64,000 bases of DNA, from positions 234,869-298,868 of the forward strand of contig CAVTWK010000002.1 of assembly GCA_963738485.1 (NCBI GenBank). Reading direction: 5' to 3'. Origin of the DNA: an uncultured Acidobacteriota bacterium (GTDB taxonomy: Bacteria > Acidobacteriota > Vicinamibacteria > Vicinamibacterales > SCN-69-37). The position numbers and the translations under genes are program-made. Each line of letters starts with the position of its first letter. The first letter of the stretch is position 1. Below the pieces are notes generated by a model. That model made no database searches and was not told the DNA's origin. It saw only the letters and a program-made list of their open reading frames with translations. Positions 1 through 64,000 of this stretch are shown here, in pieces.

Positions 1-579
1 CGGCGCGCTTCGGCGACCAGTGGCAAGGTCTGCGTGGTCGTCTGGCCCCACGAGAGCCGTACGCGTGTCGCAACGGCCGACATGCGCTCGAAGAATCCGG
101 CCTCGTGCCACGCCCAGCGCTGCGCATCGGGCACCGCGACGGCGAAGTAGTCACCGGCGGGCAGCGTCGTGATCTCGAACGCGCCGGTGGTGGACGCGGC
201 AATGGTCGTGATGCCGCGCGGCATCAGCCCATACCGCGTCCAGCTCGTGCGAGTGACGGGAAAGACGACGATGGCCGCGTTCTCGGCCGCCAAACCGTCC
301 CTGCCGCGTACGACGCCGGAGAGCGTGGGCACCACATTGGTCAGCGTCACCGTCACCTCGGAGACCTGCCTGACGGCGGCCAAATCCAACGCCACATCTG
401 TGACATCGCGCTCTCGCCACGTCACTGACTTGACCATCCAGCCGCCGAACACCACCGGGCGCACGAAGTACTCGCCGGGTATCACCTCCTAGATCAGCGC
501 CGCTGAGTGTGGCGACCAGCGCCGCGCCCAGTGCACGCGCGACGAGCGGAGCAACAACGGCACGAATGGGCGCAGGCAT
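1..579 (-). CDS. secreted protein with carboxypeptidase-regulatory-like beta-sandwich region; its 3' end lies beyond the window start; frame break near 485-495
   Basis: The minus-strand frame is open from 488 to 1 and reads EVIPGEYFVRPVVFGGWMVKSVTW...TGAFEITTLPAGDYFAVAVPDAQ. A signal-peptide-like MPAPIRAVVAPLVARALGAALVATLS starts at ATG 579 but in another frame. Confidence 0.4.
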
Positions 580-849
580 CGCGGCCTCCAGCGGCGCCAC
601 ACGCGCCTGCTCCTAAGACACCACGACGAGGGTTTTCGTTTCAGTGAACGTGCGCGAGGGAACATGCACGGGCGGGGAAGGGAGGCGTGTGCTGGCGGGA
701 AGTATCGACGGCAGGATTGCGCCGACCCGATCCGACGACGGGGGCGCGCCCAGCACCGGCAAGAGTGGCGGCGCATCGCGCCGCGCGCTGCGCGGCCCCC
801 GTCGTGGTTCGGACGTCACGGTGCAGGTGAGGTGCGCCCGTGACGCGGG

Positions 850-1059
850 CTACGGTTGCGGCTGCTGGCGTCGGAAGAAGTTGTCCACTTCGTCCTGCGC
901 CTGCTCGCGCGCGTAGCCATAACGTTCCTGGACCACGCCGACGAGCTTCTCCGCGTTGCCTTCGACGCGCGTCATGTCGTCGTCGGTCAACTTGCCCCAC
1001 TGGGCCTTGGCCTCGCCCTTCCACTGGTGCCACATGCCTTTGATCTGATCGAGATTCAT
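850..1059 (-). CDS. CsbD family general stress protein
   Basis: The 69-aa ORF MNLDQIKGMWHQWKGEAKAQWGKLTDDD...VQERYGY matches the CsbD family pattern. Confidence 0.9.
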   Translation of the reverse strand: MNLDQIKGMWHQWKGEAKAQWGKLTDDDMTRVEGNAEKLVGVVQERYGYAREQAQDEVDNFFRRQQPQP

Positions 1060-1084
1060 CGCGCGCTCCTTCTGTGTGTGAATT

Positions 1085-1119
1085 GGGGTCAGACCGGGGT
1101 CAGACCACGGTCTGACCCC
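1085..1119. repeat. tandem GGGGTCAGACC x2 followed by its inverted copy GGTCTGACCCC (hairpin between the BON and CsbD genes)
   Basis: Read directly: GGGGTCAGACC at 1085-1095 and 1096-1106, reverse complement at 1109-1119. Confidence 0.8.
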
Positions 1120-1132
1120 GGCGGCGTGAGCC

Positions 1133-1729
1133 CTACTTGATGACGAGCTGATCGACGACGGACTTGACGCCGTCGGTCTGCCTGGCCAACTCGATGGCGC
1201 GTGCTCGGCCCGCCTGTGACTTGACGGTGCCCTTGAGGGTGACCACGTTGTTCTTCGTGTCCACGTTGATGTTGCTGTCCTTCAGCGTGTCTTCGCCGAC
1301 GAAGAACCAGCTGACCTTCGAGTTGATCCAGGTATCCGAGATCTTGTCGCCGGTCTTCGAGAGGCCTGCCTTGATCCGATCCGCCACGCTCTTGTCGGCG
1401 TCGGGATCGACCTTGATGTCATTGACGACGGTGGTCACGCCGTCAATCTTCGCGACTCGTTCGGCGGCGGCCTTCTGTGCGGCCGTGGCGACCGACCCGC
1501 TCAGTTTCACCACGGAGCCCTCGACATCGACGTCGATGTCGTACTTCTTGACGCTCGCGTCGGTCTCGAGGCGGTACTCGACCCGGTCCTCGAGCGTCCT
1601 CTGCGTCGCAGGACGGGTCATCTGTGCGTCGGCGGGTGTCGCGGGACGCGGGGCCTGGGCAACTGCGAACTGCGGCACCGCGGCGAGCGCGGCGGTCAGC
1701 GTGAGGGCGAGTGTTGTCGTTCTCTTCAT
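1133..1729 (-). CDS. BON domain-containing periplasmic protein (OsmY-like)
   Basis: Signal peptide MKRTTTLALTLTAALAAVPQFAVAQA follows a GGAGGA RBS. Two BON-like segments are present (VKLSGSVATAAQKAAAERVAKIDGVTTVVNDI and VVTLKGTVKSQAGRARAIELARQTDGVKSVVDQL). Start set at the internal ATG 1729 of ORF 1133..1765. Confidence 0.85.
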   Translation of the reverse strand: MKRTTTLALTLTAALAAVPQFAVAQAPRPATPADAQMTRPATQRTLEDRVEYRLETDASVKKYDIDVDVEGSVVKLSGSVATAAQKAAAERVAKIDGVTTVVNDIKVDPDADKSVADRIKAGLSKTGDKISDTWINSKVSWFFVGEDTLKDSNINVDTKNNVVTLKGTVKSQAGRARAIELARQTDGVKSVVDQLVIK

Positions 1730-1929
1730 ATCGGTGTTCCTCCTGAACAGCCTCATGAAGTGCAAGGCTCCTGCCAGCTCCTCGGTCGGTCGCAGGTGGC
1801 CGCACGATCGGCCGTCCGGGCCCGATTGAGACGGCTGGTGCCGAGAGTGGGCAGGACTGGCGATCGATTGGCGCGTGCGGCGGCGTGCGGGCGGTCTGGC
1901 CGCTGGGAACGGACGTGCCTGCGCGTGAG

Positions 1930-2730
1930 TCAGAGCGTGCTGAGAAAGTCCCTCATCGCCGTGGCCAGCGCGTCAGGCGCTTCGAAGAACGCGAGGTGCC
2001 CGCACTCGGGAAAGAGCGTCGCCGCCGGGCGCGCCGGGAATCCCTGCGCGAATGCCACGACGTCGTCTGGCGGCGCGTACTGGTCGTGGACCCCTGTCAT
2101 CACGGCGACGGGCACGGTGACTGTGGGCACCACGTCGCGCGCGTCGGCGGCGAGCAGGATCTCGATGGCCCGCGCGTAGCTGTCCTTGGACTGCGCTTCG
2201 AATACGCGCTCGTAGAGCGCAACGAGACTGGCCTGCTGCGTGAGGCTCGACGGCGAGAAGATGCCAGGCATGGCCTTGGCGCCCCATCCGGCGAGGCCGT
2301 ACTTGCGCACGTCGTGCAGGCGCGTCGTGAGCCGCTCACGAATCAGCGGCCGGACCGTCGGCAGGCCGCCGAGGCAGGCGATGGCGCGAATGTCATCCGG
2401 CCATCGTCGCCACGCCTCGAGCGCGAGGATGGTGCCGAGCGAGTGCCCGAGCAGGACGACGGGTTCGCCGACGTAGGTGCGGACCAGCGCGCCGAGGTCG
2501 TCGAGCCAGGACTCGAGCGTGAAGTCCGCGGGGACCGAGGTGCTGTGGCCCGTGCCGGGCAGATCGACCGAGAGGACGCGCGCGCGGGTCGCCAGCACGG
2601 CCGCGGGCGCCCGAAAGAAGAAGGCACCGCCGCCGAGACCGTGGAGGGCGAGCACCGGCGTGCCCGTGCCCGCGTCCTCCACGTAGAGCGCGCTCCCTCG
2701 CGGGCTGACGAACGTTTCGCGCAGGCTCAT
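1930..2730 (-). CDS. alpha/beta hydrolase fold protein
   Basis: MSLRETFVSPRGSALYVEDAGTGTPVLALHGLGGG...LLGHSLGT (nucleophile elbow GHSLG). The real start is the internal ATG at 2730 of the 474-aa ORF; the upstream part is R-rich junk. Confidence 0.85.
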   Translation of the reverse strand: MSLRETFVSPRGSALYVEDAGTGTPVLALHGLGGGAFFFRAPAAVLATRARVLSVDLPGTGHSTSVPADFTLESWLDDLGALVRTYVGEPVVLLGHSLGTILALEAWRRWPDDIRAIACLGGLPTVRPLIRERLTTRLHDVRKYGLAGWGAKAMPGIFSPSSLTQQASLVALYERVFEAQSKDSYARAIEILLAADARDVVPTVTVPVAVMTGVHDQYAPPDDVVAFAQGFPARPAATLFPECGHLAFFEAPDALATAMRDFLSTL

Positions 2731-2762
2731 CGGATCCCGTGCGCGCAGGCCGCGTCGGCCAC

Positions 2763-3326
2763 TCAGGCCGGGACGGCCTCCTGAAGACACGCGAACACCT
2801 CGCGATAGAACGCCGGGTGTTCGCGCCACGTCGGCGACGAGACGAGCCGGCCATCGCGCACGGTCTCCTCGGCCACGTAGATGCCGCCGCAGGTCTCGAG
2901 TTCCAGGCGGACGTGCTCGTAGCACGTCACGCGCTTGCCGCGGACCAGATCCGCCGCGGCGACGAGCTGGACGCCGTGACAAATCGCGAAGGTCCACTTC
3001 CCGAGCCGGTCGAACTCCTGGAGGATGGTCCGCACGCGGGCGTCGTTGCGGAGGTACTCGGGCGCCCGCCCGCCGATGCAGACCACCGCGTCGTAGGCGG
3101 CGACCTTCACGTCGGCGAACGTCAGGTCCGAGTCCATCGCGTAACCGGGGGCTTCCCGATAGGTGTCCCAGCCAGGCTCGAAGTCGTGCATGACGAGGTG
3201 CAGGCGCCGCTTCGACGGGGCGGCGACGTGCGTCACGTAGCCGGCCTCCTGAAAGCGGTGGACGGCGAACCAGGTCTCGTAGCTCTCGCCGCCGTCGCCA
3301 GTGATGATCAGAACCTGCCGGGCCAT
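2763..3326 (-). CDS. DJ-1/PfpI family protein
   Basis: MARQVLIITGDGGESYE...AICHGVQLVAAADLV (nucleophile-elbow Cys-His). GGAGG lies 5 nt upstream of ATG 3326. Confidence 0.85.
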   Translation of the reverse strand: MARQVLIITGDGGESYETWFAVHRFQEAGYVTHVAAPSKRRLHLVMHDFEPGWDTYREAPGYAMDSDLTFADVKVAAYDAVVCIGGRAPEYLRNDARVRTILQEFDRLGKWTFAICHGVQLVAAADLVRGKRVTCYEHVRLELETCGGIYVAEETVRDGRLVSSPTWREHPAFYREVFACLQEAVPA

Positions 3327-3419
3327 GCTGCCTCCATAAAAGTGTGTGCAGCACTTATGAACCGGCGGCGGCCGAAAGTCAACGAGACGCGGCCGGAACA
3401 TTGGCGGTAGCATGCCGCC

Positions 3420-3848
3420 ATGAGCGACCGTTCCTCCGCCGCTGCCATCGAAGCGGCCATCGCCGTGGCGCGCGTCCGTGCGCTGCGGACAGGGCTGCTC
3501 GACCTGCACAAGACGCTGCTCGACATCGAACGCGCGCGATTCGAGCGCGTCCACGGCCGCTTCGAGCATGCGCACGCGGTGCTGAAGGCCGTCCTCGATG
3601 ACCCCGCATTCGCCTGGCTCAGGTCCCTGTCCGGTCTCGTCGTGCGGATCGACGAACGGGCCGCGGATCGGGCGCCGCTGCGACCCGCCGACGTGCGGGC
3701 GTTCGCCGACGAGGTGCACGAGTTGCTGGTGGGGCAGGACGCCACCCCGTTCCGCGCGGAGTATCAGCGCGTCCTGCAGGAGTTTCCCGAGGCCGTGGTC
3801 GCGCACGGTCGCGTGCAAACCCTGTTGTCCGAGTACCGCGGCACCTGA
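3420..3848 (+). CDS. hypothetical protein (helical, no recognised domain)
   Basis: 142-aa ORF with protein-like composition and good third-position GC. I recognised no family. Confidence 0.55.
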   Translation: MSDRSSAAAIEAAIAVARVRALRTGLLDLHKTLLDIERARFERVHGRFEHAHAVLKAVLDDPAFAWLRSLSGLVVRIDERAADRAPLRPADVRAFADEVHELLVGQDATPFRAEYQRVLQEFPEAVVAHGRVQTLLSEYRGT

Positions 3849-3944
3849 GCGCGCCGAAGAGTTTGTACCGCTGTCACAGCGACGAGTCGTGGTCGTCGTG
3901 GTGGCTCAGTAGAGTGGCGACGTTCTCGAAGGGAGCCGCCACTC

Positions 3945-5327
3945 ATGTCAGAGACTTCGCAGCCATCAATCCTCGACCGGCGCACGTTCATGAGGCGAGG
4001 CGCCATGGGCGTCGGCGCGCTGTGGGCCGTGTCCCTGCAGGAACTCGTCGCCCGCCGGGCCGTCGAGCGCACGTTCGCGCCCAGTCCGTATGGCGAGGTT
4101 GAGCCCACCAACGACCAGACCACCGGACTGCCGCTGTTGCTGCTCCCCCCGGGGTTTACCTACCTCTCGACGGGCTGGACCGGCGACCGCATGTCCGACG
4201 GCATCCGCACGCCAGGGTCGCACGACGGCATGGCCGTCATCGGCAACTACGGCGGCAACCCCGGGCTGCTGACGCTCGTGCGCAACCACGAGTCGAGCTC
4301 GAATACGACCTTCGGCACCAACCCTGCGCTCAGGTACTCGCCGAACTCCGGTGGCGGCACGACCAACCTCATCTTCGATGTCAAGCGTGGCCGCTTCGTG
4401 AAGACGTTCTCGTCACTCGCCGGCACGCGCACCAACTGCGCCGGCGGCGTCACGCCCTGGGGCACGTGGATCACCTGCGAAGAGACGACCGCGACGTCGG
4501 CCTTGGGGACGCGCACCCACGGCTGGTGTTTCGAAGTGGGTCCGAACGGCGGCGATCCGACCCCGCTCACCGCGATGGGGCGCTTCTCGCACGAGGCCAT
4601 CATGATCGACGCCTCGCCGACGACGGGGGGCACGGTCTATCTGACCGAGGACGCCGGCGGCACCAGCGGCTTCTACAAGTTCGTGCCCAATGTCCACGGT
4701 GACCTCAAGCAAGGCGGCGAACTGTTCATGCTGAAGGTCAAGGGCGTGAACCAGGCAGACCTGCGGTTCGTCTCGGCGATGGGAACGATCTGGGACGTCG
4801 AATGGGTCAAGATCAACAACCCCGCGTCCAGCCCGTATGCGCAGGGGTTCACGGCCGGCGCGGCCCGGTTCAACCGGCTCGAAGGCGCGTGGTGGGGTTG
4901 GAAGACCGGCTATTTCCTCTCGACCAGCGGTGGTTCGACGGGCGAGGGACAGGTGTTCGAGTTCGATCCCGGCGCGCAGACCCTGCGCCTGATCTACAAC
5001 TCCTCAAATTTCGACGACTGCGACAACCCGGACAACATGGTGGTCACGCCGCAGGGACAGCTCCTGCTCTGTGAGGACGGCGGCGGCGGCGCCGGAGGTG
5101 CCGATCGCCTGATCGGCCTCACGCTCGCTGGCACCACCTTCACCTTCGCCCGGAACAACATGGTGCTGCCCAAGCCGTACAACGACCTGATTGCTGCGGG
5201 CACCTACCGAACGAGCGAACTGGCCGGTGCCTGCTTCAGCCCAGACGGCAAGTGGCTGTTCGTCAACCAGCAGACGCCGGGTGTGACCTACGCCATCACC
5301 GGACCGTGGCATCAGGGTCCGCTCTAA
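3945..5327 (+). CDS. PhoX-like / DUF839 family secreted protein with Tat signal
   Basis: Twin-arginine leader SILDRRTFMRRGAMGVGALWA. Beta-propeller-type motifs NCAGGVTPWGTWITCEE, FSHEA and CFSPDGKWLFVNQQ are typical of PhoX/DUF839. Confidence 0.8.
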   Translation: MSETSQPSILDRRTFMRRGAMGVGALWAVSLQELVARRAVERTFAPSPYGEVEPTNDQTTGLPLLLLPPGFTYLSTGWTGDRMSDGIRTPGSHDGMAVIGNYGGNPGLLTLVRNHESSSNTTFGTNPALRYSPNSGGGTTNLIFDVKRGRFVKTFSSLAGTRTNCAGGVTPWGTWITCEETTATSALGTRTHGWCFEVGPNGGDPTPLTAMGRFSHEAIMIDASPTTGGTVYLTEDAGGTSGFYKFVPNVHGDLKQGGELFMLKVKGVNQADLRFVSAMGTIWDVEWVKINNPASSPYAQGFTAGAARFNRLEGAWWGWKTGYFLSTSGGSTGEGQVFEFDPGAQTLRLIYNSSNFDDCDNPDNMVVTPQGQLLLCEDGGGGAGGADRLIGLTLAGTTFTFARNNMVLPKPYNDLIAAGTYRTSELAGACFSPDGKWLFVNQQTPGVTYAITGPWHQGPL

Positions 5328-5365
5328 CAGGGCGCCTACTTCATCTTTCGAGGATTGGATTCGTC

Positions 5366-5977
5366 ATGCGTCGACTCACCATTGGTCTGTTCGCCATCCT
5401 GACTCTCGCCACGACCGCGCGCCCGGCCCAGGCGCTGCCGATCACGTACGCCGGGGCGCTGACCGATAGCGTGCCGTCGCTCGGCACCAGCACCCAGGAC
5501 GACGCGGGCCTGTTTTTCTCGTACACCGACGACCCGGAGGGCGCGGACTACTGGAGCCTCTCCGTGCTGGCCGGCGCGCGCGTGACGGTGTCCGGTCGCC
5601 GCCTGGCCGAGCACTTCGACATGGTGCTCTGGGTGTTCCGGAACCCGGATCAGTCCGGTGATGGGCGCTATGAAGACACGAGCGAGTTCGGCGGGTTCCT
5701 GACGCCGGCCACACCGGGCTTCGTCGGTTTCTTCGACGACAACATCGACGTGCCGGGCCCGTTCGGTGACCCGCAGGGGCAGTTCATCGCGCCGGCCACC
5801 GGCGTCTACACGTTCATCGTGACCAGCGGCCTCAGCGACGTCGGCAGCCCGGATCCCTACAGCCTGCAGGTCAGCACGATGCCCGAACCGGGCACGCTGG
5901 TGCTGCTCGGGACGGGCTTGACGCTCGTGGCTCGTGCGTCACGACGCCGCCTGGGTCATCCGAGCGAACGCCGGTAA
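5366..5977 (+). CDS. PEP-CTERM sorting-domain protein
   Basis: Signal peptide MRRLTIGLFAILTLATTARPAQA. C-terminal MPEPGTLVLLGTGLTLVARASRRR is a PEP motif, TM helix and basic tail. Confidence 0.8.
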   Translation: MRRLTIGLFAILTLATTARPAQALPITYAGALTDSVPSLGTSTQDDAGLFFSYTDDPEGADYWSLSVLAGARVTVSGRRLAEHFDMVLWVFRNPDQSGDGRYEDTSEFGGFLTPATPGFVGFFDDNIDVPGPFGDPQGQFIAPATGVYTFIVTSGLSDVGSPDPYSLQVSTMPEPGTLVLLGTGLTLVARASRRRLGHPSERR

Positions 5978-6100
5978 GGCGTCAGCCCTCCGGGCTGCGC
6001 AGGTTCGTGCACCTTGTGTGCGTCTGGCTCAAGCCCCACGGACCCGCGTCCGATTGGGAGGGGAGCGAGGGTGTCAGCCCTCGTCAGAGACAGGGGACGC

Positions 6101-7351
6101 ATGACGCCGCAGGTGAAGACGCAGACGGATCAGGGGCAATTGGCCGTCGCGCGCCAGCCCATTCTCGATCGCAGCCGCAACGTGATGGGCTACGAACTGC
6201 TGTTCAGGACGGACGCGTTGGGCACCCGGGCGCCGCTCGACCAGGCCTCCGCGCAGGTGATCTCGAGCTCGTTCCTCGACATCGGCCTCGAGACGCTGAC
6301 CGACGGCCGGCGCGCGTTCGTCAACGTCAGCCGGCGCCTGCTCCTCGACGGCGTGATGACGGTGCTGCCGCCCAAGCAGGTCGTGCTGGAACTGGCCTCG
6401 GACGTCGAGGCCGACGGCGATGTCATCGCCGCCTGCACGGAGCTTCGCCGTGGCGGCTATGCCATCGCCGTGGACAACTTCGTGCTGAACGAATGGACGG
6501 CCGACCTCATCCCGTTGGCCGACTACCTCAAGGTGGATTTCGGTACGCTCGGAGATCCTGAGGCGCGTGCCCGGCTGACGGCGGCCCGCGGGCCCAACGG
6601 CCCGGCGCTGATCGCCACTGGGATCGAGACGCTCGACCAGTTCGAAGCGGCAGCCTCGGGCGGGTATGAGTACTTCCAGGGCTTCTTCTTCGGGCGCCCA
6701 CTGATCACCCAGTCACGTGGAGTGCCCGGACAGCAGGTCGCGCATCTACGTCTCCTGCACGCGCTCAACAACCCCAACCTCTCGGTCCATCACCTCGAGG
6801 AACTGGTCAAGCACGACGCGTCGCTCTGCTACCGGATCCTGCGGACGGTCAACTCGGCCGCCTTCGCCCTGCAGACCCCCGTCCAGTCGATTCGACAGGC
6901 GCTCATCTACATCGGCCGTGACACGGTGCGCCGCTGGGTGTCGCTCTGGGCCCTGGCCGGGCTCAGCGAGCGCGCGCACGCCGAGCTGGTGGTCATGGCC
7001 ACCGTCCGGGCGCGGTTCTGCGAGATCGTCGCGCGTGGGGAAGAGGACGGCGGCGCCGAAGGCTTCCTGCTCGGCATGTGCTCGCTGCTCGACGTGATCC
7101 TCGAACGCCCGATGGCCGAGGTGCTGAAGGACCTGCCGCTCGGCGCCGAACTGCAGGCCGCGCTCCGCGGCGAGCAGAACGAGCGACGCGCGCTGCTCGA
7201 CTGCGCGATCGCGTACGAGCGTGGCGAGTGGCCTTTGGCGGACGAGAAGGCGCGGTTGATCGGCGTCTCGCCGACCTCGCTGCCCAAGGCCTACATGGAC
7301 GCGCTCCGGTGGATGCGCGACCTGCAGAAGGGCTTCAGCGCGACGTCCTGA
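6101..7351 (+). CDS. EAL domain plus HDOD domain signalling protein
   Basis: QPILDRSRNVMGYELLFR and the YLKVDF/QGFFFGRP EAL motifs are followed by an HDOD-like region (LHALNNPNLSVHHLEELVKHDASLCYRILRTVNSAAF). Confidence 0.85.
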   Translation: MTPQVKTQTDQGQLAVARQPILDRSRNVMGYELLFRTDALGTRAPLDQASAQVISSSFLDIGLETLTDGRRAFVNVSRRLLLDGVMTVLPPKQVVLELASDVEADGDVIAACTELRRGGYAIAVDNFVLNEWTADLIPLADYLKVDFGTLGDPEARARLTAARGPNGPALIATGIETLDQFEAAASGGYEYFQGFFFGRPLITQSRGVPGQQVAHLRLLHALNNPNLSVHHLEELVKHDASLCYRILRTVNSAAFALQTPVQSIRQALIYIGRDTVRRWVSLWALAGLSERAHAELVVMATVRARFCEIVARGEEDGGAEGFLLGMCSLLDVILERPMAEVLKDLPLGAELQAALRGEQNERRALLDCAIAYERGEWPLADEKARLIGVSPTSLPKAYMDALRWMRDLQKGFSATS

Positions 7352-7380
7352 GCAGGCTCGCGCGTCCGCGTGTCCGAGGA

Positions 7381-9120
7381 CTACGGCAGCTTGCGCAGCG
7401 TGCGCGAGATGACCACCTCGGGCTGCCCGGCCAGGCCGATCGTCGCGCGCACCACGTAGTCGCCCGGCGGGAGTTTCTCGGCAGGGATCTCCGCAGTGAG
7501 GTTGAACTTGTCGGGCTCCTGCGTCTGACGGCCCGCCACGGGCACGGTCAGAATGGCGTCGCCCGTGAGCGACTTGGCGACGTCGAGCTTGGCGCCCAGT
7601 TGCGCCCCGGCCAGAGAGCCGTAGAGTTCCACGAACACCGCCACGACGTCGGACCCGGAAAACTGGAGGGCAGGCCTCCCTTGCGGTCCGGCCACGGCGA
7701 GCACCATGGTGCTGAACTTCAGCGGGCCCGCCGTGGGCAGTCCGACCGTCACCGGCACGTCCACAGCCCCGGCGCGGCCCGACGCGTCCGTGACCGCCAC
7801 TCGAGCGCGGTAGGTGCCGGGATCGGCGAGCAGCGAGATCATCAACGGCGCCATGGCGGCCATCTTCTCGTCGGCCGATGCCTGCACGACCAGCTTGTTG
7901 CTGGCGCCGTCGATCAGGGCGACTGTCGCCGCGTTGAACTTGGTCGTCGGATCCACGGGCTCGGCGAGCACCACGACCTTGACCTTGCCACTGGCATCCC
8001 GGGATGAGAACGCCGAGGCCCGGAGCTGCAGATCGCGATAGCCCGTCGTGGACTTGACCATCTCCTTCGGGTTGGCGGCGGCCGCGCGGCCGTCCCCGCG
8101 GGCGATCAACACGTCTGACCGACCCCGTACCGTGACACCCTCACGGGTCACCTTGAGTTCGACGCGATGTGACTGGCCGTTCCGCTCGGACGGCTCGGGC
8201 ACGAACGTCGCCACGTAGCGGGCCGACGTCTCCACGGCGATCTTCGCGAGGGGATTCGTGTCCGTGGCCAGTCGTTGATACTGACCGCCGGTGACCCCGG
8301 CGAGATTCTGGAGGCCTTCAAGATTGGTCGTCGCCGAGGTGTCGGGCTGGACGATGTAGAACTGCGCGCGCGCTTCACCGGCGGCGACGCCGACACGCTG
8401 GAAGTCATTGGTCTGCAGGATGCACGCGTTGTTGCCGCCGGCGCCGCCGCCGGAGGTGGGCCCGGCCATCTCCGCCGAGAAGAACACGAACGTCGTGGGC
8501 GTGCCTGCCAGCCCGGCGAGCATGCCGCGCAGGGCGTCGAGTGCGTCGCGCGCGCGGCAGGGGCGCTGGTCGCTGTCCACCGCCGTCAGCCGGCCCGTGA
8601 CCTTCGCCAATGCCTCGCGCACCGCGGCGTGCGCCGTGCTCGGATCGATGTTGATCGTCCCGCGCGGCACGGTGACGAGTCCGACGCGGTCGGACGCCGA
8701 GAGCGTCGCCATCAACTGCGTGATGGCTTCGCGAACCGGACGCTCGACGCCGGGCCGGAGCGTTTCCTCGTTGACCACGAAGAGGATCGAGCGGCCGTCG
8801 TCGCTGACCGCGTTGGTGGCAAACGGCGCGGGCGCCGCCTCTGCGGAGGGGGCCGCCGGAGCGGACGCGACGCCAGCGGACTTCACCAGCCGCAGCGACG
8901 CCAGCTTGCGCTCCTTGCCATCCACCTTCAGTGAGACCTGCGCCGCCGAGATGTCGAGCACCGGCGTGCCGTCGGCGCCGAGCGCGAGGAAGTCCAGCGT
9001 GACCGGCGCGCCGGTCCCCTGGGCGAGGATGCTCCTCGAGGTGACCAGGCCCGCAGACAGCATCAGGGCGAGGCCGGCCGACAGCAGAACCACACGACGC
9101 GCGCAGGCAGGGGACGACAT
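7381..9120 (-). CDS. VWA domain-containing secreted protein (acidobacterial VWFA-related type)
   Basis: Signal peptide MSSPACARRVVLLSAGLALMLSAGLV. A central VWA-like segment reads SILFVVNEETL...DRVGLVTVPRG. Confidence 0.75.
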   Translation of the reverse strand: MSSPACARRVVLLSAGLALMLSAGLVTSRSILAQGTGAPVTLDFLALGADGTPVLDISAAQVSLKVDGKERKLASLRLVKSAGVASAPAAPSAEAAPAPFATNAVSDDGRSILFVVNEETLRPGVERPVREAITQLMATLSASDRVGLVTVPRGTINIDPSTAHAAVREALAKVTGRLTAVDSDQRPCRARDALDALRGMLAGLAGTPTTFVFFSAEMAGPTSGGGAGGNNACILQTNDFQRVGVAAGEARAQFYIVQPDTSATTNLEGLQNLAGVTGGQYQRLATDTNPLAKIAVETSARYVATFVPEPSERNGQSHRVELKVTREGVTVRGRSDVLIARGDGRAAAANPKEMVKSTTGYRDLQLRASAFSSRDASGKVKVVVLAEPVDPTTKFNAATVALIDGASNKLVVQASADEKMAAMAPLMISLLADPGTYRARVAVTDASGRAGAVDVPVTVGLPTAGPLKFSTMVLAVAGPQGRPALQFSGSDVVAVFVELYGSLAGAQLGAKLDVAKSLTGDAILTVPVAGRQTQEPDKFNLTAEIPAEKLPPGDYVVRATIGLAGQPEVVISRTLRKLP

Positions 9121-9182
9121 GCCGACACTGTAGCGGGACGAGGCAGCCGGCACAAGCCGACCGCCTCGCCTCGCGCGCCCGT

Positions 9183-9917
9183 TCAGTGTCGGAGGCTGAA
9201 GGTGACCGTGACGGTCATCACCACCGGCACCGCCACACCGTTCAGGCGGGTCGGCGTGTAGCGCCAGGTGCCGACCGCCTCGATCGCCGCGCGGTCGAGC
9301 AGCGGAATCGACCTGATCACGCGCACGTCGCGCACCAGGCCGCCCTCGTCAATCGTGGCCTCCAGGATCACCGTGCCGTCCACGCGCGCGGTCTGGGCGA
9401 TCGAGGGATAGCGCGGCGCCTGATAGTGCAGGCGCGCGGGCGCCGCAATCTGGCCGCCGACGCGGAGGACGGGAGGCGGGGCCGAAGGCGTGACGGGCGG
9501 TGGTGCCCCCACCAGCGCGGAGTCGGCGACACCACCCGAGCCCACGCGCGTGAGATCGACCCGGCCCACCAGGCCGTGGAGGTCGCGAGGTACGTCGGCC
9601 GGTTCGGCGCCCGGAGGCGGCATCTGGTCGGGCGCGTTGATGGGGACCTCCCGAACGACCGCCGTCGGCGCGGCGGTCGGCGGGGTCGTGGACGGTGCCA
9701 CCGGGCGCAGGTCCGGCACCTTCGGCAGCTCCGGTGTCGCCACGAACGCCACGAGCGGCTGTACGAGGTGCGGCCCGTCCACATTCGAGGTGAACTGCAG
9801 CGCCACGATGATCGCGAGCGCGGCGGCGTGGAGCGCCAGTGAAACGACCACCGTGCCACGGCGGCCGCGGTTGACGGTGCGCGGAACGAGCGTCTGGTCG
9901 AACAGGTCGTGCGCCAT
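9183..9917 (-). CDS. TonB family energy transducer
   Basis: N-terminal TM anchor (VVVSLALHAAALAIIVAL), a Pro-rich spacer, and a C-terminal TonB fold (YPSIAQTARVDGTVILEATIDEGGLVRDVRVIRSIPLLDRAAIEAVGTWRYTPTRLNG). GGAGGGA RBS precedes ATG 9917. Confidence 0.8.
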   Translation of the reverse strand: MAHDLFDQTLVPRTVNRGRRGTVVVSLALHAAALAIIVALQFTSNVDGPHLVQPLVAFVATPELPKVPDLRPVAPSTTPPTAAPTAVVREVPINAPDQMPPPGAEPADVPRDLHGLVGRVDLTRVGSGGVADSALVGAPPPVTPSAPPPVLRVGGQIAAPARLHYQAPRYPSIAQTARVDGTVILEATIDEGGLVRDVRVIRSIPLLDRAAIEAVGTWRYTPTRLNGVAVPVVMTVTVTFSLRH

Positions 9918-10000
9918 AGGTCCCTCCCTGACACGGCCGGAAATCGGCTGTGCCGACGTGTCGATCACGTCGTGAATGGAAGGGCCCTTCGCTACGACGG

Positions 10001-10140
10001 TTAGACACCGAAGAGTGGGGACTGACGCAGAAGTCCAGGAACAGACGGTGAAGTGCTGGGGCTGACGGCGAAGTGCTGGGGGCTGAGGGTGCAGTGCGGA
10101 CGCTGACGGTGAAGTGCTGACGAGACGGTGAAGTGCGGCG
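10001..10140 (+). repeat. ~20-bp tandem repeat (unit about CTGACGGTGAAGTGCTGGGG), 6-7 degenerate copies
   Basis: GACGG[TC]GAAGTGC occurs at 10044, 10064, 10104 and 10124 in a 20-nt register. Confidence 0.8.
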
Positions 10141-10150
10141 GTGGCTACAG

Positions 10151-10266
10151 CGGTTTCCACGAGCGTGTCGCGTCGCGCAAGCGCGACTTCCGAGCCGTGA
10201 GCGTCTCGGGCCACACGCGAGCGAGCGAGGGGAGCGCGGCGCGAGGCGACACGCTCGTGGAAACCG
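10151..10266. repeat. long hairpin with perfect 21-bp arms (CGGTTTCCACGAGCGTGTCGC / GCGACACGCTCGTGGAAACCG) and a 74-nt structured loop, immediately 3' of the pntB stop
   Basis: Arms at 10151-10171 and 10246-10266 are exact reverse complements. An inner palindrome GTCGCGCAAGCGCGAC lies at 10170-10185. Confidence 0.85.
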
Positions 10267-10268
10267 GT

Positions 10269-11651
10269 CTAGTGCCCGCCCTCGCCGGTGAGTTGTTTGA
10301 CGACGTCGCCGATGACCTGTTTGGCGTCGCCGAAGAGCATGAGGGTGTTGGGGGCGTAGTAGAGGTCGTTGTCGATGCCCGCGAAGCCGGGGTTCATGCT
10401 GCGCTTGATGGCCAGCACCGTATGCGACTTGTCCGCGTCGATGATCGGCATCCCGTAGATCGGGCTCTTCTCGTCGGTGCGCGCCGCAGGATTGACGACG
10501 TCGTTGGCGCCGATGACGAGCGCGACGCTCACCTGGCCCATCTCCGGGTTGATGTCGTCCATCTCGACGAGCCGGTCGTAGGGGATGTCGGCTTCGGCCA
10601 GGAGGACATTCATATGGCCCGGCATGCGGCCCGCCACCGGGTGCACCGCGAACTTCACGTCCACGCCGCGCTTGGTGAGCTGATCGTAGAGATCGCGCAC
10701 GCGGTGCTGGGCCTGGGCGACCGCCATGCCGTAGCCGGGGATGATCACCACGCTGTCGGCGTTGGTGAGCAGTTCGGCCGCATCGGTCGGCGTCGCGCTC
10801 TTCACCGTCCGCTGCTGGCCGGCTTGGGCGACAGCCTGGACCGATCCGAACGCGCCGAAGAGCACGTTGGTGATCGACCGGTTCATCGCCTTGCACATGA
10901 TGATCGACAGCACGAAGCCGGAGGCGCCGTCCAGCGCGCCGGCCGCGATGAGCAGCTTGTTCTCGAGGACGAACCCCATCGCCACGGCCGACAGCCCGGC
11001 AAACGAGTTCAGGAACGAGATCACGGTGGGCATGTCCGCGCCGCCGATGGGCAGGATCAGCAGCACGCCGAAGGTCAGGGCCAGCACGATCAGGATCGGA
11101 AACGCCCAGGACTGGGTCGGGTCGATCGTGAGCCACACGCCGAGCGCGGCCGCCACGCCGAGCAGGAGGAAGCTGACGATGTTCTGGCCCTTGTAGGTCA
11201 GCGGGCGCGTGGGCATCCACTCGGCCAGCTTGGCCGACGCCAGCAGCCCGCCTGTGCAGGTGAGGCCGCCGAGCAGCACTTCGCCCGCGATGATCGCCAT
11301 GCGGAAGGAGGTCAACTCGCCCTCGCCCAGCCAGAGGTAGTACTTCGCCGTCCCGACGAGCGCGGCGGCCAGACCGCCGAAGGCCTGCGAGAGCCCGGTC
11401 CGTTCCGGCACGGCGGTGAGCGGCACCCGCGCGAGGGGGACGCCGAGCAGGATGCCGGCGACGGCGGCCAGGCCGATCCACTTGTAGGTGACGATCTCCG
11501 GATGGAGCAGCGTGCCGCCCACGGCCAGCGCCATCCCGATGACCGCAGCCATGACGGCCCGCCGGGCGGTCTCCGGCTGGCTCATCCAGCGCAGGGCCAG
11601 GATGAAGAGCGCCGCCGAGACCAGGTAGAGCAGTTCGGTCGCCGTGCTCAC
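10269..11651 (-). CDS. pntB: NAD(P) transhydrogenase subunit beta
   Basis: 460-aa polytopic N-terminal region plus the dIII NADP(H)-binding domain (VIIPGYGMAVAQAQH...GANDVVNPAA). Confidence 0.95.
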   Translation of the reverse strand: MSTATELLYLVSAALFILALRWMSQPETARRAVMAAVIGMALAVGGTLLHPEIVTYKWIGLAAVAGILLGVPLARVPLTAVPERTGLSQAFGGLAAALVGTAKYYLWLGEGELTSFRMAIIAGEVLLGGLTCTGGLLASAKLAEWMPTRPLTYKGQNIVSFLLLGVAAALGVWLTIDPTQSWAFPILIVLALTFGVLLILPIGGADMPTVISFLNSFAGLSAVAMGFVLENKLLIAAGALDGASGFVLSIIMCKAMNRSITNVLFGAFGSVQAVAQAGQQRTVKSATPTDAAELLTNADSVVIIPGYGMAVAQAQHRVRDLYDQLTKRGVDVKFAVHPVAGRMPGHMNVLLAEADIPYDRLVEMDDINPEMGQVSVALVIGANDVVNPAARTDEKSPIYGMPIIDADKSHTVLAIKRSMNPGFAGIDNDLYYAPNTLMLFGDAKQVIGDVVKQLTGEGGH

Positions 11652-11944
11652 GACTTCTTGAACTCGCGCCGCTTGAACATGCGCAGCATGCGGTCGGTGA
11701 TCAAGTAGCCGCTGACGAGGTTGGTGGTGGAGGCGAAAACGGCCAGCGACCCGAGGACGATGCTGAAGGTGTCGTGGGCTTCACCGGCGATCAGGATGGC
11801 GCCCACGACTGCGATCGATGAGATCGCGTTGGTCAGGGACATCAGGGGGGTATGCAGCAGCCGCGAGACCCGCCGGATGATGTCCAGGCCGAGAAACGTC
11901 GCCAGCATGAAGACGAACAGCGCGGTGAGCAGGTCCAGCTTCAT
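11648..11944 (-). CDS. pntAB: NAD(P) transhydrogenase subunit alpha, part 2 (membrane part)
   Basis: 98-aa three-helix protein MKLDLLTALFVFMLATFLGLDIIRRV...HTPLMSLTNAISSIAVVGAIL. Overlaps the pntB start by 4 nt. Confidence 0.9.
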   Translation of the reverse strand: MKLDLLTALFVFMLATFLGLDIIRRVSRLLHTPLMSLTNAISSIAVVGAILIAGEAHDTFSIVLGSLAVFASTTNLVSGYLITDRMLRMFKRREFKKS

Positions 11945-12260
11945 TCGGCCGACACTCTATCGCACTTGCGCCACCGGCTCGTCCGGCTTGACAACACGCC
12001 CCGCTCACGTGGTAGAACCAGCACAGTCTCTTCATGCACTGCTGTCCCTGCACCCCCTGTCCCAGCCACGAGCCGGCCACGTGTCGATGCTCGTGTACAG
12101 GTACCGGCCGGTCGCAGGTAGCGCGCCTTTTCATTCAGTTTCCAGTCCCTGAATCGCGCCTCCCTCGACCTGCCGGTGGGTCGTGGCGGGTTCTGGCGGG
12201 CCGTGTGGCTCGCCGCGTCGGGCGACATCCCGTCCGACGCCCTCGACAAGTGGGCGGCGC

Positions 12261-13136
12261 ATGGCACCGGAACTGTATTGGCTCTCTCTCATCACCCTCT
12301 TCGCCGCCGTCGTCAACGGCGCGCTGGGTTATGGCTTTTCCTCGCTCACGGTGCCGCTGGCGCTGCTGTTCCTCACCAACCGGGTTCTCAATCCGGCGCT
12401 GGTGGTGGTCGAGGTGGCGCTCAACGCGTACGTCTTGTGGGTGAACCGGGCCTCGTTGCCCCTCGTCTGGCGGCGCATGCTGCCAGTGGTCATCGGGCTG
12501 GCTCCGGGCGTGGTGGTGGGGACGGTGATTGTCGCCAGCGTCAGTCCCGCATGGCTCAAGCTGGGCACCTTCGCGCTGCTGTTGCCCCTGATCCTCATGC
12601 AGGCGGCCGGATGGCGCCGGCCGATTCGATCGGAGCGGTCGGTCGGTCTGGCGTTCGGCGGGGGACTCGGCGTCCTGTATTCAGTGACGACGATTCCGGG
12701 GCCGCCGCTCGCCATCCTGCTCAACAACCAGGGCCTCGCGAAGCAGGAGTTCCGGGCGGCGCTCGGCTTCATCCGCCTCGCCGAGTCCTCCCTGACCCTC
12801 GTGGCCTACACGTGGGCCGGTCTGCTGACGGCGGACAGCCTGGCCCTGGTGCCCGGCATCCTGCCGAGCATCCTGATCGGCGTGCCCATCGGCGCCTGGC
12901 TCATCCGTCGTCTGGATGCCGAGACGTTCAGGCGCGTGTGCATGAGCTTCGACGCCTGGGTGGTGGCGTTTGGCATCGCCACGCTGCTGCGGCAACTGGC
13001 GCACCTGCCGGGGCGCTACGCGGTGGGGGTCATCGTGGCCGTGGCCGTCATCGATGGCGTGTTGCTCTATCGCTACTTCTCGCGTGGTCTTGGGCGCACG
13101 ATCGCCTGGCCGGCGCCGCGACCATCCGGGGGATGA
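12261..13136 (+). CDS. TauE/SafE family sulfite exporter-like permease (possible sulfate/sulfite transporter of the cys operon)
   Basis: [38 protein letters not shown] with multiple TM helices. ATGA overlap with the cysD start. Confidence 0.85.
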
Positions 13137-14122
13137 CCGTTTCCATGAGCCTGCTGCCATCGTCGATCGACGCGCCGCCCGTACGGCCGCCCGCCGCGCC
13201 CGTCCCGCCCGGGCCGGCGCTGCCCGCGCTCGATCACCTGCGCGCCCTCGAGGCCGAGAGCCTCGCGATCATGCGGGAGGTGGTCGCCGAGTGCGAGCGG
13301 CCGGTGATGCTGTACTCGATCGGCAAGGACTCCTCGGTGCTGCTGCGCCTGGCGCAGAAGGCCTTCCATCCCGGCCCGATTCCGTTCCCGCTGCTCCACG
13401 TGGATACGACCTACAAGTTCCGCGAGATGATCGAGTTCCGCGATCGGCACGTGGCCGAGGTGGGGGCGCGACTCCTCGTGCACACCAATCTCGAGGCGAT
13501 CGACGCCGGGGCGCAGCCCTTCGCGTTGGGCACGCAGCGCTGCTGCGGACTGCTCAAGACGCGCGCCTTGCTCGACGCGCTCTCGGCCGGCCGCTTCGAC
13601 GCGGCGTTTGGCGGCGCCCGGCGCGACGAAGAGCGGTCGCGCGCCAAGGAGCGCGTGTTCTCCCTGCGCGACGACAAAGGCCAGTGGGACCCGAAGCGGC
13701 AGCGACCGGAACTGTGGTCGCTCCTGAACGCGCGGCTGAACCCCGGCGAGAGCCTGCGGGTGTTTCCGCTCTCCAACTGGACCGAGATCGACGTCTGGCA
13801 GTACATCCACGTCGAGCAGATCCCGGTCGTGCCGCTCTATTTCGCCCGCGAGCGCGAGGTGATCGTGCGGGGCGAGTCGCTGCTCTCCGTCGAGCAGCCG
13901 TTCGTGCCGCTGCTCCCGGGCGAGCGCACCGAGCGGGTGATGTGCCGCATGCGGTCGCTCGGCTGCTCGCCGTGCACGGGCGCCGTCCGGTCCACCGCCG
14001 ACACCGTGCCGAAGATCATCGAAGAGCTGATCGCGGTCAGGCAATCCGAACGGCAGCTGCGCGTGATCGACCACGACCAGGACGGCTCGATGGAGATCAA
14101 GAAGCGCGAGGGCTACTTCTGA
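13133..14122 (+). CDS. cysD: sulfate adenylyltransferase subunit 2
   Basis: PAPS-reductase-fold motif [36 protein letters not shown], and C-terminal [10 protein letters not shown]. Confidence 0.95.
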
Positions 14123-15421
14123 TGGCCTCGCTCCTGCGGATCTGCACGGCGGGCAGCGTGGACGATGGCAAGAGCACGCTCATCGGCAGGCTGCTCTACG
14201 ACTCGCGCGGCGTCTACGAAGACCAGGTGCGATCGGTCGAGCGCGCCTCGCTCCATCGCAACGCGGGGCCGATCGATTTCTCGCTCTTCACCGACGGCTT
14301 GAGGGCGGAGCGCGAGCAGGGCATCACGATCGACGTGGCGTATCGGTACTTCGCCACGAGCCAGCGTAAGTTCATCCTGGCTGACACGCCGGGCCACGAG
14401 CAGTACACGCGCAACATGGCGACGGGCGCGTCCACGGCCGATGTCGCGATCCTGCTGGTGGACGCGCGGCAGGGCATTCTCGACCAGTCACGCCGGCACG
14501 CGCGGATCGCCTCGCTGCTGGGGATCTCGAGCTTCGTGATCGCGGTCAACAAGATGGACCTCGTCGATTTCGACCGCGGCACCTTCGAGGCGATCCGGGA
14601 CGGTTTCGAGCCGCTTCTGCCGGGCGCCGTGCGCCACGCGATTCCGATCAGCGCCCTGCACGGGGACAACGTCACGGTCCGCAGCGACCGGACACCGTGG
14701 TTCGAGGGCGCGAGCCTGCTCGAGCACCTCGAGCGCGTCGAGGTCGTGCGGAACGCGGCCGCCGGGCCGTTCCGGTTCCCGGTCCAGCTCGTCTCACGCC
14801 CCTCGCACGACTTCCGTGGGTACGCGGGCCAGATCGTCTCGGGCCTGGTTCGGGTGGGCGACCCGGTGACGGCCTGGCCGTCGCGGCGGACCACGACGGT
14901 CAAGCGGATCGTGACGTGGGACGGCGACCTCGACCTGGCATTCGCGCCGATGTCGGTGACGCTCGTCCTCGAGGGCGAAACCGACATCAGTCGCGGCGAC
15001 GTGCTTGCCGACGACACGGTCTCGGCCAGCCGTCGGTTCGAGGCCGACGTCGTCTGGATGGACGAGCGCCCGCTCGACCCGGCGCGGCTCTATCGGCTCA
15101 AGCACCCGTCGGGGTTCGTCAACGCGCATGTGGATCGTCCGCTGCAGCTCAACGAGATTGCGCGCGTCTCGATCGAGGCCTCCCGACCGCTGCTGTTCGA
15201 CCGCTACACCGACGTGCGCGGCATGGGGAGCTTCGTGCTGGTCGATCCGGCCACCAACTTCACGGCCGGGGCGGGCATGATCGCCAATCCGCTCACGGAC
15301 CACCTGGCCACGCGCCACCGCGATCTCGGCGGCCCGCCTTGCGAAGGCGGCACGCGCGGCGGCGACCGAGGCCGACGCCGTCGAAGGCGTCCGGCTCACC
15401 CTCGAGGACCTGCTGTCATGA
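14122..15421 (+). CDS. cysN: sulfate adenylyltransferase subunit 1 (GTPase); 3' end needs a +1 frame correction near 15300-15360
   Basis: G-motifs GSVDDGKST, DTPGHEQY and NKMD. The start overlaps the cysD stop (TGATG). As assembled the frame runs on into cysH, but third-position GC indicates the last ~25 codons are in the +1 frame ending at TGA 15419-15421. Confidence 0.85.
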
Positions 15422-16044
15422 CCAATCCTGTCGCTCTCGTGGCCGATGAACTCGCCGCGGCGGCTCGCCCCTGCGTCACGTCGAGCTTCCAGGCCGAGTG
15501 CGTGGTCCTGGTCCACATGCTGCGCGCGCGTCTGCCGCAGGTGCCGGTCCTCTTCCTCGACACAGTGCACCATTTTCCGGAGACCTACGCGTATCGCGAC
15601 GCGCTGGCCGAACAGTGGGGGCTGAACCTCGTGAACCTGCGCGCGGCCGAGCCTCGGCCGGGCGAGTGGCGCGAAAGCACAACGGCCTGCTGTGCGCGGC
15701 ACAAGGTGGGACCGCTCTTCGCCGCGCTCGAGCCGTACGATTATTGGTTCACAGGCCTGCGGCGCGAGCAGTCGCCGTCACGGGCCGGCCTCGAACAGAT
15801 CGAGTCGTTCCGGCTGCCGACCGGCACGGTGGTCCGCAAGGTCAGCCCGCTCGCGCACTGGACCACGAAACAGGTGTGGGACTACGCGCGGGCGCACGAC
15901 ATCCCGCTCCTGCCGCTGTACGCGCAGGGCTACTCGAGCATCGGCTGTGAGCCGTGCACGACCAAGCCCCTCGACCCGGAGAATGCGCGGTCGGGGCGGT
16001 GGGCGGGGACGAAGCTCGAATGCGGCATTCACATCCAGTCGTGA
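15418..16044 (+). CDS. cysH: adenylylsulfate (APS)/PAPS reductase, thioredoxin-dependent, with Fe-S-type cysteine pattern
   Basis: TTACCARHKVGP plus SIGCEPCT (the CC...CxxC pattern typical of APS reductases) and catalytic KLECGIH at the C-terminus. Confidence 0.9.
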   Translation: MTNPVALVADELAAAARPCVTSSFQAECVVLVHMLRARLPQVPVLFLDTVHHFPETYAYRDALAEQWGLNLVNLRAAEPRPGEWRESTTACCARHKVGPLFAALEPYDYWFTGLRREQSPSRAGLEQIESFRLPTGTVVRKVSPLAHWTTKQVWDYARAHDIPLLPLYAQGYSSIGCEPCTTKPLDPENARSGRWAGTKLECGIHIQS

Positions 16045-16054
16045 TCGTGCCCGA

Positions 16055-16256
16055 GGTTCACCGCGGAGCACACGCAGGACACTCACCTCGGAGCACGCTC
16101 ACGGCGGAGAACACGGAAACACTACGCACCACGGAGGGGCGGAGGACAGAGGTTGGGGTAGGGACGCCGCTTCACCGTGGAACCAGCTTCACCCCGAAGT
16201 GAAGACAGGGGAGTGCCGCCGGCGAGAGCCCGCGAGCTCGCACCGCGGAGTCGCGG
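16055..16256 (-). repeat. cluster of inverted-orientation copies of the CTCCGCGGTGAA module (as TTCACCGCGGAG and variants)
   Basis: TTCACCGCGGAGCA at 16057, CACCTCGGAGCAC at 16084, CACGGCGGAGAAC at 16100, CACCACGGAGGGGCGGAGG at 16128, CACCGCGGAGTCGCGG at 16241. Confidence 0.7.
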
Positions 16257-16279
16257 GGGATGTCGCATGTAGTTGCTGT

Positions 16280-16663
16280 GTGACGCGACGACCCATTCAC
16301 TTGGGGATCCTTCTGCTGGCTGGCGGCAACCTCCTGCCTGCGCCTCTTGACGTCGTCGCCATCCTGCTGGCGGGTGTTCTTCTGTTCGCGTCCGGGTGGG
16401 GGAATAGCCGCGGTTGGCAGAGGTGGTGGCCTCTCTGCTGCAGCGCCCTGGCAGTTCTCGCGTTCGCAGCTCTGAGCTTTCAGGACTCCGACCAAGTGCT
16501 CCGTCGGAATGTCTTGGCTGGGCTGTTCGTGCTGTCTCTGATTGCGGGGCTCGCGCCATCTGTCGCTGGTTTGATCGCGGTGTCGGGGAGGGCGAGCGCG
16601 GCGATCGTCGGCGGGCTTGTGGCCATTCGAGATCTCAGGAAGTCGTCCGCCGGGTCGCCGTAG
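16280..16663 (+). CDS. hypothetical small polytopic membrane protein (start uncertain: GTG 16280 or TTG 16301)
   Basis: The C-terminal part of ORF 15692..16663 is strongly hydrophobic (LGILLLAGGNLLPAPLDVVAILLAGVLLFASGW, WWPLCCSALAVLAFAALSF, VLAGLFVLSLIAGLAPSVAGLIAV). It has more T-ending codons than its neighbours and no recognised family. Confidence 0.35.
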   Translation: MTRRPIHLGILLLAGGNLLPAPLDVVAILLAGVLLFASGWGNSRGWQRWWPLCCSALAVLAFAALSFQDSDQVLRRNVLAGLFVLSLIAGLAPSVAGLIAVSGRASAAIVGGLVAIRDLRKSSAGSP

Positions 16664-16700
16664 CCACTTCGGTCCGGGCGCGCGCCTGTCAGCCAGCTCG

Positions 16701-17067
16701 GTCTCTCCGCGGTGACTCGCCGCGTCTCGCTTTTCGCTCCGCCCCTCCTCGGTGAAGTCCTGTCCGTGACCCTCTGCGACGCCGGTATAGGGACCCGTCG
16801 TGGACGTTCTCGTGCTCCGCGCCCCCGCGGTGAACCCCTGTCCGTGACCCCGCTGCAGCGCCAGCCTGGCGAACCGCCCTAGCCGTTCTTGTGCTCCGCT
16901 TCTCCGCGGTGAATCCCAGCCCTGATATGCCTTGGCGTGTCGGTGGCGAATCGTCCGGTCCGCTTGCGTGCTCCGCCCCTCCGCGGTGAATCCATGCCCT
17001 GGCACTTTGGGGTCCCTATGGTGAACCCCGGTCTGTCAGGGGCCTCCGCCCCTCCGCGGTGAATCCC
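16701..17067 (+). repeat. ~77-bp periodic array: 5-6 degenerate copies of GTGCTCCGCCCCTCCGCGGTGAATCC with variable ~45-bp spacers
   Basis: Copies start at about 16703 (partial), 16734, 16812, 16891, 16968 and 17041, giving spacings of 78, 79, 77 and 73 nt. Confidence 0.85.
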
Positions 17068-17235
17068 GGTCCTTGCGCGCCGCGCCGATCTGCGGTGTAA
17101 TAGCGGTGATGTTCGCCCCCGTGTCCTGCGTCTGTTGCGCCTGTTGTCGGCCCAATGTGGGTCTGGGGCTGCTCGTGCAGGGAACGGACAGGATGCGCTG
17201 ATCGGCGCAACCGTTCAACGCGCAAGGTAGAGACC

Positions 17236-17265
17236 AGGCCCGGGATTCCGGGCCTTTTGCTTTTT
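17236..17265 (+). terminator. intrinsic terminator-like hairpin AGGCCCGG-GATT-CCGGGCCT followed by TTTGCTTTTT, 20 nt before the cysM ATG
   Basis: Perfect 8-bp GC stem, 4-nt loop and a T-rich tail, read directly. Confidence 0.6.
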
Positions 17266-17285
17266 CTGGGACATCAGACGACACC

Positions 17286-18717
17286 ATGATCGACACCACG
17301 CTCGGCGACCCTCAGCTGGCCCCACCGGCCGCCCTCATCGGGCGCACGCCGCTCGTGCGTCTGACGGCGTACGAGCGCAAGGAGGGCGTCGAGATCTACG
17401 CCAAGCTCGAGTCGCGCAATCCCGGGGGCTCGGTCAAGGATCGGGCCGCGTGGTCGATGGTTCGGGCCGGCGAGCAGGCCGGGGCACTGGGGCGCGGCAC
17501 GACGCTGCTCGACGCGACCTCGGGCAACACCGGCATCTCGTACGCGATGCTCGGCGCGGCGCGCGGATTCCGTGTGCGGCTTTGTGTGCCGGCCAACGTC
17601 ACGGTGGAGCGCAAGCGCCTCCTGGCCGCCTACGGCGCGGATGTCGTCCTCACCGATCCGATGGACGGCTCCGACGGGGCCATTCGGGAGGTGCGACGGC
17701 TGTACGCGCAGGACCCGCACCGCTACTTCTACCCGGACCAGGTACAGCAACGAGGCGAACTGGCGCGCGCACTACGAGACGACGGCGGTCGAGATCCTCG
17801 AGCAGACCGAGGGCCGCGTGACCGCGTTCGTCGCCGGGCTCGGCACGAGCGGGACGTTCATCGGCACGGGGCGTCGCCTCCGGGCGTGGAGCCGCTCGGT
17901 GCGCCTGGTCTCGGTGCAGCCGTCGTCTCCGCTGCATGGGCTGGAAGGGCTCAAACACATGCCCACGGCGATCGTGCCGGGCATCTACAATCCGACGCTG
18001 GCTGACGAGAACATCGGCGCCGACACCGAGGAGTCGTTGGCGATCGTCCGCCGGCTCGCGCGCGAGCAGGGGCTGCTCGTGGGTCCTTCGAGCGGTGCGG
18101 CGCTCTGGGCGGCGATGCGTCTGGCCGACGACCTGCGCGAGGGCGTGATCGTGGTTATCTTTCCGGACGGCGGAGAACGCTACATGTCAGACGACTTCTG
18201 GACGCGGCCGGCGCCGGGGGCCGAGGCCGACTCGTCGGGCCGAGTGTCCTCGGCGACGCCAGCCGGCGCGCAAGCCGTGCCGGGGAGCGCCTCGCCTCGT
18301 ATGCGCCTGACCTTGGCGAAAGGCCTCGACGTCGCCATTGGGGCCCACGGCGTGCGAGCGTTCCCCGAGGAATGCTGCGGCGCGCTCATCGGCACGGCAG
18401 CCGGTGCGGTCACTGAGGCCTGGCCGCTCGACAACACGACGACGCTCGAGCGCAAGCGGCGGTTTCTCGTGGGACCGGCGGAGTATCGTGCGGCCGAAGG
18501 CCGGGCGGACGCGTCTGGCCAGCAGCTGCTGGGCTTCTATCACTCACATCCCGACCACCCCGCCGTGCCGTCGGCGTTCGATCTGGAACATGCCCTGCCG
18601 AACCTGAGCTACGTTATCGTGTCCGTGCGACAGGGGGCTCCCGCCGAGATGCGGTCGTGGCGCCTGCGCGCGGACCGGTCGGGGTACGACGAAGAAACCA
18701 TCGCAGTTGGAGATTGA
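17286..18717 (+). CDS. cysM: cysteine synthase (CysM-type, PLP-dependent) fused to a JAMM/MPN+ metalloprotease (Mec+-like); one frame break at ~17742
   Basis: ORF 17286.. reads ...ESRNPGGSVKDRAAWSM...TSGNTGISYA...YFYPDQ. ORF 17572.. continues YSNEANWRAHYETTAVEI...GTSGTF...FPDGGERY. An extra G sits at 17741/17742. The C-terminal 140 aa carry FPEECCGALIG and HSHPDHPAVPSAFD, which fit ExnHxHx7Sx2D. Confidence 0.85.
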
Positions 18718-18718
18718 G

Positions 18719-20183
18719 ATGTCCGCGAAGATTCTGATTCCCACGCCCCTCCGTGCCTTCACTGGTCAGCAGGCCTCGCTCGAACTCGACGGCAGCACGG
18801 TGGGCGAGTTGCTCGCGCAGCTGACGACGAAGCACGCCGAACTGAAGACGCATCTGTACGACGCCGACGGCAAGCTGCGGTCGTTCGTCAACGTCTACGT
18901 GAACGACGAGGACATCCGCTACACGGGCCGCGAGGCCACGCCGATCGCCGCGGGCGACACGGTCAGCATCGTGCCGTCGGTGGCCGGCGGGTCGCAGGCC
19001 GTGGCCGAGCCGCTGCCGACGCTCTCGAACGAGGAAGTCGCGCGCTTCAGCCGGCACCTGATCCTCCCCGAAGTCGGCATGGAAGGGCAGCGCAAGCTGA
19101 AGGCGGCGCGCGTGCTGTGTGTGGGCGCTGGCGGCCTCGGGTCGCCCGCCTCGCTCTATCTCGCGGCGGCCGGCATCGGCACGCTCGGCCTCGTGGACTT
19201 CGACAACGTCGATGCCAGCAACTTGCAGCGGCAGATTCTGTTCAGCACCAAGGATGTGGGCCGGCCCAAGGTCGAGGCGGCACGCGACCGGTTGCAGGGC
19301 CTCAATCCGAACCTGAAGGTCAACGTCCACGAGTTCCCGCTGACCTCCGCCAACGCGTTGGACCTCTTCAGGCAGTACGACGTCATCGTCGATGGCGCGG
19401 ACAACTTTCCCACGCGCTATCTGGTCAACGACGCCTGTGTCCTCACGGGCAAGCCAAACGCCTACGGCAGCATCTTCCGCTTCGACGGCCAGGCGTCGGT
19501 CTTCGCCACCAAGGACGGCCCGTGCTACCGCTGCCTCTATCCTGAACCGCCGCCGCCCGGACTCGTGCCGAGCTGCGCCGAAGGCGGTGTGCTGGGCGTG
19601 CTGCCCGGCGTGATCGGCACGATCCAGGCGACCGAGGCGATCAAGGTGATTCTGGGTGCGGGCGAACCGCTGATCGGCCGGCTGCTGCTGTTCGACGCGC
19701 TTCACATGACGTTCCGGACGCTGAAGTTGCGCCGCGATCCCGAGTGCCCGGTCTGCGGCGACCACCCGACGGTCACCAAGCTCATCGACTACGAGCAGTT
19801 CTGCGGACTGCCGGCCGCCACGCACGCCCCGCCGGCGGCGGCGCCCGGCGAGAGCGAGTTTGCGACGACCGTCGAGACGCTCAAGGCGCGGATCGATCGC
19901 GACGACACGATCTGGATTCTGGACGTCCGGGAGCCCAACGAGTTCGAGATCGTGCGCATCCCCGGCTCGACGCTGATTCCGCTCGGACAGCTGCCGCAGC
20001 GCCTGGCCGAAGTGCCGCAGGGCGCCGACGCGCCGGACATCATCGTCCACTGCAAGATGGGCGGGCGGAGCGCCAAGGCCGTGGACCTGCTGCGCGCGCA
20101 GGGCGTCACGCGCGTGAAGAACCTCACGGGCGGCATCCTGGCCTGGGTGGATCGCATCGAATCCCTCGCAGGCCCGGTACTGA
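18719..20183 (+). CDS. moeZ: CysO/MoaD/ThiS-like ubiquitin-fold sulfur carrier (91 aa, ending VAGG) fused in frame to a MoeZ/MoeB-type E1 adenylyltransferase with a C-terminal rhodanese domain; frame break at ~20160
   Basis: MSAKILIPTPLRAFTG...TVSIVPSVAGG is followed by SQAVAEPLPTLSNEEVARFSRHLILPEVG, GAGGLGS, CYRC/CPVC and the rhodanese loop HCKMGGRS. Removing one A at 20160/61 restores the canonical tail IDPSQARY* ending at 20183. Confidence 0.85.
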
Positions 20184-20226
20184 GCCCTGGCGTGACGCAG
20201 GCCGACCGAGCCGAGACTCCGACGAG

Positions 20227-20823
20227 ATGCACCTGTTCCCAGTCTTCCTCAAGCTGGCGGGACGGCAGGTCCTGATGGTGGGAGCCGGTCCCGTGGCTAC
20301 CAGCAAGCTACCCGGTCTGCTCGAGGCCGGGGCGCGTGTCCGCGTGGTGGCGCCGGAGATGACCGACGAGATCGCCAACGCCGGTCTCGAGCTGCATCGG
20401 CGTCCGTTTCGTGACGAGGACATCGAGGGGGCCTGGCTGGTCGTGGCGGCCGCCAGCCCCGAGGTGAATCTCGCCGTCGCTCGCGCCGCCGAGGCGCGGT
20501 GCATCTTCGTCAACGCGGTGGACGATCCCCAGCCGGCCAGTGCCTACCTTGGCGGCGTCGTCCGACGCGCCGGCGTGACGATCGCGATCTCGACCGATGG
20601 CCACGCGCCGGCGATCGCCGGCCTGCTGCGCGAAGGCCTCCACGCCCTGCTGCCCGACGACCTCGATCGATGGATGGACCAGGCGCGCCAGCTGCGTCGG
20701 CAGTGGAAGGCGACGGACGTGCCGATGGAGGCGCGCCGGCCGCAGCTGCTCGATGCGCTGATTCGCCTCTACGAGGATCGCGACCATCCGGGTCCTGCTT
20801 CCCCTGCCGCGGGGCCGCGATGA
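20227..20823 (+). CDS. precorrin-2 dehydrogenase / sirohydrochlorin ferrochelatase (siroheme synthase N-terminal type)
   Basis: MHLFPVFLKLAGRQVLMVGAGPVATSKL has a Rossmann motif, and ISTDGHAPAIAGLLRE is also present. Confidence 0.85.
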   Translation: MHLFPVFLKLAGRQVLMVGAGPVATSKLPGLLEAGARVRVVAPEMTDEIANAGLELHRRPFRDEDIEGAWLVVAAASPEVNLAVARAAEARCIFVNAVDDPQPASAYLGGVVRRAGVTIAISTDGHAPAIAGLLREGLHALLPDDLDRWMDQARQLRRQWKATDVPMEARRPQLLDALIRLYEDRDHPGPASPAAGPR

Positions 20824-21593
20824 TGGGATTCGTCTCGATCGTCGGCGCCGGACCTGGCGCCCCCGATCTGCTGACCGTCCGCGCGGCCCGACGACTCGAG
20901 GACGCCGACCTCGTGCTGCACGACGGTCTTGTGCCGATGGCGATCGTCGAGTTGGCGCGACAGGCGCGGCGCCTGCCCGTGTCCCGGCGCCCAGGGTCCA
21001 CGCGCGTGCAGCCCGCGGCCGCCGCGGGACTGATGATCGACGCGGCCCGCGCCGGCCAGAAGGTGGTGCGGCTGCGGGCGGGCGATCCGTTCATCCTGGC
21101 GCGCGGGGCCGAGGAGGCGCTCGAGCTGGTGGCCGCCGAGGTGCCGTTCGAGATCGTGCCTGGGCTGACCACGGCATCGGCGGCGCCGACCCTTGCCGGG
21201 ATGCCCCTCACGCATCGGGGTGTCGCCTCGGGCTTCCTCGTGATCTCAGGCCACGCCCCCGAGGCGTACGGCCCGACGCTTTCAGGACTGCCGGCGCACG
21301 GCGTGACGCTCGTCGTGCTGATGGGACTCGCCGAGCGCGGTCGCATCGCCGAGACCCTGCTCGCGCAGGGATGGCGGGCAGACACGTCGACGGTGGTGCT
21401 GCTCGCCTCGTCGCACCCGGAGGCGCGCACCCGCGCCGGCCGGCTGGATCAGTTGGGTCACGACGATGCCGAGATGTCGCCGGGAATCCCGGGCGTGATC
21501 GTCATCGGTGACGTCGTGGACGTGGGATTGAGGATCGCGGCGGCGATGACGTCGAGCGATCGGGTACTCGAGGAGACCGCATGGCAGCCGTAG
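20820..21593 (+). CDS. cobA: uroporphyrinogen-III C-methyltransferase
   Basis: VSIVGAGPGAPDLLTVRAARRLEDADLVLHD, RLRAGDPFILARGAEE, and VPGLTTASAAP. Confidence 0.9.
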   Translation: MMGFVSIVGAGPGAPDLLTVRAARRLEDADLVLHDGLVPMAIVELARQARRLPVSRRPGSTRVQPAAAAGLMIDAARAGQKVVRLRAGDPFILARGAEEALELVAAEVPFEIVPGLTTASAAPTLAGMPLTHRGVASGFLVISGHAPEAYGPTLSGLPAHGVTLVVLMGLAERGRIAETLLAQGWRADTSTVVLLASSHPEARTRAGRLDQLGHDDAEMSPGIPGVIVIGDVVDVGLRIAAAMTSSDRVLEETAWQP

Positions 21594-23416
21594 ACGATCC
21601 GAAGACGATGGGACGCGCCCGACTCTCGTTCGCGACCGAAGCCGAAGTGGACGAGTTCGCCGAGAAGCTGGTGCTGTTCGAGAACGGCGACATCGGCCCC
21701 GACGAGTGGCGGGCCTACCGGCTGTTGCGCGGGACCTACGGGCAGCGCCAGCCCGAAGCCGTGCATATGATTCGCGTCAAGATTCCCCAGGGTCTGCTGG
21801 TCGCCGACCAGCTCGACGCGCTCGCGGACGTGGCGGATCGGTATTCGCGCGGCTTCGGCCACATCACCACGCGTCAGAACCTGCAGTTCCATTTCGTCCC
21901 GCTGGCCTCGGTCGAGGACGCGATGCGCAGGCTCGCCGAGGCTGGCCTCACGACGCGTGAGGCGTGTGGCAACTCCGTGCGTAACATCACGTGCTGCCAG
22001 TACGCGGGGGTGGCGGCCGACGAGGCGTTCGACATCACGCCGTATTCGGAGGCGCTCACGCGCTACTTCCTGCGTCACCCGCTTGCCTCGTCGCTGCCGC
22101 GCAAGTTCAAGGTGGCCTTCGAAGGGTGCCCCGAGGACCACGCCAAGGCGGCGATCAACGACATCGGCTGGTTCGCGCGTGTCGTGGACGGCAAGCGCGG
22201 CTTCCGGGTCGTCATCGGCGGCGGCACCGCGATCATGTGCACGCCCGGCAAACCGCTGTTCGACTTCCTGCCCGTCGAGGAAATGTTCAACGTCGGCGAG
22301 GCGGTGCTGCGGGTGTTCCACGCACTGGGCGATTACAAGCACAAGGCCCGCAACCGGATGAAGTTCCTCATCAAGGCGATGGGCTGGGACAAGTGGCAGG
22401 ACACGTTCTTCGACACCTACGCCCATGTGCAGGCCGAGGGTGGAAAGCCGTTGCCGGCAGAGTTGCTGGCCCCGGTCGATGAGCCGGCGCCCGCGTGGAC
22501 CCGCCCCGTGCCGCCGTCGGCTGAGGAGGTCGCGCGCCGTGTGCTGGGCGCCGAGCTGCGTGGTCCCGGCATCCGGCCCGACACCAAGCCCGATCTGACG
22601 CCCACGACCGATGCCTACGCGCGATGGGCAAGGACCAACGTGCTGCTGCAGAAGCAGCCGGGTTTCGTGACCGCCATCGTCACCGTGCCGCTCGGCGATC
22701 TCACCGGCGCACAGATCCGGGTGCTCGCCGATCTGTCGCGGGCGTACGGCGACGGCGCGGTGCGCGTCACCGCGGTGCAGAACCTGATCATCCGCTGGGT
22801 GCCGGCCGACGAGACGCAGGAACTCTATCGACGCCTCGCGGCCGCGGGCCTCGGGCTTGGCGGGGCCGACACGGTCTCGGATGTGACGAGCTGCCCCGGC
22901 GCCGAGTCGTGCAAGCTGGCCGTGACGCAGTCCCGCGGGCTGGGCAAGACGCTCGAGCTTCACCTGCGCGAGGATTCGACGGTGAGTGACCGCGCGCCGC
23001 GCATCGACGTCAAGGTGAGCGGCTGCCCGAACGGGTGCGGACAACATCACATCGCGGGCATCGGATTCCAGGGCAGCCTGCGCAAGGTCGGCGATCAGCC
23101 GGTCCCCCAGTACTTCGTCATGGTCGGCGGCGGCGTCAGCAACGCCTCCGCCCGCTTCGGCAAGGTCATCGCCAAGGTTCCAGCGCGCCGTTGCACCACC
23201 GCGCTCGACCGCCTGCTCGCCCTCTATGCAGCGGAACGTCGTCCTGACGAATCAGGCGAAGCGTTCTTCCAGCGCGCCGAGATTCCGCGCCTCAAGGCAC
23301 TGCTCGCCGACCTCGAAGTCATGACGCCCGAGACGGCCACGCCCGACGACTTCATCGACCTGGCCGAGACGCACGCCTTCAAGCCAGAGACGATGGACGG
23401 GGAGTGCGCGACCTAA
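21581..23416 (+). CDS. sir: ferredoxin-type sulfite reductase (NirA/Sir family, siroheme-[4Fe-4S])
   Basis: RGTYGQRQ, HITTRQNLQFHFV, TCPGAESCKLAVTQS, and SGCPNGCGQHHIAGIGF. Confidence 0.9.
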   Translation: MAAVDDPKTMGRARLSFATEAEVDEFAEKLVLFENGDIGPDEWRAYRLLRGTYGQRQPEAVHMIRVKIPQGLLVADQLDALADVADRYSRGFGHITTRQNLQFHFVPLASVEDAMRRLAEAGLTTREACGNSVRNITCCQYAGVAADEAFDITPYSEALTRYFLRHPLASSLPRKFKVAFEGCPEDHAKAAINDIGWFARVVDGKRGFRVVIGGGTAIMCTPGKPLFDFLPVEEMFNVGEAVLRVFHALGDYKHKARNRMKFLIKAMGWDKWQDTFFDTYAHVQAEGGKPLPAELLAPVDEPAPAWTRPVPPSAEEVARRVLGAELRGPGIRPDTKPDLTPTTDAYARWARTNVLLQKQPGFVTAIVTVPLGDLTGAQIRVLADLSRAYGDGAVRVTAVQNLIIRWVPADETQELYRRLAAAGLGLGGADTVSDVTSCPGAESCKLAVTQSRGLGKTLELHLREDSTVSDRAPRIDVKVSGCPNGCGQHHIAGIGFQGSLRKVGDQPVPQYFVMVGGGVSNASARFGKVIAKVPARRCTTALDRLLALYAAERRPDESGEAFFQRAEIPRLKALLADLEVMTPETATPDDFIDLAETHAFKPETMDGECAT

Positions 23417-23545
23417 GGGACTGACGGTGAAGTCCCGGAACTTCGCTGCGCTTCGCAGAAGTCCCGGCACTGACGGTGAGGTCCCCGAGCGGACGCTCAG
23501 GTCCCGGAGCGGACGGTGAAGTCCGGGAACTGCGTCAGAGATCCG
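23416..23545 (-). repeat. modular repeat block sharing the GGTGAAGTCC / CCGGGACTTC modules with the 53.2-kb and 62.2-kb loci (reverse orientation here)
   Basis: GGTGAAGTCC at 23426 and 23515. GAAGTCCCGG at 23429 and 23459. CTTCGCTGCGCTTCGCAGAAGTCCCGG is the reverse complement of the CCGGGACTTCTGCTGAGCGAAGCGAAG type seen at 62.2 kb. Confidence 0.75.
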
Positions 23546-23644
23546 ACCGGCCACCCCGCGCGGGTCCTGTCCAGCCTTCGCGCTGCCGCGCTTCGGCCGG
23601 CCGGCCGCGAAGGGCTCCACGCGGTGCCGGTCGGCAACCGGCAC

Positions 23645-23684
23645 GGGGTCGTAACTCGCTCGCCGCGAGGCAGGTACGACCCCC
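23645..23684. repeat. REP-like hairpin GGGGTCGTA..CTCGCTCGCCGCGAG..GTACGACCCC (copy 1 of 2 in the window)
   Basis: Near-identical to 44274-44312. A separate hairpin, GTGCCGGTCGGCAACCGGCAC, precedes it. Confidence 0.8.
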
Positions 23685-24974
23685 TGTCGCGCGCGCCGCG
23701 TGGGGCGCCCCGTCGGTCAGCATCGCCTGCCGGGCCGCCTGCCTGACCGAGTAGTAGGCCGGCGGTTGACTGGTCGCCAGGTAGGTGTCGCGGCCACCCG
23801 CGCGGGTGCGGCTGTCGCGCTGACCGGAGTCCGCATCGCTCCCAGGAGCTACGCGCCGTGTACACGAGAAGATAGACGCTCTGGTCAGGCTCTCGTGAGC
23901 AGAGTCCCCCGCACGGTTAAGGAACCCGAGCGCGTTCTCGTCCAGATTGCCAGGCCTAGCGTCGTCTATTGAGTAGGAACCATGCTCGATCGCGCCCCGC
24001 TGTCGTAGTCCTGAACGGGAGGAGACCGTCGGCGTCGCTCGTAGCGATTCGCATGGCGGTGCCTTCAGTCAGACCGGCGCTTGAAATTCGGCAATCGTGA
24101 CAACCTTGACTTCCGGTGCCGCGACAATCAAGCACGCAAGTGCTGACAACATCCGTCTCTGTTGGATGCCGGCTGTGAGGTGAGATGGCTTCGCCTCAGG
24201 GCTCCTGAAACCGGAAGAGACGACCTCCCCGCACGCCATGCGGTTCTCTGTTATCGGCCCCGAAAGATCTCGTTCTCTGCCGCTCCGATGCGTATCGCTG
24301 CCCGAAGAAACCCCAGATCCTTCAAGAGGGCGGCGAACATGAAGAAGAGGCCAAAGCGAACATCCCAGCCGAGAGACCGGCTGCGACGGAGAGGCGAATC
24401 AGGTTTCTGGTTCCTTTGCTCATGGCGGCATAGTCTACCGCCAGCCACGGCGCTAGGCGGCCTTCTCTGATTCGACCAGCAGGGCGGCGGCCTTCTTGAG
24501 CGGCTATGCCATGTCTCGATGATCGTACGGTCAGGACCCGCCAGGCCTGCATGGCGAGAATCGCGGTATGCGAAGGGACCCACTACCGCCTTCTGGACGC
24601 CATTGCACCAGCGCGTGAGCCGCACGCGCGCCGGCGCAGCCGGGGTCGTCGAGCCGGCCAACTGGGAGTGGCCCGATGGGCGTCAGTCTGACCGCGCGCC
24701 GCAGGCAGCGAAGGGGTTCGAGCCCGAGGCCGTAGGCATCTTTGCTCTCGCAGCCGCGTAGGCCTCGGGCGATGGGTGAAGGATGAACCACGAGCGGACG
24801 GAGGTGCGCGGTCGAGGGCCAGCTCCCGGCGGCCGGTGCGACGGCCCCGGCAGTGCCGTCACGCCGACGGCGCAGGACGCGGAGCGGAGCGGCGAGGCTT
24901 TGCCCGCGCCTCGCGTTATGGTCTCCCCCTGATCCCCTGCAACCCGCGCGCACGCGCTCCCGTCTAAGGCCTGC

Positions 24975-27390
24975 ATGCTCCTGCAGGACGTCCGCTTCGC
25001 GCTGCGTTCCCTCCGCCGTAGTCCGGGTTTCGCCGCAGTCGCGCTGTTGTGCCTGGGGCTGGGCATCGGTGTGACGTCCACGATCTTCAGCATGATCGAC
25101 GGGATCATCCTGAAGCCCATGCCGTATGCGGACCCGGAACGGCTGGTCGTGCCCGTGGGCGTCAATCGGCCACAGGATATCGAGCGCTCGTCGATCTCCT
25201 ACCTCGACTTCACCGACTGGAGGGCGCAGGCGTCGTCCTTTGCCGGGATCGGCGGCGTTCAAGGCCGCAGTCTCACGGTCTCGGACGGATCCGGCGAGCC
25301 GCAGCGCTACCTCGGCGCCCTCGTCAGCTGGGACCTGTTTCCGCTGCTCGGCGTCGCACCGGTCCTCGGGAGTGGTTTCACGGCCGCGCACGACGAGCCG
25401 GGTGCAGAGCGCGTAGCCGTCCTCAGCCACGTGGTCTGGCGTGAGCGCTACCAGAGCGACCCGGGAATCATCGGGCGCAGTGTCCTGATCAATGCGGCGC
25501 CGACGGTCATCATCGGCGTCATGCCCAGGGACTTCGAGTTTCCGGGCACGCAGAAGCTCTGGCTGCCGCTGGGGCCGTTTGCCAACCGGACATCGCGCGA
25601 GGCGCGCACGGTCTCGATGTTCGCGCGGCTGGCGCCCGGCGCCAGCATCGACCGCGCGCGTGCCGAGCTATCGACGGTGGCCGGCATGCTCGCGCGTGAG
25701 CATGCCGCGACGAACGAGGACTGGAGCGCCTCGATCCTGACGCTCCGCGAGTGGTCCGTCCCCGACGACGTCACCCGCGTGCTGTGGCTGATGATGGCCG
25801 GCGTCACGCTGGTGCTCTTCATCGCGTGTTCGAACGTGGCCAACCTCCAGTTGGCGCGCGCCTCCGCGCGTCGTCGCGAGATCTCCGTGCGCGCCGCACT
25901 AGGCGCCGAGCGTCGGCGCATCATCACGCAGTTGCTGACCGAGAGCGTCGTGCTCTCCCTCCTGGCGGTGCCGGTCGGCATCGCGGTGGCCGAGGTGGGC
26001 ACGCGGCTCATCGCGTCGGCGATTCCGCGCGACCAAGTACCGAGCTACATCACGTGGGACGTGGACTATCGCTCGATCCTCTTCACGATGGCCATCGCGG
26101 TGACGACGGCGGTGGTCTTCGGCCTGTTTCCCGCGCTGCAAGCCTCACGTGGCGAACTGCACGGCGACCTGAAGGAAGGCACGCGCGGCAACAGCGTCCG
26201 CCGGTCGCTGCTGCGCAGTTCGCTGGTGGTCGCCCAGGTGTCCCTCGCGATCGTCGCGCTCGTTGGCGCCCTCCTCTTCGTCAAGACGTTCCAGAATCTC
26301 GACTGGTACCGAGGTCGGGTTCGACACGACGCCTTTGATGACCATGCGCTTCTCGATGGGCGGCGACGCCTACGAGCTGCCGGATGCGCGGGCCCGTCGC
26401 GTCGAGGACATCGTCGGGCGTGTCGAGCGGTTGCCGGGCGTGTCAGCGGCCTTCGCGTCCAATCTCGTCCCCATGGGCGGCGGCGGCGGAGGCGGCAACG
26501 TCGACGTCGAGGGCTTCCAGGTGGATCGGGGTCGCGAGCCGGGGATCTCGTTCACCGGCGTGACCCCCGGCTTCTACCGGACCATCGGCGTCAGCCTGGT
26601 GCGCGGTCGTGATTTCACCCTTGCCGAAGGCTGGTCCCGGTCGGGCCTGGCTGTCATCAACCAGACGATGGCCGACCGCTTCTGGAAGGATCGCGATCCG
26701 ATTGGCGGACGCTTCCGCATGGTGCGCGGCGACGCGGTCAACCAGTGGTTTACCGTGATCGGCGTGGCGCGCGACATCAAGCAGGACGACATCGACCCGG
26801 AGGACGAGCCGTTTCCCGCGGCCTATGTGCCCTACCTCTACCAGCAGACCCTCAACACGGGCCTGACGGTGCGGGTCGCCACGGGGGATCCCGCCGCGAT
26901 TACCTCAGCTGTCCGCAGCGAGCTTCGCGCATCGGACAGCAACATCCCGATGTTCCAGGTGGCGACGATGGAAGAGGTGCGCCGCCTCGGTTTCTGGCAG
27001 TTCGCGCTGTTCGGCTGGATCTTCGGCACAATCGGCAGCATCGCCCTCGTGCTGGCCGGCGTGGGCGTCTACGGCGTGCTGTCCTACGCGGTCGCCCAGC
27101 GCACACCGGAGATTGGCGTGCGGATGGCGCTCGGTGCCAGCCAGGCCAGCGTCCTGCGGCTGGTAGTGAGGCAGGGTGTGGGATTGGCGTCCATTGGCGT
27201 CGTGATCGGCCTGGTGCTTTCCGCCCTCGCGATGCCACAGGCGCAGTCGCTGCTCTACAACGTGAGCCCCTTCGATCCGTGGGTGTTCACGGAGGTCGCG
27301 CTGTTCCTGCTCGCCGTTGCGTTCCTCGCCAGCTTCATCCCCGCACGCCGCGCGACCAAGGTGGATCCGCTCACGGCGCTCAGGGGGTAG
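24975..27390 (+). CDS. ADOP-family (MacB-like, duplicated FtsX) ABC permease; frame break near 26300-26312
   Basis: N-terminus [42 protein letters not shown] 24975..26612 and ORF 26263..27390 join at ...FVKTFQNLD / EVGFDTTPLMTMRF. C-terminal FIPARRATKVDPLTALRG. Confidence 0.8.
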
Positions 27391-27817
27391 ATCAGGTCCG
27401 CCGGGTACGGCGGGTACGTCAGGTACAGGGGTGCGACGGGTACCAGGTACGGCGGGTACACCGGTACGGCGGGTACACCGGTGCGCCAGGTCCACCGGCG
27501 CATCAGGTACGCCGGGGCGGCGCGCCTGTGGCCTGCACGGCCACGATGCCGGGGCCGCATGACCTGGCGCACGGGACCCCGCCCCGGAGGCCCTGTTCGC
27601 GAGGCCCACTGGCTTCGAGGCCCCGGAGGACCTGCGGGACGCAGGAACCTGTCGACCCTGAGCACACGGCGCACGCAGTACCCCTCAGACCCTGGCACCC
27701 GTACCCCGGGACCCGTTGTACCCGGGGACCTGTCGTACCGGGGTACCTTTCGTACCCGGGTACCTGGTGCACCCCTGTACCTGCCGTACCCGTGGTACCC
27801 GGCGGACCTGATCTACC
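27386..27817. repeat. 432-bp imperfect palindrome built from GGGTAC/AGGTAC words (left half) and GTACCC/GTACCT words (right half), filling the gap between two convergent ADOP permease genes
   Basis: The outermost 23 bp are exact reverse complements (27386-27408 and 27795-27817) and include both stop codons. Confidence 0.9.
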
Positions 27818-30267
27818 GATTGAGAACCTGTATGGGGTTGACCCGCGTGGCGCGCCAGGCGGGCATCGCGCAGGCGACCAGAGCGACGACCGCCACGACG
27901 CCGGCGACGACGGAAAGCGTTACGGGATCGAGCGGGCTGACGTTGAACAGCATCGAGGACATTAGTCGCGTGAGCAGCGCGGAACCGGCCAGACCGACCA
28001 CGAGGCCGAGTGAGGCGAGCAACAGGCCCCGTCGCAGCACGAGTCCCAGAATCTCCCCCGGTGTCGCGCCCAGCGCCATCCGGATGGCGATCTCCTGGCG
28101 TCGCTCCGAGACGAGGTACGACAGGACGCCGTAGGTGCCGACCGCGGCCAGGGCCAGCGCCAGTCCCGCCAGCATGCCGAGGAGCACGGTCAGGAAGCGC
28201 GGACGCGCGATCGCGGCATCGATCACGTCCGTCATCGTCCGCATCCTGACGATCGGCAGCGTCGCGTCCTGCGCGCTGACCGCCTGCCGGAATCCTGTCG
28301 CCATCTGTTCGAGCGGCAGCTCCGCCCGGATGACCAGATTCATCTGCGTGGGCACATTGCCCCCGCCCCCGACGCGTCCACCCTGTTCGTAGAGCAGGTA
28401 GAGTTCCGTGCCCGTCGCCGACGACACGCCGCCCTGCTTGACGTCCTTGACGACGCCGACGACGGTGAACCAGGGCAGGGACGCGTTGAAGCCGGGCCTC
28501 AGGCGCTGGCCCAGCGGGTTCCGGTCGGTGAAGAACTTCTTGGCCGCCGTCTCGTTGATGAGCGCCACGGGGGCGCCTTCGATGTCCGCGCGCTCGAACC
28601 CGCGCCCGTCGAGCACGGGGATGCCCATGGTCGTCAGGTAGTTCACGGTGACGAACTGCCAGAAGTCCACGTTCTCGGCCGGGCCATCCGCAGGGGCCCG
28701 ATTGTTGGCGAGGTGTTCGAAGTCCGTGTCGTTCGCGTTCACGTTGCGCAGTGGTGGCAGCCCCGAGGCGGCCGCGACGGACTTGGCCCCGCCGACCTTC
28801 TGCAACTCGCCCGTGAGCCGGTCGAAGAACGCGACCCGCTGCGGCCCGGTGTACTGCGACCCGGGCAGCACGACGCCAAAAGTGTGGAGCGACGCCTTCT
28901 CGAAGCCCATGTCCACGCGGGTGAGATTCAGGAAGCTCCGCACGAGCAGGCCGGCGCCGACGACCAGCAGGACGGCGAGCGCGACCTCGGCGACGACGAG
29001 CGCGGACCGCAGACCGGCACGGGCGCTGCCCGTGGCCGAGCGATTGCCGGAGTCCTTGAGCGACTGCCCAATGCCGCCCCCAAGATGGAGCAGCGGCACC
29101 AGGCCGAAGATGAGCCCGGTGATGGCGGTGACGACGACAGTGAAGAGGAGCACGGGCATGTCGAGCCCGATCTCGGCCGTGCGCGGAATGGCGTCCGGGT
29201 TGACCGACAGCAGCAGGCGCAACCCGCCCCAGGCCAGGCCCATGCCGAGCACGGCGGCCGCGCCGGCGAGCAGCAGGCCCTCGGTTACGAGCTGGCGAAG
29301 CAGGCGGCCCCGTGAGGCCCCGAGCGCCGTGCGGACGGCGTACTCGCGGGCCCGCGTGTCGGCCCGCGCGATGAGCAGGTTGGCGAGGTTCGCGCACGCG
29401 ATGAGGAGGACAAAGGCGACCGCTCCCTGCAGGATCAGCAGTGCGAGCCGCACCGAGCCGATCATGTCTTCCTTGAGCGGGTCGATGCGAAAGCGATGGC
29501 CCGTGAGCGTGGGCACGTGGCCCGTCGGTACGCGGGTGCGCCACTGGCCGAGGATGACGTCGAGGTCGGCGCGCGCCTGCGCAGCGCTGAGTCCCGGCTT
29601 GAGGCGGCCGATCAGGTAGAGGTTGTGGTTGCCCCGGCGCGTGGCGAGTGTGGCCGGGTCGATCGTGAGGGGCTGATAGAGCTCGATCTTCTGACCGTGC
29701 ACATCGAACCCGCGCGGCATGATGCCGACCACCCTCGTCGTGATGTTGCTCAGGAGGACCGTGCGCCCGAGCGCGTCGGCGGCCCCACCGAAGGCCCGCT
29801 GCCACAGTTCCCAGGACAGGACGAGCACTGGTTCGGCACCCGGCGCCGAGTCGGCGGCGGTGAACAGGCGCCCGGCGGCAGGCTGGACGCCCAACGTCGG
29901 CAACAGCTCGGGCGTGACGATGGCCTGCACCACCCGGGTGGGGGGCGCGCTGTCCAGGTTCACTGCGCCTGTCGAGTAGGCGCCGACGGACGCGAAGCTC
30001 TGGTTCGCATCGCGGTACTCGAGGAACTCCGGCAGTGAGATCCAGAACTGATCGAAGCCGAGTCCCGGAAACTGGCTCGACACGAACTGCAGTTCTTCCG
30101 GGCGCTCGGTACGGCAGCGGCCTCAGGATGACGCCGTTGACGACGCTGAACACGGCCGTGTTGGCGCCGATGCCGAGCGCGAGTGTCAGCAACGTGACCG
30201 CGGTGAAGCCCGGCTGGCGGCGGAGCGAGCGCAGGGCGAAGACGAGATCCTTGCGGAGTGTGTCCAT
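27813..30267 (-). CDS. ADOP-family (MacB-like, duplicated FtsX) ABC permease; frame break near 30099-30103
   Basis: N-terminus [56 protein letters not shown] (frame of ORF 27685..30870) joins [22 protein letters not shown] (ORF 27813..30083). C-terminal [17 protein letters not shown]. Confidence 0.8.
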
Positions 30268-30690
30268 GTAGGCCTCGGGTGCGTGCGCTTCGCTGATCAA
30301 CGGCCGCGCGGGTCCTGTCCCTGCAACACGCACTTCGTCGATGCATTGGACGAGATTGCGCGGCGGCAGGTTGTGGGCGGCGCGCTTCAGCACGCCTCGC
30401 TGCGGGTCCTGCGGCCAAACAGCCCCACGCGATGCTCGCCGGCCAGGCCACGGGGACGGGGCGGCGGCTGCGCGTCGCGTGCGGCAGCCCCGCGGCGTCA
30501 CCCAGAGCGATGAGTGCTGAAACGCGGTCGACGCCCGTCGTGCCGGAGACGTCGAACCCGCTCCTGGCGTCACCCGAGCAGCGAGGCGTGCCGTGTCACC
30601 ATCGCGCAATGAGTTCCGTGACCTGTGTCGGCGCTCGCATGCGGCGATCGCGGTCAACTGACATGGGCCTGCGCGGTTTCGGTCACCTTG

Positions 30691-32212
30691 ATGCGCGCAG
30701 CCGCGTCGATCCGGGGGACCGCCCAGGCCGCGCCCTTCGATCTGCTCGTCGCCAACGCGCGGGTCGTCGATGGCACCGGCAATCCTTGGGTGCGCGCCGA
30801 CGTCGGGGTTCGCGGGGACCGCGATGGCGGCGGTCGGTCGCCTCGCGGGGCAGCCGGCGACGGTGGTCATCGACGCGGCCGGCCGCGTCGTGGCTCCCGG
30901 CTACATCGATGTGCACTCACACGCCGTGCAGTCCCTGGGCCAGGCCACGCTCCGGCAGGCCGACGCGTTGCTCGCGCAGGGGGTCACGACAATCATCGGC
31001 AATCCCGACGGCGGAGGGCCGACCGATCTCGCCGCCCAGGCGGCGACCCTTGCCCGCGACGGCATCGGCGTCAACGTGGCGCTGCTGATCGGTCACGGCA
31101 GCGTGCGGAGCGCCGTGCTGGGGGGCGGCAATCGCCAGCCCACGCCTGCCGAACTCGACCGCATGCGGGCGCTCGTGCGACAGGCGGTCGCCGACGGCGC
31201 GTTCGGCCTGTCGAGCGGGCTGTTCTATACGCCCGGCCGCTACGCCCGAACCGAGGAGGTCATCTCGCTGGCGCGCGAGGCGGGTGGCGTCTACACCAGC
31301 CACATCCGCGATGAGGGCACGTACGACGTCGGGGTGGTGGCCTCGGTGGACGAGGTCATCCGGATTGCCGAGGAAGCCGGCGTCCGCGGCGTCGTCTCCC
31401 ACATGAAGGCGCTGGGGCCGGACAGCTGGGGCCAGTCCGCGACGCTCGTCGAGCACATCAGTCGGGCCAGGGCGAGGGGCGTCGAGGTGTTCGCGGACCA
31501 GTATCCCTACGAGGCGTCGTCCACCAGCCTCGCGGCGGCCGTGATGCCGGGCGAGAGCGGCGCCGGCGCCAAGGAAGCGATGGAAGGCGGCGAATCACGG
31601 GAGAAGTTCCTGGCGATTGTCCGCGAGAACATCCGCCGCCGTGGCGGCCCGACGTCGATCGTCATCGCCTCGGGACGCGGGGCCGTGGGCCTGATCGGCC
31701 AGTCCCTCGAAGAGATCGCCCGCGCCCGGCAAATCACCTCGGAGGTAATTGCTACGGAAATTGTCATCGCGGGTGGGGCGTCGATCGTGTCGTTCAACAT
31801 GTCGGATGACGACATCGACCGAATCATGCGTCAGCCGTGGACGATGGGGTCGAGCGATGGCGGGCTGAGCCTGCCGGGCAGCGGCCAGCCGCACCCCAGG
31901 AACAACGGGGCGTTCGCGCGCCGTCTCGCGAAGTACGTGCGGGAGCGCGGCGTGCTGACGCTCGAGGAGGCGGTGCGGACGTCCACCAGCCTGCCCGCGA
32001 TGGTCTTCGGCCTGGTCGATCGCGGACTCCTACGCGCGGGCGCCGTCGCCGACCTCATCCTGTTCGACCCGGCCAAGGTTCAGGACAGGGCGACCTACAC
32101 CGACCCGCATCAACTCGCCGTCGGCGTGGACCTGGTGACCATCAATGGCCGCGTCGCCTGGCGCGACGGCAAGAGCACCGGCGCGTTGGCGGGAAAGGTG
32201 CTGAAGCGGTGA
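30691..32212 (+). CDS. D-aminoacylase / N-acyl-D-amino-acid deacylase family amidohydrolase; frame break near 30820
   Basis: [29 protein letters not shown] (ORF 30625..) continues as [32 protein letters not shown] (ORF 30770..). [10 protein letters not shown] and FDP...V.DRATY motifs are present. Confidence 0.8.
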
Positions 32213-32238
32213 TGGACCCGCGCAACGGCCAAGCGCCG

Positions 32239-33711
<1,473 letters not shown>

Positions 33712-33756
33712 GGGTCATTCTACGTGGCGCGATTGGGTCCGGTTGGCCCTGAGGTA

Positions 33757-34106
33757 GTCCCCGTAGCCCGTGCGCCGTTTACAGTGGGCCGTAGCCCGCA
33801 GCCCGTAGCCCGTTCGCCGTTGTCCGTCTGCTGTCTGCGGTCTGCCGTAGCCCGTCTGTCGTCTGCCGAGTCCGTAGCCCGTCGGCCGTGGGTCGTAGTC
33901 TGTAGCCCGTCTGCCGTAGCCCGTTGTCCGTAGCTCGTGGGCCGTCTTGCCGTAGCCCGTGGTCCGTAGCCCGTCTGCCGTCTGCCGTAGCCCGTTCGCC
34001 GTAGCCCGTCTGCCGTCGGCCGTCGGCCGTAGTCCGTAGCCCGTCTGCTGTCTGCCGTCTCCCGTAGCCCGTTTTCCGTCTCCCGTGGCCCGTCTGCCGC
34101 CGTAGT
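33757..34106 (+). repeat. degenerate heptanucleotide array (unit GTNNNCC, i.e. NNNCCGT), about 50 consecutive units, 13 copies of GTAGCCCG
   Basis: Read directly, for example GTCTGCC GTCTGCC GTAGCCC GTTCGCC GTAGCCC GTCTGCC GTCGGCC GTCGGCC GTAGTCC GTAGCCC. It fills the divergent phr / S9 peptidase intergenic region. Confidence 0.9.
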
Positions 34107-34160
34107 ACACTGGCGCCGCCGGTCCGGTTTCGACCCCGCCGGCATCCAGAGGAGAGTGTC

Positions 34161-36452
34161 ATGTCCGCTCGTCGCACGCGCGCCCACGCGGGCCGCCAGG
34201 CTGTCGTTGCCGCTGCGGTCTTGTCCGCCGCGGCCCTGTCTGCGCAGGGGCCCGCGCAGGTCCCCCAGCTCGACCGGCTCAAGGGCTTGCCGGGCGTCGA
34301 TCAGTTCACGAAGATGCAGGACGCCCTTCGCACCGGCGGTCCCGCGCTCGTATCGGGGGCCCTGCCGACGACGTGGGCCGGCGACGGGCAGTCGTTCACG
34401 TACGCGTTCGGCGGCAAGCTCCATCGGTTCGAGGTCGCGAGCGGAAAGCCGGTCGAGATCGGCGACGCCCCTGTGGCCGGCGGCGGCGCCGGCGGTGGGC
34501 GCGGCGCGGGCGGACGTGGCGGCGGTCTGCCGCCTGGTGGGGGCGTCGCGCCGGCCGGCGGCGGTGCCGGCGGGCGCGGTGGTCGAGGGGGCGCGACGAC
34601 GCTGCCCTCGGGCGCCCCGAACCCCTGCCCGGTCGAGCAGGTGGCGCGGGGACGTCAGAGCAGCCTGCGCGCCCTCGCCCGACGGCAAGATGAAGGCCTA
34701 CTACCGCGACCGCAATCTCTACCTCAGCAACGCGGACGGGTCTGGCGAAGTGGCGCTATCGACGGACGGCGACGAGAAGAAGCGCATCAAATACGGCGTC
34801 GGCAGCTGGGTCTATGGCGAGGAACTGGGTCAGACGACGGCCATCTGGTGGTCCCCCGATGCGACCAAGGTCGGCTTCTACCGGTTCGACGAGAGCCCGG
34901 TGAAGGACTACTTCCTGCAGATGGATCAGACGCAGGTCCACACGTCGCTCGACGTCGAGGCGTACCCGAAGGCCGGCACCGACAATCCGATTGCCGACGT
35001 GCTCGTCTACGACATCGCGACGAAGAAGAGCACGACGCTCGACATTCGCGACGGCAAGCCGTTCACCAACGACGTCGTCGGGCACTACGTCTACGCCATG
35101 CAGTGGGCCGCCGACGGCACCGAACTGCTGATGAACCGCACGAATCGGCGCCAGCAGGTCATGGAGCTGGTCGGCTGCGCGCCGGCCACGGGCGAAGTGC
35201 CGCGTCATCGTGCGCGAGGAATGGCCGACCGGCTGGGTGGACAACCGGCCGCAGATGCGGCTGCTCGAGGACGGGAAGCGGTTCATCTGGGAATCCGATC
35301 GCAACGGCTGGACCAACTACTACCTCTACGATCTGAGCGGCAAGCTGATCAACCCGATCACGACGCTCACGACGTCCGAAGCCGGCGCGATCGTCAAGCT
35401 GGATGAGAAGGCGGGCGTGCATGTTCTACATGGCGCGCGACGGTGACGACTACATGAAGCTGCAGCTGCATCGCGTGGGGCTCGACGGCCGGGGCGACGT
35501 GCGCCTCACCGATCCCGCGTTCACGCACGCCGTGACGATGTCGCCGGACAACCGCTACTTCGTCGATGTGTACCAGGCGCACGACGCGCCGCCCGCGACG
35601 CGGCTCGTGGACATGACGGGCAAGGTCGTGGCCGAGCTGGCCAAGAGCGACCTCTCACGCTTCACGCAGCTCGGCCTCAAGACGCGTCGAGATGTTCACC
35701 TACAAGGCGGCCGACGGCAAGACGACGCTTTACGGAACGATCGCGTTTCCGTCGAACTTCGATCCGTCGAAGAAGTATCCGACGCTGGTGCCCGTGTATG
35801 GCGGCCCGGCCTCGGGCAGCAACGTCCCGACTGCGAGACGTTCGTGACGCCAAGCCCGACGACCGAGTACGGGTTCCTCGTCGTCAACCTGAGCTCGCGC
35901 GCGGCGCCGGGCATGGGACGCCGGACGCTCGACTCGATCTATCTGAAGCTCGGTCAGACGGAAATGGACGACATGGCCGAAGGCATCAAGGCGCTCTGGT
36001 CGCGCCCGTACTTCGACAAGGCGCGCGTCGGCATCTACGGCACGTCGTACGGCGGCTACACGGCCGCGATGCAGATCCTGCGCTATCCGGACGTGTTCAC
36101 CGTCGCGGTGGCCAGTTCGGCGGTCACCGACTGGCGGCACTACGACACGATTTACACCGAGCGCTACATGTGGATCCCGCAGGAGAACAAGGAGGGGTAC
36201 GACGAGGGCAGCGCGATGCCGTACGCGGCGAACCTCAAGGGCCGCCTGCTGATCTACTACGGCACGGCGGACAACAACGTCCATCCGAACAACGCCATGC
36301 AGCTTATTCGCGCGCTGCAGGCCGCGGGCAAGAGCTTCGAGGTGCAGGTCGGGCCCGATCTGGGCCATACCGGCGTGAACAACGGGCGGATGATGGAGTT
36401 CTTCATCGAGAACATGGTCGTCCGGCCGGAGCGGGTGCTGGTCGGCGGATAG
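34161..36452 (+). pseudogene. S9 family peptidase (DPP-IV / prolyl oligopeptidase-like) interrupted by at least 5 frameshifts as assembled
   Basis: Pieces in alternating frames: signal peptide and Gly/Arg-rich region (34161..); APSPDGKMKAYYRDRNLYLSN...; CRVIVREEWPTGWVDNRPQMRLLEDGKRFIWESDRNGW...; MFYMARDGDDYMKLQLHRVGLDG...; VEMFTYKAADGKTTLYGTIAFPSNFDPSKKYPTLVPVYGGPASGSN; ETFVTPSPTTEYGF...GIYGTSYGGY (catalytic Ser)...ADNNVHP. Breaks lie at about 34660, 35190, 35419, 35686 and 35838. Confidence 0.6.
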
Positions 36453-36500
36453 TGCCAACGAGTCGTCGCATGCCAGGGTCTCCTGAGATGAAGGCGCGCC

Positions 36501-37370
36501 TCAACGGGGCAGTGCCGCCAGCCGGGCGCGCGCCTCTTCGGCCCACGGCGACGACGTGTCAATCCGAAGCATCGCGTCCCAGGCCTGCCTGGCGGTTGCG
36601 ATGTCGCCGAGGGCCTCAGCCGCCAGCGCCTGATTGAAGAGCGCCGCCGCCGACCGCGGGTCGATCGTCACGGCGCGCTCCGCCTCGCGCCTGGCCGCCT
36701 CGGCGTCATCGCGGACACCGCCGCGGCGATAGCGTTCGAAGTACGCCGCCGCCAGGTCGCTATGCGACGCCGCGCGGTCGCTGGCGGCGTCACGCGCGCT
36801 TGCCAGTGCGACGATGGCCGCGTCCACGTTGCCCAGCGCCAGCAGCGCGAGTCCTCGGGCGTGGAGGGCCTGAGCGTCGCGTCGGTCTGCCGCGGCCTCG
36901 AGCAGCCGTGTCGCTGCCAGGCGGGCCGCGGATGACGCGCTCGCCTCGGTGCCCCTCACCGCGCCCGGACGCGGGGCCCAGCCGGCGCCGTCCAACCGGC
37001 TCTCCACCCACCGTGACGAGGCCGCCGACGTCGCGAGCGCGGCGATCGGCTCATCGAGTGGCGCCGGTCGGAACACCAGCCAGAGCCCCACCAGGAGCAG
37101 CGCCGCGGCGCCCGCGGCCATCGCCGCGACCCTCCTCCAGTTCGACGGGCGATCGGCCGCGACCCGGCGCGTCGGGACGTCCACGGCTGCGGCAATGGTC
37201 ATTGCCTCCATCGCGTCGCCTGCCTCCACCCACACCTCCCGGCACGCGTCGCAGTCGGCCAGGTGACGCTCGATCGCCGCGCGGTCCTCGGCACTCAGGC
37301 GCTGGTCGATGTACGCCGCCAGCGTCTCCAAGTCCGGATGCCCGGCTCCCTGTGAACGTGGGTCGCTCAC
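36501..37370 (-). CDS. anti-sigma factor (zf-HC2 N-terminus, one TM helix, TPR-like periplasmic domain)
   Basis: LETLAAYIDQRLSAEDRAAIERHLADCDACREVW, TM helix VAAMAAGAAALLLVGLWLVF, and Ala-rich helical repeats. GTG start. Confidence 0.75.
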   Translation of the reverse strand: MSDPRSQGAGHPDLETLAAYIDQRLSAEDRAAIERHLADCDACREVWVEAGDAMEAMTIAAAVDVPTRRVAADRPSNWRRVAAMAAGAAALLLVGLWLVFRPAPLDEPIAALATSAASSRWVESRLDGAGWAPRPGAVRGTEASASSAARLAATRLLEAAADRRDAQALHARGLALLALGNVDAAIVALASARDAASDRAASHSDLAAAYFERYRRGGVRDDAEAARREAERAVTIDPRSAAALFNQALAAEALGDIATARQAWDAMLRIDTSSPWAEEARARLAALPR

Positions 37371-37451
37371 GTCGCCCTCACATTCGCAGCTGGGGAGCCG
37401 CCGCGTCGCCTTGTGAGACGGACACCGCCGGGAGGTTCCCGGATCGCCCGG

Positions 37452-37820
37452 TCATTCATCGAGGTCCTCCAGCAGGGCCAGGCCCCGGCGCTCCAGCAGG
37501 TCGAGCATCTCGTCGCGGGTGAGGCCCCGCGCTTCCAGGGCCGTCCGCAGTTCCTTCGCCAGTCGGTCGCCCAGACGGAAGAACAACTTGGCCTCGATCC
37601 CCAGCATCCGTGCGATGGCCACCTGCGTCAGGTTGTCGTAGAACCGCAGCTTGATGATCAACCGATCTCTGGGCGAGAGGGCGTCGAGCACCTGCCCCAG
37701 GATGCGCCGCACGCGGCCTCTTTGCGCTCGTCGCCGTAGATGTGGTGCCTGGCGCAGATGCGCCGGGTGCCCTTCTCAACGAGGTCTTTTGTGCGCGATG
37801 AACAGAGCGTTGGCGCCCAC
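37452..37820 (-). pseudogene. ECF-type sigma factor remnant: intact region 4, sigma2.1-like N-terminus in other frames, and no recognisable sigma2.2-2.4
   Basis: Region 4 is LDALSPRDRLIIKLRFYDNLTQVAIARMLGIEAKLFFRLGDRLAKELRTAL (ORF 37452..37712). Upstream frames give ANALFIAHK / DLVEKGTRRICARHHIYGDERKEAA, with breaks at an A4 run near 37775 and near 37715. Confidence 0.4.
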
Positions 37821-38181
37821 TGCAGGCTGTTGGGGAGGCAGGTGGGCCAGGAAACGTCGCCGGATTCTGCGGGGAACCGCCGCGCTCTCTCAAACGGCCG
37901 CGACCGGTCAGTGACGACCCGAGCGTCCAGCCGTCGCGTCTTGCCGCGAACCGAAATCTGCGGTGCGTGTCCGTCGAGAGAAGCGCGGTCTCTGCGGGGA
38001 GCGGAGGACTGGAGGCCTCACGGGGTGTTCCCAGGTGGCCAAGAGACAGGGCCGGCGTGTGTGCGCCGGCCCTGCCGCGTACGCGCGCGTTCCGTGGTTC
38101 CTGCGCCTCGTGAGAATCCCGCCGCCATGTCCGTCCACTCGCGTGAGCGACGACATCAGTGGTCGCCGCGACGAGGTCCCT

Positions 38182-39177
38182 ATGTTCGAGTCCGCCGTCA
38201 CCAGCAGTGCCACCTCCGCCGATCTGGCGCCGATCGACCACGTCAGCCGACTCGCCGCACTCCCGCGCGCGATCGACGCGCTCCTGCGCCTCGACCGTCC
38301 GCAGGCGCGGCCCGAATCGTTCGACCCGGTGTACCTCAACGATCTCGGAAGCGCCGGCCACGCCGTCTGCAGCGCGCTGTTCGCCGCGGAGCGCAACGGC
38401 GAAGATGTCGAGTCCTTGAAGCGACAGCTCGCGCGGGTGCGCGAGATGCATGCGCGCGCGCCCTTTATCGCCAGGCTCCAGACCTGGCCGCGCGGCTATG
38501 CAGGGGACTTCGAGACGATCGAGTACCTGTGGCGTGGCCGCGCGGCCGGGGCAGACCTGACCGGGGCCTGCCTCGAGCGCCTGGCGCTCAACAGTCCGAT
38601 CGCGCAGCAGCACCGCAACAAGGTCGTCGCGCAGGCCGCGCGCATCCGTGCGGCGGTGGCCCAGCCCTCCGCCCGCATCCTCGTGCTGGCCTGCGGCAGC
38701 GCGCCAGACCTGCGCACGGCGGGCGTTTCGCCCGCAGACCTCGCCGACGCCGAGGTCATCCTGACCGACGCCGATCCGGACGCCATCGCGTTCGCACGGA
38801 TTCAGCTCGGGGCCCTGGCCGACCGGTGTGATTTCGAGGCGGTGGATGCGCTGCGGGCCCTCCGGCGCGCGACCGGTCAGTTCGATCTCATCCTCGCCGG
38901 GGGACTGTTCGACTATCTGCCCGACCGCGTGTGCCGCCGGCTCATCAACCTGGCCGTCGATCGCCTCACGGCGGGCGGCGAGTTCTTCTTCACCAACATC
39001 GCCGCCGGCAACCCGTACCGCACCTGGATCGAGTACTTCGGCGACTGGCGCCTCATCGAGCGGAGTGAGGTCCAGCTCCAGGGGTTGGTGGAGGGACTGG
39101 CCGGATGCGAGTGCCAGGTCGAACGCGATCAGACGGGGCTCGCGCTGCTGGTGTCCGTGAGGCGCCGACACGCCTGA
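38182..39177 (+). CDS. class I SAM-dependent methyltransferase
   Basis: WPRGYAGDFETIEYL, motif I ILVLACGSAPDL, FDLILAGGLFDYL. Start set at the internal ATG 38182 of ORF 37963... Confidence 0.75.
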   Translation: MFESAVTSSATSADLAPIDHVSRLAALPRAIDALLRLDRPQARPESFDPVYLNDLGSAGHAVCSALFAAERNGEDVESLKRQLARVREMHARAPFIARLQTWPRGYAGDFETIEYLWRGRAAGADLTGACLERLALNSPIAQQHRNKVVAQAARIRAAVAQPSARILVLACGSAPDLRTAGVSPADLADAEVILTDADPDAIAFARIQLGALADRCDFEAVDALRALRRATGQFDLILAGGLFDYLPDRVCRRLINLAVDRLTAGGEFFFTNIAAGNPYRTWIEYFGDWRLIERSEVQLQGLVEGLAGCECQVERDQTGLALLVSVRRRHA

Positions 39178-39255
39178 TGCCTCCCCGGGCCGCGGGCGGC
39201 TCGCACCCATCCCCGTGGATTCACGATACGCTGAGGGGTAGTCGGTACCCCATCC

Positions 39256-40101
39256 ATGCTTCGCACCACCCTCATCGTCGTCTCCGTCCTCGCCCTCGTG
39301 TCGGCCGCCGGCATCGCGTTGACCAAGCGGTTGACGGGGTCGTTTCTGCCGCCGACGGCCAGCTCGTCGTCCGGACCGGCCGCGATCACGTCGGGCCGTG
39401 AGGTGGCCCTGAGTTTCTCGGATCGGCCGCGCGCCCTGCCGGCGTTCTCGCTGCGGGACCTGAACGGGCAGCCGCTATCGTCCGAACTGGGACGAGGCAA
39501 GGTCGTCCTGGTGAATTTCTGGGCGACGTGGTGCGGCCCATGCAAGGACGAGTTGCCGATGCTGGTGGCGCTGCAGGCGCACTACCGCGACCAATTGCAG
39601 ATCATCGGCCTGTCGATCGACACCAAGCCCGAGGACGAGGTTCGTGCCTTCGTCGCGGAGTTCAAGCTGAACTATCCGAACGCGATCGCCCCGGCCGAAC
39701 TGGTCGAGGCGTTCGGCGGCGTGGACGTGGTGCCGGCGACCTATGTCGTCTCGCCCGACGGGCAGATCGTGCAGCGGCGCATCGGCCTGCTCGATCCGAG
39801 CCGCACCGAACACGAAGTGCGGTCGCTGGCCGGGCTGTTCACCGAGGCGACGGTCGCCTACGTGAAGGACACGGGGCAGGTCCTTCTGGAGAATGCCGCA
39901 TATGCCACGGAAATTCCCGGTGTCGATCTGACCACGCTGACGCCAGCGCAGAAGGAGACCGCGCTCAAGCGCCTGAACACCGAGCCGTGCGCGTGCGGGT
40001 GCGGGCTGACGCTGGCGCAATGCCGCATCAACGACCCGGCGTGCGACGTGAGCCCGGGTCTGGCCAGGGCCGTGGTTGCCGCGGTCAAAACCGGCAAGTA
40101 G
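39256..40101 (+). CDS. TlpA-family thiol:disulfide oxidoreductase with a C-terminal Cys-rich extension
   Basis: N-terminal anchor, VVLVNFWATWCGPCKDELP, and a C-terminal CACGCGLTLAQCRINDPAC. Confidence 0.85.
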   Translation: MLRTTLIVVSVLALVSAAGIALTKRLTGSFLPPTASSSSGPAAITSGREVALSFSDRPRALPAFSLRDLNGQPLSSELGRGKVVLVNFWATWCGPCKDELPMLVALQAHYRDQLQIIGLSIDTKPEDEVRAFVAEFKLNYPNAIAPAELVEAFGGVDVVPATYVVSPDGQIVQRRIGLLDPSRTEHEVRSLAGLFTEATVAYVKDTGQVLLENAAYATEIPGVDLTTLTPAQKETALKRLNTEPCACGCGLTLAQCRINDPACDVSPGLARAVVAAVKTGK

Positions 40102-40118
40102 CTCCGGCAGGAAGCACG

Positions 40119-40150
40119 GCTGTCCGAACCCGGACAGCTTCACGCTTTTG
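40119..40150 (+). terminator. candidate intrinsic terminator after the tlpA-like gene
   Basis: GCTGTCCG-AACC-CGGACAGC followed by TTCACGCTTTT. Confidence 0.5.
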
Positions 40151-40362
40151 GACGCCCGTGTTCGGACTTCATGAATCCGGGATGAGCCGCACTCGCCCGG
40201 GCTCACACCTCCTGCGACCTTCCTCGTCAAGTGTTTTTCTGCCAACAAGTTACGTTTAGGGATGACTTGTGCCCGCTCCGGGGCGAGCTGGCCGGGTATT
40301 TGCAGACTTATCCCCTAACTATGGCCGTTGACGGCCGATTTATGTCATTTGGAGGATTTGGT

Positions 40363-43147
40363 ATGCGATACACACTCGGCCCGGCGGCGTTCATCACCGC
40401 CCTGGCACTACTGCCCCTGGCGGCTGTGGCGCAGACAGCCCAGGTTGGTCAGTTGACCGCCACCGTCGTCGATTCGACTGGTGGCGTGCTTCCCGGGGCC
40501 GCCCTGAGGCTGTCGAGCGCAGAGCGCGGGGTGACCCGTACCGCCGTGACCGACGGCAGCGGCAAGTTCGTCTTTGCGCAGTTGCCGCTTGGCCGGTACG
40601 ACCTGACCGTGACGCTCAACGGCTTCGTGTCGGTGTCGATCACGGGCAACCTGGTCGAAGCCGACAAGAACACCAGCATCTCGGCGACACTCAAGGTTGG
40701 CGGCGTGACCGACAGGGTGACCGTCACCGGCGAGGTGCCCATCGTGGACGCCTCGAACCAGACCGTGCAGACGCGCCTGCGGGCCGAGGAGTTCGAGAAG
40801 CTGCCATTTGGACGTTCCTATCAGACCCTTGTTGGCGCCGCGCCCGGCGTCGTCGGCACGGGCAACGTGAACGCCCACGGGGCGCTCACGAGCAGCAACC
40901 AGTTCCTGATGGACGGGGTCAACACGACGGATCCCGTGACGGGTACCTTCGGCGCCAACCTGAACTTCGAGGCCATCCAGGAGGTGGTCATCCGTACGTC
41001 GGCCGTGTCGGCGGAGTTCGGCCGTTCGACGGGCGCGATCGTGGACGTTATTTCGAAGTCCGGTACCAACCGCTTCGGCGGGTCGTTCAAGTATCTGGCC
41101 GCCAACGACGACTGGAACGCGCAGAACTCGACGAAGAACGAGGTCACCGACGCGAGCCTGGCGCGCGTGAAGTTCGACAAGGTGAACAACATCTTCAGTA
41201 CCGACCGTGGGCGGACCGATTCTCAGGAACCGGGCGTGGTTCTTCCTGGCGCACGAGCAGCGGAAGAATACGAGCGCGCAGACGCAGCTCAGCGCGCGTC
41301 CTGGTATCACCCCGGAGAACTTCCAGCAGTCCACCGAGGAGCCCTTCTTCAACCTCCGCCTGACCACGCAGTTGAGCTCGACCCAGAACCTGTGGTTCAA
41401 GGTGTTCCGCTCGCCGACGACCGGGTTCGTGCGGAACGACTACTGGGGCGTGGCCGCGACGGCCGAGCGGTTCTCGCTCACCGGGCAGGACCAGGGCGGC
41501 ACGAGTTGGGCCGCGCAGTACACGACGGTGCTGGGATCCCGGTGGACGGGTGAAGTGATGGTCGGCCATACGGGCAGCTTCATCAATGTCTTCCCGTTCG
41601 ATCGCAGCCCGCTCCAGAACGGGGCTCCCTACATCGATTTGAATGATGGCCGTATCTACAACGGCGCGACGTTCGACGGGTTCGTCAAGCGTCCCCGCAA
41701 TCAGGTCGTGGCGGCCATGAACTACTTCAACACGTTTGCGGGTGTCGATCACAACATCAAGTTCGGATTGGATGTGCAGTCATTCAATTCACAGGCCCAG
41801 TTTGCGTATCCGGGTGACAAGCTCTTCTACGGTTTCAATTTCAATCCGGCGGCGCGCGCCTTCGACGAGCCCGCGGCCTACGAGGAGTACGACCCGGCCC
41901 AGTTGTCCAAGTCCACAGGCCTCCAGACCGCCTTCTATGCGCGCGACAAGTTCCAGGTGGGCACGCGGACCAGCGTCGAAGCCGGCCTGCGATTCGAGAA
42001 GCAGTCGGGCAAGAGCGATGTGGACGCCGTGACGGTGGACACGTTCGCGTTCGAACCGCGCCTGTCGGCGAGCTTCGCGTTGACGTCCGACGCCAAGACG
42101 CTGCTCGTGGCCTCTTACGGCCGATTCCATGACGCCATCATCCAGGGCTTCACGGACAACTTCGCCAACGTCCCGCAACAGGGTAACTACAACACCTATG
42201 TCTGGGACGGCGCGAAGTTCGTGTTCGACAGCCGTAACGAATCGGATGCGAATACGTTCCAGCCCAACACGGATATCTCACCGCGCCGCATGGACGAGTT
42301 CACGTTCGGCGTGGACAAGCAGCTGAGCAACGTGCTCGGCGGCTCGGTGCGCGTCATCCGCCGCGACTGGAGCAACTTCGTGGACGACCTCAACTCGCTG
42401 AGCGCGACCGGCGCTCGTCAGCGGTCGGTCGTCAATCTGGACAACGCTGATCGGAAGTACACCGGCATCGAGTTCGCGGTCGAGAAGCGGCTCTCGAATC
42501 AGTGGTACGCCTCGGGCAGCTACACGTACTCCAAGACGACCGGGAATCACTTCGGTGATGACTTCACGGCGCTTGGCGACTACGTGGATGCCCAGTGCCG
42601 GCAGACGGTTGACCCCGGCCTGTTCGGCGGCGGCATCTTCCCGTGCAGCGAGATTCAGGCGAACCTGCAGGGCAAGGCAACGTTCGATCGGCCGCACCTG
42701 CTCAAGTTCAACGGCGCCTACATCAAGTCCCTGGGCCCCGTGGATCTGACGGCCGGTGTCGTCGGTGCGGCGACGTCGAAGGCGACGTTCACGAAGACGC
42801 GTGCCAACGTCGCCGTGCTGAACCCCGTGACGGGTGGGCAGTTCACCACGATGACCTACTTCTACGAGCCGCGCGGGAGCGACCGCGTGGACGGACTCCT
42901 GTTCAACACCGATTTCTCGCTCGAGGCGACGATGCGCGCGATCGATCGCAGCCGAGTGGGCGTGAAGTTCGACGCGTTCAATCTCTTCAACAACGAGGAG
43001 AAGATCACGGCGAGCAACACGGCGTGGTGCAACTCAACGGCGACCACCGCCTGCCAGACGACGGTGAACAACTTCGGGAAGGCCACCGCGCGCGGTGCGT
43101 TCGCGGCGCCCCGCACCTACCGCGTGACGGTGCTCTTCCGCTACTAG
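40363..43147 (+). CDS. TonB-dependent receptor-like outer-membrane protein with an N-terminal carboxypeptidase-regulatory domain; frame break near 41198-41207
   Basis: GGAGGA RBS and signal peptide. TATVVDSTGGVLPGAALRLSS...DGSGKFVFAQLPLGRYDLTV is a CarboxypepD_reg domain, and a plug-like region follows. ORF 40231.. joins ORF 41207.. at NNIFS / GGPILRNRAWFF. C-terminal aromatic residues TVLFRY. Confidence 0.85.
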
Positions 43148-43175
43148 GACTCGTTCCACCAACACGCGACACGCC

Positions 43176-43213
43176 AGGGCGGCGGGGGAGACCCCGCCGC
43201 CCTTTCTTGTTTT
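43176..43213 (+). terminator. intrinsic terminator after the TonB-dependent receptor gene
   Basis: A perfect 12-bp stem AGGGCGGCGGGG / CCCCGCCGCCCT with loop GAGA, followed by TTTCTTGTTTT. Confidence 0.8.
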
Positions 43214-43324
43214 GGGGTCGGCGCCGGCCGCTCGGAGCCCGTCGCAGGTTTTTCCGCGGTGTTTCTGTGGGCCGTTGACTGTCGGCCGTGCCTGTTGTAG
43301 CCTTATATCCGGATTTACGGATTG

Positions 43325-44297
43325 ATGACTTCGGGTACCGCCGTCCTTCTCGATGTGTTCTCCGCCGTGGCTGATGCCACGCGGTGCCGCATGCTGCTGG
43401 CGCTCGACGCCCACGAGTTGACGGTGACGGAACTCTGCGCCGTGCTCCAGCTCCCGCAATCCACCGTGAGCCGGCACCTGAAGACCCTGGCCGATGCCGG
43501 CTGGGTCTCCTCGCGGCGCGACGGCACGAGCCGGTACCTACGCCATCGCCCTGGATGGGGCGGACGGGGCGCGGACCCGCATCTGGGACCTGACCCGCAG
43601 CGAATGGCGCGGACGACCCGGGGTGGACCAGGACGGGCGCCGGCTGGCGCGGGTGCTGGCCGACCGGAGTGAGACCTCACAGCGCTTCTTCGCCTCGGCC
43701 GCCAGCCAGTGGGATCGTCTGCGCGAGGAACTGTTCGGGCGTGACGTGTTCTTCCACGCGCTCCTCGGGCTCCTGCCGGCGACTTGGCACGTGGCCGACC
43801 TCGGCTGCGGCACGGGGAGCACCGTTCGCCTCCTGGCACAGTCGGTCGAGCAGGTGATCGGCGTTGACGGCTCCGACGACATGCTGGCCAACGCGCGGGT
43901 CCGCACGGCGGGCCAGGGCAATGTGGACTTGCGGCGCGGCAGCCTCGAGGCGCTCCCGATCGACAGCGAGTCTCTCGACGCGGCGACGATGATGCTCGTG
44001 TTGCACCATCTCCCGGCCCCGGCGCTTGCGCTGGCCGAGGCTGCGCGCGTGCTCAAGCCCGGCGGGCGGCTGCTGATCGTGGACATGGCACCTCACGAAC
44101 ACGAGGAGTATCGTCAGCAGATGGGGCACGTGTGGCTCGGGTTTTCAGACGAGCAGATGCGCCGGCTCATGGACGGGGCAGGTCTCGAGCTGGCGCGCAT
44201 CGCCCAACTGCCGGCCACCACCGATGCGAAAGGCCCCGCACTCTTTTCCGCGACAGCAACAAGACCGAGACTCGGGGTCGTACCTCGCTCGCCGTGA
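43325..44297 (+). CDS. ArsR-family HTH regulator fused to a SAM-dependent methyltransferase domain; frame break near 43535
   Basis: DATRCRMLLALDAHELTVTELCAVLQLPQSTVSRHLKTLADAGWVSSRRDGTSRY (ORF 43322..) continues YAIALDGADG...VADLGCGTGS...LKPGGRLLIVD (ORF 43494..). Confidence 0.8.
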
Positions 44298-44312
44298 GGC
44301 AGGTACGACCCC
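44274..44312. repeat. REP-like hairpin GGGGTCGTACCTCGCTCGCCGTGAGGCAGGTACGACCCC (copy 2 of 2), overlapping the stop codon of the ArsR-MTase gene
   Basis: 10-bp outer stem GGGGTCGTAC / GTACGACCCC. Near-identical to 23645-23684. Confidence 0.8.
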
Positions 44313-44352
44313 TTAGACACGAAGACAGAGACGACGAAGAAGACACAGACAC

Positions 44353-44390
44353 GGGGTCGGGTCTTGAAGGCGAGAGCCAGACCCGACCCC
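44353..44390. repeat. 12-bp-stem hairpin GGGGTCGGGTCT...AGACCCGACCCC, 25 nt upstream of the ahcY ATG and preceded by a GAC/GAA purine-rich run (44316-44350)
   Basis: Read directly. A GAAGGA SD-like motif lies at 44401-44406. Confidence 0.75.
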
Positions 44391-44415
44391 CTAATGCAGC
44401 GAAGGAACCCAACAC

Positions 44416-45918
44416 ATGACACCGACAGCCGTTGCCACTGAACACGTGTTCGACCTGGCCCGCAAGGCGGGCCGCCAGCCCTACAAGGTCGCCGACCTCG
44501 GTCTCGCCGAGTGGGGCCGCAAGGAAATGCGCCTCGCCGAAGACGAGATGCCTGGCCTGATGGCCCTGCGCGAGCGCTATGCCGCGACCAAGCCGCTGGC
44601 CGGCGCGCGTGTGATGGGCTCCCTGCACATGACCATCCAGACCGCGGTGCTCATCGAGACGCTCGACGCGCTCGGCGCCGATGTCCGCTGGGTCTCCTGC
44701 AACATCTTCTCGACCCAGGATCACGCGGCCGCGGCCGTCGTCGTCGGCCGGCCGGAGACGGGCGGCACGCCCGAGAAGCCGCGCGGCATCCCCGTGTTCG
44801 CCTGGAAGGGTGAGACGCTCGAAGAATACTGGTGGTGCACGACCGAAGCGCTCGTGTGGCCCGACCAGTCCGGCCCGACGCTCATCGTCGATGACGGCGG
44901 CGACGCGACCCTCTTCGTGCACAAGGCCTACGAGTTCGAGAAGGCCGGCAAGGTCCCCGCGTTCGACGAGGCCAGCGAGCCCGAAGAGTGGGGCGTGATC
45001 CTCGAGTCGATCAAGGCCGAGCTGAAGGCGCGTCCTGGCGTGTGGTCGAAGGTCGCCAAGGGCATCCGCGGCGTGTCGGAAGAGACGACGACCGGCGTGC
45101 ATCGCCTCTACGAGATGATGAACGCGGGCACGCTCCTGTTCCCGGCGATCAACGTCAACGACTCGGTGACCAAGAGCAAGTTCGACAACATCTACGGCTG
45201 CCGGCACTCGCTGCCCGACGGCCTGGCCCGCGCGACGGACGTGATGCTCGGCGGCAAGATGGCCGTCGTGTTCGGCTTCGGCGAAGTCGGCAAGGGCTGC
45301 GCCCAGGCGCTCCGCGGCCAGGGCACGCGGGTCGTCATCACCGAGATCGACCCGATCTGCGCGCTGCAGGCGGCGATGGAAGGCTACGAGGTCGTCACGA
45401 TCGACGACGTGATCGACCGGGCGGACATCTTCATCACGGCGACGGGCAACTTCAACATCCTGACCGTCGAGCACATGGCGCGGATGAAGGACAAGGCCAT
45501 CGTGGGGAACATCGGCCACTTCGACAACGAGATCGACATGGCCGGCCTCAAGAAGGTGCCGGGCATCAAGAAGGTCAACATCAAGCCGCAGTACGACGAA
45601 TGGCAGTTCCCGGACGGCCACAGCGTGCTAGTGCTTGCCGAAGGCCGCCTGCTGAACCTCGGCTGCGCGACCGGGCATCCGAGCTTCGTCATGTCGGCGT
45701 CGTTCACCAACCAGGTGCTGGCGCAGATCGAGCTGCACGAGAACGCGGAGAAGATTGGCAAGAAGGTGCTGATGCTCCCGAAGAAGCTCGACGAGGAAGT
45801 GGCGCGCCTCCATCTCGCCAAGCTCGGCGTGCGGTTGACCACGCTCAGCGATGAGCAGGCGAAGTACATCGGCGTCTCGGTCGATGGGCCGTACAAGCCA
45901 GAGCACTACAGGTACTGA
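44416..45918 (+). CDS. ahcY: adenosylhomocysteinase
   Basis: 500 aa. [45 protein letters not shown], and C-terminal KPEHYRY. Confidence 0.97.
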
Positions 45919-46016
45919 ACAGGTACGCCGGGTACTCCAGGTACGCCGGGTACTCCAGGTACACGGGTACGCCAGGTACTCGGGTACACCAGGTACTCGG
46001 GTACGACAGGTACGCA
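45911..46016 (+). repeat. 17-18-bp tandem repeat (CAGGTACGCCGGGTACTC-like), about 6 copies, beginning inside the last codons of ahcY
   Basis: CAGGTAC recurs at 45909, 45920, 45938, 45956, 45973, 45990 and 46007. Confidence 0.85.
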
Positions 46017-46054
46017 CTGCACGGGCGGCGCGAGGGATTGCGCCGCCCGTGCAG
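46017..46054. terminator. GC-rich 15-bp-stem hairpin (CTGCACGGGCGGCGC-GAGGGATT-GCGCCGCCCGTGCAG) between the convergent ahcY and zeta-toxin genes; no T-tract
   Basis: Perfect inverted repeat, read directly. Confidence 0.5.
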
Positions 46055-46119
46055 CATGTGCGCCGCGGTGGTGCAATGCGCCATGGCCAGACTTGGCGGT
46101 CGTCCCGCGATCGCCGCCG

Positions 46120-46755
46120 TCACTGGATCGCCAATGCGGCCTCGAGTATGGGCCTGGCCCAGTGCGGAGTGCTGCGTAGGGCAGCCCCGTCGTCGGCTGA
46201 CGGCCAACTCAATCGACCACTCGCCATATCCAGTACGAGCGCGGGATCTGGTACCGGCTGGCCCACGGCGACATCCACGGAGTTGTCGTACACCTGCAGC
46301 CGGGCGAGGTGCGGCATCAGGTCGATGAGGTTTCGCAGCGCCCGCGGGTAGCGCGCCCGGATCGTCGCCTCTGGAACGTCGTGCCCTCCTTCGCTGACAC
46401 GCAGGCGCACGCGAGCCACGTGCCGTTCAGGAGAATCGAGGCCGCAGAACCACATCAGGACGTCGTGGGTGTGCGTGGCCGCCAGCAGCCTCGCTGCGAT
46501 GGTGCGACCGCCCAAGGTGGTCTCGAACGCGTAGTCGCGTCGCGCCGCGACAGCGTCATCAAGGCGACGCAGGCCTTCCGCCCAAGCCAGGGCGTTCGAC
46601 CGATCCTGGTCGTCGCCGGTCGCCGACATGAGCTCGCGCGCAAAGGTGTCAGGGTTGAACCAAGTCAGCCCGCCCCGCTCGAGGACATGCCCGCCCACTG
46701 AACTCTTGCCCGCCCCGTTTACGCCGGCCAGCACGAACAGGACCGGTCGCGCCAT
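46120..46755 (-). CDS. zeta-toxin-like P-loop kinase / AAA ATPase (toxin of a type II TA pair)
   Basis: Walker A VLAGVNGAGKSS, AFETTLGG, and a C-terminal region typical of the zeta/COG4185 family. TAATG overlap with the upstream antitoxin gene. Confidence 0.8.
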   Translation of the reverse strand: MARPVLFVLAGVNGAGKSSVGGHVLERGGLTWFNPDTFARELMSATGDDQDRSNALAWAEGLRRLDDAVAARRDYAFETTLGGRTIAARLLAATHTHDVLMWFCGLDSPERHVARVRLRVSEGGHDVPEATIRARYPRALRNLIDLMPHLARLQVYDNSVDVAVGQPVPDPALVLDMASGRLSWPSADDGAALRSTPHWARPILEAALAIQ

Positions 46756-47111
46756 TAGTGGCCGCTACCAGCCTTGACGCGGCCGTTGAGCCTGGCGCGC
46801 CCGTTCATCGTCCCTCGGAGGCGATCGCCGGCGCCCGGCGAGTCGAGAACCGCCAGCCGTTCGTCAAAGTTCCGCCGAAGGGTTTCGATCGTGGCGTCCG
46901 CCCGGGACTCGGCGAGTCTCACCACCGCCAGGAGCCGCGAATATTCGACGGCGGTGACGATGACTGCCTCGGGCTCGGAGTGGTTGGTCACAAGCACGGC
47001 CCCACCGGACACGACGGTGCGCATGACGCCTCGCCAGCCACGCTTCTTGAGGTCCGCCGCAGGCACCTCGGGCAGTCCGCCGAGTTGAGTCTTGAGCGCC
47101 TCGGTTGGCAT
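46755..47111 (-). CDS. Phd/YefM-type antitoxin
   Basis: GAVLVTNHSEPEAVIVTAVEYSRLL is the Phd/YefM core. 118 aa, immediately upstream of the toxin and overlapping it. Confidence 0.75.
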   Translation of the reverse strand: MPTEALKTQLGGLPEVPAADLKKRGWRGVMRTVVSGGAVLVTNHSEPEAVIVTAVEYSRLLAVVRLAESRADATIETLRRNFDERLAVLDSPGAGDRLRGTMNGRARLNGRVKAGSGH

Positions 47112-47225
47112 TAGGCAATTATATCCGAAAAGGCAAATATGGACACTATGGGCATTGATACGGCGAATACCCGACTTTCATTTGAAAGATGAAGTTGTAT
47201 TTAAAATCGCATTGAGCGACTTTGG
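47112..47225. promoter_or_regulatory. AT-rich divergent intergenic region (likely promoters/operators of the phd-zeta operon and the RHH gene)
   Basis: The lowest-GC stretch of the window (TTAGGCAATTATATCCGAAAAGGCAAATATGG...TTGAAAGATGAAGTTGTATTTAAAAT). I could not fix exact -35/-10 boxes. Confidence 0.35.
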
Positions 47226-47723
47226 GTGGCGGAGATCGACGCCATGGCCAAGAGCAACGAAAAGCACGCCGACCCGGACGAGACCTTCACAACCTTCAGC
47301 ATCCGGTTGGGCGCTCGCGAAACAGCGCTGTTGCGCGAAGCGATGGAGCAGAAGGGCTGGACTGCCGCCAACTTCATTCGCCGGGCGACGCTGGACCGCG
47401 CCGCTCACATCATGAACACCTCTCGGCACACCGAGATCGACTTCGAGGGTTGGGCCAGGCGCTTGGCCGCCCAGCTTTGTGTTCCGGAAGTGATCATGAC
47501 TTGCGACGACGATCTCGAACGCACACCGATGGGGCCCCCTCTGCTGATCAACGAGGTGCCTTACTCGTTCGAGACACGCAATCAGCTCGAGGTCGAGGAC
47601 GTGGCCCGGCTCCGTGAAGCGATTCATCGGGGAGGCGCGGAACTTCTGACACGAATGCTTGCCGAATGCGACCGGCTTCGGCCAGGCAAGAAAGCAATCA
47701 CTATCGACCCGGAGAAGCTCTAG
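47226..47723 (+). CDS. ribbon-helix-helix (DUF1778/TacA-like) protein with a ~100-aa C-terminal extension of unknown function
   Basis: FSIRLGARETALLREAMEQKGWTAANFIRRATLDRAAHIM is an RHH antitoxin-like motif. Third-position GC supports the + frame over the antisense ORF 47178..47765. The start is GTG 47226 or ATG 47244. Confidence 0.6.
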   Translation: MAEIDAMAKSNEKHADPDETFTTFSIRLGARETALLREAMEQKGWTAANFIRRATLDRAAHIMNTSRHTEIDFEGWARRLAAQLCVPEVIMTCDDDLERTPMGPPLLINEVPYSFETRNQLEVEDVARLREAIHRGGAELLTRMLAECDRLRPGKKAITIDPEKL

Positions 47724-48007
47724 AGGCGCGGAACCGTCGATTACGAGGAGACGCAACGATGCCATACGGACTAGCGAAAGTGTGAGGCGGCGGCTTCACT
47801 TGCGTGTCGTCGCGACCTGATGCCCGGCTGCGAGCAGCGCGACGGCGTCAGCCTGAAAGCACGTGCGAGAGACCGGACCACGACTGGGTGATCGGCCGCC
47901 AGCCCGAGCCTCAGCGCACGCGGCTTGGAGCTCAGACCGGCGAGCCGGGAAGGCGGCACCACCCCGCACACGCACGGCCTCGGCTGGCTCCGGAATGGCG
48001 CCCCTGA

Positions 48008-50318
48008 TCACGGCTGCCAGCGCCGGCGCCGCTCTCGAGCGTCCAGCAGGAATCCACTCGCGAGGGCCGCGACGGCGACGGCAACGATGGCCTGCCCCCA
48101 GCCGGGCCGGTCGAGCCAGTTATTGCGGGCTGCGATGAAGTACAGCGCGGCGGCGGTGTTGACGAGGCCGGCGTAGTAGAAGCTCTTCCGCTGGCGATGG
48201 TGACTGGCCAGGGCGACCAGGACCGCCAGGGCCAGGTACAGCCAGTCGAAGCCTTTCGAGTACTCCGTCGTCCTGACGAGATACCCCAGCGGTTCCAGCA
48301 TGGAAAACGGTGCGATGACGAACAGCAGTCCCGCGGCCACGCGCATGACATCGCCGCCGCGTCGCTCGACCGCCCACGCGAGGCCGTAGAACGCGATGCC
48401 GTTCAGGGTCAGCGCCGCCAGCGTGTCGATGAGTGCCGGCGTGCTGACACCGGAGGTTTGATAGCGCTGCAGGGACACCCCAAGGTAGCTGAACGCCCGG
48501 CCCTCGAGTGCCAGCAGGTCGAGCGACACTACGAGCACCACGGCGGCCGCCACGTAAAGCGGGCGCGCGAACCAGGGCCGCGCCGCGCGTTCCAGCGCGA
48601 ACGCGGCGGCGCCGTAAGCCAGCGCCAGCGGGGCCAGGTGGAGGGCGAGGCGATCGTACCGGGACTCCTCGAGCCACGTCCGCAGTCCGAAGTCCGCCAG
48701 CACCGCGAGCCCGAACAGGAACACGAGCGTGGCGCAGACCACGCTGAGTGCACCCGTCTTCGTCCGCAGGGCCAGCCAGCCCGACCACGCGACGCTCGTG
48801 AGCAGCGTGACCTGCAACTGCCGATTGGACGGAGCGCCGTCGGCGAACAACTGGCCCGCCGTGTCGGCGGCCACCGCCCAGAGACCGGTCTCGTCCAGCA
48901 GGATCAGCACCAAGGGGGGCAGTAGCGCCAGGCCGGCGATGACGAACGCCACGGCGACCGCCCTCCGGTCCGTGTGGTAGAGATGGTGCGCCGCCACGTT
49001 CAGGTTGATGAACGGCAGGCCAAGCACGAGCAGCGGGCCGGTGACGCCGCGCACGCTGTCGTAGACGTGATGCGCGCCGAAGTAGAAGAGACCGCCGGCG
49101 CACAAGAGGAACGCCCCGAGGTAGAGGACGATCTGCGAGTACCGACAGCAACCGGCTCGCGGCGATCCAGTCGTCCTCCCGCACGTCGAACTGCCGGTAT
49201 GCACCGCGCAGCCGGTCGGCCTCGTGCGGATGGATGAGCCGCAGCCGCTGCCACTCCGTAATCTGGTGCAGGTGGGGGACGACCCGAGCCTCGAGCGTCG
49301 AGGCGTACTGCGTGGGCCGTGCCAGCACCGGCCGGCCGTCGAGATAGCGCGACAGATCCAGGGCCATCTCGTGCGCCGAGGCGTAGCGATCGGCGGGCTG
49401 GCGCTCCATCGCCTTGAGCGCGATCGCCTGGAGCGGTTCGGGGACGGCCGGGCTGACCTCGACCGGCAGTCGCGGCACGCCCGCGTGGATCTGCTGCAGC
49501 ACCTCGGACGATGTCTGGCCCGCATACGGCACGACGCCGCACAGCAGCTCGTACAGCACCACGCCGAGGGCGTAGACGTCCGTGCGCGCGTCGATCGGCT
49601 GCAGGGGATCGAGTTGTTCGGGTGCCAGATAGAAGATGGTGCCCTGCAGGTGGCCCGACGACGGGTCGCCCCCGCTCAGGCCGAAGTCCAGGATCTTCGG
49701 CGAGAGCGAAGCGTCCAGCATGATGTTCGATGGCTTGAGGTCCCGGTGCTGGATGCCGGCGTGGTGCGCGTGCTGAAGCGCCCCGCAGACCTCGCGCATG
49801 ATCCGCGCCCGCTGCGTGAACTCGAGCGACGGGCCGATGCGTCCGAGTTCGAAGCCCTCGACCAGCTCCATGATGATCACGGGCTGGCCCCTGGACTCGC
49901 GCAGCTCGAAGATCTGAACGATACGCGGGTCGGTGAAGAGCGCCAGTGATCGTGGCTCGCGCAGGAAGTCACGGAGGCGGGTGCGGACGCGGCTGTCGGC
50001 ACGGACGACCTTCGCGGCGACGAACCGATCGAGCGTCAGGTCCTTGAGCTTGTACACCTCGCCCATCCCTCCGCGACCGATGCGCTCGATCACTCGGAAG
50101 CCGCCGATTTCCGGAGGCGACCCTGGCTCGGTCGCCAGCCCGTCGCCGCCGCCGACATCGAGCGTCGTCGTCAGGTCGAGGTACTGACCGACGAGCGCGC
50201 GCAGCGGCGCGATGAGATCCGGCCGATCGGCAGCCACCTGCTCGGGCGGCAGGAGCTCGCCGTGGAGGACGTGGTGCTCGACGATGCGCTCGAAGCGGGC
50301 CTCCAGGTCTGCCGACAC
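48008..50318 (-). CDS. Ser/Thr protein kinase with a large C-terminal polytopic membrane domain; frame break near 49140-49155
   Basis: GRGGMGEVYK, HRDLKPSNIML, DFGLS and YLAPEQ (ORF 48120..50318) continue in ORF 48008..49525 as YSQIVLYLGAFLLCAGGLFYFGAHH... with about 10 hydrophobic helices. The GTG start lies 1 nt after the sigma-factor stop. Confidence 0.85.
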
Positions 50319-50319
50319 G

Positions 50320-50892
50320 TCAGGTCTCCTTCCGGAGCCGCAGGGTCAGCGCTGCCATGGCCCGTGCGAACAACATGCGACAGGCGTCATCGCTCTTGCC
50401 CAGGCGCGCGGCGATCTCCGGGAACGTGAGTTCCTCGAGCTTGCGCAGGATCACCACCTCGCGCTGGGCATCGGGCAGGTCTTCGAGCGCGCGCTCCACC
50501 CGAGCCATGGCCTCGTCGGCGATGACCTGGGAGAGGGCCAGGCGGACGGGTGCGGGCACATGAGCGGCCTCCTCGATCGGCAGTCGCCGTGCGGCGTCCC
50601 GACGTTGCCGGTGCTGGTAGTCCACGCGGTCGCGGATCTCGTTCTCCGCAATGCGGGACAGCCACCCCATGAGCGCCGCCGGATCCGCGACCTGTGGCAG
50701 CTTCGCGAAGGACTTGAGCAGGACCGCCTGGAGGATGTCCTGCGACTCCATCTCCGCACGAAGCGCCCGGCCCATGCGGAGCCGGATCACCGGCAGGAGC
50801 TTGCGGGCGCAACGCTGGAACAGGGCGTCCATGGCCGCGCCGGACCCTCCGCGGGCCTGCACCAGCAGCTGGGCGGTCTCCCCGGCTTCCAT
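50320..50892 (-). CDS. ECF-type RNA polymerase sigma factor, translationally coupled to the kinase
   Basis: Region 2 reads DILQAVLLKSF...LMGWLSRIAENEIRD. Region 4 reads LEDLPDAQREVVILRKLEELTFPEIAARLGKSDDACRMLFARAMAAL. Confidence 0.85.
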   Translation of the reverse strand: MEAGETAQLLVQARGGSGAAMDALFQRCARKLLPVIRLRMGRALRAEMESQDILQAVLLKSFAKLPQVADPAALMGWLSRIAENEIRDRVDYQHRQRRDAARRLPIEEAAHVPAPVRLALSQVIADEAMARVERALEDLPDAQREVVILRKLEELTFPEIAARLGKSDDACRMLFARAMAALTLRLRKET

Positions 50893-51000
50893 GGCCGGGC
50901 ACGTTACCACGGGTCACCCTCGTTCGGTTTGCGCAGGCGATGCCGTCCTTCTGAATACGCGGGAAACACGTCCCGCCCCTTCAGGGAGACGAGGTGCATC

Positions 51001-51663
51001 ATGGCAGCAAAGTGGATCGGCATCGTGGTGGCGACGCTGGTATCGGTGATGACCGGCGGGTGTCTGGTGTACGAACGCATCGACACGATCTATCTCGAGC
51101 CGGGCGGCAGCGTCCGGTGGTCGGTCATCCACAAGGACGTCCGGTCCGATGCCTCGTCGGTGTCGGAGCGGGAGAGCGAGGAACTGCCCTATCTGTTGTC
51201 TGTCCAGGCACAGACGCATGATCTGGCGCGCGGGTTCTGGCAGCTCACGCCCACCGAGGTGCGGGCCCGGCTTCTTCGTTCGAGCCCGCCCTACACCGTG
51301 GTGACCGAAGCCCGGTTCCCCGGACTCGATGTGCTCGGCCAGCGTCTGATCGGGCGCTTTCGCCTGGATGGCTCATCGGTGCTGCGATCGACGCCGGAGG
51401 GCACGCAGTGGACCCTGACGGTGCGGGAACCCGCTGGGCAGGACCGCGGGGACGAGGAGGACGCCGCGCTGCTGGCCCTGGTGCCGGAGCTGGACCGGCT
51501 CTTCCTCGTGCTCAGCGAGGGGCGGTTCGTGGCCGCGGAGGGCTTCGAGATCAGCCGCGACGGGCGTCTCGCCCGGTTCGTGGTCGATCCGTCGATCGAA
51601 ACCAAGGTCAAAGACCGGGCCGAGATCGTGGTCTGGCTGCGGTGGAGCCAGATCTTGAAGTGA
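51001..51663 (+). CDS. hypothetical lipoprotein
   Basis: MAAKWIGIVVATLVSVMTGGC has a lipobox-like LVSVMTGGC. No recognised domain. Confidence 0.6.
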   Translation: MAAKWIGIVVATLVSVMTGGCLVYERIDTIYLEPGGSVRWSVIHKDVRSDASSVSERESEELPYLLSVQAQTHDLARGFWQLTPTEVRARLLRSSPPYTVVTEARFPGLDVLGQRLIGRFRLDGSSVLRSTPEGTQWTLTVREPAGQDRGDEEDAALLALVPELDRLFLVLSEGRFVAAEGFEISRDGRLARFVVDPSIETKVKDRAEIVVWLRWSQILK

Positions 51664-51688
51664 CCCCCCTGCGATAGACTGCCGGACC

Positions 51689-53014
51689 ATGAGCGAATCG
51701 ATCGGATCGTCCGGCAAGGGCATGAAGCTGCACACCAAGATCCTGATCGGCCTGGCCCTGGGCCTGCTGGTCGGCGTCGCCACGAACCTCACGGTCGGCG
51801 CCGATCACCGTGGCGTCACCTGGGTGAACACCTACGTCGCGGGCCCGGTGGGCCAGGTGTTCCTGCGCATGCTCTTCATGGTCGTCATGCCGCTGGTCTT
51901 CGCGTCCATTTCACTCGGCATCGCGGGCCTCGGTGACATCCGGAAGGTCGGGCGCGTCGGCGGCAAGGCGATCGGCTACTTCCTCGCGACCACGGCCCTG
52001 GCGGCGACCCTCGGCCTGGTCGTCGTCAACATCTCGGCGCCCTGGGAGCGGGTGACGCCGGAGACGCGGACCGCGCTGATGACCCGGTTTGCCGACGACG
52101 CCTCCACGCGCGTGCAGGCGGCAGCCACGACCGCCCAGTTCGGCCCGGAGACGTTCGTCAACATCGTGCCGCGCAACCCGATCGATGCGGCGGCGAAGAC
52201 CGATATGCTGGCCGTCATCTTCTTTGGAGTCATGTTCGGGGCAGCCCTGACGTTGATGGAACCGGCCCGTGCCAAGCCAATGATCGACTGGCTCGAGGCC
52301 CTGAACGACGTGGTGGTTCACATCATTCACTTCGCCATGCGGCTGGCACCGTACGGAGTGGCAGCCCTGATCTTCACCGTGTCGTCGCGGTTCGGGTTCG
52401 ATCTGATGATCGCGGTGGCCGCCTTCGTGGCCACGGTGCTCGTCGCGCTGCTGCTGCACGTCGTGATCACGCTCTTCCTGATCATCCGGTTCGGCATCGG
52501 GCTCTCGCCCTTCACGTTCGTCTCGCGCGTCCGGGCCGCACTCGTCACCGCGTTCTCGACCAGCTCGAGCAGCGCGACGCTGCCCACCGGTCTGGACGTC
52601 GCCGAACTGCAGCTCGGCATCCCCCGGCGCATCGCAGGGTTCGTGCTGCCCATCGGCAGCACGATGTGCATGAACGGCACGGCGATCTTCGAGGGCATCA
52701 CGGTCATCTTCCTGGCCGAGATCTTCGGCATCGACCTGACCCTGCCCCAGATGGCGATCGTCATGGTGATGTCGGTCATCACCGCCGTCGGTGCGGCCGG
52801 CGTGCCGGGCGGGTCGATTCCGCTGCTCGTCGGCATCCTCGTGATGTTCGGCGTGCCAGGCGAGGCCATCGCCATCGTCCTCGGCGTCGATCGGATCCTC
52901 GACATGTCGCGGACGACCGTCAACGTCTTCGGCGACCTGACCGCCGCGGCCTGGGTCGCCCGCAGTGAAAAGGCGTGGACTCCCGCCGACCTGCCGCAGG
53001 GAGTCAGGGAGTGA
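51689..53014 (+). CDS. dicarboxylate/amino acid:cation symporter (DAACS family)
   Basis: FSTSSSSATLP, MNGTAIFEG, VGAAGVPGGS and DRILDMSRTTVNVFGD are hallmark motifs. Confidence 0.9.
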   Translation: MSESIGSSGKGMKLHTKILIGLALGLLVGVATNLTVGADHRGVTWVNTYVAGPVGQVFLRMLFMVVMPLVFASISLGIAGLGDIRKVGRVGGKAIGYFLATTALAATLGLVVVNISAPWERVTPETRTALMTRFADDASTRVQAAATTAQFGPETFVNIVPRNPIDAAAKTDMLAVIFFGVMFGAALTLMEPARAKPMIDWLEALNDVVVHIIHFAMRLAPYGVAALIFTVSSRFGFDLMIAVAAFVATVLVALLLHVVITLFLIIRFGIGLSPFTFVSRVRAALVTAFSTSSSSATLPTGLDVAELQLGIPRRIAGFVLPIGSTMCMNGTAIFEGITVIFLAEIFGIDLTLPQMAIVMVMSVITAVGAAGVPGGSIPLLVGILVMFGVPGEAIAIVLGVDRILDMSRTTVNVFGDLTAAAWVARSEKAWTPADLPQGVRE

Positions 53015-53029
53015 AATGCGCGTCAGGTG

Positions 53030-53250
53030 CTCAAGGGGAAAGTGCCAGAGGTGCTGGCTGGAGCACTTGAGGTGCTGGAGCGAATAGCATGCGAGGTGCT
53101 GGAGCGAAGAGCACTTGAGGTGCTGGCGGGAGAGGCACGTGAGGTGCTGGAGCACGAGCACCTGAGGTGCGGCCGGACATCGCCGTCGGTACGGGGACCT
53201 GAGTGCCTTTCCACCGGGACTTGGGCGTGAGTTCCGGGACGTCTGCGTAA
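53030..53250 (+). repeat. 24-bp tandem repeat built on GAGGTGCTGG (5 copies plus 1 variant), followed by a CCGGGACTT-module block shared with 62.2 kb
   Basis: GAGGTGCTGG at 53048, 53069, 53093, 53117 and 53141; GAGGTGCGG at 53164. CCGGGACTTGGGCGTGAGTTCCGGGAC at 53214-53240 matches 62261-62287 at 25 of 27 positions. Confidence 0.85.
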
Positions 53251-53255
53251 GTCCC

Positions 53256-55055
53256 CTAATCCAGGTGGCCGCGCTCGGAGTCGCCCATCTCGACCGTGCC
53301 GGACGGGAAGTACTCCTTCCAGCGGCGCGTGACGGTGGCGGCCACGTCCTCGCGGCACGTGACCTCCTTCGGATACCAGGGCTTCATGCGTGCGTCGATG
53401 ACGACCGGCGCCGAGTACGCGATGTGGTTGCGCACAACCCGCAGGCCGGCCGCGTGGATGTCTGCCCCGGGCTCGAAGCGCGTGAACGTCGTCCACAGGA
53501 AGTTCATCGGACTCCGCGTCGCGCGCGCCGCATCGTCGCTGATCACCACGAGCGGCCAGCCGGTGAACGCGGGATGCGACGCGAAGCGGGCCGCCGCGCC
53601 CGGTTCGTCCGCATAAGCGGGTGCACTGACGACGAGGCAGCCGCCGCAGAAGACCTGTGCGTCGGCCAGGCCCTGCGGCACATCGGTGGCCGTGAACGAG
53701 CGGGGCAGGTCGCGCACGGCGGGTCCCAGTCCGAGCCAGACGCCCTTCGACCCCTTGTTCACCTCGGGACCGCTGTAGTCGAGCGTGTCCATCGAGAGGT
53801 TCGAGAAGACGTACAGGTCCGTCTCCGGGTTCGAGCGGGCGAGCACGTGCTCGAGCGTCGCGCGGAAGTCCTTGAGATCGACGGTCTGGTCGGTCACCAG
53901 CAGGAACTTGGTGAGGGACAGCTGGCCCTCACCGAGAATCCGGAAGGCACTGGCCATCGCCTCTCGGGCGTAGCGTTGCTTGACGACGGCGGCGGCGAGC
54001 GAGTGGTAGCCCGTTTCGCCGTACGACCATAGCTGCTGCACGGCCGGCATCACGAGCGGGAAGAGCGGCGACAGCAGTTCCTGCAGCAGGTCGCCGATGA
54101 AGAAGTCCTCCTGGCGCGGTTTGCCCACGACCGTGGCCGGGAACATCGCGTCGCGTCGCCGGGCGATCTGCTGGACCTCGAAGACCGGATAGTCGTGCTG
54201 GAGCGAGTAGTAGCCGTAGTGATCGCCGAACGGCCCCTCGGGTCGGCGCACGCGCGGGGCGACCTGGCCGATCAGGGCCAGCTCGGCGTTGGCGACCAGC
54301 GGGTGCGGCCAGGGTCCCTCGGCGAGTCGCAGGCGCTCGCCCGCGATGAGCGAGGCGAGCATGAGCTCCGGCACGTTCTCCGGCAGCGGTGCGATGGCCG
54401 ACAGGATCAGCGCGGGAGGTCCGCCGAGGAACACCGTGACGGGTAACGCCTCGTTGCGCGCTTCGGCGACCTGATAGTGGAAGCCGCCGCCCTTGCCGAT
54501 CTGCCAATGCATCCCGGTGCGCCTGGCGTCGTGCACGTGCAACCGATACATGCCGAGGTTGTGTCCCCGGCCGTCGGGATGCTGGGTGTAGACGAGCGGC
54601 AAGGTGATGAACGGACCGCCGTCCTCCGGCCAGGTCGTCATCGCCGGCAGGCGGTCGAGACGGACATCCGTCGTCACGACCTCGGTGACCGGTCCGCCAC
54701 GGCCGCGCTTGAGGCCGACTTTGAGCAGGTCGCGTCCCACGTCGCGCGCGCCCCAGAGCTTGGCCGGCGTCGGCGGCAGGATCGTCTCGACCAGGTGGAC
54801 GAGGCGCTTGATCAGCTGGAGCGGCCGCGTCCCGAACGCGATCTCCGCGCGGCGTGCGGTGCCAAAGAGATTCGTGACGAGTGGCAGATCCGCGCCTTCG
54901 ATGTTCCTGAAGATCAGGGCCGGCCCGCCGGCGGCGATCACGCGTCGATGAATCTCCGCGGCCTCCTGGACGGCAGACACCGGGGCGCCAATCTCGACGA
55001 CGTCGTGCGAGCGGCGCAGGGAGTTGAGAAACGCGCGCAGATCGGGCAGGGACAT
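53256..55055 (-). CDS. UbiD family decarboxylase
   Basis: About 600 aa. LRAFLNSLRRSHDVVEIGAPVS, GGPFITLPLVYTQHPDGRGHNLGMYRL and FGDHYGYYS. Start chosen at the ATG in frame with the conserved N-terminus. Confidence 0.9.
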   Translation of the reverse strand: MSLPDLRAFLNSLRRSHDVVEIGAPVSAVQEAAEIHRRVIAAGGPALIFRNIEGADLPLVTNLFGTARRAEIAFGTRPLQLIKRLVHLVETILPPTPAKLWGARDVGRDLLKVGLKRGRGGPVTEVVTTDVRLDRLPAMTTWPEDGGPFITLPLVYTQHPDGRGHNLGMYRLHVHDARRTGMHWQIGKGGGFHYQVAEARNEALPVTVFLGGPPALILSAIAPLPENVPELMLASLIAGERLRLAEGPWPHPLVANAELALIGQVAPRVRRPEGPFGDHYGYYSLQHDYPVFEVQQIARRRDAMFPATVVGKPRQEDFFIGDLLQELLSPLFPLVMPAVQQLWSYGETGYHSLAAAVVKQRYAREAMASAFRILGEGQLSLTKFLLVTDQTVDLKDFRATLEHVLARSNPETDLYVFSNLSMDTLDYSGPEVNKGSKGVWLGLGPAVRDLPRSFTATDVPQGLADAQVFCGGCLVVSAPAYADEPGAAARFASHPAFTGWPLVVISDDAARATRSPMNFLWTTFTRFEPGADIHAAGLRVVRNHIAYSAPVVIDARMKPWYPKEVTCREDVAATVTRRWKEYFPSGTVEMGDSERGHLD

Positions 55056-55094
55056 GGGGCAGGGACATGGTAACGCTGGACGTCTGGGCAAATG

Positions 55095-55270
55095 AAGATT
55101 GACCGATCGCGCGATTGAGGATTGATTGAGCGGATTGAGGCTTGGAGGATCGCGTGATTGCAGAGGGCGGCTCGCATCGCCGGGATGCTCTCAATCGCCC
55201 GATCCGCAATCCAGAAATCGTTCAATCAATCCGCAATCAAGAGGTCCCACAATCCTCCGATTGCAGCGGT
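55095..55270. repeat. GATTG-word block (left) facing a CAATC-word block (right); imperfect inverted repeat in the divergent ubiD / rluA-like intergenic region
   Basis: The reverse complement of the left arm (GATCGCGCGATTGAGGATTGATTGAGC, 55105-55131) matches GTTCAATCAATCCGCAATC (55220-55238) at about 17 of 19 positions. Confidence 0.75.
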
Positions 55271-55302
55271 GCAGCACGCGAAATAGTCTATCGTTGACCC
55301 CC

Positions 55303-56031
55303 ATGCTCGACGTGGTGCACGAAGACGCCAACCTGATGGCCGTCAACAAGCCGGCCGGATTGGTGTGCCATCCGTCCAAGGACGGAGAGTGGTCGAGTCT
55401 GGTCGGACGCGTGCGCCTGCACCTGGGGCATCCGGAGGGACGGCTCGTCAACCGTCTCGACCGCGAGACCAGCGGCGTGGTGCTCGTCGCCAAGAGCGCC
55501 CAGGTCGCGAGCGAACTCGGACGCCTGTTCGCCGGGAGTCTCGTCACCAAGATCTACGATGCCATCGTCCATGGACGGCCGGCGCAGGAGACGCTCGTCA
55601 TCGACGGTCCACTGGGCAAGGACGAGGGCAGCGGAATCGTCATCAAGGACTGCGTGCGTCCCGATGGCGCCGCCGCACGCACGGACGTCAGGGTCGTGCG
55701 GGCCCTCGAGCGGCCGGAGGGGTGGTTCTCGCTGGTGGAGGTGCGGCCGCGGACTGGCCGGAAGCACCAGATTCGCATCCACCTGGCCTCAATCGGCCAC
55801 CCGATCGTCGGCGACAAAATCTACGGCGTCGATGAGCGTCTCTATCTCAAGCTGGTGACAGGCGCTCTGGATGACGACGACCGGCGCCGGCTGCTGCTGG
55901 CCAATCACGCGCTCCATGCCCGGTGCCTGGCGTTCGCCTGGCGCGGGCGGGACTGGCAGTTCGACACTGCCGCCCCAGAGGAGTTCCGCGCCTTCGCCGA
56001 AGGGCCGGGGGCGCCCGTGGGGGCGACGTAG
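55303..56031 (+). CDS. RluA-family pseudouridine synthase (no S4 domain)
   Basis: VNKPAGLVCHP, the catalytic motif VNRLDRETSGVVLVAK, and GRKHQIRIHLASIGHPIVGD. Confidence 0.9.
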   Translation: MLDVVHEDANLMAVNKPAGLVCHPSKDGEWSSLVGRVRLHLGHPEGRLVNRLDRETSGVVLVAKSAQVASELGRLFAGSLVTKIYDAIVHGRPAQETLVIDGPLGKDEGSGIVIKDCVRPDGAAARTDVRVVRALERPEGWFSLVEVRPRTGRKHQIRIHLASIGHPIVGDKIYGVDERLYLKLVTGALDDDDRRRLLLANHALHARCLAFAWRGRDWQFDTAAPEEFRAFAEGPGAPVGAT

Positions 56032-56128
56032 GGCGCGTCGCCAGCCGCGGGGAGGTCACCCCCGTCCACCGCGACCGTGTTCATCCCGCCCGGTCGTTGG
56101 CAGTACACTTGATCCGAGTCATTTGCCG

Positions 56129-56572
56129 ATGCGTATGTCCAGTGTCCGTCCCCTGTTTGTCCGCCGCGTGCTCGTCTGCTCCTTGATGACCGTCCTCGTG
56201 GCGGCCAACGGGGCGTGTGACAACACCACCGCGCCCACCACCATCACGTCGCCCGTGACGGAGACCTACGCCGGCAGCTTCCAGCCCGGCGGGGCCGCGT
56301 CGCGGTCCTTCATTGCCGCTCAGGCCGGCGAGGTCAAGCTGCAGCTGCTCTCGACGACGCCGGTGGACATCGTTTACGGCCTCGGCTTCGGCACGGCCGA
56401 CGCGGACGGCCGCAACTGCCGCATCACCGACACGGTGCTGACGGGATTCAGCGCCGATACGCCCCACATCACGAAGACGGTGACCGCGGGCACGTACTGC
56501 GTGCGCGTCCACGACCCCGGCAACCTCGTGCTGACCAACGGCACCTTCGTGGTCAGCATCATCCGGCCGTAG
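56129..56572 (+). CDS. hypothetical lipoprotein
   Basis: Signal peptide/lipobox LMTVLVAANGAC. 147 aa with no recognised domain. Confidence 0.6.
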   Translation: MRMSSVRPLFVRRVLVCSLMTVLVAANGACDNTTAPTTITSPVTETYAGSFQPGGAASRSFIAAQAGEVKLQLLSTTPVDIVYGLGFGTADADGRNCRITDTVLTGFSADTPHITKTVTAGTYCVRVHDPGNLVLTNGTFVVSIIRP

Positions 56573-56576
56573 TCGC

Positions 56577-57278
56577 CTACTTCGCGAAGATCAGGATGTG
56601 CTGGCGAGGGAGCCGGCCGTCCACCTTGACGAAGCGGTACGCCTCGGCTTCGAGTTCGAGACGCGCCTCGGCGACGGTCATCTTGTGCTCCTCGCGGATC
56701 GGCACGCGGGGATCCTCCTTGCGGTATTCGAGCAGCACCAGCAGTCCGCCCGGTTTCAGCGCGGCCCCGATCGCCCGCAGCATCTTCTGGGGCTCGGAGA
56801 ACTCGTGGTACACGTCCACCATGAGGACCAGGTCGAGCGCGCCGGCGGGAAGCCTGGGGTCATCGACGCCGCCCAGGACAGGAGTGATGTTGGCCACGCG
56901 TTCCCGCGCCAGCCGCTGTTTCAGCAGGTCGATCATCTGCGGCTGCACATCGGAGGCGTAGACCCTGCCGGTGTTCCCGACGCGCTGCGCCAGCCGCACG
57001 CTCATGTAGCCCGTGCCTGCGCCCACGTCGGCGACGGTCCACCCCGGCTTGATGCCGAGCGCGTCGAGGGCCCGATCGGGTTCCTCCTCGCGGTCGCGCT
57101 CTTCGCGATCCAGCCAGGCCGCGCCCTGATAGCCCATGACCTGCGCGAACCGCCTGCCACTGACCGGATGCACGCCCGGGGCCGGTGCCTGGCCAAAGGC
57201 CGTCGGCGTCCAGCACAGCGCCACGGCGAGGCCGGCAACGAGCCCGACCAGGGACAGGCGTGACGAGGGAAAGCGCAT
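56577..57278 (-). CDS. class I SAM-dependent methyltransferase with an N-terminal signal peptide
   Basis: Signal peptide MRFPSSRLSLVGLVAGLAVALCWTPTAFGQ, motif I VADVGAGTGYMS, and LKPGGLLVLLEY. Confidence 0.8.
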   Translation of the reverse strand: MRFPSSRLSLVGLVAGLAVALCWTPTAFGQAPAPGVHPVSGRRFAQVMGYQGAAWLDREERDREEEPDRALDALGIKPGWTVADVGAGTGYMSVRLAQRVGNTGRVYASDVQPQMIDLLKQRLARERVANITPVLGGVDDPRLPAGALDLVLMVDVYHEFSEPQKMLRAIGAALKPGGLLVLLEYRKEDPRVPIREEHKMTVAEARLELEAEAYRFVKVDGRLPRQHILIFAK

Positions 57279-57296
57279 GTGCCTACAAGGTTACCA

Positions 57297-57346
57297 ATGA
57301 CCTCGGAGGTATTTGACGGGATTCCGTCAAATACCTCCGAGGTCAT
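57297..57346. repeat. perfect 23-bp inverted repeat (ATGACCTCGGAGGTATTTGACGG / CCGTCAAATACCTCCGAGGTCAT) with a 4-nt loop, in a divergent intergenic region
   Basis: Arms at 57297-57319 and 57324-57346 are exact reverse complements. Confidence 0.9.
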
Positions 57347-57552
57347 GGCGGGAGGGTGTCGGCGGAGCGACACGAGGTCGATGAGCCGACGCTGTTACGG
57401 GCCGTGCGGGCACGCGGGAGCGAGGCGTCTGGCTTCCCCGGCCGCCAGGCCCTGGCATCGCCCTTGCTCCTGAGCGAGGCGTATGTCGAATCTCGACCGT
57501 AACCGGCGCGGCCAGTCAGGTTCAGACCCTGGCCAGGCAGATTGCGAACACC

Positions 57553-58029
57553 GTGGACACCGACAGGAACGGTCAGGTGTCGGTGACGGAGTTCGGCGAC
57601 TTCATCAAGAGCGTGCTGCAGGGCACGACCTCCCTCAGCAGCGCGGCTGCCACCACCACGGCGGGCGGCACGAGGACCGCGGCGGCCACGGCGCTCGGCT
57701 TCACCCCGATGTTCCGCGGCTTCGATGCGTCGCGCGCGCAGAGTGCCATCGGCACGCTGAAGTACGACGCCTACAACGTGCTGCAGGACTACGACCCGCG
57801 GGACACGACCGCCATGCGGCGCGCGTTTTCCGTGCTGAGCACCATGCACCCCGGCCAGTACCAGCTGGACCCCCAGGACAACCTGATGCTCACCGGGACG
57901 TCCGATGGCTACATCGGCGCCCGGCCGGTCAACCGCGACTCGGACTGGTTCAATCGGACCCAGGACTGGTCCTGGGACTGGTTCGCCTACAACGAGGCCC
58001 ATCCTGGACCTCGCGGCGAAGTGACCTAG
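57553..58029 (+). CDS. EF-hand calcium-binding motif protein; true start probably upstream (possible frame break near 57495)
   Basis: DTDRNGQVSVTEFGDFIK fits the canonical EF-hand loop. The entering helix QVQTLARQIANTV lies upstream of the first in-frame start (GTG 57553). An ATG at 57483 is in another frame. Confidence 0.55.
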   Translation: MDTDRNGQVSVTEFGDFIKSVLQGTTSLSSAAATTTAGGTRTAAATALGFTPMFRGFDASRAQSAIGTLKYDAYNVLQDYDPRDTTAMRRAFSVLSTMHPGQYQLDPQDNLMLTGTSDGYIGARPVNRDSDWFNRTQDWSWDWFAYNEAHPGPRGEVT

Positions 58030-58048
58030 GACGACCCGCCACGCGGAC

Positions 58049-58438
58049 TCAGCCGACCGTGACCTTTTTGACGCCGCGCGCCATCAGGATCGCGGGCAGC
58101 CGGGCGCGCTGATCGCCCTGCAGCATCAGCGTCTCTCCCTCGACGGACCCTCCGCACCCGAGCGCGGCCTTCAGCGCCTTGAGCCACTGCTCCTGTTCCG
58201 GCCGCGAGAGCGGCAGCTGCTCGACGACCGTCGCCTCCTTGCCGCCCCGGCCGCTGCGTTCCATGCGGACGACGGCGCGCGGGATCGTGCGGCCACCCGG
58301 CGAGGCTGGAGGCTGGACCTGCGGTGTCGGATCGGGCGCGGTCGCAGGCGTCGGCGGCAGGCGAGCCTTCAGCGCGCCGAGCGAGGCGAACGGGCTGTGA
58401 AACGGCGGGTCGTCTCCCACGTTCGCGGACTCTAACAT
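58049..58438 (-). CDS. yciH: SUI1/eIF1-family translation initiation factor (YciH-like)
   Basis: GRGGKEATVVEQL...LKALKAALGCGGSVEGETLMLQGDQRARLPAILMARGVKK. Confidence 0.85.
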   Translation of the reverse strand: MLESANVGDDPPFHSPFASLGALKARLPPTPATAPDPTPQVQPPASPGGRTIPRAVVRMERSGRGGKEATVVEQLPLSRPEQEQWLKALKAALGCGGSVEGETLMLQGDQRARLPAILMARGVKKVTVG

Positions 58439-58467
58439 GCACCCCGCGGTCCGCCAATCTCTGGCCT

Positions 58468-59103
58468 ATGATGGCGCCTGGGCCCGCCCCTCCCATGCCA
58501 CCACCTTCGCGAATCGCGCGTCAGACGTCCTGGTCCCGGCTGGCCGTGTTCGTGGTCGTCGTGCTTGCGCTGGCCTGGTGGGGGTGGCAGGGCCGGGTGG
58601 CCGCTCCCTCCGGTCCGGATGAGGTGCGGCCGCCGGAGGCCGGCACCGCCACGCCGACCGCACCGCCGGCTGCCGCCTCCGACATTCCCACGCCCGTTCC
58701 GGCGCCGGCCAGTCCCGTCTACGACCTGGCGCGAGACGAGGGCCGGGGCGGCCACACGCTCGCGCGTCACGTCGGGCGGACCGACGCCGACCTCCGCGCA
58801 CGTCTCGCACGAGAACGGGGGATCAGCGCCGCTTCCACCTATCCCGACCGCGCGACGGCCGAGCGTGTGGTCGCCGCGACGCTCGCGCGCGAAGCCGCGC
58901 AGGTGCGGACGTGGTCCTCGCGGCGCGGCGCGCGCCCGAATCTTGCGCTGGACTATCGGGGCCGCACCGGCGCGGTCATTGGACGTAGCCTGCGCCGCGG
59001 TGCACGGGAGCCTGTCGTGTGCATCGACGCGGTTGTCGTGCTGCGGTGGGAGGAGGCCGGCGGCTTCTACGTGCTCACGAGTTATCCCGAGGCCCGGCGG
59101 TGA
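58468..59103 (+). CDS. membrane-anchored protein with a bacterial RNase-A-like (CdiA-CT-type) toxin domain
   Basis: N-terminal TM helix LAVFVVVVLALAWWGW, a Pro-rich linker, then GGHTLARHVGRTDADLRARL...ASTYPDRATAERVVAATL...VVVLRW. This resembles the HTLxRHVG-type RNase_A_bac toxin family, recalled from memory and not searched. Confidence 0.6.
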   Translation: MMAPGPAPPMPPPSRIARQTSWSRLAVFVVVVLALAWWGWQGRVAAPSGPDEVRPPEAGTATPTAPPAAASDIPTPVPAPASPVYDLARDEGRGGHTLARHVGRTDADLRARLARERGISAASTYPDRATAERVVAATLAREAAQVRTWSSRRGARPNLALDYRGRTGAVIGRSLRRGAREPVVCIDAVVVLRWEEAGGFYVLTSYPEARR

Positions 59104-59426
59104 CGGCGAGACGGCTCAAGTCCTTCAGGGCGTTGACCGCGTTCGTCCGTGGCTACCTGCACCAAGACTACGCGCACGTGTCGGGCTCGCCGGCCGCGGC
59201 CCTCGAGGCGTTCTGGCGAGACGCGAGCGATCGCGAGCGGCAGCAGCTCGCGCGCGACCTCGAGGCCCTCAGTCGGCAGCTTGCCGGCGCCGACCCGGCA
59301 AAGGTCATCGACGTGCTCACCGGCCGGTTCGGGAGCGGGTGGCTGCCCGCCGGGCGCGAGGACATCGACCAGCTCGTCGAGACGGCGTCGCGACTGCGCG
59401 CCGCAGACGCGTCCCGGCTCTCGTGA
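59100..59426 (+). CDS. CdiI-like immunity protein (cognate of the upstream toxin)
   Basis: GTG start overlaps the toxin stop (GGTGA). FVRGYLHQDYAHVSGSPAAALEAFWRD...LARDLEAL matches the YFHQDW-type immunity family pattern. Confidence 0.6.
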   Translation: MTARRLKSFRALTAFVRGYLHQDYAHVSGSPAAALEAFWRDASDRERQQLARDLEALSRQLAGADPAKVIDVLTGRFGSGWLPAGREDIDQLVETASRLRAADASRLS

Positions 59427-59493
59427 CCCGCGCCTGCCTCGGGGCCTCGACCGACGGTCACCATGGGCTGCTAGACTAAGCGGCCGCGTCACG

Positions 59494-60309
59494 ATGTCGT
59501 TACATCCCCTGCTTGACTGCCAGAACATCACGGTCTACCGAGGCGACACCCTGGCGCTCGACCGACTCAGCTTGCGGGTCGGCGTCGGCGAACACGTTGC
59601 GATTCTGGGACCGAACGGCTGCGGCAAGTCCACGCTGATCAAGACCCTCACTCGCGAGTGTTATCCCAGGGCCACCAGCCAGGCGCACCTGCGCATTCTG
59701 GGTCGCGAGGCCTGGGACGTCGCGACGCTTCGCGCCTTGCTCGGGATCGTCACCAACGACCTCGTCGCGCAGTGCGCGGGCGGGATGTCGAGCGACTTCG
59801 CGGAACTGCCGCGTCGCGTCACCGGTCGCGAGACGATCCTCTCCGGGTTCTTCTCGAGCATTGGCGTCTGGGCCCATCACGAGGTGACCGCGGCCATGCA
59901 GCAGAAGGTCGAGGCGATTCTCGACAGGCTCGGGATCGCGCACCTGGCAGACCGGCCCCTCCACGAGTTGTCGTCGGGGGAGGCGCGACGCCTGGTGATC
60001 GGTCGTGCCCTCGTGCACGATCCGGTCGCCCTGGTCCTCGACGAGGTCAGCAACAGCCTCGACCTCCGGGCCGCGCACGATCTGCGCGAGTTCGTCAGGG
60101 TCATCGCCCGCGCGGGGACCACCGTCGTGCTCGTGACCCACCACCTGCCCGACATCATTCCGGAGATCGACCGCGTGCTGCTCATGCAGCGCGGTCGTGT
60201 CGTCGCCGACGGGTCCAAGGCCGAGATCCTGACTTCGGAGGCGCTGTCGTCGCTCTTTGGTGTGCGCGTGGACGTCGCCGAACGGGACGGCTGCTTTCAT
60301 GCCTGGTGA
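59494..60309 (+). CDS. ABC transporter ATP-binding protein (stand-alone, ModF/YlmA-like)
   Basis: Walker A GPNGCGKST, signature LSSGEARR, Walker B LVLDEV, and an H-loop THH. Confidence 0.85.
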   Translation: MSLHPLLDCQNITVYRGDTLALDRLSLRVGVGEHVAILGPNGCGKSTLIKTLTRECYPRATSQAHLRILGREAWDVATLRALLGIVTNDLVAQCAGGMSSDFAELPRRVTGRETILSGFFSSIGVWAHHEVTAAMQQKVEAILDRLGIAHLADRPLHELSSGEARRLVIGRALVHDPVALVLDEVSNSLDLRAAHDLREFVRVIARAGTTVVLVTHHLPDIIPEIDRVLLMQRGRVVADGSKAEILTSEALSSLFGVRVDVAERDGCFHAW

Positions 60310-60327
60310 AGGAGAACACGTCCGCCG

Positions 60328-60981
60328 ATGAGCCCCTATTTCGTCCACGTCGGCTACGTGCTTACGCTGGCCGCCTTCGTCACCCGCGATGTGCTGCTGC
60401 TGCGCGGTCTTCTGGTCTGTGCGCAGCTGATCGTCACCATGTATGCATGGAGCATCGGCGCCTTGCCGATCGCGTCCTGGAACGGTCTGTTCGCCGTCAT
60501 CAACACCGGATGGGTGGTCAGGATTCTCCGCGAACGGCGTGCCGTGGTCCTGCCGCCCGACCTGCGTGATCTGCATGCCCGTCACTTCGCCGTGCTCACC
60601 CCGCCGGAGTTCCTGCGCTGGTGGACCCTCGCCGAGCGAAAGACCGTGCGCGACGTGGTGCTCGCCTCCGAAGGGGTCGCGCCGGACGCCCTGTATTTCG
60701 TGCTTCGCGGCCAGGTCCAGGTGCGCCAGCGCGGTGTCGTGATTGCCGAGCTGCCGACGGGCTTCTTCGTGGCCGAGATGAGCTTGCTGACCGGGGAACT
60801 CCCGTCCGCTGACGCCGTGGCCGACGGCGAGATCGAGGTGATGCGCTGGCCGGTCCAGCAGATGCGCGACCTGCGGCAGCGCAACCCGCTGCTCTGGACC
60901 AAGCTCCAGTCGATCCTGGGGCACGACCTGGTCGAGAAGCTCAAGCGCAGCGCCACGCGGCAGGTCCATCCGGCCATCTGA
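60328..60981 (+). CDS. membrane protein with a C-terminal cyclic-nucleotide-binding domain
   Basis: Three N-terminal hydrophobic helices are followed by LYFVLRGQVQV...GFFVAEMSLLTGELPSADAVA, a cNMP-binding fold. Confidence 0.75.
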   Translation: MSPYFVHVGYVLTLAAFVTRDVLLLRGLLVCAQLIVTMYAWSIGALPIASWNGLFAVINTGWVVRILRERRAVVLPPDLRDLHARHFAVLTPPEFLRWWTLAERKTVRDVVLASEGVAPDALYFVLRGQVQVRQRGVVIAELPTGFFVAEMSLLTGELPSADAVADGEIEVMRWPVQQMRDLRQRNPLLWTKLQSILGHDLVEKLKRSATRQVHPAI

Positions 60982-61078
60982 GGCGCCCTCTCTCTCGATG
61001 GCGCGCCGTTCGGAGTAGAATCGCGCCGCCCGCCGGGCGTGCCGGCCCGCTCCAGCGTCTGGATCGGGGGCGCCCGAC

Positions 61079-62002
61079 GTGCCGGAGCTGATGATGCGTC
61101 GATTGCTGAAGTTCGCGGCCTGGGTCGTGGCGATCCTGCTCGGCCTCGTGGCCTTGGCGGCACTCGTGGTCTATCTGGGCGTCAACCGGATGCTCGCGGC
61201 CACGGTCACCGTGCCCGTCCCCGTCGAACCGATTGTCATTCCCACGGGGGACCCGGCGGCTCTGGCCCGCGGGCAGTACCTCGTCGACCACGTGATGGGC
61301 TGCAAGGTATGCCATGCGCCGGACTTCGGAGGGCGAGCCGAGGTCGATGACGCGCTGGTGGGGCGTCTATGGGCGCCCAACCTGACGTTGGGCCAGGGCT
61401 CGGCGACGCGGAACTACACACCCGTGGATTGGACCCGATCGATCCGCCACGGCGTCGGGACTGACGGCCGTCGCCTGATCCTGATGCCGAGCGAGGACTA
61501 CTTCGGGTTCAGCAACGAGGATCTCGCCGCCGTGGTCGCCTACGTCACGTCGATGCCGCCCGTCGATCGCCACGACGAGGGCATCAAGGTCGGGCCGCTC
61601 GGACGCGTGTTGCTGTATACCGAACAGATCCGGTTCGCGTTCGACACCATCGACCACACCCGTTCACGTTCCGGGGCCAAGCCGTCGGCGGCGGCCGAGT
61701 GGGGCGCCGTGATGATCGGCGCCTGCATGGGGTGCCACGGTCCGACGCTGTCAGGCGGCCCGATTCCCGGAGCGCCTCCCGACTGGCCCCCAGCGCGCAA
61801 CCTCACGCGGCACGAAACAGGCCTGCGCGGCTGGACGTACGCGCAGTTCTCGCAGGCGATCCGGGAGGGACGACGCCCGGACGGGACCATGCTTTCGACC
61901 GTGATGCCCTGGAAGGCGTACGCCGGCATGACCGACCCGGATGTACAGGCCCTCTGGGCCTACCTCCAGACCGTCGAGCCCCAGCCGCTCGGCGGACGGT
62001 AG
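61079..62002 (+). CDS. membrane-anchored dihaem c-type cytochrome
   Basis: TM anchor, plus two CxxCH motifs (GCKVCH and GCMGCH). Confidence 0.8.
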   Translation: MPELMMRRLLKFAAWVVAILLGLVALAALVVYLGVNRMLAATVTVPVPVEPIVIPTGDPAALARGQYLVDHVMGCKVCHAPDFGGRAEVDDALVGRLWAPNLTLGQGSATRNYTPVDWTRSIRHGVGTDGRRLILMPSEDYFGFSNEDLAAVVAYVTSMPPVDRHDEGIKVGPLGRVLLYTEQIRFAFDTIDHTRSRSGAKPSAAAEWGAVMIGACMGCHGPTLSGGPIPGAPPDWPPARNLTRHETGLRGWTYAQFSQAIREGRRPDGTMLSTVMPWKAYAGMTDPDVQALWAYLQTVEPQPLGGR

Positions 62003-62004
62003 GA

Positions 62005-62330
62005 GGGCAGGGCACGGCACGGACAGTGACGTGCGGGAGTGAAGGGCACAGCACGCACATCATGAGGTGCTGGTGCTGACAGTGATGTGCCGGAGTGACG
62101 GGCACCTGAGGTGCACACGGACGGTGACGTGCAGGGAGTGACGGGCACCTGAGGTGCACACGGATTGGACCTGGGCGTCAGTGCCGGGACTTCGCCGAGC
62201 GCAGCGAGGTACCGGGACTTGAGCGTCAGTTCCGGGACTTCTGCTGAGCGAAGCGAAGCACCGGGACTTGGGCGTCAGTCCCGGGACTTCGCCGAGCGCA
62301 GCGAGCCCCCGGGACTTCGCCCCCCGTGAG
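62005..62330 (+). repeat. composite repeat block: GGAGTGACGGGCACCTGAGGTGCACACGGA x2 (perfect, 43-nt register), then three CCGGGACTT-module units including a 36-bp repeat with 1 mismatch
   Basis: 30-mers at 62092-62121 and 62135-62164. GGGCGTCAGT[GC]CCGGGACTTCGCCGAGCGCAGCGAG at 62173-62208 and 62270-62305. Confidence 0.9.
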
Positions 62331-62381
62331 CGTCTGAGCAGGCCACCCCCCTCCTGGGGTACGATCGGCGCTGGCCCTGCG

Positions 62382-63470
62382 ATGTTGCACCAGACCGACG
62401 ACCTCCGAATCCGCCAGCTGAAGCCCCTGATTTCGCCTGCCATCCTGATGGAGGAGATCCCCATCTCGGATGCCGTGTCGGCCCTCGTCGCGTCGCGGCG
62501 TGAGGAGATCGGGCGCATCCTCCGCGGTGAGGACGACCGTCTGCTGGTGGTGGTCGGCCCCTGCTCCCTCCACGACCCGGATGCGGGCCTCGAGTACGCT
62601 CGCCGGCTCGCGGCCCTGGCGGATCGCTTCCGCGACGACCTGGTGATCGTCATGCGGGTCTACTTCGAGAAGCCGCGAACGATCGTCGGGTGGAAGGGCC
62701 TCATCAACGACCCGCGGCTCGATGGCAGCTTCGCCATCAACGAAGGACTCCGCGTGGCGCGGCGGTTTCTCCTCGACGTGAATGCGCTCGGGCTGCCTGC
62801 CGGCACCGAGTTCGTCGATCCGATCACGCCGCAGTTCCTGGCCGATCTGGTGACCTGGGGCGCCATCGGTGCGCGGACCTCGGAGAGCCAGGTCCACCGC
62901 GAGCTGGCCTCAGGCCTGTCCATGCCGGTCGGATTCAAGAACGGCACGGACGGCACCGTCCAGGTGGCCATCGACGCGGTGCGGTCCGCCGCGCACCCGC
63001 ATCAGTTCCTGTCGGTGACCAAACAGAGCGTCGCGGCGATTGTGGCCACCAACGGCAATCCCGAGTGTCACGTCATTTTGCGTGGCGGGGCGAGCGGCCC
63101 GAACTTCTCCGCCGATCACATCGCGGGCGTGACGCGTGAGCTGACCAAGGCTGGGTTGGCGCCCCGGTTGATGGTGGACTGCAGCCACGCCAACAGCGGC
63201 AAGGACCCGGCCAGGCAACCAGCCGTGCTGGCCGCACTGGCCACCGGCCTCGAGCAGGGCAGCACGTCCGTGTTCGGCGTGATGCTGGAGAGCTTCCTGG
63301 TCGCCGGGAAGCAGGACGTGGTGCCCGGCACACCGCTGGCCTACGGCCAGAGCATCACGGACGGATGCCTCGACTGGGAGACCACCGTGCCGCTCATCGC
63401 GCAGTTGGCCGCGGCCGCCCGAGCGCGCCGCGGCGTGCTGGCAGGGGCCGCAGGTCTCACGCCGCGCTGA
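62382..63470 (+). CDS. aroG: 3-deoxy-7-phosphoheptulonate (DAHP) synthase, class I
   Basis: IVMRVYFEKPRTIVGWKGLINDP, GLPAGTEFVDP, GARTSESQVHRELASGLSMPVGFKNGTDG, and DCSHANS. Confidence 0.95.
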   Translation: MLHQTDDLRIRQLKPLISPAILMEEIPISDAVSALVASRREEIGRILRGEDDRLLVVVGPCSLHDPDAGLEYARRLAALADRFRDDLVIVMRVYFEKPRTIVGWKGLINDPRLDGSFAINEGLRVARRFLLDVNALGLPAGTEFVDPITPQFLADLVTWGAIGARTSESQVHRELASGLSMPVGFKNGTDGTVQVAIDAVRSAAHPHQFLSVTKQSVAAIVATNGNPECHVILRGGASGPNFSADHIAGVTRELTKAGLAPRLMVDCSHANSGKDPARQPAVLAALATGLEQGSTSVFGVMLESFLVAGKQDVVPGTPLAYGQSITDGCLDWETTVPLIAQLAAAARARRGVLAGAAGLTPR

Positions 63471-64000
63471 GCCGGCGCGCGATGGCCTCCCCCGCGACGC
63501 GTCCGGTGGCCCAGGCCCACTGAAAATTGAAGCCGCCCAGGCGGCCGTCCACGTCCAGGACCTCGCCGACGAGAAACAGACCGGGACAGCGCCGCGATTC
63601 CATCGACCCGGTGTCGACCTCGTCCAGCGGAATGCCGCCGGCGGTGACCTCTGCATAGCTGTAGCCACGCGAGTCACGGACGTCGAACGGCCAGTCGAGC
63701 AGCGCGTGCAGCAAGGCGCGACGAGACGCGCGCGTCAACGTCGCGAGCCGGGTCGCCGGCGTGGTCCCGGCCCCTTCGGACAGCGCGCCGGCGGTGGAGG
63801 CCGGCACGTGCGCCGCGAGCGTCTGTCCGACGGTGGTCATGGGTTTCTCCCGCGCCACCGCGAGCCATCCCTGTTCCACCGCGTCGAACGAGGCTCCAGG
63901 TGCGAAGCTGGCCGACAGCGTGACCGGCTGGCCCTCGAGTCGCGCACGCAGCCAGTGGCGCGAGGCGTCGAGCACGGCGGGCCCGCTCACCCCGAAATGC
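63457..64000 (-). CDS. HI0933/YhiN-like flavoprotein (aminoacetone-oxidase family), C-terminal part; 5' end beyond the window
   Basis: AEVTAGGIPLDEVDTGSMESRRCPGLFLVGEVLDVDGRLGGFNFQWAWATG. The 3' end overlaps the aroG 3' end by 14 nt. Confidence 0.75.
   Translation of the reverse strand, partial: HFGVSGPAVLDASRHWLRARLEGQPVTLSASFAPGASFDAVEQGWLAVAREKPMTTVGQTLAAHVPASTAGALSEGAGTTPATRLATLTRASRRALLHALLDWPFDVRDSRGYSYAEVTAGGIPLDEVDTGSMESRRCPGLFLVGEVLDVDGRLGGFNFQWAWATGRVAGEAIARRLSAA

Follow-up and report, generated by a model that had tools for sequence, protein, structure and literature searches.

The closest known kinds to the repeat arrays described here are, on our best reading, long simple sequence repeats (of the cyanobacterial STRR and Xanthomonas GGGAATC type) and REP/BIME elements. 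Long simple sequence repeats, built of 5-11-nt units, were surveyed in Mrazek 2007, as relayed in summary form by PMC4679880 and PMC4692102, and the summary given in PMC4679880 reports period 7 as the commonest among them. The examples used for comparison were the cyanobacterial STRR heptamers (GGGGAYT), Xanthomonas GGGAATC and Beggiatoaceae TAACTGA. In Xanthomonas and Nostoc, heptamer arrays are ~90% intergenic and mostly lie 0-50 nt from a stop codon or overlap it, and in Xanthomonas they form inverted-repeat pairs (PMC4692102).

The window analysed here, i.e., the whole stretch of 64,000 nucleotides, comes from an uncultured soil acidobacterium of the order Vicinamibacterales, and its intergenic gaps contain stuttering arrays of 5-10-base words together with small hairpin modules. 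An earlier note on this DNA had reported such arrays at nine loci, covering ~2.5 kb or about 4 percent of the window. Direct reading and Tandem Repeats Finder (TRF) located repeat arrays at 9/9 of these positions, which together amount to 2,320 bases or 3.6% of the window, and their signal was above that of all shuffle and simulation controls. The stutter score (6-mers present at least three times per 120 nt) was 0.45-0.93 at the array loci and reached at most 0.41 in order-2 Markov simulations, its sole further peak in the window being a GGC-rich coding stretch (34391-34690). On a crude gene map, ~9 of the 19 gaps longer than 200 nt hold arrays, so the note's figure of about half of the long gaps was roughly right. 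The features are as follows, with no strand assigned unless one is given:

10015..10145: direct array of one GGGACTGACGCAGAAGTCC hairpin module and then ~5 units of ~20 nt (GACGGTGAAGTGCTG...), in the gap from the pntB stop to the start of a TonB-like gene, with both genes on the minus strand (direct reading; TRF period 20, 4.7 copies)
10137..10280: separate long hairpin that overlaps the pntB stop, its 42-nt arms being 86% complementary, and is not a word array (inverted repeat I1)
16045..16215: left arm of the 16 kb locus, with TTCACCGCGGAG-type words spaced ~20 nt apart, beginning 11 nt past the TGA stop of a CysN/PAPS-reductase fusion gene (direct reading)
16268..16663, plus strand: small hydrophobic ORF of 131 aa between both 16 kb arms, a putative gene with no Pfam match, and 3' of it a terminator-like hairpin at 16708-16724
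16690..17075: right arm of the 16 kb locus, holding the core GCTCCGCCCCTCCGCGGTGAAYCCC in five imperfect copies (at 16735, 16814, 16893, 16968 and 17043), spaced ~75-79 nt (direct reading; TRF period 79)
23417..23540: GGGACT-N8-AGTCCC / GAAGTCCCGG array, beginning with the base that follows the TAA stop of the sulfite reductase gene
27388..27520: left arm of the large palindrome, GGTAC words with periods 9, 17 and 33, and covering the TAG with which the upstream FtsX/MacB-type permease gene ends
27521..27684: non-repetitive centre of the palindrome
27685..27815: right arm of the large palindrome, GTACC words, ending at the TAG stop of the convergent permease gene 27813-30083 (minus strand)
33755..34105: heptamer array CCGTAGC/CCGTCTG in a divergent gap, ~45 units with a 35-nt higher-order unit (reading, TRF)
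45905..46016: GGTAC array, 17-nt unit CAGGTACSCCGGGTACNC, 90% matches (reading, TRF)
46017..46054: hairpin with a perfect 15-bp stem, immediately 3' of the GGTAC array
52990..53175: GAGGTGCTGG / CACCTGAGGTGC array whose 24- and 48-nt units each form a small hairpin, with a CAGGGAGT doublet overlapping the stop of a dicarboxylate symporter gene (reading, TRF)
53176..53256: two GGGACT-N8-AGTCCC-type modules, the last base just before the TAG stop of a convergent UbiD-family gene
55085..55270: palindrome with GATTGAG words on the left and CAATC words on the right, in the divergent gap between a UbiD-family and an RluA-type gene (direct reading)
62003..62166: GACAGTGAYGTGCCGGAGTGACGGGCACCTGAGGTGCACACG units of 43 nt, 91% matches, directly after the TAG stop of a cytochrome c gene (reading, TRF)
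62167..62330: three 48-nt units GGGACTTGGGCGTCAGTCCCGGGACTTCGCCGAGCGCAGCGAGGCACC, two small hairpins per unit

That the dominant word is locus-specific, and that modules are nevertheless common to several loci, had both been noticed earlier and were borne out, with 44 12-mers common to different loci compared to a control mean of 2.5 (max 10). The window holds three multi-locus families, namely the GGGACT-N8-AGTCCC hairpin module (4 loci), the GAGGTGC module (2 loci) and GGTAC words (2 loci), and three single-locus arrays with private words. The module coordinates quoted earlier proved exact in the window sequence: GGTGAAGTCC at 16751, 23426 and 23515; its variant GGTGAAGTGC at 10047, with further copies at 10108 and 10127; CACCTGAGGTGC at 53159, 62103 and 62146; and a 27-mer at 53214 and 62261. 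GGTAC matches likewise concentrate at two loci, 27 kb (23) and 45 kb (10), the 45905..46016 array having 10-mers in common with the 27 kb arms. GTAGCCC is present in 13 copies inside 33.76-34.07 kb, and GACGGTGAAGT (≤1 mismatch) matches 13 times in the window versus 1.2 expected. The GGGACT-N8-AGTCCC module (≤1 mismatch) matches 7 times versus 0.14 expected, at four loci and in both orientations, with 1/7 matches (at 31687) outside the arrays, and it was absent from 108 comparison loci (~1.3 Mb). Two relationships had been missed: the 23.4 kb array repeats the 62.2 kb unit in inverted form (18 common 10-mers, opposite orientation), and the 53 and 62 kb loci have the same two-part architecture with the same two-module order. 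The 10015..10145 array aligns with the modules at 23.4, 53.2 and 62.2 kb, and the two 16 kb arms (16045..16215 and 16746-17061) give inverted matches of 70-95%, with 17 common 9-mers in opposite orientation. Module copies of different loci are only ~50-70% alike, with many indels between them.

Also missed was that arrays begin at or overlap stop codons, as they do at 23.4, 27.4, 27.8, 45.9, 53.0, 53.25 and 62.0 kb and commonly among the relatives, as in L004, L008, L012, L041 and L071. At 45.9 kb the first array word overlaps the last ahcY codons and the stop (TAC AGG TAC TGA), the ahcY tail CAGGTACTGA matching the array word, and in L012 the repeat unit includes the gene's last 7 codons and stop. 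The dominant 6-mer was common to the array and the gene's last 15 nt in 5/32 arrays versus 6/160 control windows, a tail-seeding signal confined to a minority of arrays, and a gene's type of stop codon did not significantly match the stop triplets found in its array (P = 0.15). Seeding from gene tails may be a general rule.

Some arrays are inverted pairs and others are direct and unstructured. Of the palindromes suspected earlier, those at 27.39-27.82 kb and 55.09-55.26 kb are clear and that at 16.05/16.7-17.07 kb is weak. The largest, at 27.39-27.82 kb, is a 436-nt hairpin with a stop codon exactly at each end, folds as a whole region at -303 kcal/mol (z -13.4) and carries TAGATCAGGTCCGCCGGGTAC perfectly at both outer ends, a sequence with no further copy in the 64-kb window or in 1.3 Mb of relatives. 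Its arms are identical over 23 nt from each stop codon, and arm-to-arm identity falls toward the centre. As the flanking permease genes, though paralogous, have only 32% protein identity, recent homogenisation or insertion would be needed to explain the identical ends. The hairpins at 45.9, 55.1 and 62 kb have z of -4 to -9, including the 45.9 kb array with its adjoining hairpin (z -8.8) and 55085..55270, with 51-nt arms that are 71% complementary (z -3.9, -3.5). The 10.0 kb array is unstructured (z +0.4, +2.3) and reaches z -3.7 when the hairpin at 10137..10280 is added, the direct 33.8 kb array is also unstructured (z +2.2, +0.8), and two arrays are less folded than their own shuffles. No array contains a T tract, and arrays are found in convergent, divergent and tandem gaps, in line with the earlier view that they are not simple terminators.

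Comparable arrays, mostly of other words, were present in dozens of independent related metagenome assemblies, some of them on contigs as long as 2.7 and 3.7 Mb. Arrays occupy 3.0% of the non-coding but 0.36% of the coding bases (~8-fold) in 1.37 Mb of Vicinamibacterales-like sequence, where many gaps are 85-100% filled, 15% of convergent gaps hold arrays versus 7% of other gaps, and period 7 is the commonest. The length polymorphism that had been predicted was seen between two related assemblies, L018 and L022, which differ by whole-word indels at two orthologous arrays with ~93% identical flanks, and in which arm lengths vary independently. The distribution is patchy, with arrays blooming in some lineages and none in most relatives, including L109. 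Vocabulary is common to different genomes 3.4 times more often than in a reversed-sequence null. The 16 kb core CTCCGYGGYGA(N)TYCC occurred, among the 1.37 Mb, only at the window's 16 kb locus and in L078, a common core of 15-16 nt in a genome whose UbiD protein is only ~75% identical (the closest UbiD among the relatives compared being at most 86% identical to the window's). The 33.8 kb heptamer forms an array in L041 too, the 55.1 kb word was found in L071 at ~3600, and the permease-family 3' end carries arrays in five genomes, with unrelated words.

Like long simple sequence repeats, the arrays consist of head-to-tail 7-9-nt words, are strongly intergenic, differ in copy number between relatives and are of a type typical of large, high-GC, non-pathogen genomes (PMC4692102, PMC4679880), and most lie within 0-50 nt of a stop codon or overlap it, sometimes as inverted pairs (PMC4692102). 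Unlike these repeats, which use essentially one word genome-wide, the arrays have a dominant word per locus, their copies are much less perfect and mixed with longer 20-79 nt units, and they fill whole gaps; G-quadruplex potential, central in Xanthomonas and Nostoc, is by eye no general feature of the window words. Thus, the earlier statement that no described element class matches was only partly right: CRISPR and classical MITEs do fit poorly, but long simple sequence repeats and REP/BIME elements are close known kinds. The arrays are best regarded as bacterial intergenic repeats of known types, in a form specific to the lineage, rather than as a new element class, and we consider it rather probable that they are extragenic, minisatellite-like long simple sequence repeats mixed with small REP-like hairpin modules and generated by replication slippage.

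Slippage alone does not account for the same modules at four loci in both orientations or for the two-module order repeated at 53 and 62 kb. The core common to the window and L078, the cross-genome vocabulary and the 27 kb arm identity also speak against this reading. Most of these observations, together with the module's absence from relatives, the sharp boundary of the 27 kb palindrome and the blooming or absence of arrays by lineage, would also suit a reading in which the modules belong to the REP/REPIN or MITE kind of non-autonomous mobile element. A tyrosine (RAYT/TIRYT-type) or other transposase, its gene lying elsewhere in the genome, would move them, and the arrays would be insertion clusters that slippage later blurred. 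Acidobacteria are reported to have RAYT-like genes with terminal-repeat families of their own, and the modules at 23.4, 53.2 and 62.2 kb behave like REP/BIME clusters, being small hairpins in extragenic clusters, chiefly 3' of genes and in convergent gaps, in both orientations, in inverted pairs able to fold into larger structures and in lineage-specific families, yet they fail the strict tagged-REP definition (PMC3733652). Their stems measure just 5-6 bp, CGTC is found within the loop and no unpaired GTAG/CGTC tag stands beside the stem, the units are far more degenerate, and the pure 5-9-nt word stutters are not REP-like. No RAYT gene or other such transposase was found among the ~30 candidate window ORFs, a subset of all ORFs, scanned against Pfam. 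The 27 kb unit (27.39-27.82 kb, 428 nt) does resemble a MITE in its perfect 21-nt terminal inverted repeat and sharp ends, but it is single-copy, shows no evident target-site duplication and has arms of word repeats rather than unique sequence. Since three loci use private words, inter-locus copies are so divergent and relatives vary by graded word counts rather than presence/absence, we regard this reading as unlikely, though it deserves some weight.

It is improbable that the arrays are kept for a cis-acting function, with long hairpins ending or processing convergent transcripts and direct arrays serving as binding tracts or spacers (candidates being RNase III substrates, 3'-end protectors, protein- or Rho-binding tracts and tunable promoter spacers). 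The very stable hairpins exactly between stop codons, the excess in convergent gaps, the recurrence at the permease-family 3' end and the inter-genome word sharing are consistent with such a role, as is the 10.0 kb array, whose minus strand is C-rich and unstructured, as expected for a Rho loading site. In L004, a 23S_rRNA_IVP-family gene lies between inverted arms, a layout that presumably resembles the stem-plus-ORF arrangement of ribosomal intervening sequences. However, an Rfam search matched no family to the arrays, T tracts are lacking although a canonical terminator-like site exists at 17236-17255, arm lengths change independently between L018 and L022, and most relatives have no arrays, so that any function would be dispensable. 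That nothing in sequence or structure unites the arrays, two of which fold less than their shuffles do, speaks for a generating process in common rather than a common function. Assembly artefact or chance compositional low complexity is hardly credible: two window genes (17286-18717 and 24975-27390) are seemingly frameshift-split, so the assembly may contain indel errors, but copies are imperfect and individually distinct, like arrays recur in independent assemblies (at orthologous positions in L018 and L022), and all shuffle and Markov controls were exceeded.

Under the slippage reading, a seed (the upstream gene's last codons and stop, or a ~20-nt hairpin module dispersed over several loci of this genome) would be tandemly duplicated through replication slippage or unequal recombination, and the copies would drift and then re-amplify as 17-, 35- or 48-nt higher-order units. 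By TRF, the match percentage climbs with period, from 71% at 9 nt to 90% at 17 nt at 45.9 kb and from 67% at 7 nt to 82% at 35 nt at 33.9 kb. The array would expand up to sequence under selection and halt there, which would explain why arrays have a stop codon at one end and a stop or start codon at the other. Facing arrays of complementary words would turn the gap into one long imperfect hairpin, with an unstable centre open to foreign genes. A putative 3'-end hairpin, convergent-transcript barrier or RNase III substrate role would be secondary.

Borg repeats, found in an archaeal element, are perfect and recently formed; by comparison, the copies here are degenerate and often inverted. Borg extrachromosomal elements, as described in PMC9879509, show two likenesses, namely pervasive tandem repeats of local origin and unit lengths in multiples of 3 that can enter ORFs, as at L071 14480-14620, where a repeat array extends into an ORF as a low-complexity protein linker.

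The array feature is real and non-random. An earlier note had claimed stuttering arrays of short words at nine intergenic loci, and all nine were seen both by direct reading and with Tandem Repeats Finder (TRF), with every module quoted there recovered in its place; together they measured 2,320 bases, or 3.6% of the window, close to the ~2.5 kb (~4%) that had been estimated. The stutter score (6-mers occurring at least three times in 120 nt) was 0.45-0.93 at the array loci, compared with a ceiling of 0.41 in order-2 Markov simulations of the window, and the sole further peak was a GGC-rich coding stretch (34391-34690). This low-complexity GGC/GCC-rich stretch, whose period is divisible by 3, lies within ORF 34161-35336 (no Pfam match) and is presumably coding and Gly-rich. 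TRF periods in the arrays were 7, 9 and others, in runs longer than chance and with copy-to-copy matches of 58-90%. The match percentage climbed with the period, from 9 to 17 nt at 45.9 kb and from 7 to 35 nt at 33.9 kb, a higher-order pattern expected of satellite-like amplification.

The dominant words were likewise found to be locus-specific, at least six different ones being present within 64 kb, and the modules common to several loci exceeded the controls: 44 12-mers were common to array loci (control mean 2.5, control maximum 10). Allowing at most one mismatch, GGGACT-N8-AGTCCC matched seven times in the window versus 0.14 expected (one of the seven, at 31687, lies outside the arrays), and GACGGTGAAGT matched 13 times versus 1.2 expected. 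The loci group into three families, each found at more than one locus, plus three private arrays.

Array families and private arrays in the window
Family 1, at 10.0, 23.4, 53.2 and 62.2 kb: 20-nt hairpin module GGGACT-N8-AGTCCC in CCGGGACTTC context
Family 2, at 53.0 and 62.0 kb: GAGGTGCTGG / CACCTGAGGTGC, small hairpins
Family 3, at 27.4/27.7 kb and 45.9 kb: GGTAC words, 17-nt unit
Private array, 33.8 kb: CCGTAGC/CCGTCTG heptamers
Private array, 55.1 kb: GATTGAG/CAATC
Private array, 16 kb locus (left arm 16045-16215, right arm 16690-17075): left, TTCACCGCGGAG-type words; right, a 25-nt core in five copies spaced 75-79 nt apart

At the 16 kb locus the left and right arrays face each other around a small hydrophobic ORF (16268-16663, forward strand). 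Alignment and 18 common 10-mers in opposite orientation identify the 23.4 kb array as an inverted copy of the 62.2 kb locus's 48-nt unit. At 23.4 and 53.25 kb the family 1 module abuts a stop codon with the same end, in each gene's sense orientation, and family 2 comes before family 1 at both 53 and 62 kb, in identical order and orientation.

Folding against shuffles bore out the claim that several of the arrays are palindromic. The segment 27385-27820 forms a single hairpin (-303 kcal/mol, z = -13.4), each arm of which starts at the TAG stop of one of two convergent FtsX/MacB-type permease paralogs; its outer 21 nt, TAGATCAGGTCCGCCGGGTAC, are identical at both ends and were found nowhere else searched, and arm-to-arm identity falls toward a 164-nt non-palindromic centre. 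Since the flanking permeases share just 32% protein identity, this palindrome is much younger than the gene duplication. Excess structure was moderate at the 45.9 kb array with its adjoining perfect hairpin (z -8.8), as well as at 62 kb (z -4.9), 55.1 kb (z -3.9) and 53 kb (z -3.4). The 10.0 and 33.8 kb arrays folded as well as their own shuffles or worse, and so we rejected one common RNA or DNA structure for all arrays; the property that unifies them is tandem word repetition, not structure.

The arrays are also not simple terminators, in line with the earlier reading: no T-tract terminator was predicted within the word repeats of any window array, and an intrinsic terminator, defined as a GC-rich hairpin followed by a T tract, does not describe them. 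The nearest predicted terminator-like site (16708-16724) lies just inside the 16.7 kb arm span, upstream of the first core repeat. A canonical terminator-like hairpin and T tract, AGGCCCGGGATTCCGGGCCT TTTGCTTTTT, was observed at 17236-17255, within 17080-17265 in the sulfur-assimilation cluster and ~30 nt ahead of the PALP gene's ATG; no Rfam family matches it, and it may represent a leader/attenuator or the 3' terminus of a small RNA. A covariance-model search of the window against Rfam gave no match at gathering thresholds and, at E up to 1, a single spurious microRNA match outside the arrays.

The statement that no described class matches the arrays was not supported, the nearest described class being long simple sequence repeats with 5-11-nt units, which are found typically in large genomes of high GC content and among which heptamers are the most numerous (Mrazek 2007, as summarised in PMC4679880 and PMC4692102). 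In Xanthomonas (GGGAATC) and Nostoc (GGGGAYT), such arrays are ~90% intergenic, vary in length by species and lie mostly 0-50 nt from a stop codon or overlap it, and those of Xanthomonas are often paired as inverted repeats (PMC4692102). Our arrays resemble this class in their head-to-tail copies of 5-11-nt units in runs beyond chance, their mainly non-coding location, the predominance of period 7 and a copy number that differs between relatives. Unlike STRR and Xanthomonas-type heptamer arrays, they have no single near-perfect genome-wide word, showing instead at least six dominant words with matches of 58-90%.

The poor fit to REP/BIME elements stood in part: the tagged-REP definition failed, but the hairpin modules are like REP/BIME in position, orientation pattern and lineage specificity. 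The unit form of these elements, a 20-40-nt imperfect palindrome, extragenic and clustered in alternating orientation, was found at 23.4, 53 and 62 kb in the GGGACT-N8-AGTCCC and GCACCTGAGGTGC modules, and is absent from the word arrays of GGTAC, CCGTAGC and GATTGAG. A REP tag is an unpaired GTAG or CGTC beside the stem; CGTC families have 8-9-bp stems opening with A-T pairs, and Thauera GTAG-1 REPs have 5-bp stems only (PMC3733652). The modules, in contrast, have 5-6-bp stems starting with AG/GG, carry CGTC in the loop and lack an external tag. REP/BIME elements typically come in hundreds of copies per genome with an associated RAYT gene, and the window, 64 kb of a 439.5 kb contig, had no RAYT gene among its ORFs scanned against Pfam. 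MITEs and CRISPR arrays fitted as poorly as had been judged. MITEs are defined by terminal inverted repeats, target-site duplication and multiple similar copies, and here a terminal inverted repeat was present at 27 kb only, with no further copies and no clear target-site duplication. A CRISPR array has near-identical 23-47-nt direct repeats that alternate with unique spacers about as long, and in most cases cas genes close by; the five cores at 16.7-17.07 kb differ mutually, two of the 'spacers' are homologous, and Pfam scans of the window ORFs found no cas domains. A literature search found no description of such arrays or intergenic repeats in Acidobacteriota or Vicinamibacterales.

Across a comparison set of 109 loci (~1.3 Mb) from genome and metagenome assemblies, similar arrays were common yet patchy, with 28 of the 52 loci of at least 12 kb having none; the window ranks fourth. 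L109, a locus with a UbiD identity of 85%, had no arrays in 20 kb, and no synteny around the UbiD gene was shared with the closest UbiD relatives (at most 86% identical). Array words mostly differ from genome to genome.

Array words in comparison loci
L008: CACGGATT
L004: AACGACGGG
L009: GGAGGCC
L071: GGGTGCG at four loci, GACTCCTAACTCCT at a fifth
L018 and L022: CTGAACC
L066: CAGAACC

In all sequence, arrays cover 3.0% of non-coding and 0.36% of coding bases (~8-fold), are found in 15% of gaps between convergent genes, 7.5% of those between divergent genes and 7.1% of those between tandem genes, and often occupy 85-100% of the gap, the most frequent period across loci being 7. Length polymorphism, predicted earlier, was seen in relatives of the window genome: L018 and L022, whose flanks are ~93% identical, carry the same two arrays, differing by whole-word insertions or deletions. 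Inverted array pairs anchored at two stop codons also occur in L004, L008, L011 and L078, and the centres of such pairs can contain genes.

Selfish-looking genes occupy the centres of two stop-to-stop palindromic arrays: a four-helix-bundle gene of the 23S_rRNA_IVP family in L004 (12262-12890) and broken insertion-sequence fragments, including an HTH_29 match, in L008 (6131-7150). In L005, inverted arrays CCAAATCTCC and GGAGATTTGG (6785-6830 and 9100-9170) flank a whole DPP-IV-like peptidase gene, and the 5' and 3' ends of its transcript could therefore pair. A 9-nt-period GGTGCGGCA array in L071 (14480-14620) lies inside an ORF, where it reads as a Gly/Ala-rich linker (AGAGTPGAAGAAGAAGAGATGATGAAGA), and an inverted copy of its words occupies the non-coding gap just upstream (14141-14280); as this predicted reading shows, arrays can become absorbed into proteins.

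Taken as a whole, the arrays are best explained as slippage-driven minisatellites together with small dispersed hairpin modules, and as a variant of known extragenic repeats that is specific to the lineage, uses several words and is palindromic in part. At ahcY, the final codons with the stop (TAC AGG TAC TGA) match the array word CAGGTAC. If the HYRY C-terminus of S-adenosylhomocysteine hydrolase is as widely conserved as it seems, the ahcY tail either seeded the array or fixed where it arrived, and not the reverse. In L012 (2430-2560), a 31-nt unit in four tandem copies includes the final seven codons of an FtsX/MacB permease gene together with its TGA stop, and so clearly exemplifies a repeat that arose from the end of a gene; the heptamer array of L041 begins inside a gene's end. 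The dominant 6-mer was common with the gene's last 15 nt in 5 of 32 stop-adjacent arrays, versus 6 of 160 control windows. A matching stop triplet, the sharper prediction of tail seeding, did not reach significance (same as the preceding gene's stop in 10 of 16, versus 7.7 expected, P = 0.15). Stop triplets are about twice as many in arrays as in other downstream regions, with a weak sense-strand bias. Read by eye, the GGTAC array after ahcY has no in-frame stops, and the idea of backup stops was rejected; so was a restriction-site decoy, GTAC being 7-fold denser in arrays yet solely through the GGTAC loci, and DNA uptake sequences were dropped because these are a single genome-wide word.

Slippage leaves unexplained how modules were dispersed to four loci in both orientations, why their order is conserved at 53 and 62 kb, why the 15-16-nt core CTCCGYGGYGA(N)TYCC is found, within the sequence collected, in the window and L078 only, and why dominant 7-mers are common between genomes in 34 array pairs (including two L018/L022 orthologue pairs) versus 10 under a reversed-sequence null. 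Part of this vocabulary sharing could arise if GC-rich codons followed by TGA or TAG acted as seeds, and what remains points to a degree of copying from one locus to another, whether by transposition, by ectopic conversion or by microhomology-mediated template switching. For this reason the alternative that the modules are REP/MITE-like copied elements stays alive. Slippage with dispersed hairpin modules is the account that we prefer. Between different genera, identical or near-identical words of the core were observed at 16902/17052 of the window and 3062-3162 of L078, CCGTAGC at 33.8 kb and in L041 (1340-1405), and GATTGAG at 55.1 kb and in L071 (~3600); none of the explanations tested here gives a full account of this recurrence.

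The stop-to-stop hairpins, whose function is putative, are the part of the feature most worth experiment. It is conceivable, and we think improbable, that the palindromic word arrays are a maintained Vicinamibacterales system and not repeat debris, in which long double-stranded stems, anchored exactly at stop codons, would be processed (e.g. by RNase III) to insulate neighbouring transcripts, selfish genes (four-helix-bundle IVS-type genes, insertion sequences) would use the centres as landing pads, and different genera would have a limited vocabulary (CACGGAG, GATTGAG, CCGTAGC, CGGTGAAnTCCC) in common, conserved and spread through an unrecognised copying process. Vicinamibacterales abound in soil, and nearly all knowledge of them comes from metagenomes. 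In practical terms, the arrays break short-read assemblies, give rise to spurious ORFs and could serve as strain-typing markers; for repeat biology, they present minisatellites that are seeded by the ends of genes, become long hairpins by mirroring and are now and then taken into proteins as linkers. Their patchy, bloom-like spread among related lineages offers a natural comparison that could reveal which repair or recombination functions restrain repeats, and that could test whether long stop-to-stop hairpins play any part in ending convergent transcription in those high-GC bacteria that rarely use T-tract terminators.

The window itself is mostly 67-71% G+C, and Pfam scans of its ORFs indicate a chromosomal gene content of the ordinary kind: a cluster for sulfate assimilation that contains a CysN/PAPS-reductase fusion and sulfite reductase, the transhydrogenase subunit PntB, S-adenosylhomocysteine hydrolase (ahcY), a decarboxylase of the UbiD family, DAHP synthase and several FtsX/MacB-type permeases. 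The best relatives of permease 27813-30083 (reverse strand) are in metagenome-assembled genomes of Vicinamibacterales (Acidobacteriota), at no more than 65% protein identity, and those of the UbiD protein reach 86% (83% in one set of fetched metagenome loci). For the window's UbiD protein itself, one contig is on record, 439,526 bp long. Two genes are apparently split by frameshifts, at 17286-18717, where a PALP (cysteine-synthase-like) domain spans ORFs 17286-18005 and 17572-18717, and at 24975-27390, where a two-module FtsX/MacB permease spans ORFs 24975-26612 and 26263-27390 in different frames; both look like either pseudogenes or assembly indel errors. The region 40000-48000 is lower in G+C (63-66%), holds small genes whose matches are weak and antitoxin-like (PhdYeFM, 46755-47111; DUF6290/TacA-like, 47226-47723) and may be acquired DNA.

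Follow-up and report, generated by a model that had tools for sequence, protein, structure and literature searches.

Can two adjacent genes hold an entire protein-thiocarboxylate route to cysteine, and how would such a route run if the sulfur carrier is made with its terminal Gly-Gly buried inside a longer polypeptide? The question is raised by a gene pair in a 64-kb stretch of DNA (the window, meaning the whole stretch analyzed) from a Vicinamibacterales-like Acidobacterium, a member of one of the most abundant soil phyla. The Mycobacterium tuberculosis version of the route, reportedly described by Burns et al. in 2005, consists of CysO, CysM, Mec+ and MoeZ(R), and an earlier note on this DNA had proposed that the same activities are here compressed into two fusion proteins. 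We think it probable, though well short of certain, that the locus is a working, compacted protein-thiocarboxylate cysteine route inside an assimilatory sulfate-reduction operon, and that two one-base insertions in the contig are errors.

The first gene (gene A, 17286-18717, on the plus strand like all features below) encodes a CysM-like PLP enzyme joined to a JAMM/MPN+ protease, 476 aa in all once an extra base at 17742 is removed, and 11 full-length homologs align colinearly with it at 64-89% identity. Its PALP (cysteine synthase) domain (17334-18168) is found by the Pfam profile in two pieces (E 3e-35 and 1e-26), with profile positions 4-134 and 133-295 split between two frames, and contains the PLP-binding lysine in GGSVKDR (17424-17444), the TSGNTG loop (17517-17534) and a GLEGLKHM loop (17938-17961). 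The earlier label "CysM-type" holds for the PALP domain and the PLP lysine but is otherwise loose. By family profile it comes closest to cysM, cysKM and cysK, yet TIGR01138 cysM, the best NCBIfam model, scores 339 bits against a cut-off of 394, and cysKM 332 bits against 344. The domain is only 36% identical to M. tuberculosis CysM, from which it differs by a lysine in place of Arg220, and it scores marginally higher against ordinary OASS structures (T. thermophilus OASS, M. tuberculosis CysK1). Given this identity, the sub-cut-off scores and the OASS matches, that this domain takes its sulfur from a protein thiocarboxylate, and not from sulfide, is a prediction from homology.

Gene A continues from the C-terminal half of CysM into the protease with no intervening stop (ORF 17572-18717), through a low-complexity linker (RPAPGAEADSSGRVSSATPAGAQAVPGSASPR, 18205-18300) whose length and sequence vary among fused homologs; the equivalent segment of one ortholog (residues 310-330 of P0122) has pLDDT below 50 in an AF2 model. 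The Prok-JAB domain that follows (18334-18666; Pfam E 2e-23) matches PDB 2kcq_A (E 3e-28) and the NCBIfam desampylase family (E 1e-17). Its catalytic glutamate lies in EECCG (18367-18381) and its HxHx7Sx2D motif, HSHPDHPAVPSAFD, at 18541-18582, and 57 homologs all keep the catalytic E, H, H, S and D.

The second gene (gene B, 18719-20183) encodes a CysO-like carrier, a MoeZ-type E1 and a rhodanese in one chain of 487 aa once an extra base at 20161 is removed, and its best homolog (P0001) is likewise 487 aa, with 90% identity over 100% of the length. At the junction of the two genes (18709-18721) a GGAG ribosome-binding site (18709-18712) precedes the TGA stop of gene A (18715-18717), which ends one base ahead of the gene B ATG (18719-18721); homologs begin at the equivalent Met. 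The 91-aa beta-grasp sulfur-carrier domain (18719-18991; Pfam ThiS E 7e-16) has M. tuberculosis CysO as its closest solved relative (3dwg_C, E 5e-19; 4n6e_B, E 6e-18) and ends in SVAGG (18977-18991). The Gly-Gly codons (18986-18991) lie inside the polypeptide rather than at its C terminus, since the frame runs on without a stop into the E1 (ORF 18707-20275) through the linker SQAVAEPLP (18992-19018), where the predicted cleavage site falls between G91 and S92 (18991|18992). In the AF2 model the carrier domain (pLDDT 81-93) and the rhodanese domain (about 90) are well defined and residues 87-97, the Gly-Gly tail and linker, fall below 50. The tail with its linker and the CysM-JAMM linker are thus modeled as flexible segments between well-folded domains, and the cleavage site is presumably accessible.

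The ThiF/MoeB-type adenylation domain (19046-19753; Pfam ThiF E 4e-86) carries the GAGGLGS nucleotide loop (19124-19144) and the zinc CxxC pairs CYRC (19523-19534) and CPVC (19745-19756), all invariant in homologs, together with a crossover-loop Cys in SCAEGG (19571-19588). Its best PDB match is Uba4 (6yub), with MoeB (1jw9) also found, and its NCBIfam scores lie below both curated equivalog cut-offs (MoeB 548 bits against 633, MoeZ 515 against 647). The rhodanese domain (19868-20149; Pfam E 7e-17) has its active-site Cys in HCKMGGRS (20048-20071), and this residue, C445, is invariant in homologs. Every domain that the earlier note had named is therefore recovered by Pfam profile search (PALP, Prok-JAB, ThiS, ThiF and Rhodanese), its motifs and Gly-Gly codons lie where it had placed them, and neither fusion junction contains a stop.

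The layout is far from the singular curiosity that it had first seemed. At least 597 stretches from species-representative genomes encode a relative of the gene B E1 protein. Among 81 related loci, mostly from Acidobacteriota, carrier, E1 and rhodanese are uninterrupted in 60, and the Gly-Gly is invariant in 80, the exception being a frameshifted MAG. In the other 20 readable loci the carrier is encoded on its own, as a small protein at the equivalent place in the operon, with a stop 1-27 codons past the Gly-Gly; the stop directly at Gly-Gly that would have spoken against a fused carrier was seen in none of these 20. Since the split carriers all keep 1-27 residues after the Gly-Gly, C-terminal trimming appears to be the rule at these loci, and close stand-alone carriers that end exactly at Gly-Gly also exist (P0282, P0365). 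The spacer from Gly-Gly to E1 shows no sequence conservation in the 60 fused relatives; counted beyond the conserved N-terminal block of the E1, its length runs from near zero to about 34 residues, with a median of 8. On a rough neighbor-joining tree the switch between fusion and splitting occurred at least 10 times, and the two forms look equivalent.

The two fusions differ in spread: carrier~E1 is phylum-wide, and CysM~JAMM is confined to close relatives of the window, occurring in only the three closest loci plus more than 120 metagenomic protein clusters. All 120 gene B homologs among those listed carry ThiS, ThiF and Rhodanese (72-90% identity), and all 120 gene A homologs among those listed carry PALP and Prok-JAB. 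The nearest genome (L001) has both fused genes side by side (470 and 487 aa). Furthermore, the order CysM, JAMM, carrier~E1 is kept in 72/81 loci, where the CysM-like gene and JAMM are adjacent, and wherever a fused locus has enough flanking sequence, its operon includes a JAMM gene (downstream in L054). Conservation in many independent assemblies indicates that both fusion architectures are genuine rather than artefacts. The spread also suggests that Acidobacteriota widely, and not only actinobacteria, make cysteine by a thiocarboxylate-dependent pathway, one hidden by automatic annotations such as "MoeB", "cysteine synthase B" and "pyridoxal-phosphate dependent enzyme".

Genomic context ties the pair to sulfur assimilation. 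Upstream lie, by Pfam, a TauE/SafE-like permease (12153-13136), cysD (13106-14122), cysN (14119 to about 15421) and cysH (15418-16044, with a CC...CxxC signature); downstream lie a sirC-like siroheme synthase N-domain (20227-20823), the cobA uroporphyrinogen methyltransferase (20895-21593) and a ferredoxin-type sulfite reductase (21581-23416). The sulfate-reduction cluster is thus as complete as had been claimed. The same position, between cysDNH and the siroheme and sulfite-reductase genes, is seen in the window and in two related loci (L002, L013), and in L001 no sulfate-reduction genes stand alongside the pair. Also as had been claimed, no second PALP enzyme (cysK) and no serine acetyltransferase (cysE) is present among the roughly 55 ORFs scanned in the 64-kb window, an absence that carries little weight because 64 kb is roughly 1% of such a genome. 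No thiamine genes and no stand-alone ThiS accompany the carrier~E1 gene, whose operon partners are CysM and JAMM, and no other ThiS-like gene was found in the window or in the operons of related loci. Because CysO is its closest solved relative, its Gly-Gly is invariant and no other ThiS-like gene lies nearby, the fused ubiquitin-like (Ubl) domain of gene B is probably the carrier of the pathway.

How, then, might the route run? The fused reading frame of gene B is seen directly, and its translation would give a precursor of 487 aa, with the carrier (residues 1-91) joined to its own E1 through a flexible linker of 9 residues. E1 enzymes adenylate a free Gly-Gly carboxylate. A cut after G91 would therefore be chemically required, and a metalloprotease, most likely the JAMM of gene A, would make it between Gly91 and Ser92; the tethered JAMM is a reasonable candidate for this role. 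By homology, the E1 would then adenylate Gly91, and sulfur, supplied either as a rhodanese persulfide or as sulfide made by the neighboring sulfite reductase, would turn it into the thiocarboxylate. The CysM-like domain, again by homology, would add the thiocarboxylate to the aminoacrylate formed from O-phosphoserine or O-acetylserine, and an S-to-N acyl shift would yield carrier-Gly-Gly-Cys. Finally, the tethered JAMM would hydrolyze the Gly-Cys peptide bond as Mec+ does, freeing cysteine and recycling the carrier. One JAMM active site could plausibly serve both cuts, since both break a peptide bond directly after Gly-Gly. We infer that the carrier is cut, which protease cuts it and what the route produces. 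Extended to the phylum, this reading would hold that in much of Acidobacteriota the cysteine-synthesis carrier is made only as a pro-protein, short-tailed or E1-fused, and that a single JAMM both matures it and releases cysteine in each cycle, a generalization to which we give an even chance; in this lineage that JAMM would be physically tethered to the cysteine synthase.

The alternative that survives best, although we consider it unlikely, is that the carrier is released by a housekeeping protease or by another JAMM, and that the CysM-tethered JAMM only frees cysteine from carrier-Cys. A Mec+-like role fully explains the presence of the JAMM (PMC3227635), so its co-occurrence with the fused carrier is no independent sign of a maturation role; the protease that cleaves M. 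tuberculosis MoaX was still unidentified in 2015 (PMC4326299), and the close stand-alone carriers that end at Gly-Gly fit this alternative as well. Yet the bond after Gly-Gly is of the kind that Mec+-type enzymes hydrolyze, related JAMM proteases (DRJAMM, HvJAMM1) cleave linear Ubl fusions, QbsD and CxnF are proposed tail trimmers, and the JAMM of the window scores against the desampylase family. The protease and the precursor are also tightly linked, with a single base between the gene A stop and the gene B start, and we continue to favor the tethered JAMM as the maturing enzyme.

Less probable still is a beta-grasp domain that is never released and stays on the E1 for docking or regulation, a role proposed for the Ubl of Campylobacter-type ThiF, with a separate free carrier elsewhere transferring sulfur. 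There is precedent in the ThiF proteins with a fused N-terminal Ubl and a stand-alone ThiS, for which the section of Iyer et al. on such fusions points to another role of the fused domain (PMC1779556), and the view of the genome is limited to the 64-kb window. The domain in gene B is, however, CysO-like with an invariant Gly-Gly, 20 related loci encode this domain as a small protein of its own at the equivalent place in the operon, no stand-alone ThiS-like gene lies beside the fused genes, and the tail and linker, besides lacking conservation, are modeled as flexible, all of which favors release.

We regard as very improbable that the product is something other than cysteine, be it a thiocarboxylate-derived metabolite, homocysteine or methionine, or molybdopterin, made by a PALP enzyme that uses another acceptor. 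MoeZ-type E1s can serve several carriers (PMC3227635), the operon survey of Iyer et al. also places JAB/E1/ThiS operons in siderophore and methionine pathways (PMC1779556), and the PALP domain stays under the equivalog cut-offs; but its best-scoring families are cysM, cysKM and cysK, three loci have the pair flanked by cysDNH on one side and the siroheme and sulfite-reductase genes on the other, and a CysM-like gene is adjacent in 72/81.

The cysteine route would nevertheless be lost if the two insertions were real. Taken as it stands, the sequence of the window gives neither protein intact, a caveat at which the earlier note had only hinted. At 17742 an extra G (GACCAG|G|TACAGC) throws CysM residues 1-152 out of frame with what follows; the site reads CAGTAC or CAATAC in about 75 related loci. 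At 20161 an extra A (ATCGA|A|TCC) shifts the last 8 codons of gene B and replaces the C terminus ...DRIDPSQARY* (stop 20181-20183) with a 37-residue out-of-frame tail to 20275; the end at 20183 given earlier is correct after frame correction, and the ORF as written runs to 20275. The C-terminal motif DP[ST/G]xx[KR]Y* (...DPSxxKY) closes gene B homologs in 24/25 related loci inspected, and the twenty-fifth, the MAG L021, has the same motif with its stop one codon early. The deposited contig carries both shifts, and gene callers gave products of 358 aa (P0124, gene A, truncated) and 518 aa (P0391, gene B, extended).

At least five unrelated genes in the 64 kb switch frame exactly at GGTAC, the 17742 shift being one such switch; others hit a MacB-type permease (two genes), an outer-membrane receptor and a Ser/Thr kinase. 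The DPP-IV peptidase gene and the tail of cysN also look shifted. The extra G recurs at the orthologous site in L021, and such motif-linked, recurrent insertions point to a base-calling or polishing error. Because these genes are broken at GGTAC, the rest of genes A and B is intact and conserved, and relatives read through the pair intact, both insertions are most likely assembly errors and not gene decay. An independent copy of the same strain, sought as a check on both, was not found. Real decay, with CysM truncated, the JAMM untranslated and the E1 tail altered, is the least likely of the readings: the insertions are present in the public contig, but neither gene has in-frame stops or substitutions at invariant positions, and the GC3 coding signal is continuous across both shifts. 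Motif-specific frameshifts in this assembly can make intact genes look like pseudogenes or false fusions.

If the proposed mechanism is true, the locus would be a compact two-gene system for JAMM maturation of a ubiquitin-like carrier from a linear fusion, and it would reveal if the active site that matures the carrier also recycles it. With the carrier born on its E1, the two could be made in a 1:1 ratio and the carrier passed at once to the adenylation site. It would also be a bacterial metabolic counterpart of deubiquitinase precursor processing, with a Ubl born on its own activating enzyme, and would inform how ubiquitin precursor processing arose in prokaryotes.

The nearest known system is the CysO pathway of M. 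tuberculosis, which has the same four modules, genetic linkage and an association with sulfur assimilation. There the modules are four separate proteins, with moeZ presumably unlinked to the other pathway genes, and CysO ends exactly at Gly-Gly, whereas the window has two polypeptides and an internal Gly-Gly, so that an extra maturation cut would be needed. The final step would match Mec+, which hydrolyzes CysO-Cys (PMC3227635).

MoaD-MoaE fusions supply a precedent for that cut. As in the window, a sulfur-carrier Ubl forms the N-terminal part of a pathway enzyme. In MoaX, the MoaD-MoaE fusion of M. tuberculosis, cleavage after Gly-Gly is needed for activity (PMC4326299); the cut is made by a JAMM/MPN+ protease in Deinococcus and Haloferax, where DRJAMM cleaves D. 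radiodurans DR2607 and HvJAMM1 cleaves H. volcanii SAMP1-MoaE (PMC8832034). The fusion partner there is the carrier-consuming MoaE, the pathway is molybdopterin synthesis rather than the proposed cysteine synthesis, and the JAMM is not joined to the consuming enzyme as it is here. We therefore rejected a plain MoaD-MoaE-type fusion, the partner in gene B being the activating E1-rhodanese, and regard the locus as a variant. A Campylobacter-type ThiF with a non-carrier Ubl was rejected as well, because the domain matches ThiS and CysO, keeps its Gly-Gly and has no stand-alone ThiS or thiamine genes beside it.

Tail-bearing carriers are a second parallel. Wolinella HcyS is reportedly such a sulfur carrier, trimmed by the JAMM protease HcyD. 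QbsD and CxnF are likewise cluster JAMM proteases proposed to trim the residues past Gly-Gly from QbsE and CxnE (PMC5925218), and the 1-27-residue tails of the 20 split relatives resemble these. In the window, unlike QbsE and CxnE, the "tail" is a whole 396-residue E1-rhodanese enzyme.

The gene set itself was anticipated. Iyer, Burroughs and Aravind (2006) define an operon type, 4c, that unites ThiS/MoaD, E1-rhodanese, JAB and cysteine synthase, with the same predicted function as here and with Acidobacteria (Solibacter) among those listed; the text and table consulted mention for it only the E1-rhodanese fusion, neither carrier~E1 nor cysteine synthase~JAB (PMC1779556). The same study's treatment of JAB proteins predicted that they free ThiS/MoaD fused to other proteins, so the principle of JAMM-freed fused carriers was already known, predicted in 2006 (PMC1779556) and shown for MoaD-MoaE (PMC4326299, PMC8832034).

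Eukaryotic ubiquitin precursors (polyubiquitin, ubiquitin-ribosomal protein) are likewise linear Ubl fusions freed by a deubiquitinase-type protease, as proposed here, and gene B resembles Uba4/MOCS3, an E1 with a C-terminal rhodanese. The likeness to ubiquitin is an analogy only, with no conjugation machinery in the window and the E1 itself as the fusion partner; we know of no eukaryotic ubiquitin precursor with such a partner. Judged from sequence comparison, the two-gene fused layout is real, common in Acidobacteriota and an extension of a known kind of system.

Two closely linked genes on the forward strand occupy 17286–20183 of the window. Gene A (17286–18717) joins a CysM-like PLP enzyme to a JAMM domain and ends with a TGA at 18715–18717, closely preceded by a GGAG ribosome-binding site (18709–18712, +) for gene B (18719–20183), a CysO-like carrier joined to an E1 and a rhodanese, whose ATG begins at 18719; the spacing between the genes is one base. 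Pfam profiles place a PALP domain in gene A in two pieces (profile positions 4–134 and 133–295) together with Prok-JAB (E 2e-23), and find ThiS (E 7e-16, the domain ending at VAGG), ThiF (E 4e-86), and Rhodanese (E 7e-17) in gene B, recovering all five domains proposed in an earlier note on this DNA. A coordinate check on the sequence likewise found every motif quoted there in place, including the Gly-Gly (GG) codons that end the carrier (18986–18991), and the window ORFs contain no stop codon between the C-terminal half of CysM and the JAMM domain or between GG and the E1. The claim that 17286–20183 holds two fusion genes was confirmed, with two frame corrections (at 17742 and 20161).

As written, the window does not encode the intact proteins, as each gene contains one extra base. 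In gene A this is a G at 17742 (GACCAG-G-TACAGC, +), which divides the PALP domain between two frames, and in gene B an A at 20161 (ATCGA-A-TCC, +), which replaces the conserved C terminus with an out-of-frame tail running up to 20275. Once these bases are removed, proteins of 476 aa (gene A) and 487 aa (gene B) result and align end to end with equally long homologs. The public contig record contains both shifts, with called products of 358 and 518 aa. Proteins of these two kinds already go under the names [quoted passage not shown] and “cysteine synthase B” in public annotation pipelines.

We judge both extra bases to be assembly errors, because related loci lack the one at 17742 (CAGTAC or CAATAC in about 75 of them) and keep the gene B C terminus (DP[ST/G]xx[KR]Y-stop, which terminates 24/25 loci inspected at the site of 20161), because homolog alignments show no invariant residue lost from either gene and the GC3 coding signal runs unbroken across both shifts, and because five frame switches in the window fall exactly at GGTAC. 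A further reason is that L021, a related locus in another MAG, has the very same extra G at the matching position of its orthologous cysM, the sole exception among other assemblies; this locus shares the gene B C-terminal motif, with the stop one codon early. The five switches, which emerged from a scan of the window's 159 GTAC sites, lie in cysM (17742), a MacB-type permease (26306, where alignment to the paralog gives a clean +1), the N terminus of that paralog (30109), an outer-membrane receptor with CarboxypepD_reg and beta-barrel domains (41198), and a Ser/Thr kinase (49139). All are apparent +1 shifts, in unrelated genes, and read GTACC on the other strand. Such motif-linked, recurrent single-base insertion has the look of systematic base-calling or polishing error, unlike gene decay, and the GGTAC shifts together with the L021 copy suggest a motif-specific systematic error, perhaps at methylated GTAC. 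In metagenome contigs, an exact-pattern scan for the sequence around 17742, run both with the extra base and without it, found no independent copy. The idea of programmed +1 ribosomal frameshifting at CAG-G-UAC was rejected, given that a slippery or stalling context is absent, that the same GGTAC-linked shift hits unrelated genes, and that the extra base is absent from all other assemblies but one.

The permeases at 26306 and 30109 are of MacB/FtsX type. Tandem arrays of 8–9-nt (17-nt) units around GGTAC occupy 27402–27515, 27700–27799, and 45920–46015; two of them, oppositely oriented, make up a long inverted pair within the spacer that separates the two convergent MacB-like genes, and the third lies just past the S-adenosylhomocysteine hydrolase stop. 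Further short-period intergenic arrays lie at 33788–34099, 53061–53170, and 62078–62317. A DPP-IV/prolyl oligopeptidase (S9) gene (34033–36452) is spread over two or three frames at the least: one ORF holds DPPIV_N profile positions 46–222 and another Peptidase_S9, and a Gly/Ala-rich stretch with an 18-nt repeat falls in its region (34475–34581).

The architecture of gene B recurs broadly. Among the matches listed, numbering at least 120, ThiS, ThiF, and Rhodanese occur together in 120/120 homologs (72–90% identity, 473–546 aa), and relatives of the protein are encoded by at least 597 stretches of species-representative genomes. The best 80 of these plus the nearest relative (L001) make up 81 related loci, mostly from Acidobacteriota (Vicinamibacteria, Bryobacterales, Terriglobales, Blastocatellia, and Thermoanaerobaculia). 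As the earlier note described for the window, the carrier reads straight into its E1 in 60/81 loci, where the frame is uninterrupted through to the rhodanese domain (fused loci), but not in 20/81 (split loci), where a stop lies 1–27 codons past GG and a separate Met starts the E1 anew; the one remaining locus has a frameshift. The stops of the 20 split loci are TAA (8), TGA (6), and TAG (6). That carrier and E1 share a frame in split loci was considered as a sign of recent splitting and rejected as an ascertainment effect, since tblastn alignments cross stops. Readthrough or recoding of these stops was rejected because all three stops are used and the E1 has its own downstream Met, and the view that the fusions are missing-stop artefacts fails on many independent assemblies with differing linker lengths. 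A rapid neighbour-joining tree built from the E1-rhodanese portion shows at least 10 changes between the fused and split states, which argues that the two forms would be functionally equivalent. When the 91-aa carrier by itself was searched against the whole library, most hits were fragments at contig ends and thus barely informative on architecture, though a few full-length stand-alone carriers were among them. Eight loci (L006, L020, L027, L056, L058, L064, L068, and L078) have operons 60–68% identical to that of the window, in MAGs whose labels include Cyanobacteriota, Bifidobacteriaceae, Chitinophagaceae, Heliobacteria, Thermoplasmata, and Acetobacteraceae. These labels look at odds with how similar the sequences are, and wrong binning or labelling may lie behind them, so spread of the fusion outside Acidobacteriota is uncertain.

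PALP and Prok-JAB likewise occur together in 120/120 gene A homologs among the matches listed (at least 120). The claimed continuity of CysM and JAMM in one ORF extends only to the three closest of the 81 loci (L001–L003), however, and in 69/81 the two are neighbouring separate genes. In L001, the nearest genome's locus, both fused genes stand side by side (470 and 487 aa). Judged by these comparisons, the two fusions are real, yet they differ in spread. The order CysM, JAMM, carrier-E1 is kept in 72/81 loci, and a JAMM gene is present in the operon of every fused locus with sufficient flanking sequence. L054 (6001–8412) has this gene immediately after the E1 gene, downstream instead of upstream; the carrier-E1 linker of this Omnitrophica-labelled locus is almost nil (GG-AK-GLSNDEI...).

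Among solved structures, the carrier domain is closest to Mycobacterium tuberculosis CysO (3dwg_C, E 5e-19) and is also near 4n6e_B, another CysO-type carrier. Across homologs and related loci, neither GG nor the S-[IV]-A before it varies; equally invariant in homolog alignments are the JAMM Glu, HxH, Ser, and Asp and, in the E1-rhodanese, the nucleotide loop, the two zinc CxxC pairs, and the Cys residues of the crossover loop and of the rhodanese. The JAMM domain matches the haloarchaeal desampylase family (E 1e-17) and PDB 2kcq (E 3e-28). The segment after GG is unconserved in fused forms, and the stretch leading up to the conserved N-terminal block of the E1 ranges from almost none to about 34 residues (median 8). 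In an AlphaFold model of the window's gene B protein (mean pLDDT 80), residues 87–97 (SVAGG and linker) have pLDDT <50, while the carrier and the E1 on either side are both well folded; the CysM-JAMM linker (residues 310–330) in a model of the gene A ortholog P0122 likewise has pLDDT <50. The CysM-like domain is the weakest link of the pathway reading. It is 36% identical to M. tuberculosis CysM (sequence checked against 3dwg_A), scores under the NCBIfam cysM and cysKM cut-offs, and scores equally well against ordinary O-acetylserine sulfhydrylases. The CysM-type loop GLEGLKHM is present, and invariant in the fused homologs aligned, and a Lys occupies the position of the phosphoserine-binding Arg220 of M. 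tuberculosis.

By established E1 chemistry, adenylation needs a free Gly carboxylate, so the carrier would have to be cut from its E1 after Gly91. Comparative evidence supports the inferred role of JAMM in freeing the carrier, and the JAMM domain of gene A is the best candidate, on prediction, for cutting this bond: it would hydrolyse the same bond type in its expected Mec+-like role, related JAMMs cleave linear fusions and are proposed tail trimmers, and it is encoded directly upstream of its presumed substrate, one base apart. The carrier-GG-Cys adduct has a peptide bond after an S-to-N shift (PMC3227635), related JAMMs cut linear MoaD-MoaE and SAMP1-MoaE fusions (PMC8832034), and QbsD and CxnF have been proposed as carrier-tail trimmers (PMC5925218). 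By homology with the M. tuberculosis pathway, the carrier would be adenylated and its thiocarboxylate made via the rhodanese domain, or from sulfide of the adjacent sulfite reductase; the thiocarboxylate would then attack the CysM aminoacrylate, and cysteine would be released. None of the split carriers ends at GG (0/20), so C-terminal trimming would be the norm in this group of relatives. Some more distant stand-alone carriers (P0282 and P0365) end exactly at GG. Stand-alone carriers of Terriglobales-type relatives have Cys-rich tails after GG (L071, L073, L077, L061, L067, and L051; proteins P0260, P0270, P0309, and P0333), for example GGCCPCGCCCCPR, GGSCACCCPCRMNA, GGACACYCPCRMNA, GGCCVMTCGT, GGSSCCR, and GGICIV, each running to a stop. 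These tails might bind metal, mimic the GG-Cys adduct, or serve in regulation.

Pfam and motifs bear out the sulfate-reduction cluster reported around the two genes, in the order TauE/SafE-like permease, cysD, cysN, cysH, spacer, gene A, gene B, sirC-like gene, cobA, and a sulfite reductase of ferredoxin type. The cysH product carries a CC...CxxC signature, a mark of APS-type reductases, and this fits with the lack of a gene for APS kinase. The reported lack of cysK and cysE also held, with no serine acetyltransferase or second cysteine synthase found by Pfam in about 55 ORFs, and ThiS-like genes, E1s, and PALP enzymes each occur just once in the window; absence of cysK and cysE from 64 kb reveals little about the whole genome. 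The tie to sulfate reduction is not universal, being common to L002 and L013 and absent in L001. Within the cluster, cysN and cysH (14119–16044, junction about 15290–15421) form one continuous 641-codon ORF with an Arg-rich joining stretch. This “fusion” is probably another indel artefact, because the +1 frame at the cysN end yields a plausible tail (...RLAKAARAAATEADAVEGVRLTLEDLLS) that stops in a TGA overlapping the ATG of cysH (15418). The 1.2-kb spacer upstream of gene A (16044–17286) is rich in repeats: five degenerate tandem units of about 73–79 nt lie at 16686–17080 (core GCTCCGCCCCTCCGCGGTGAATCC), inverted core copies lie at 16044–16260, and the repeats flank a possible small membrane ORF (about 16250–16663) without GC3 coding signal. 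Rfam at gathering thresholds gave no match in the window, this spacer included.

The arrangement is widespread rather than unique and was anticipated in principle. Its genes are those of the operon type 4c described by Iyer, Burroughs and Aravind 2006 (PMC1779556), who list this type for an Acidobacterium among others and predict that JAB domains free fused ThiS/MoaD domains. Full-text literature searches found no description of carrier-E1 fusions, although the E1-like survey of Burroughs et al. 2009, outside their coverage, may mention them. The locus would offer a clean system for JAMM-dependent Ubl maturation, as predicted here, and may indicate that many members of a major soil phylum make cysteine by the thiocarboxylate route. 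Processing at GG is established for Deinococcus MoaD-MoaE with DRJAMM and Haloferax SAMP1-MoaE with HvJAMM1 (PMC8832034), and MoaX is a carrier-enzyme fusion processed at GG by a protease still unknown in 2015 (PMC4326299). In the MoaD-MoaE type the carrier's fusion partner is the enzyme that consumes it, whereas here that partner is its activating E1, and it is the JAMM protease that is joined to the consuming enzyme.
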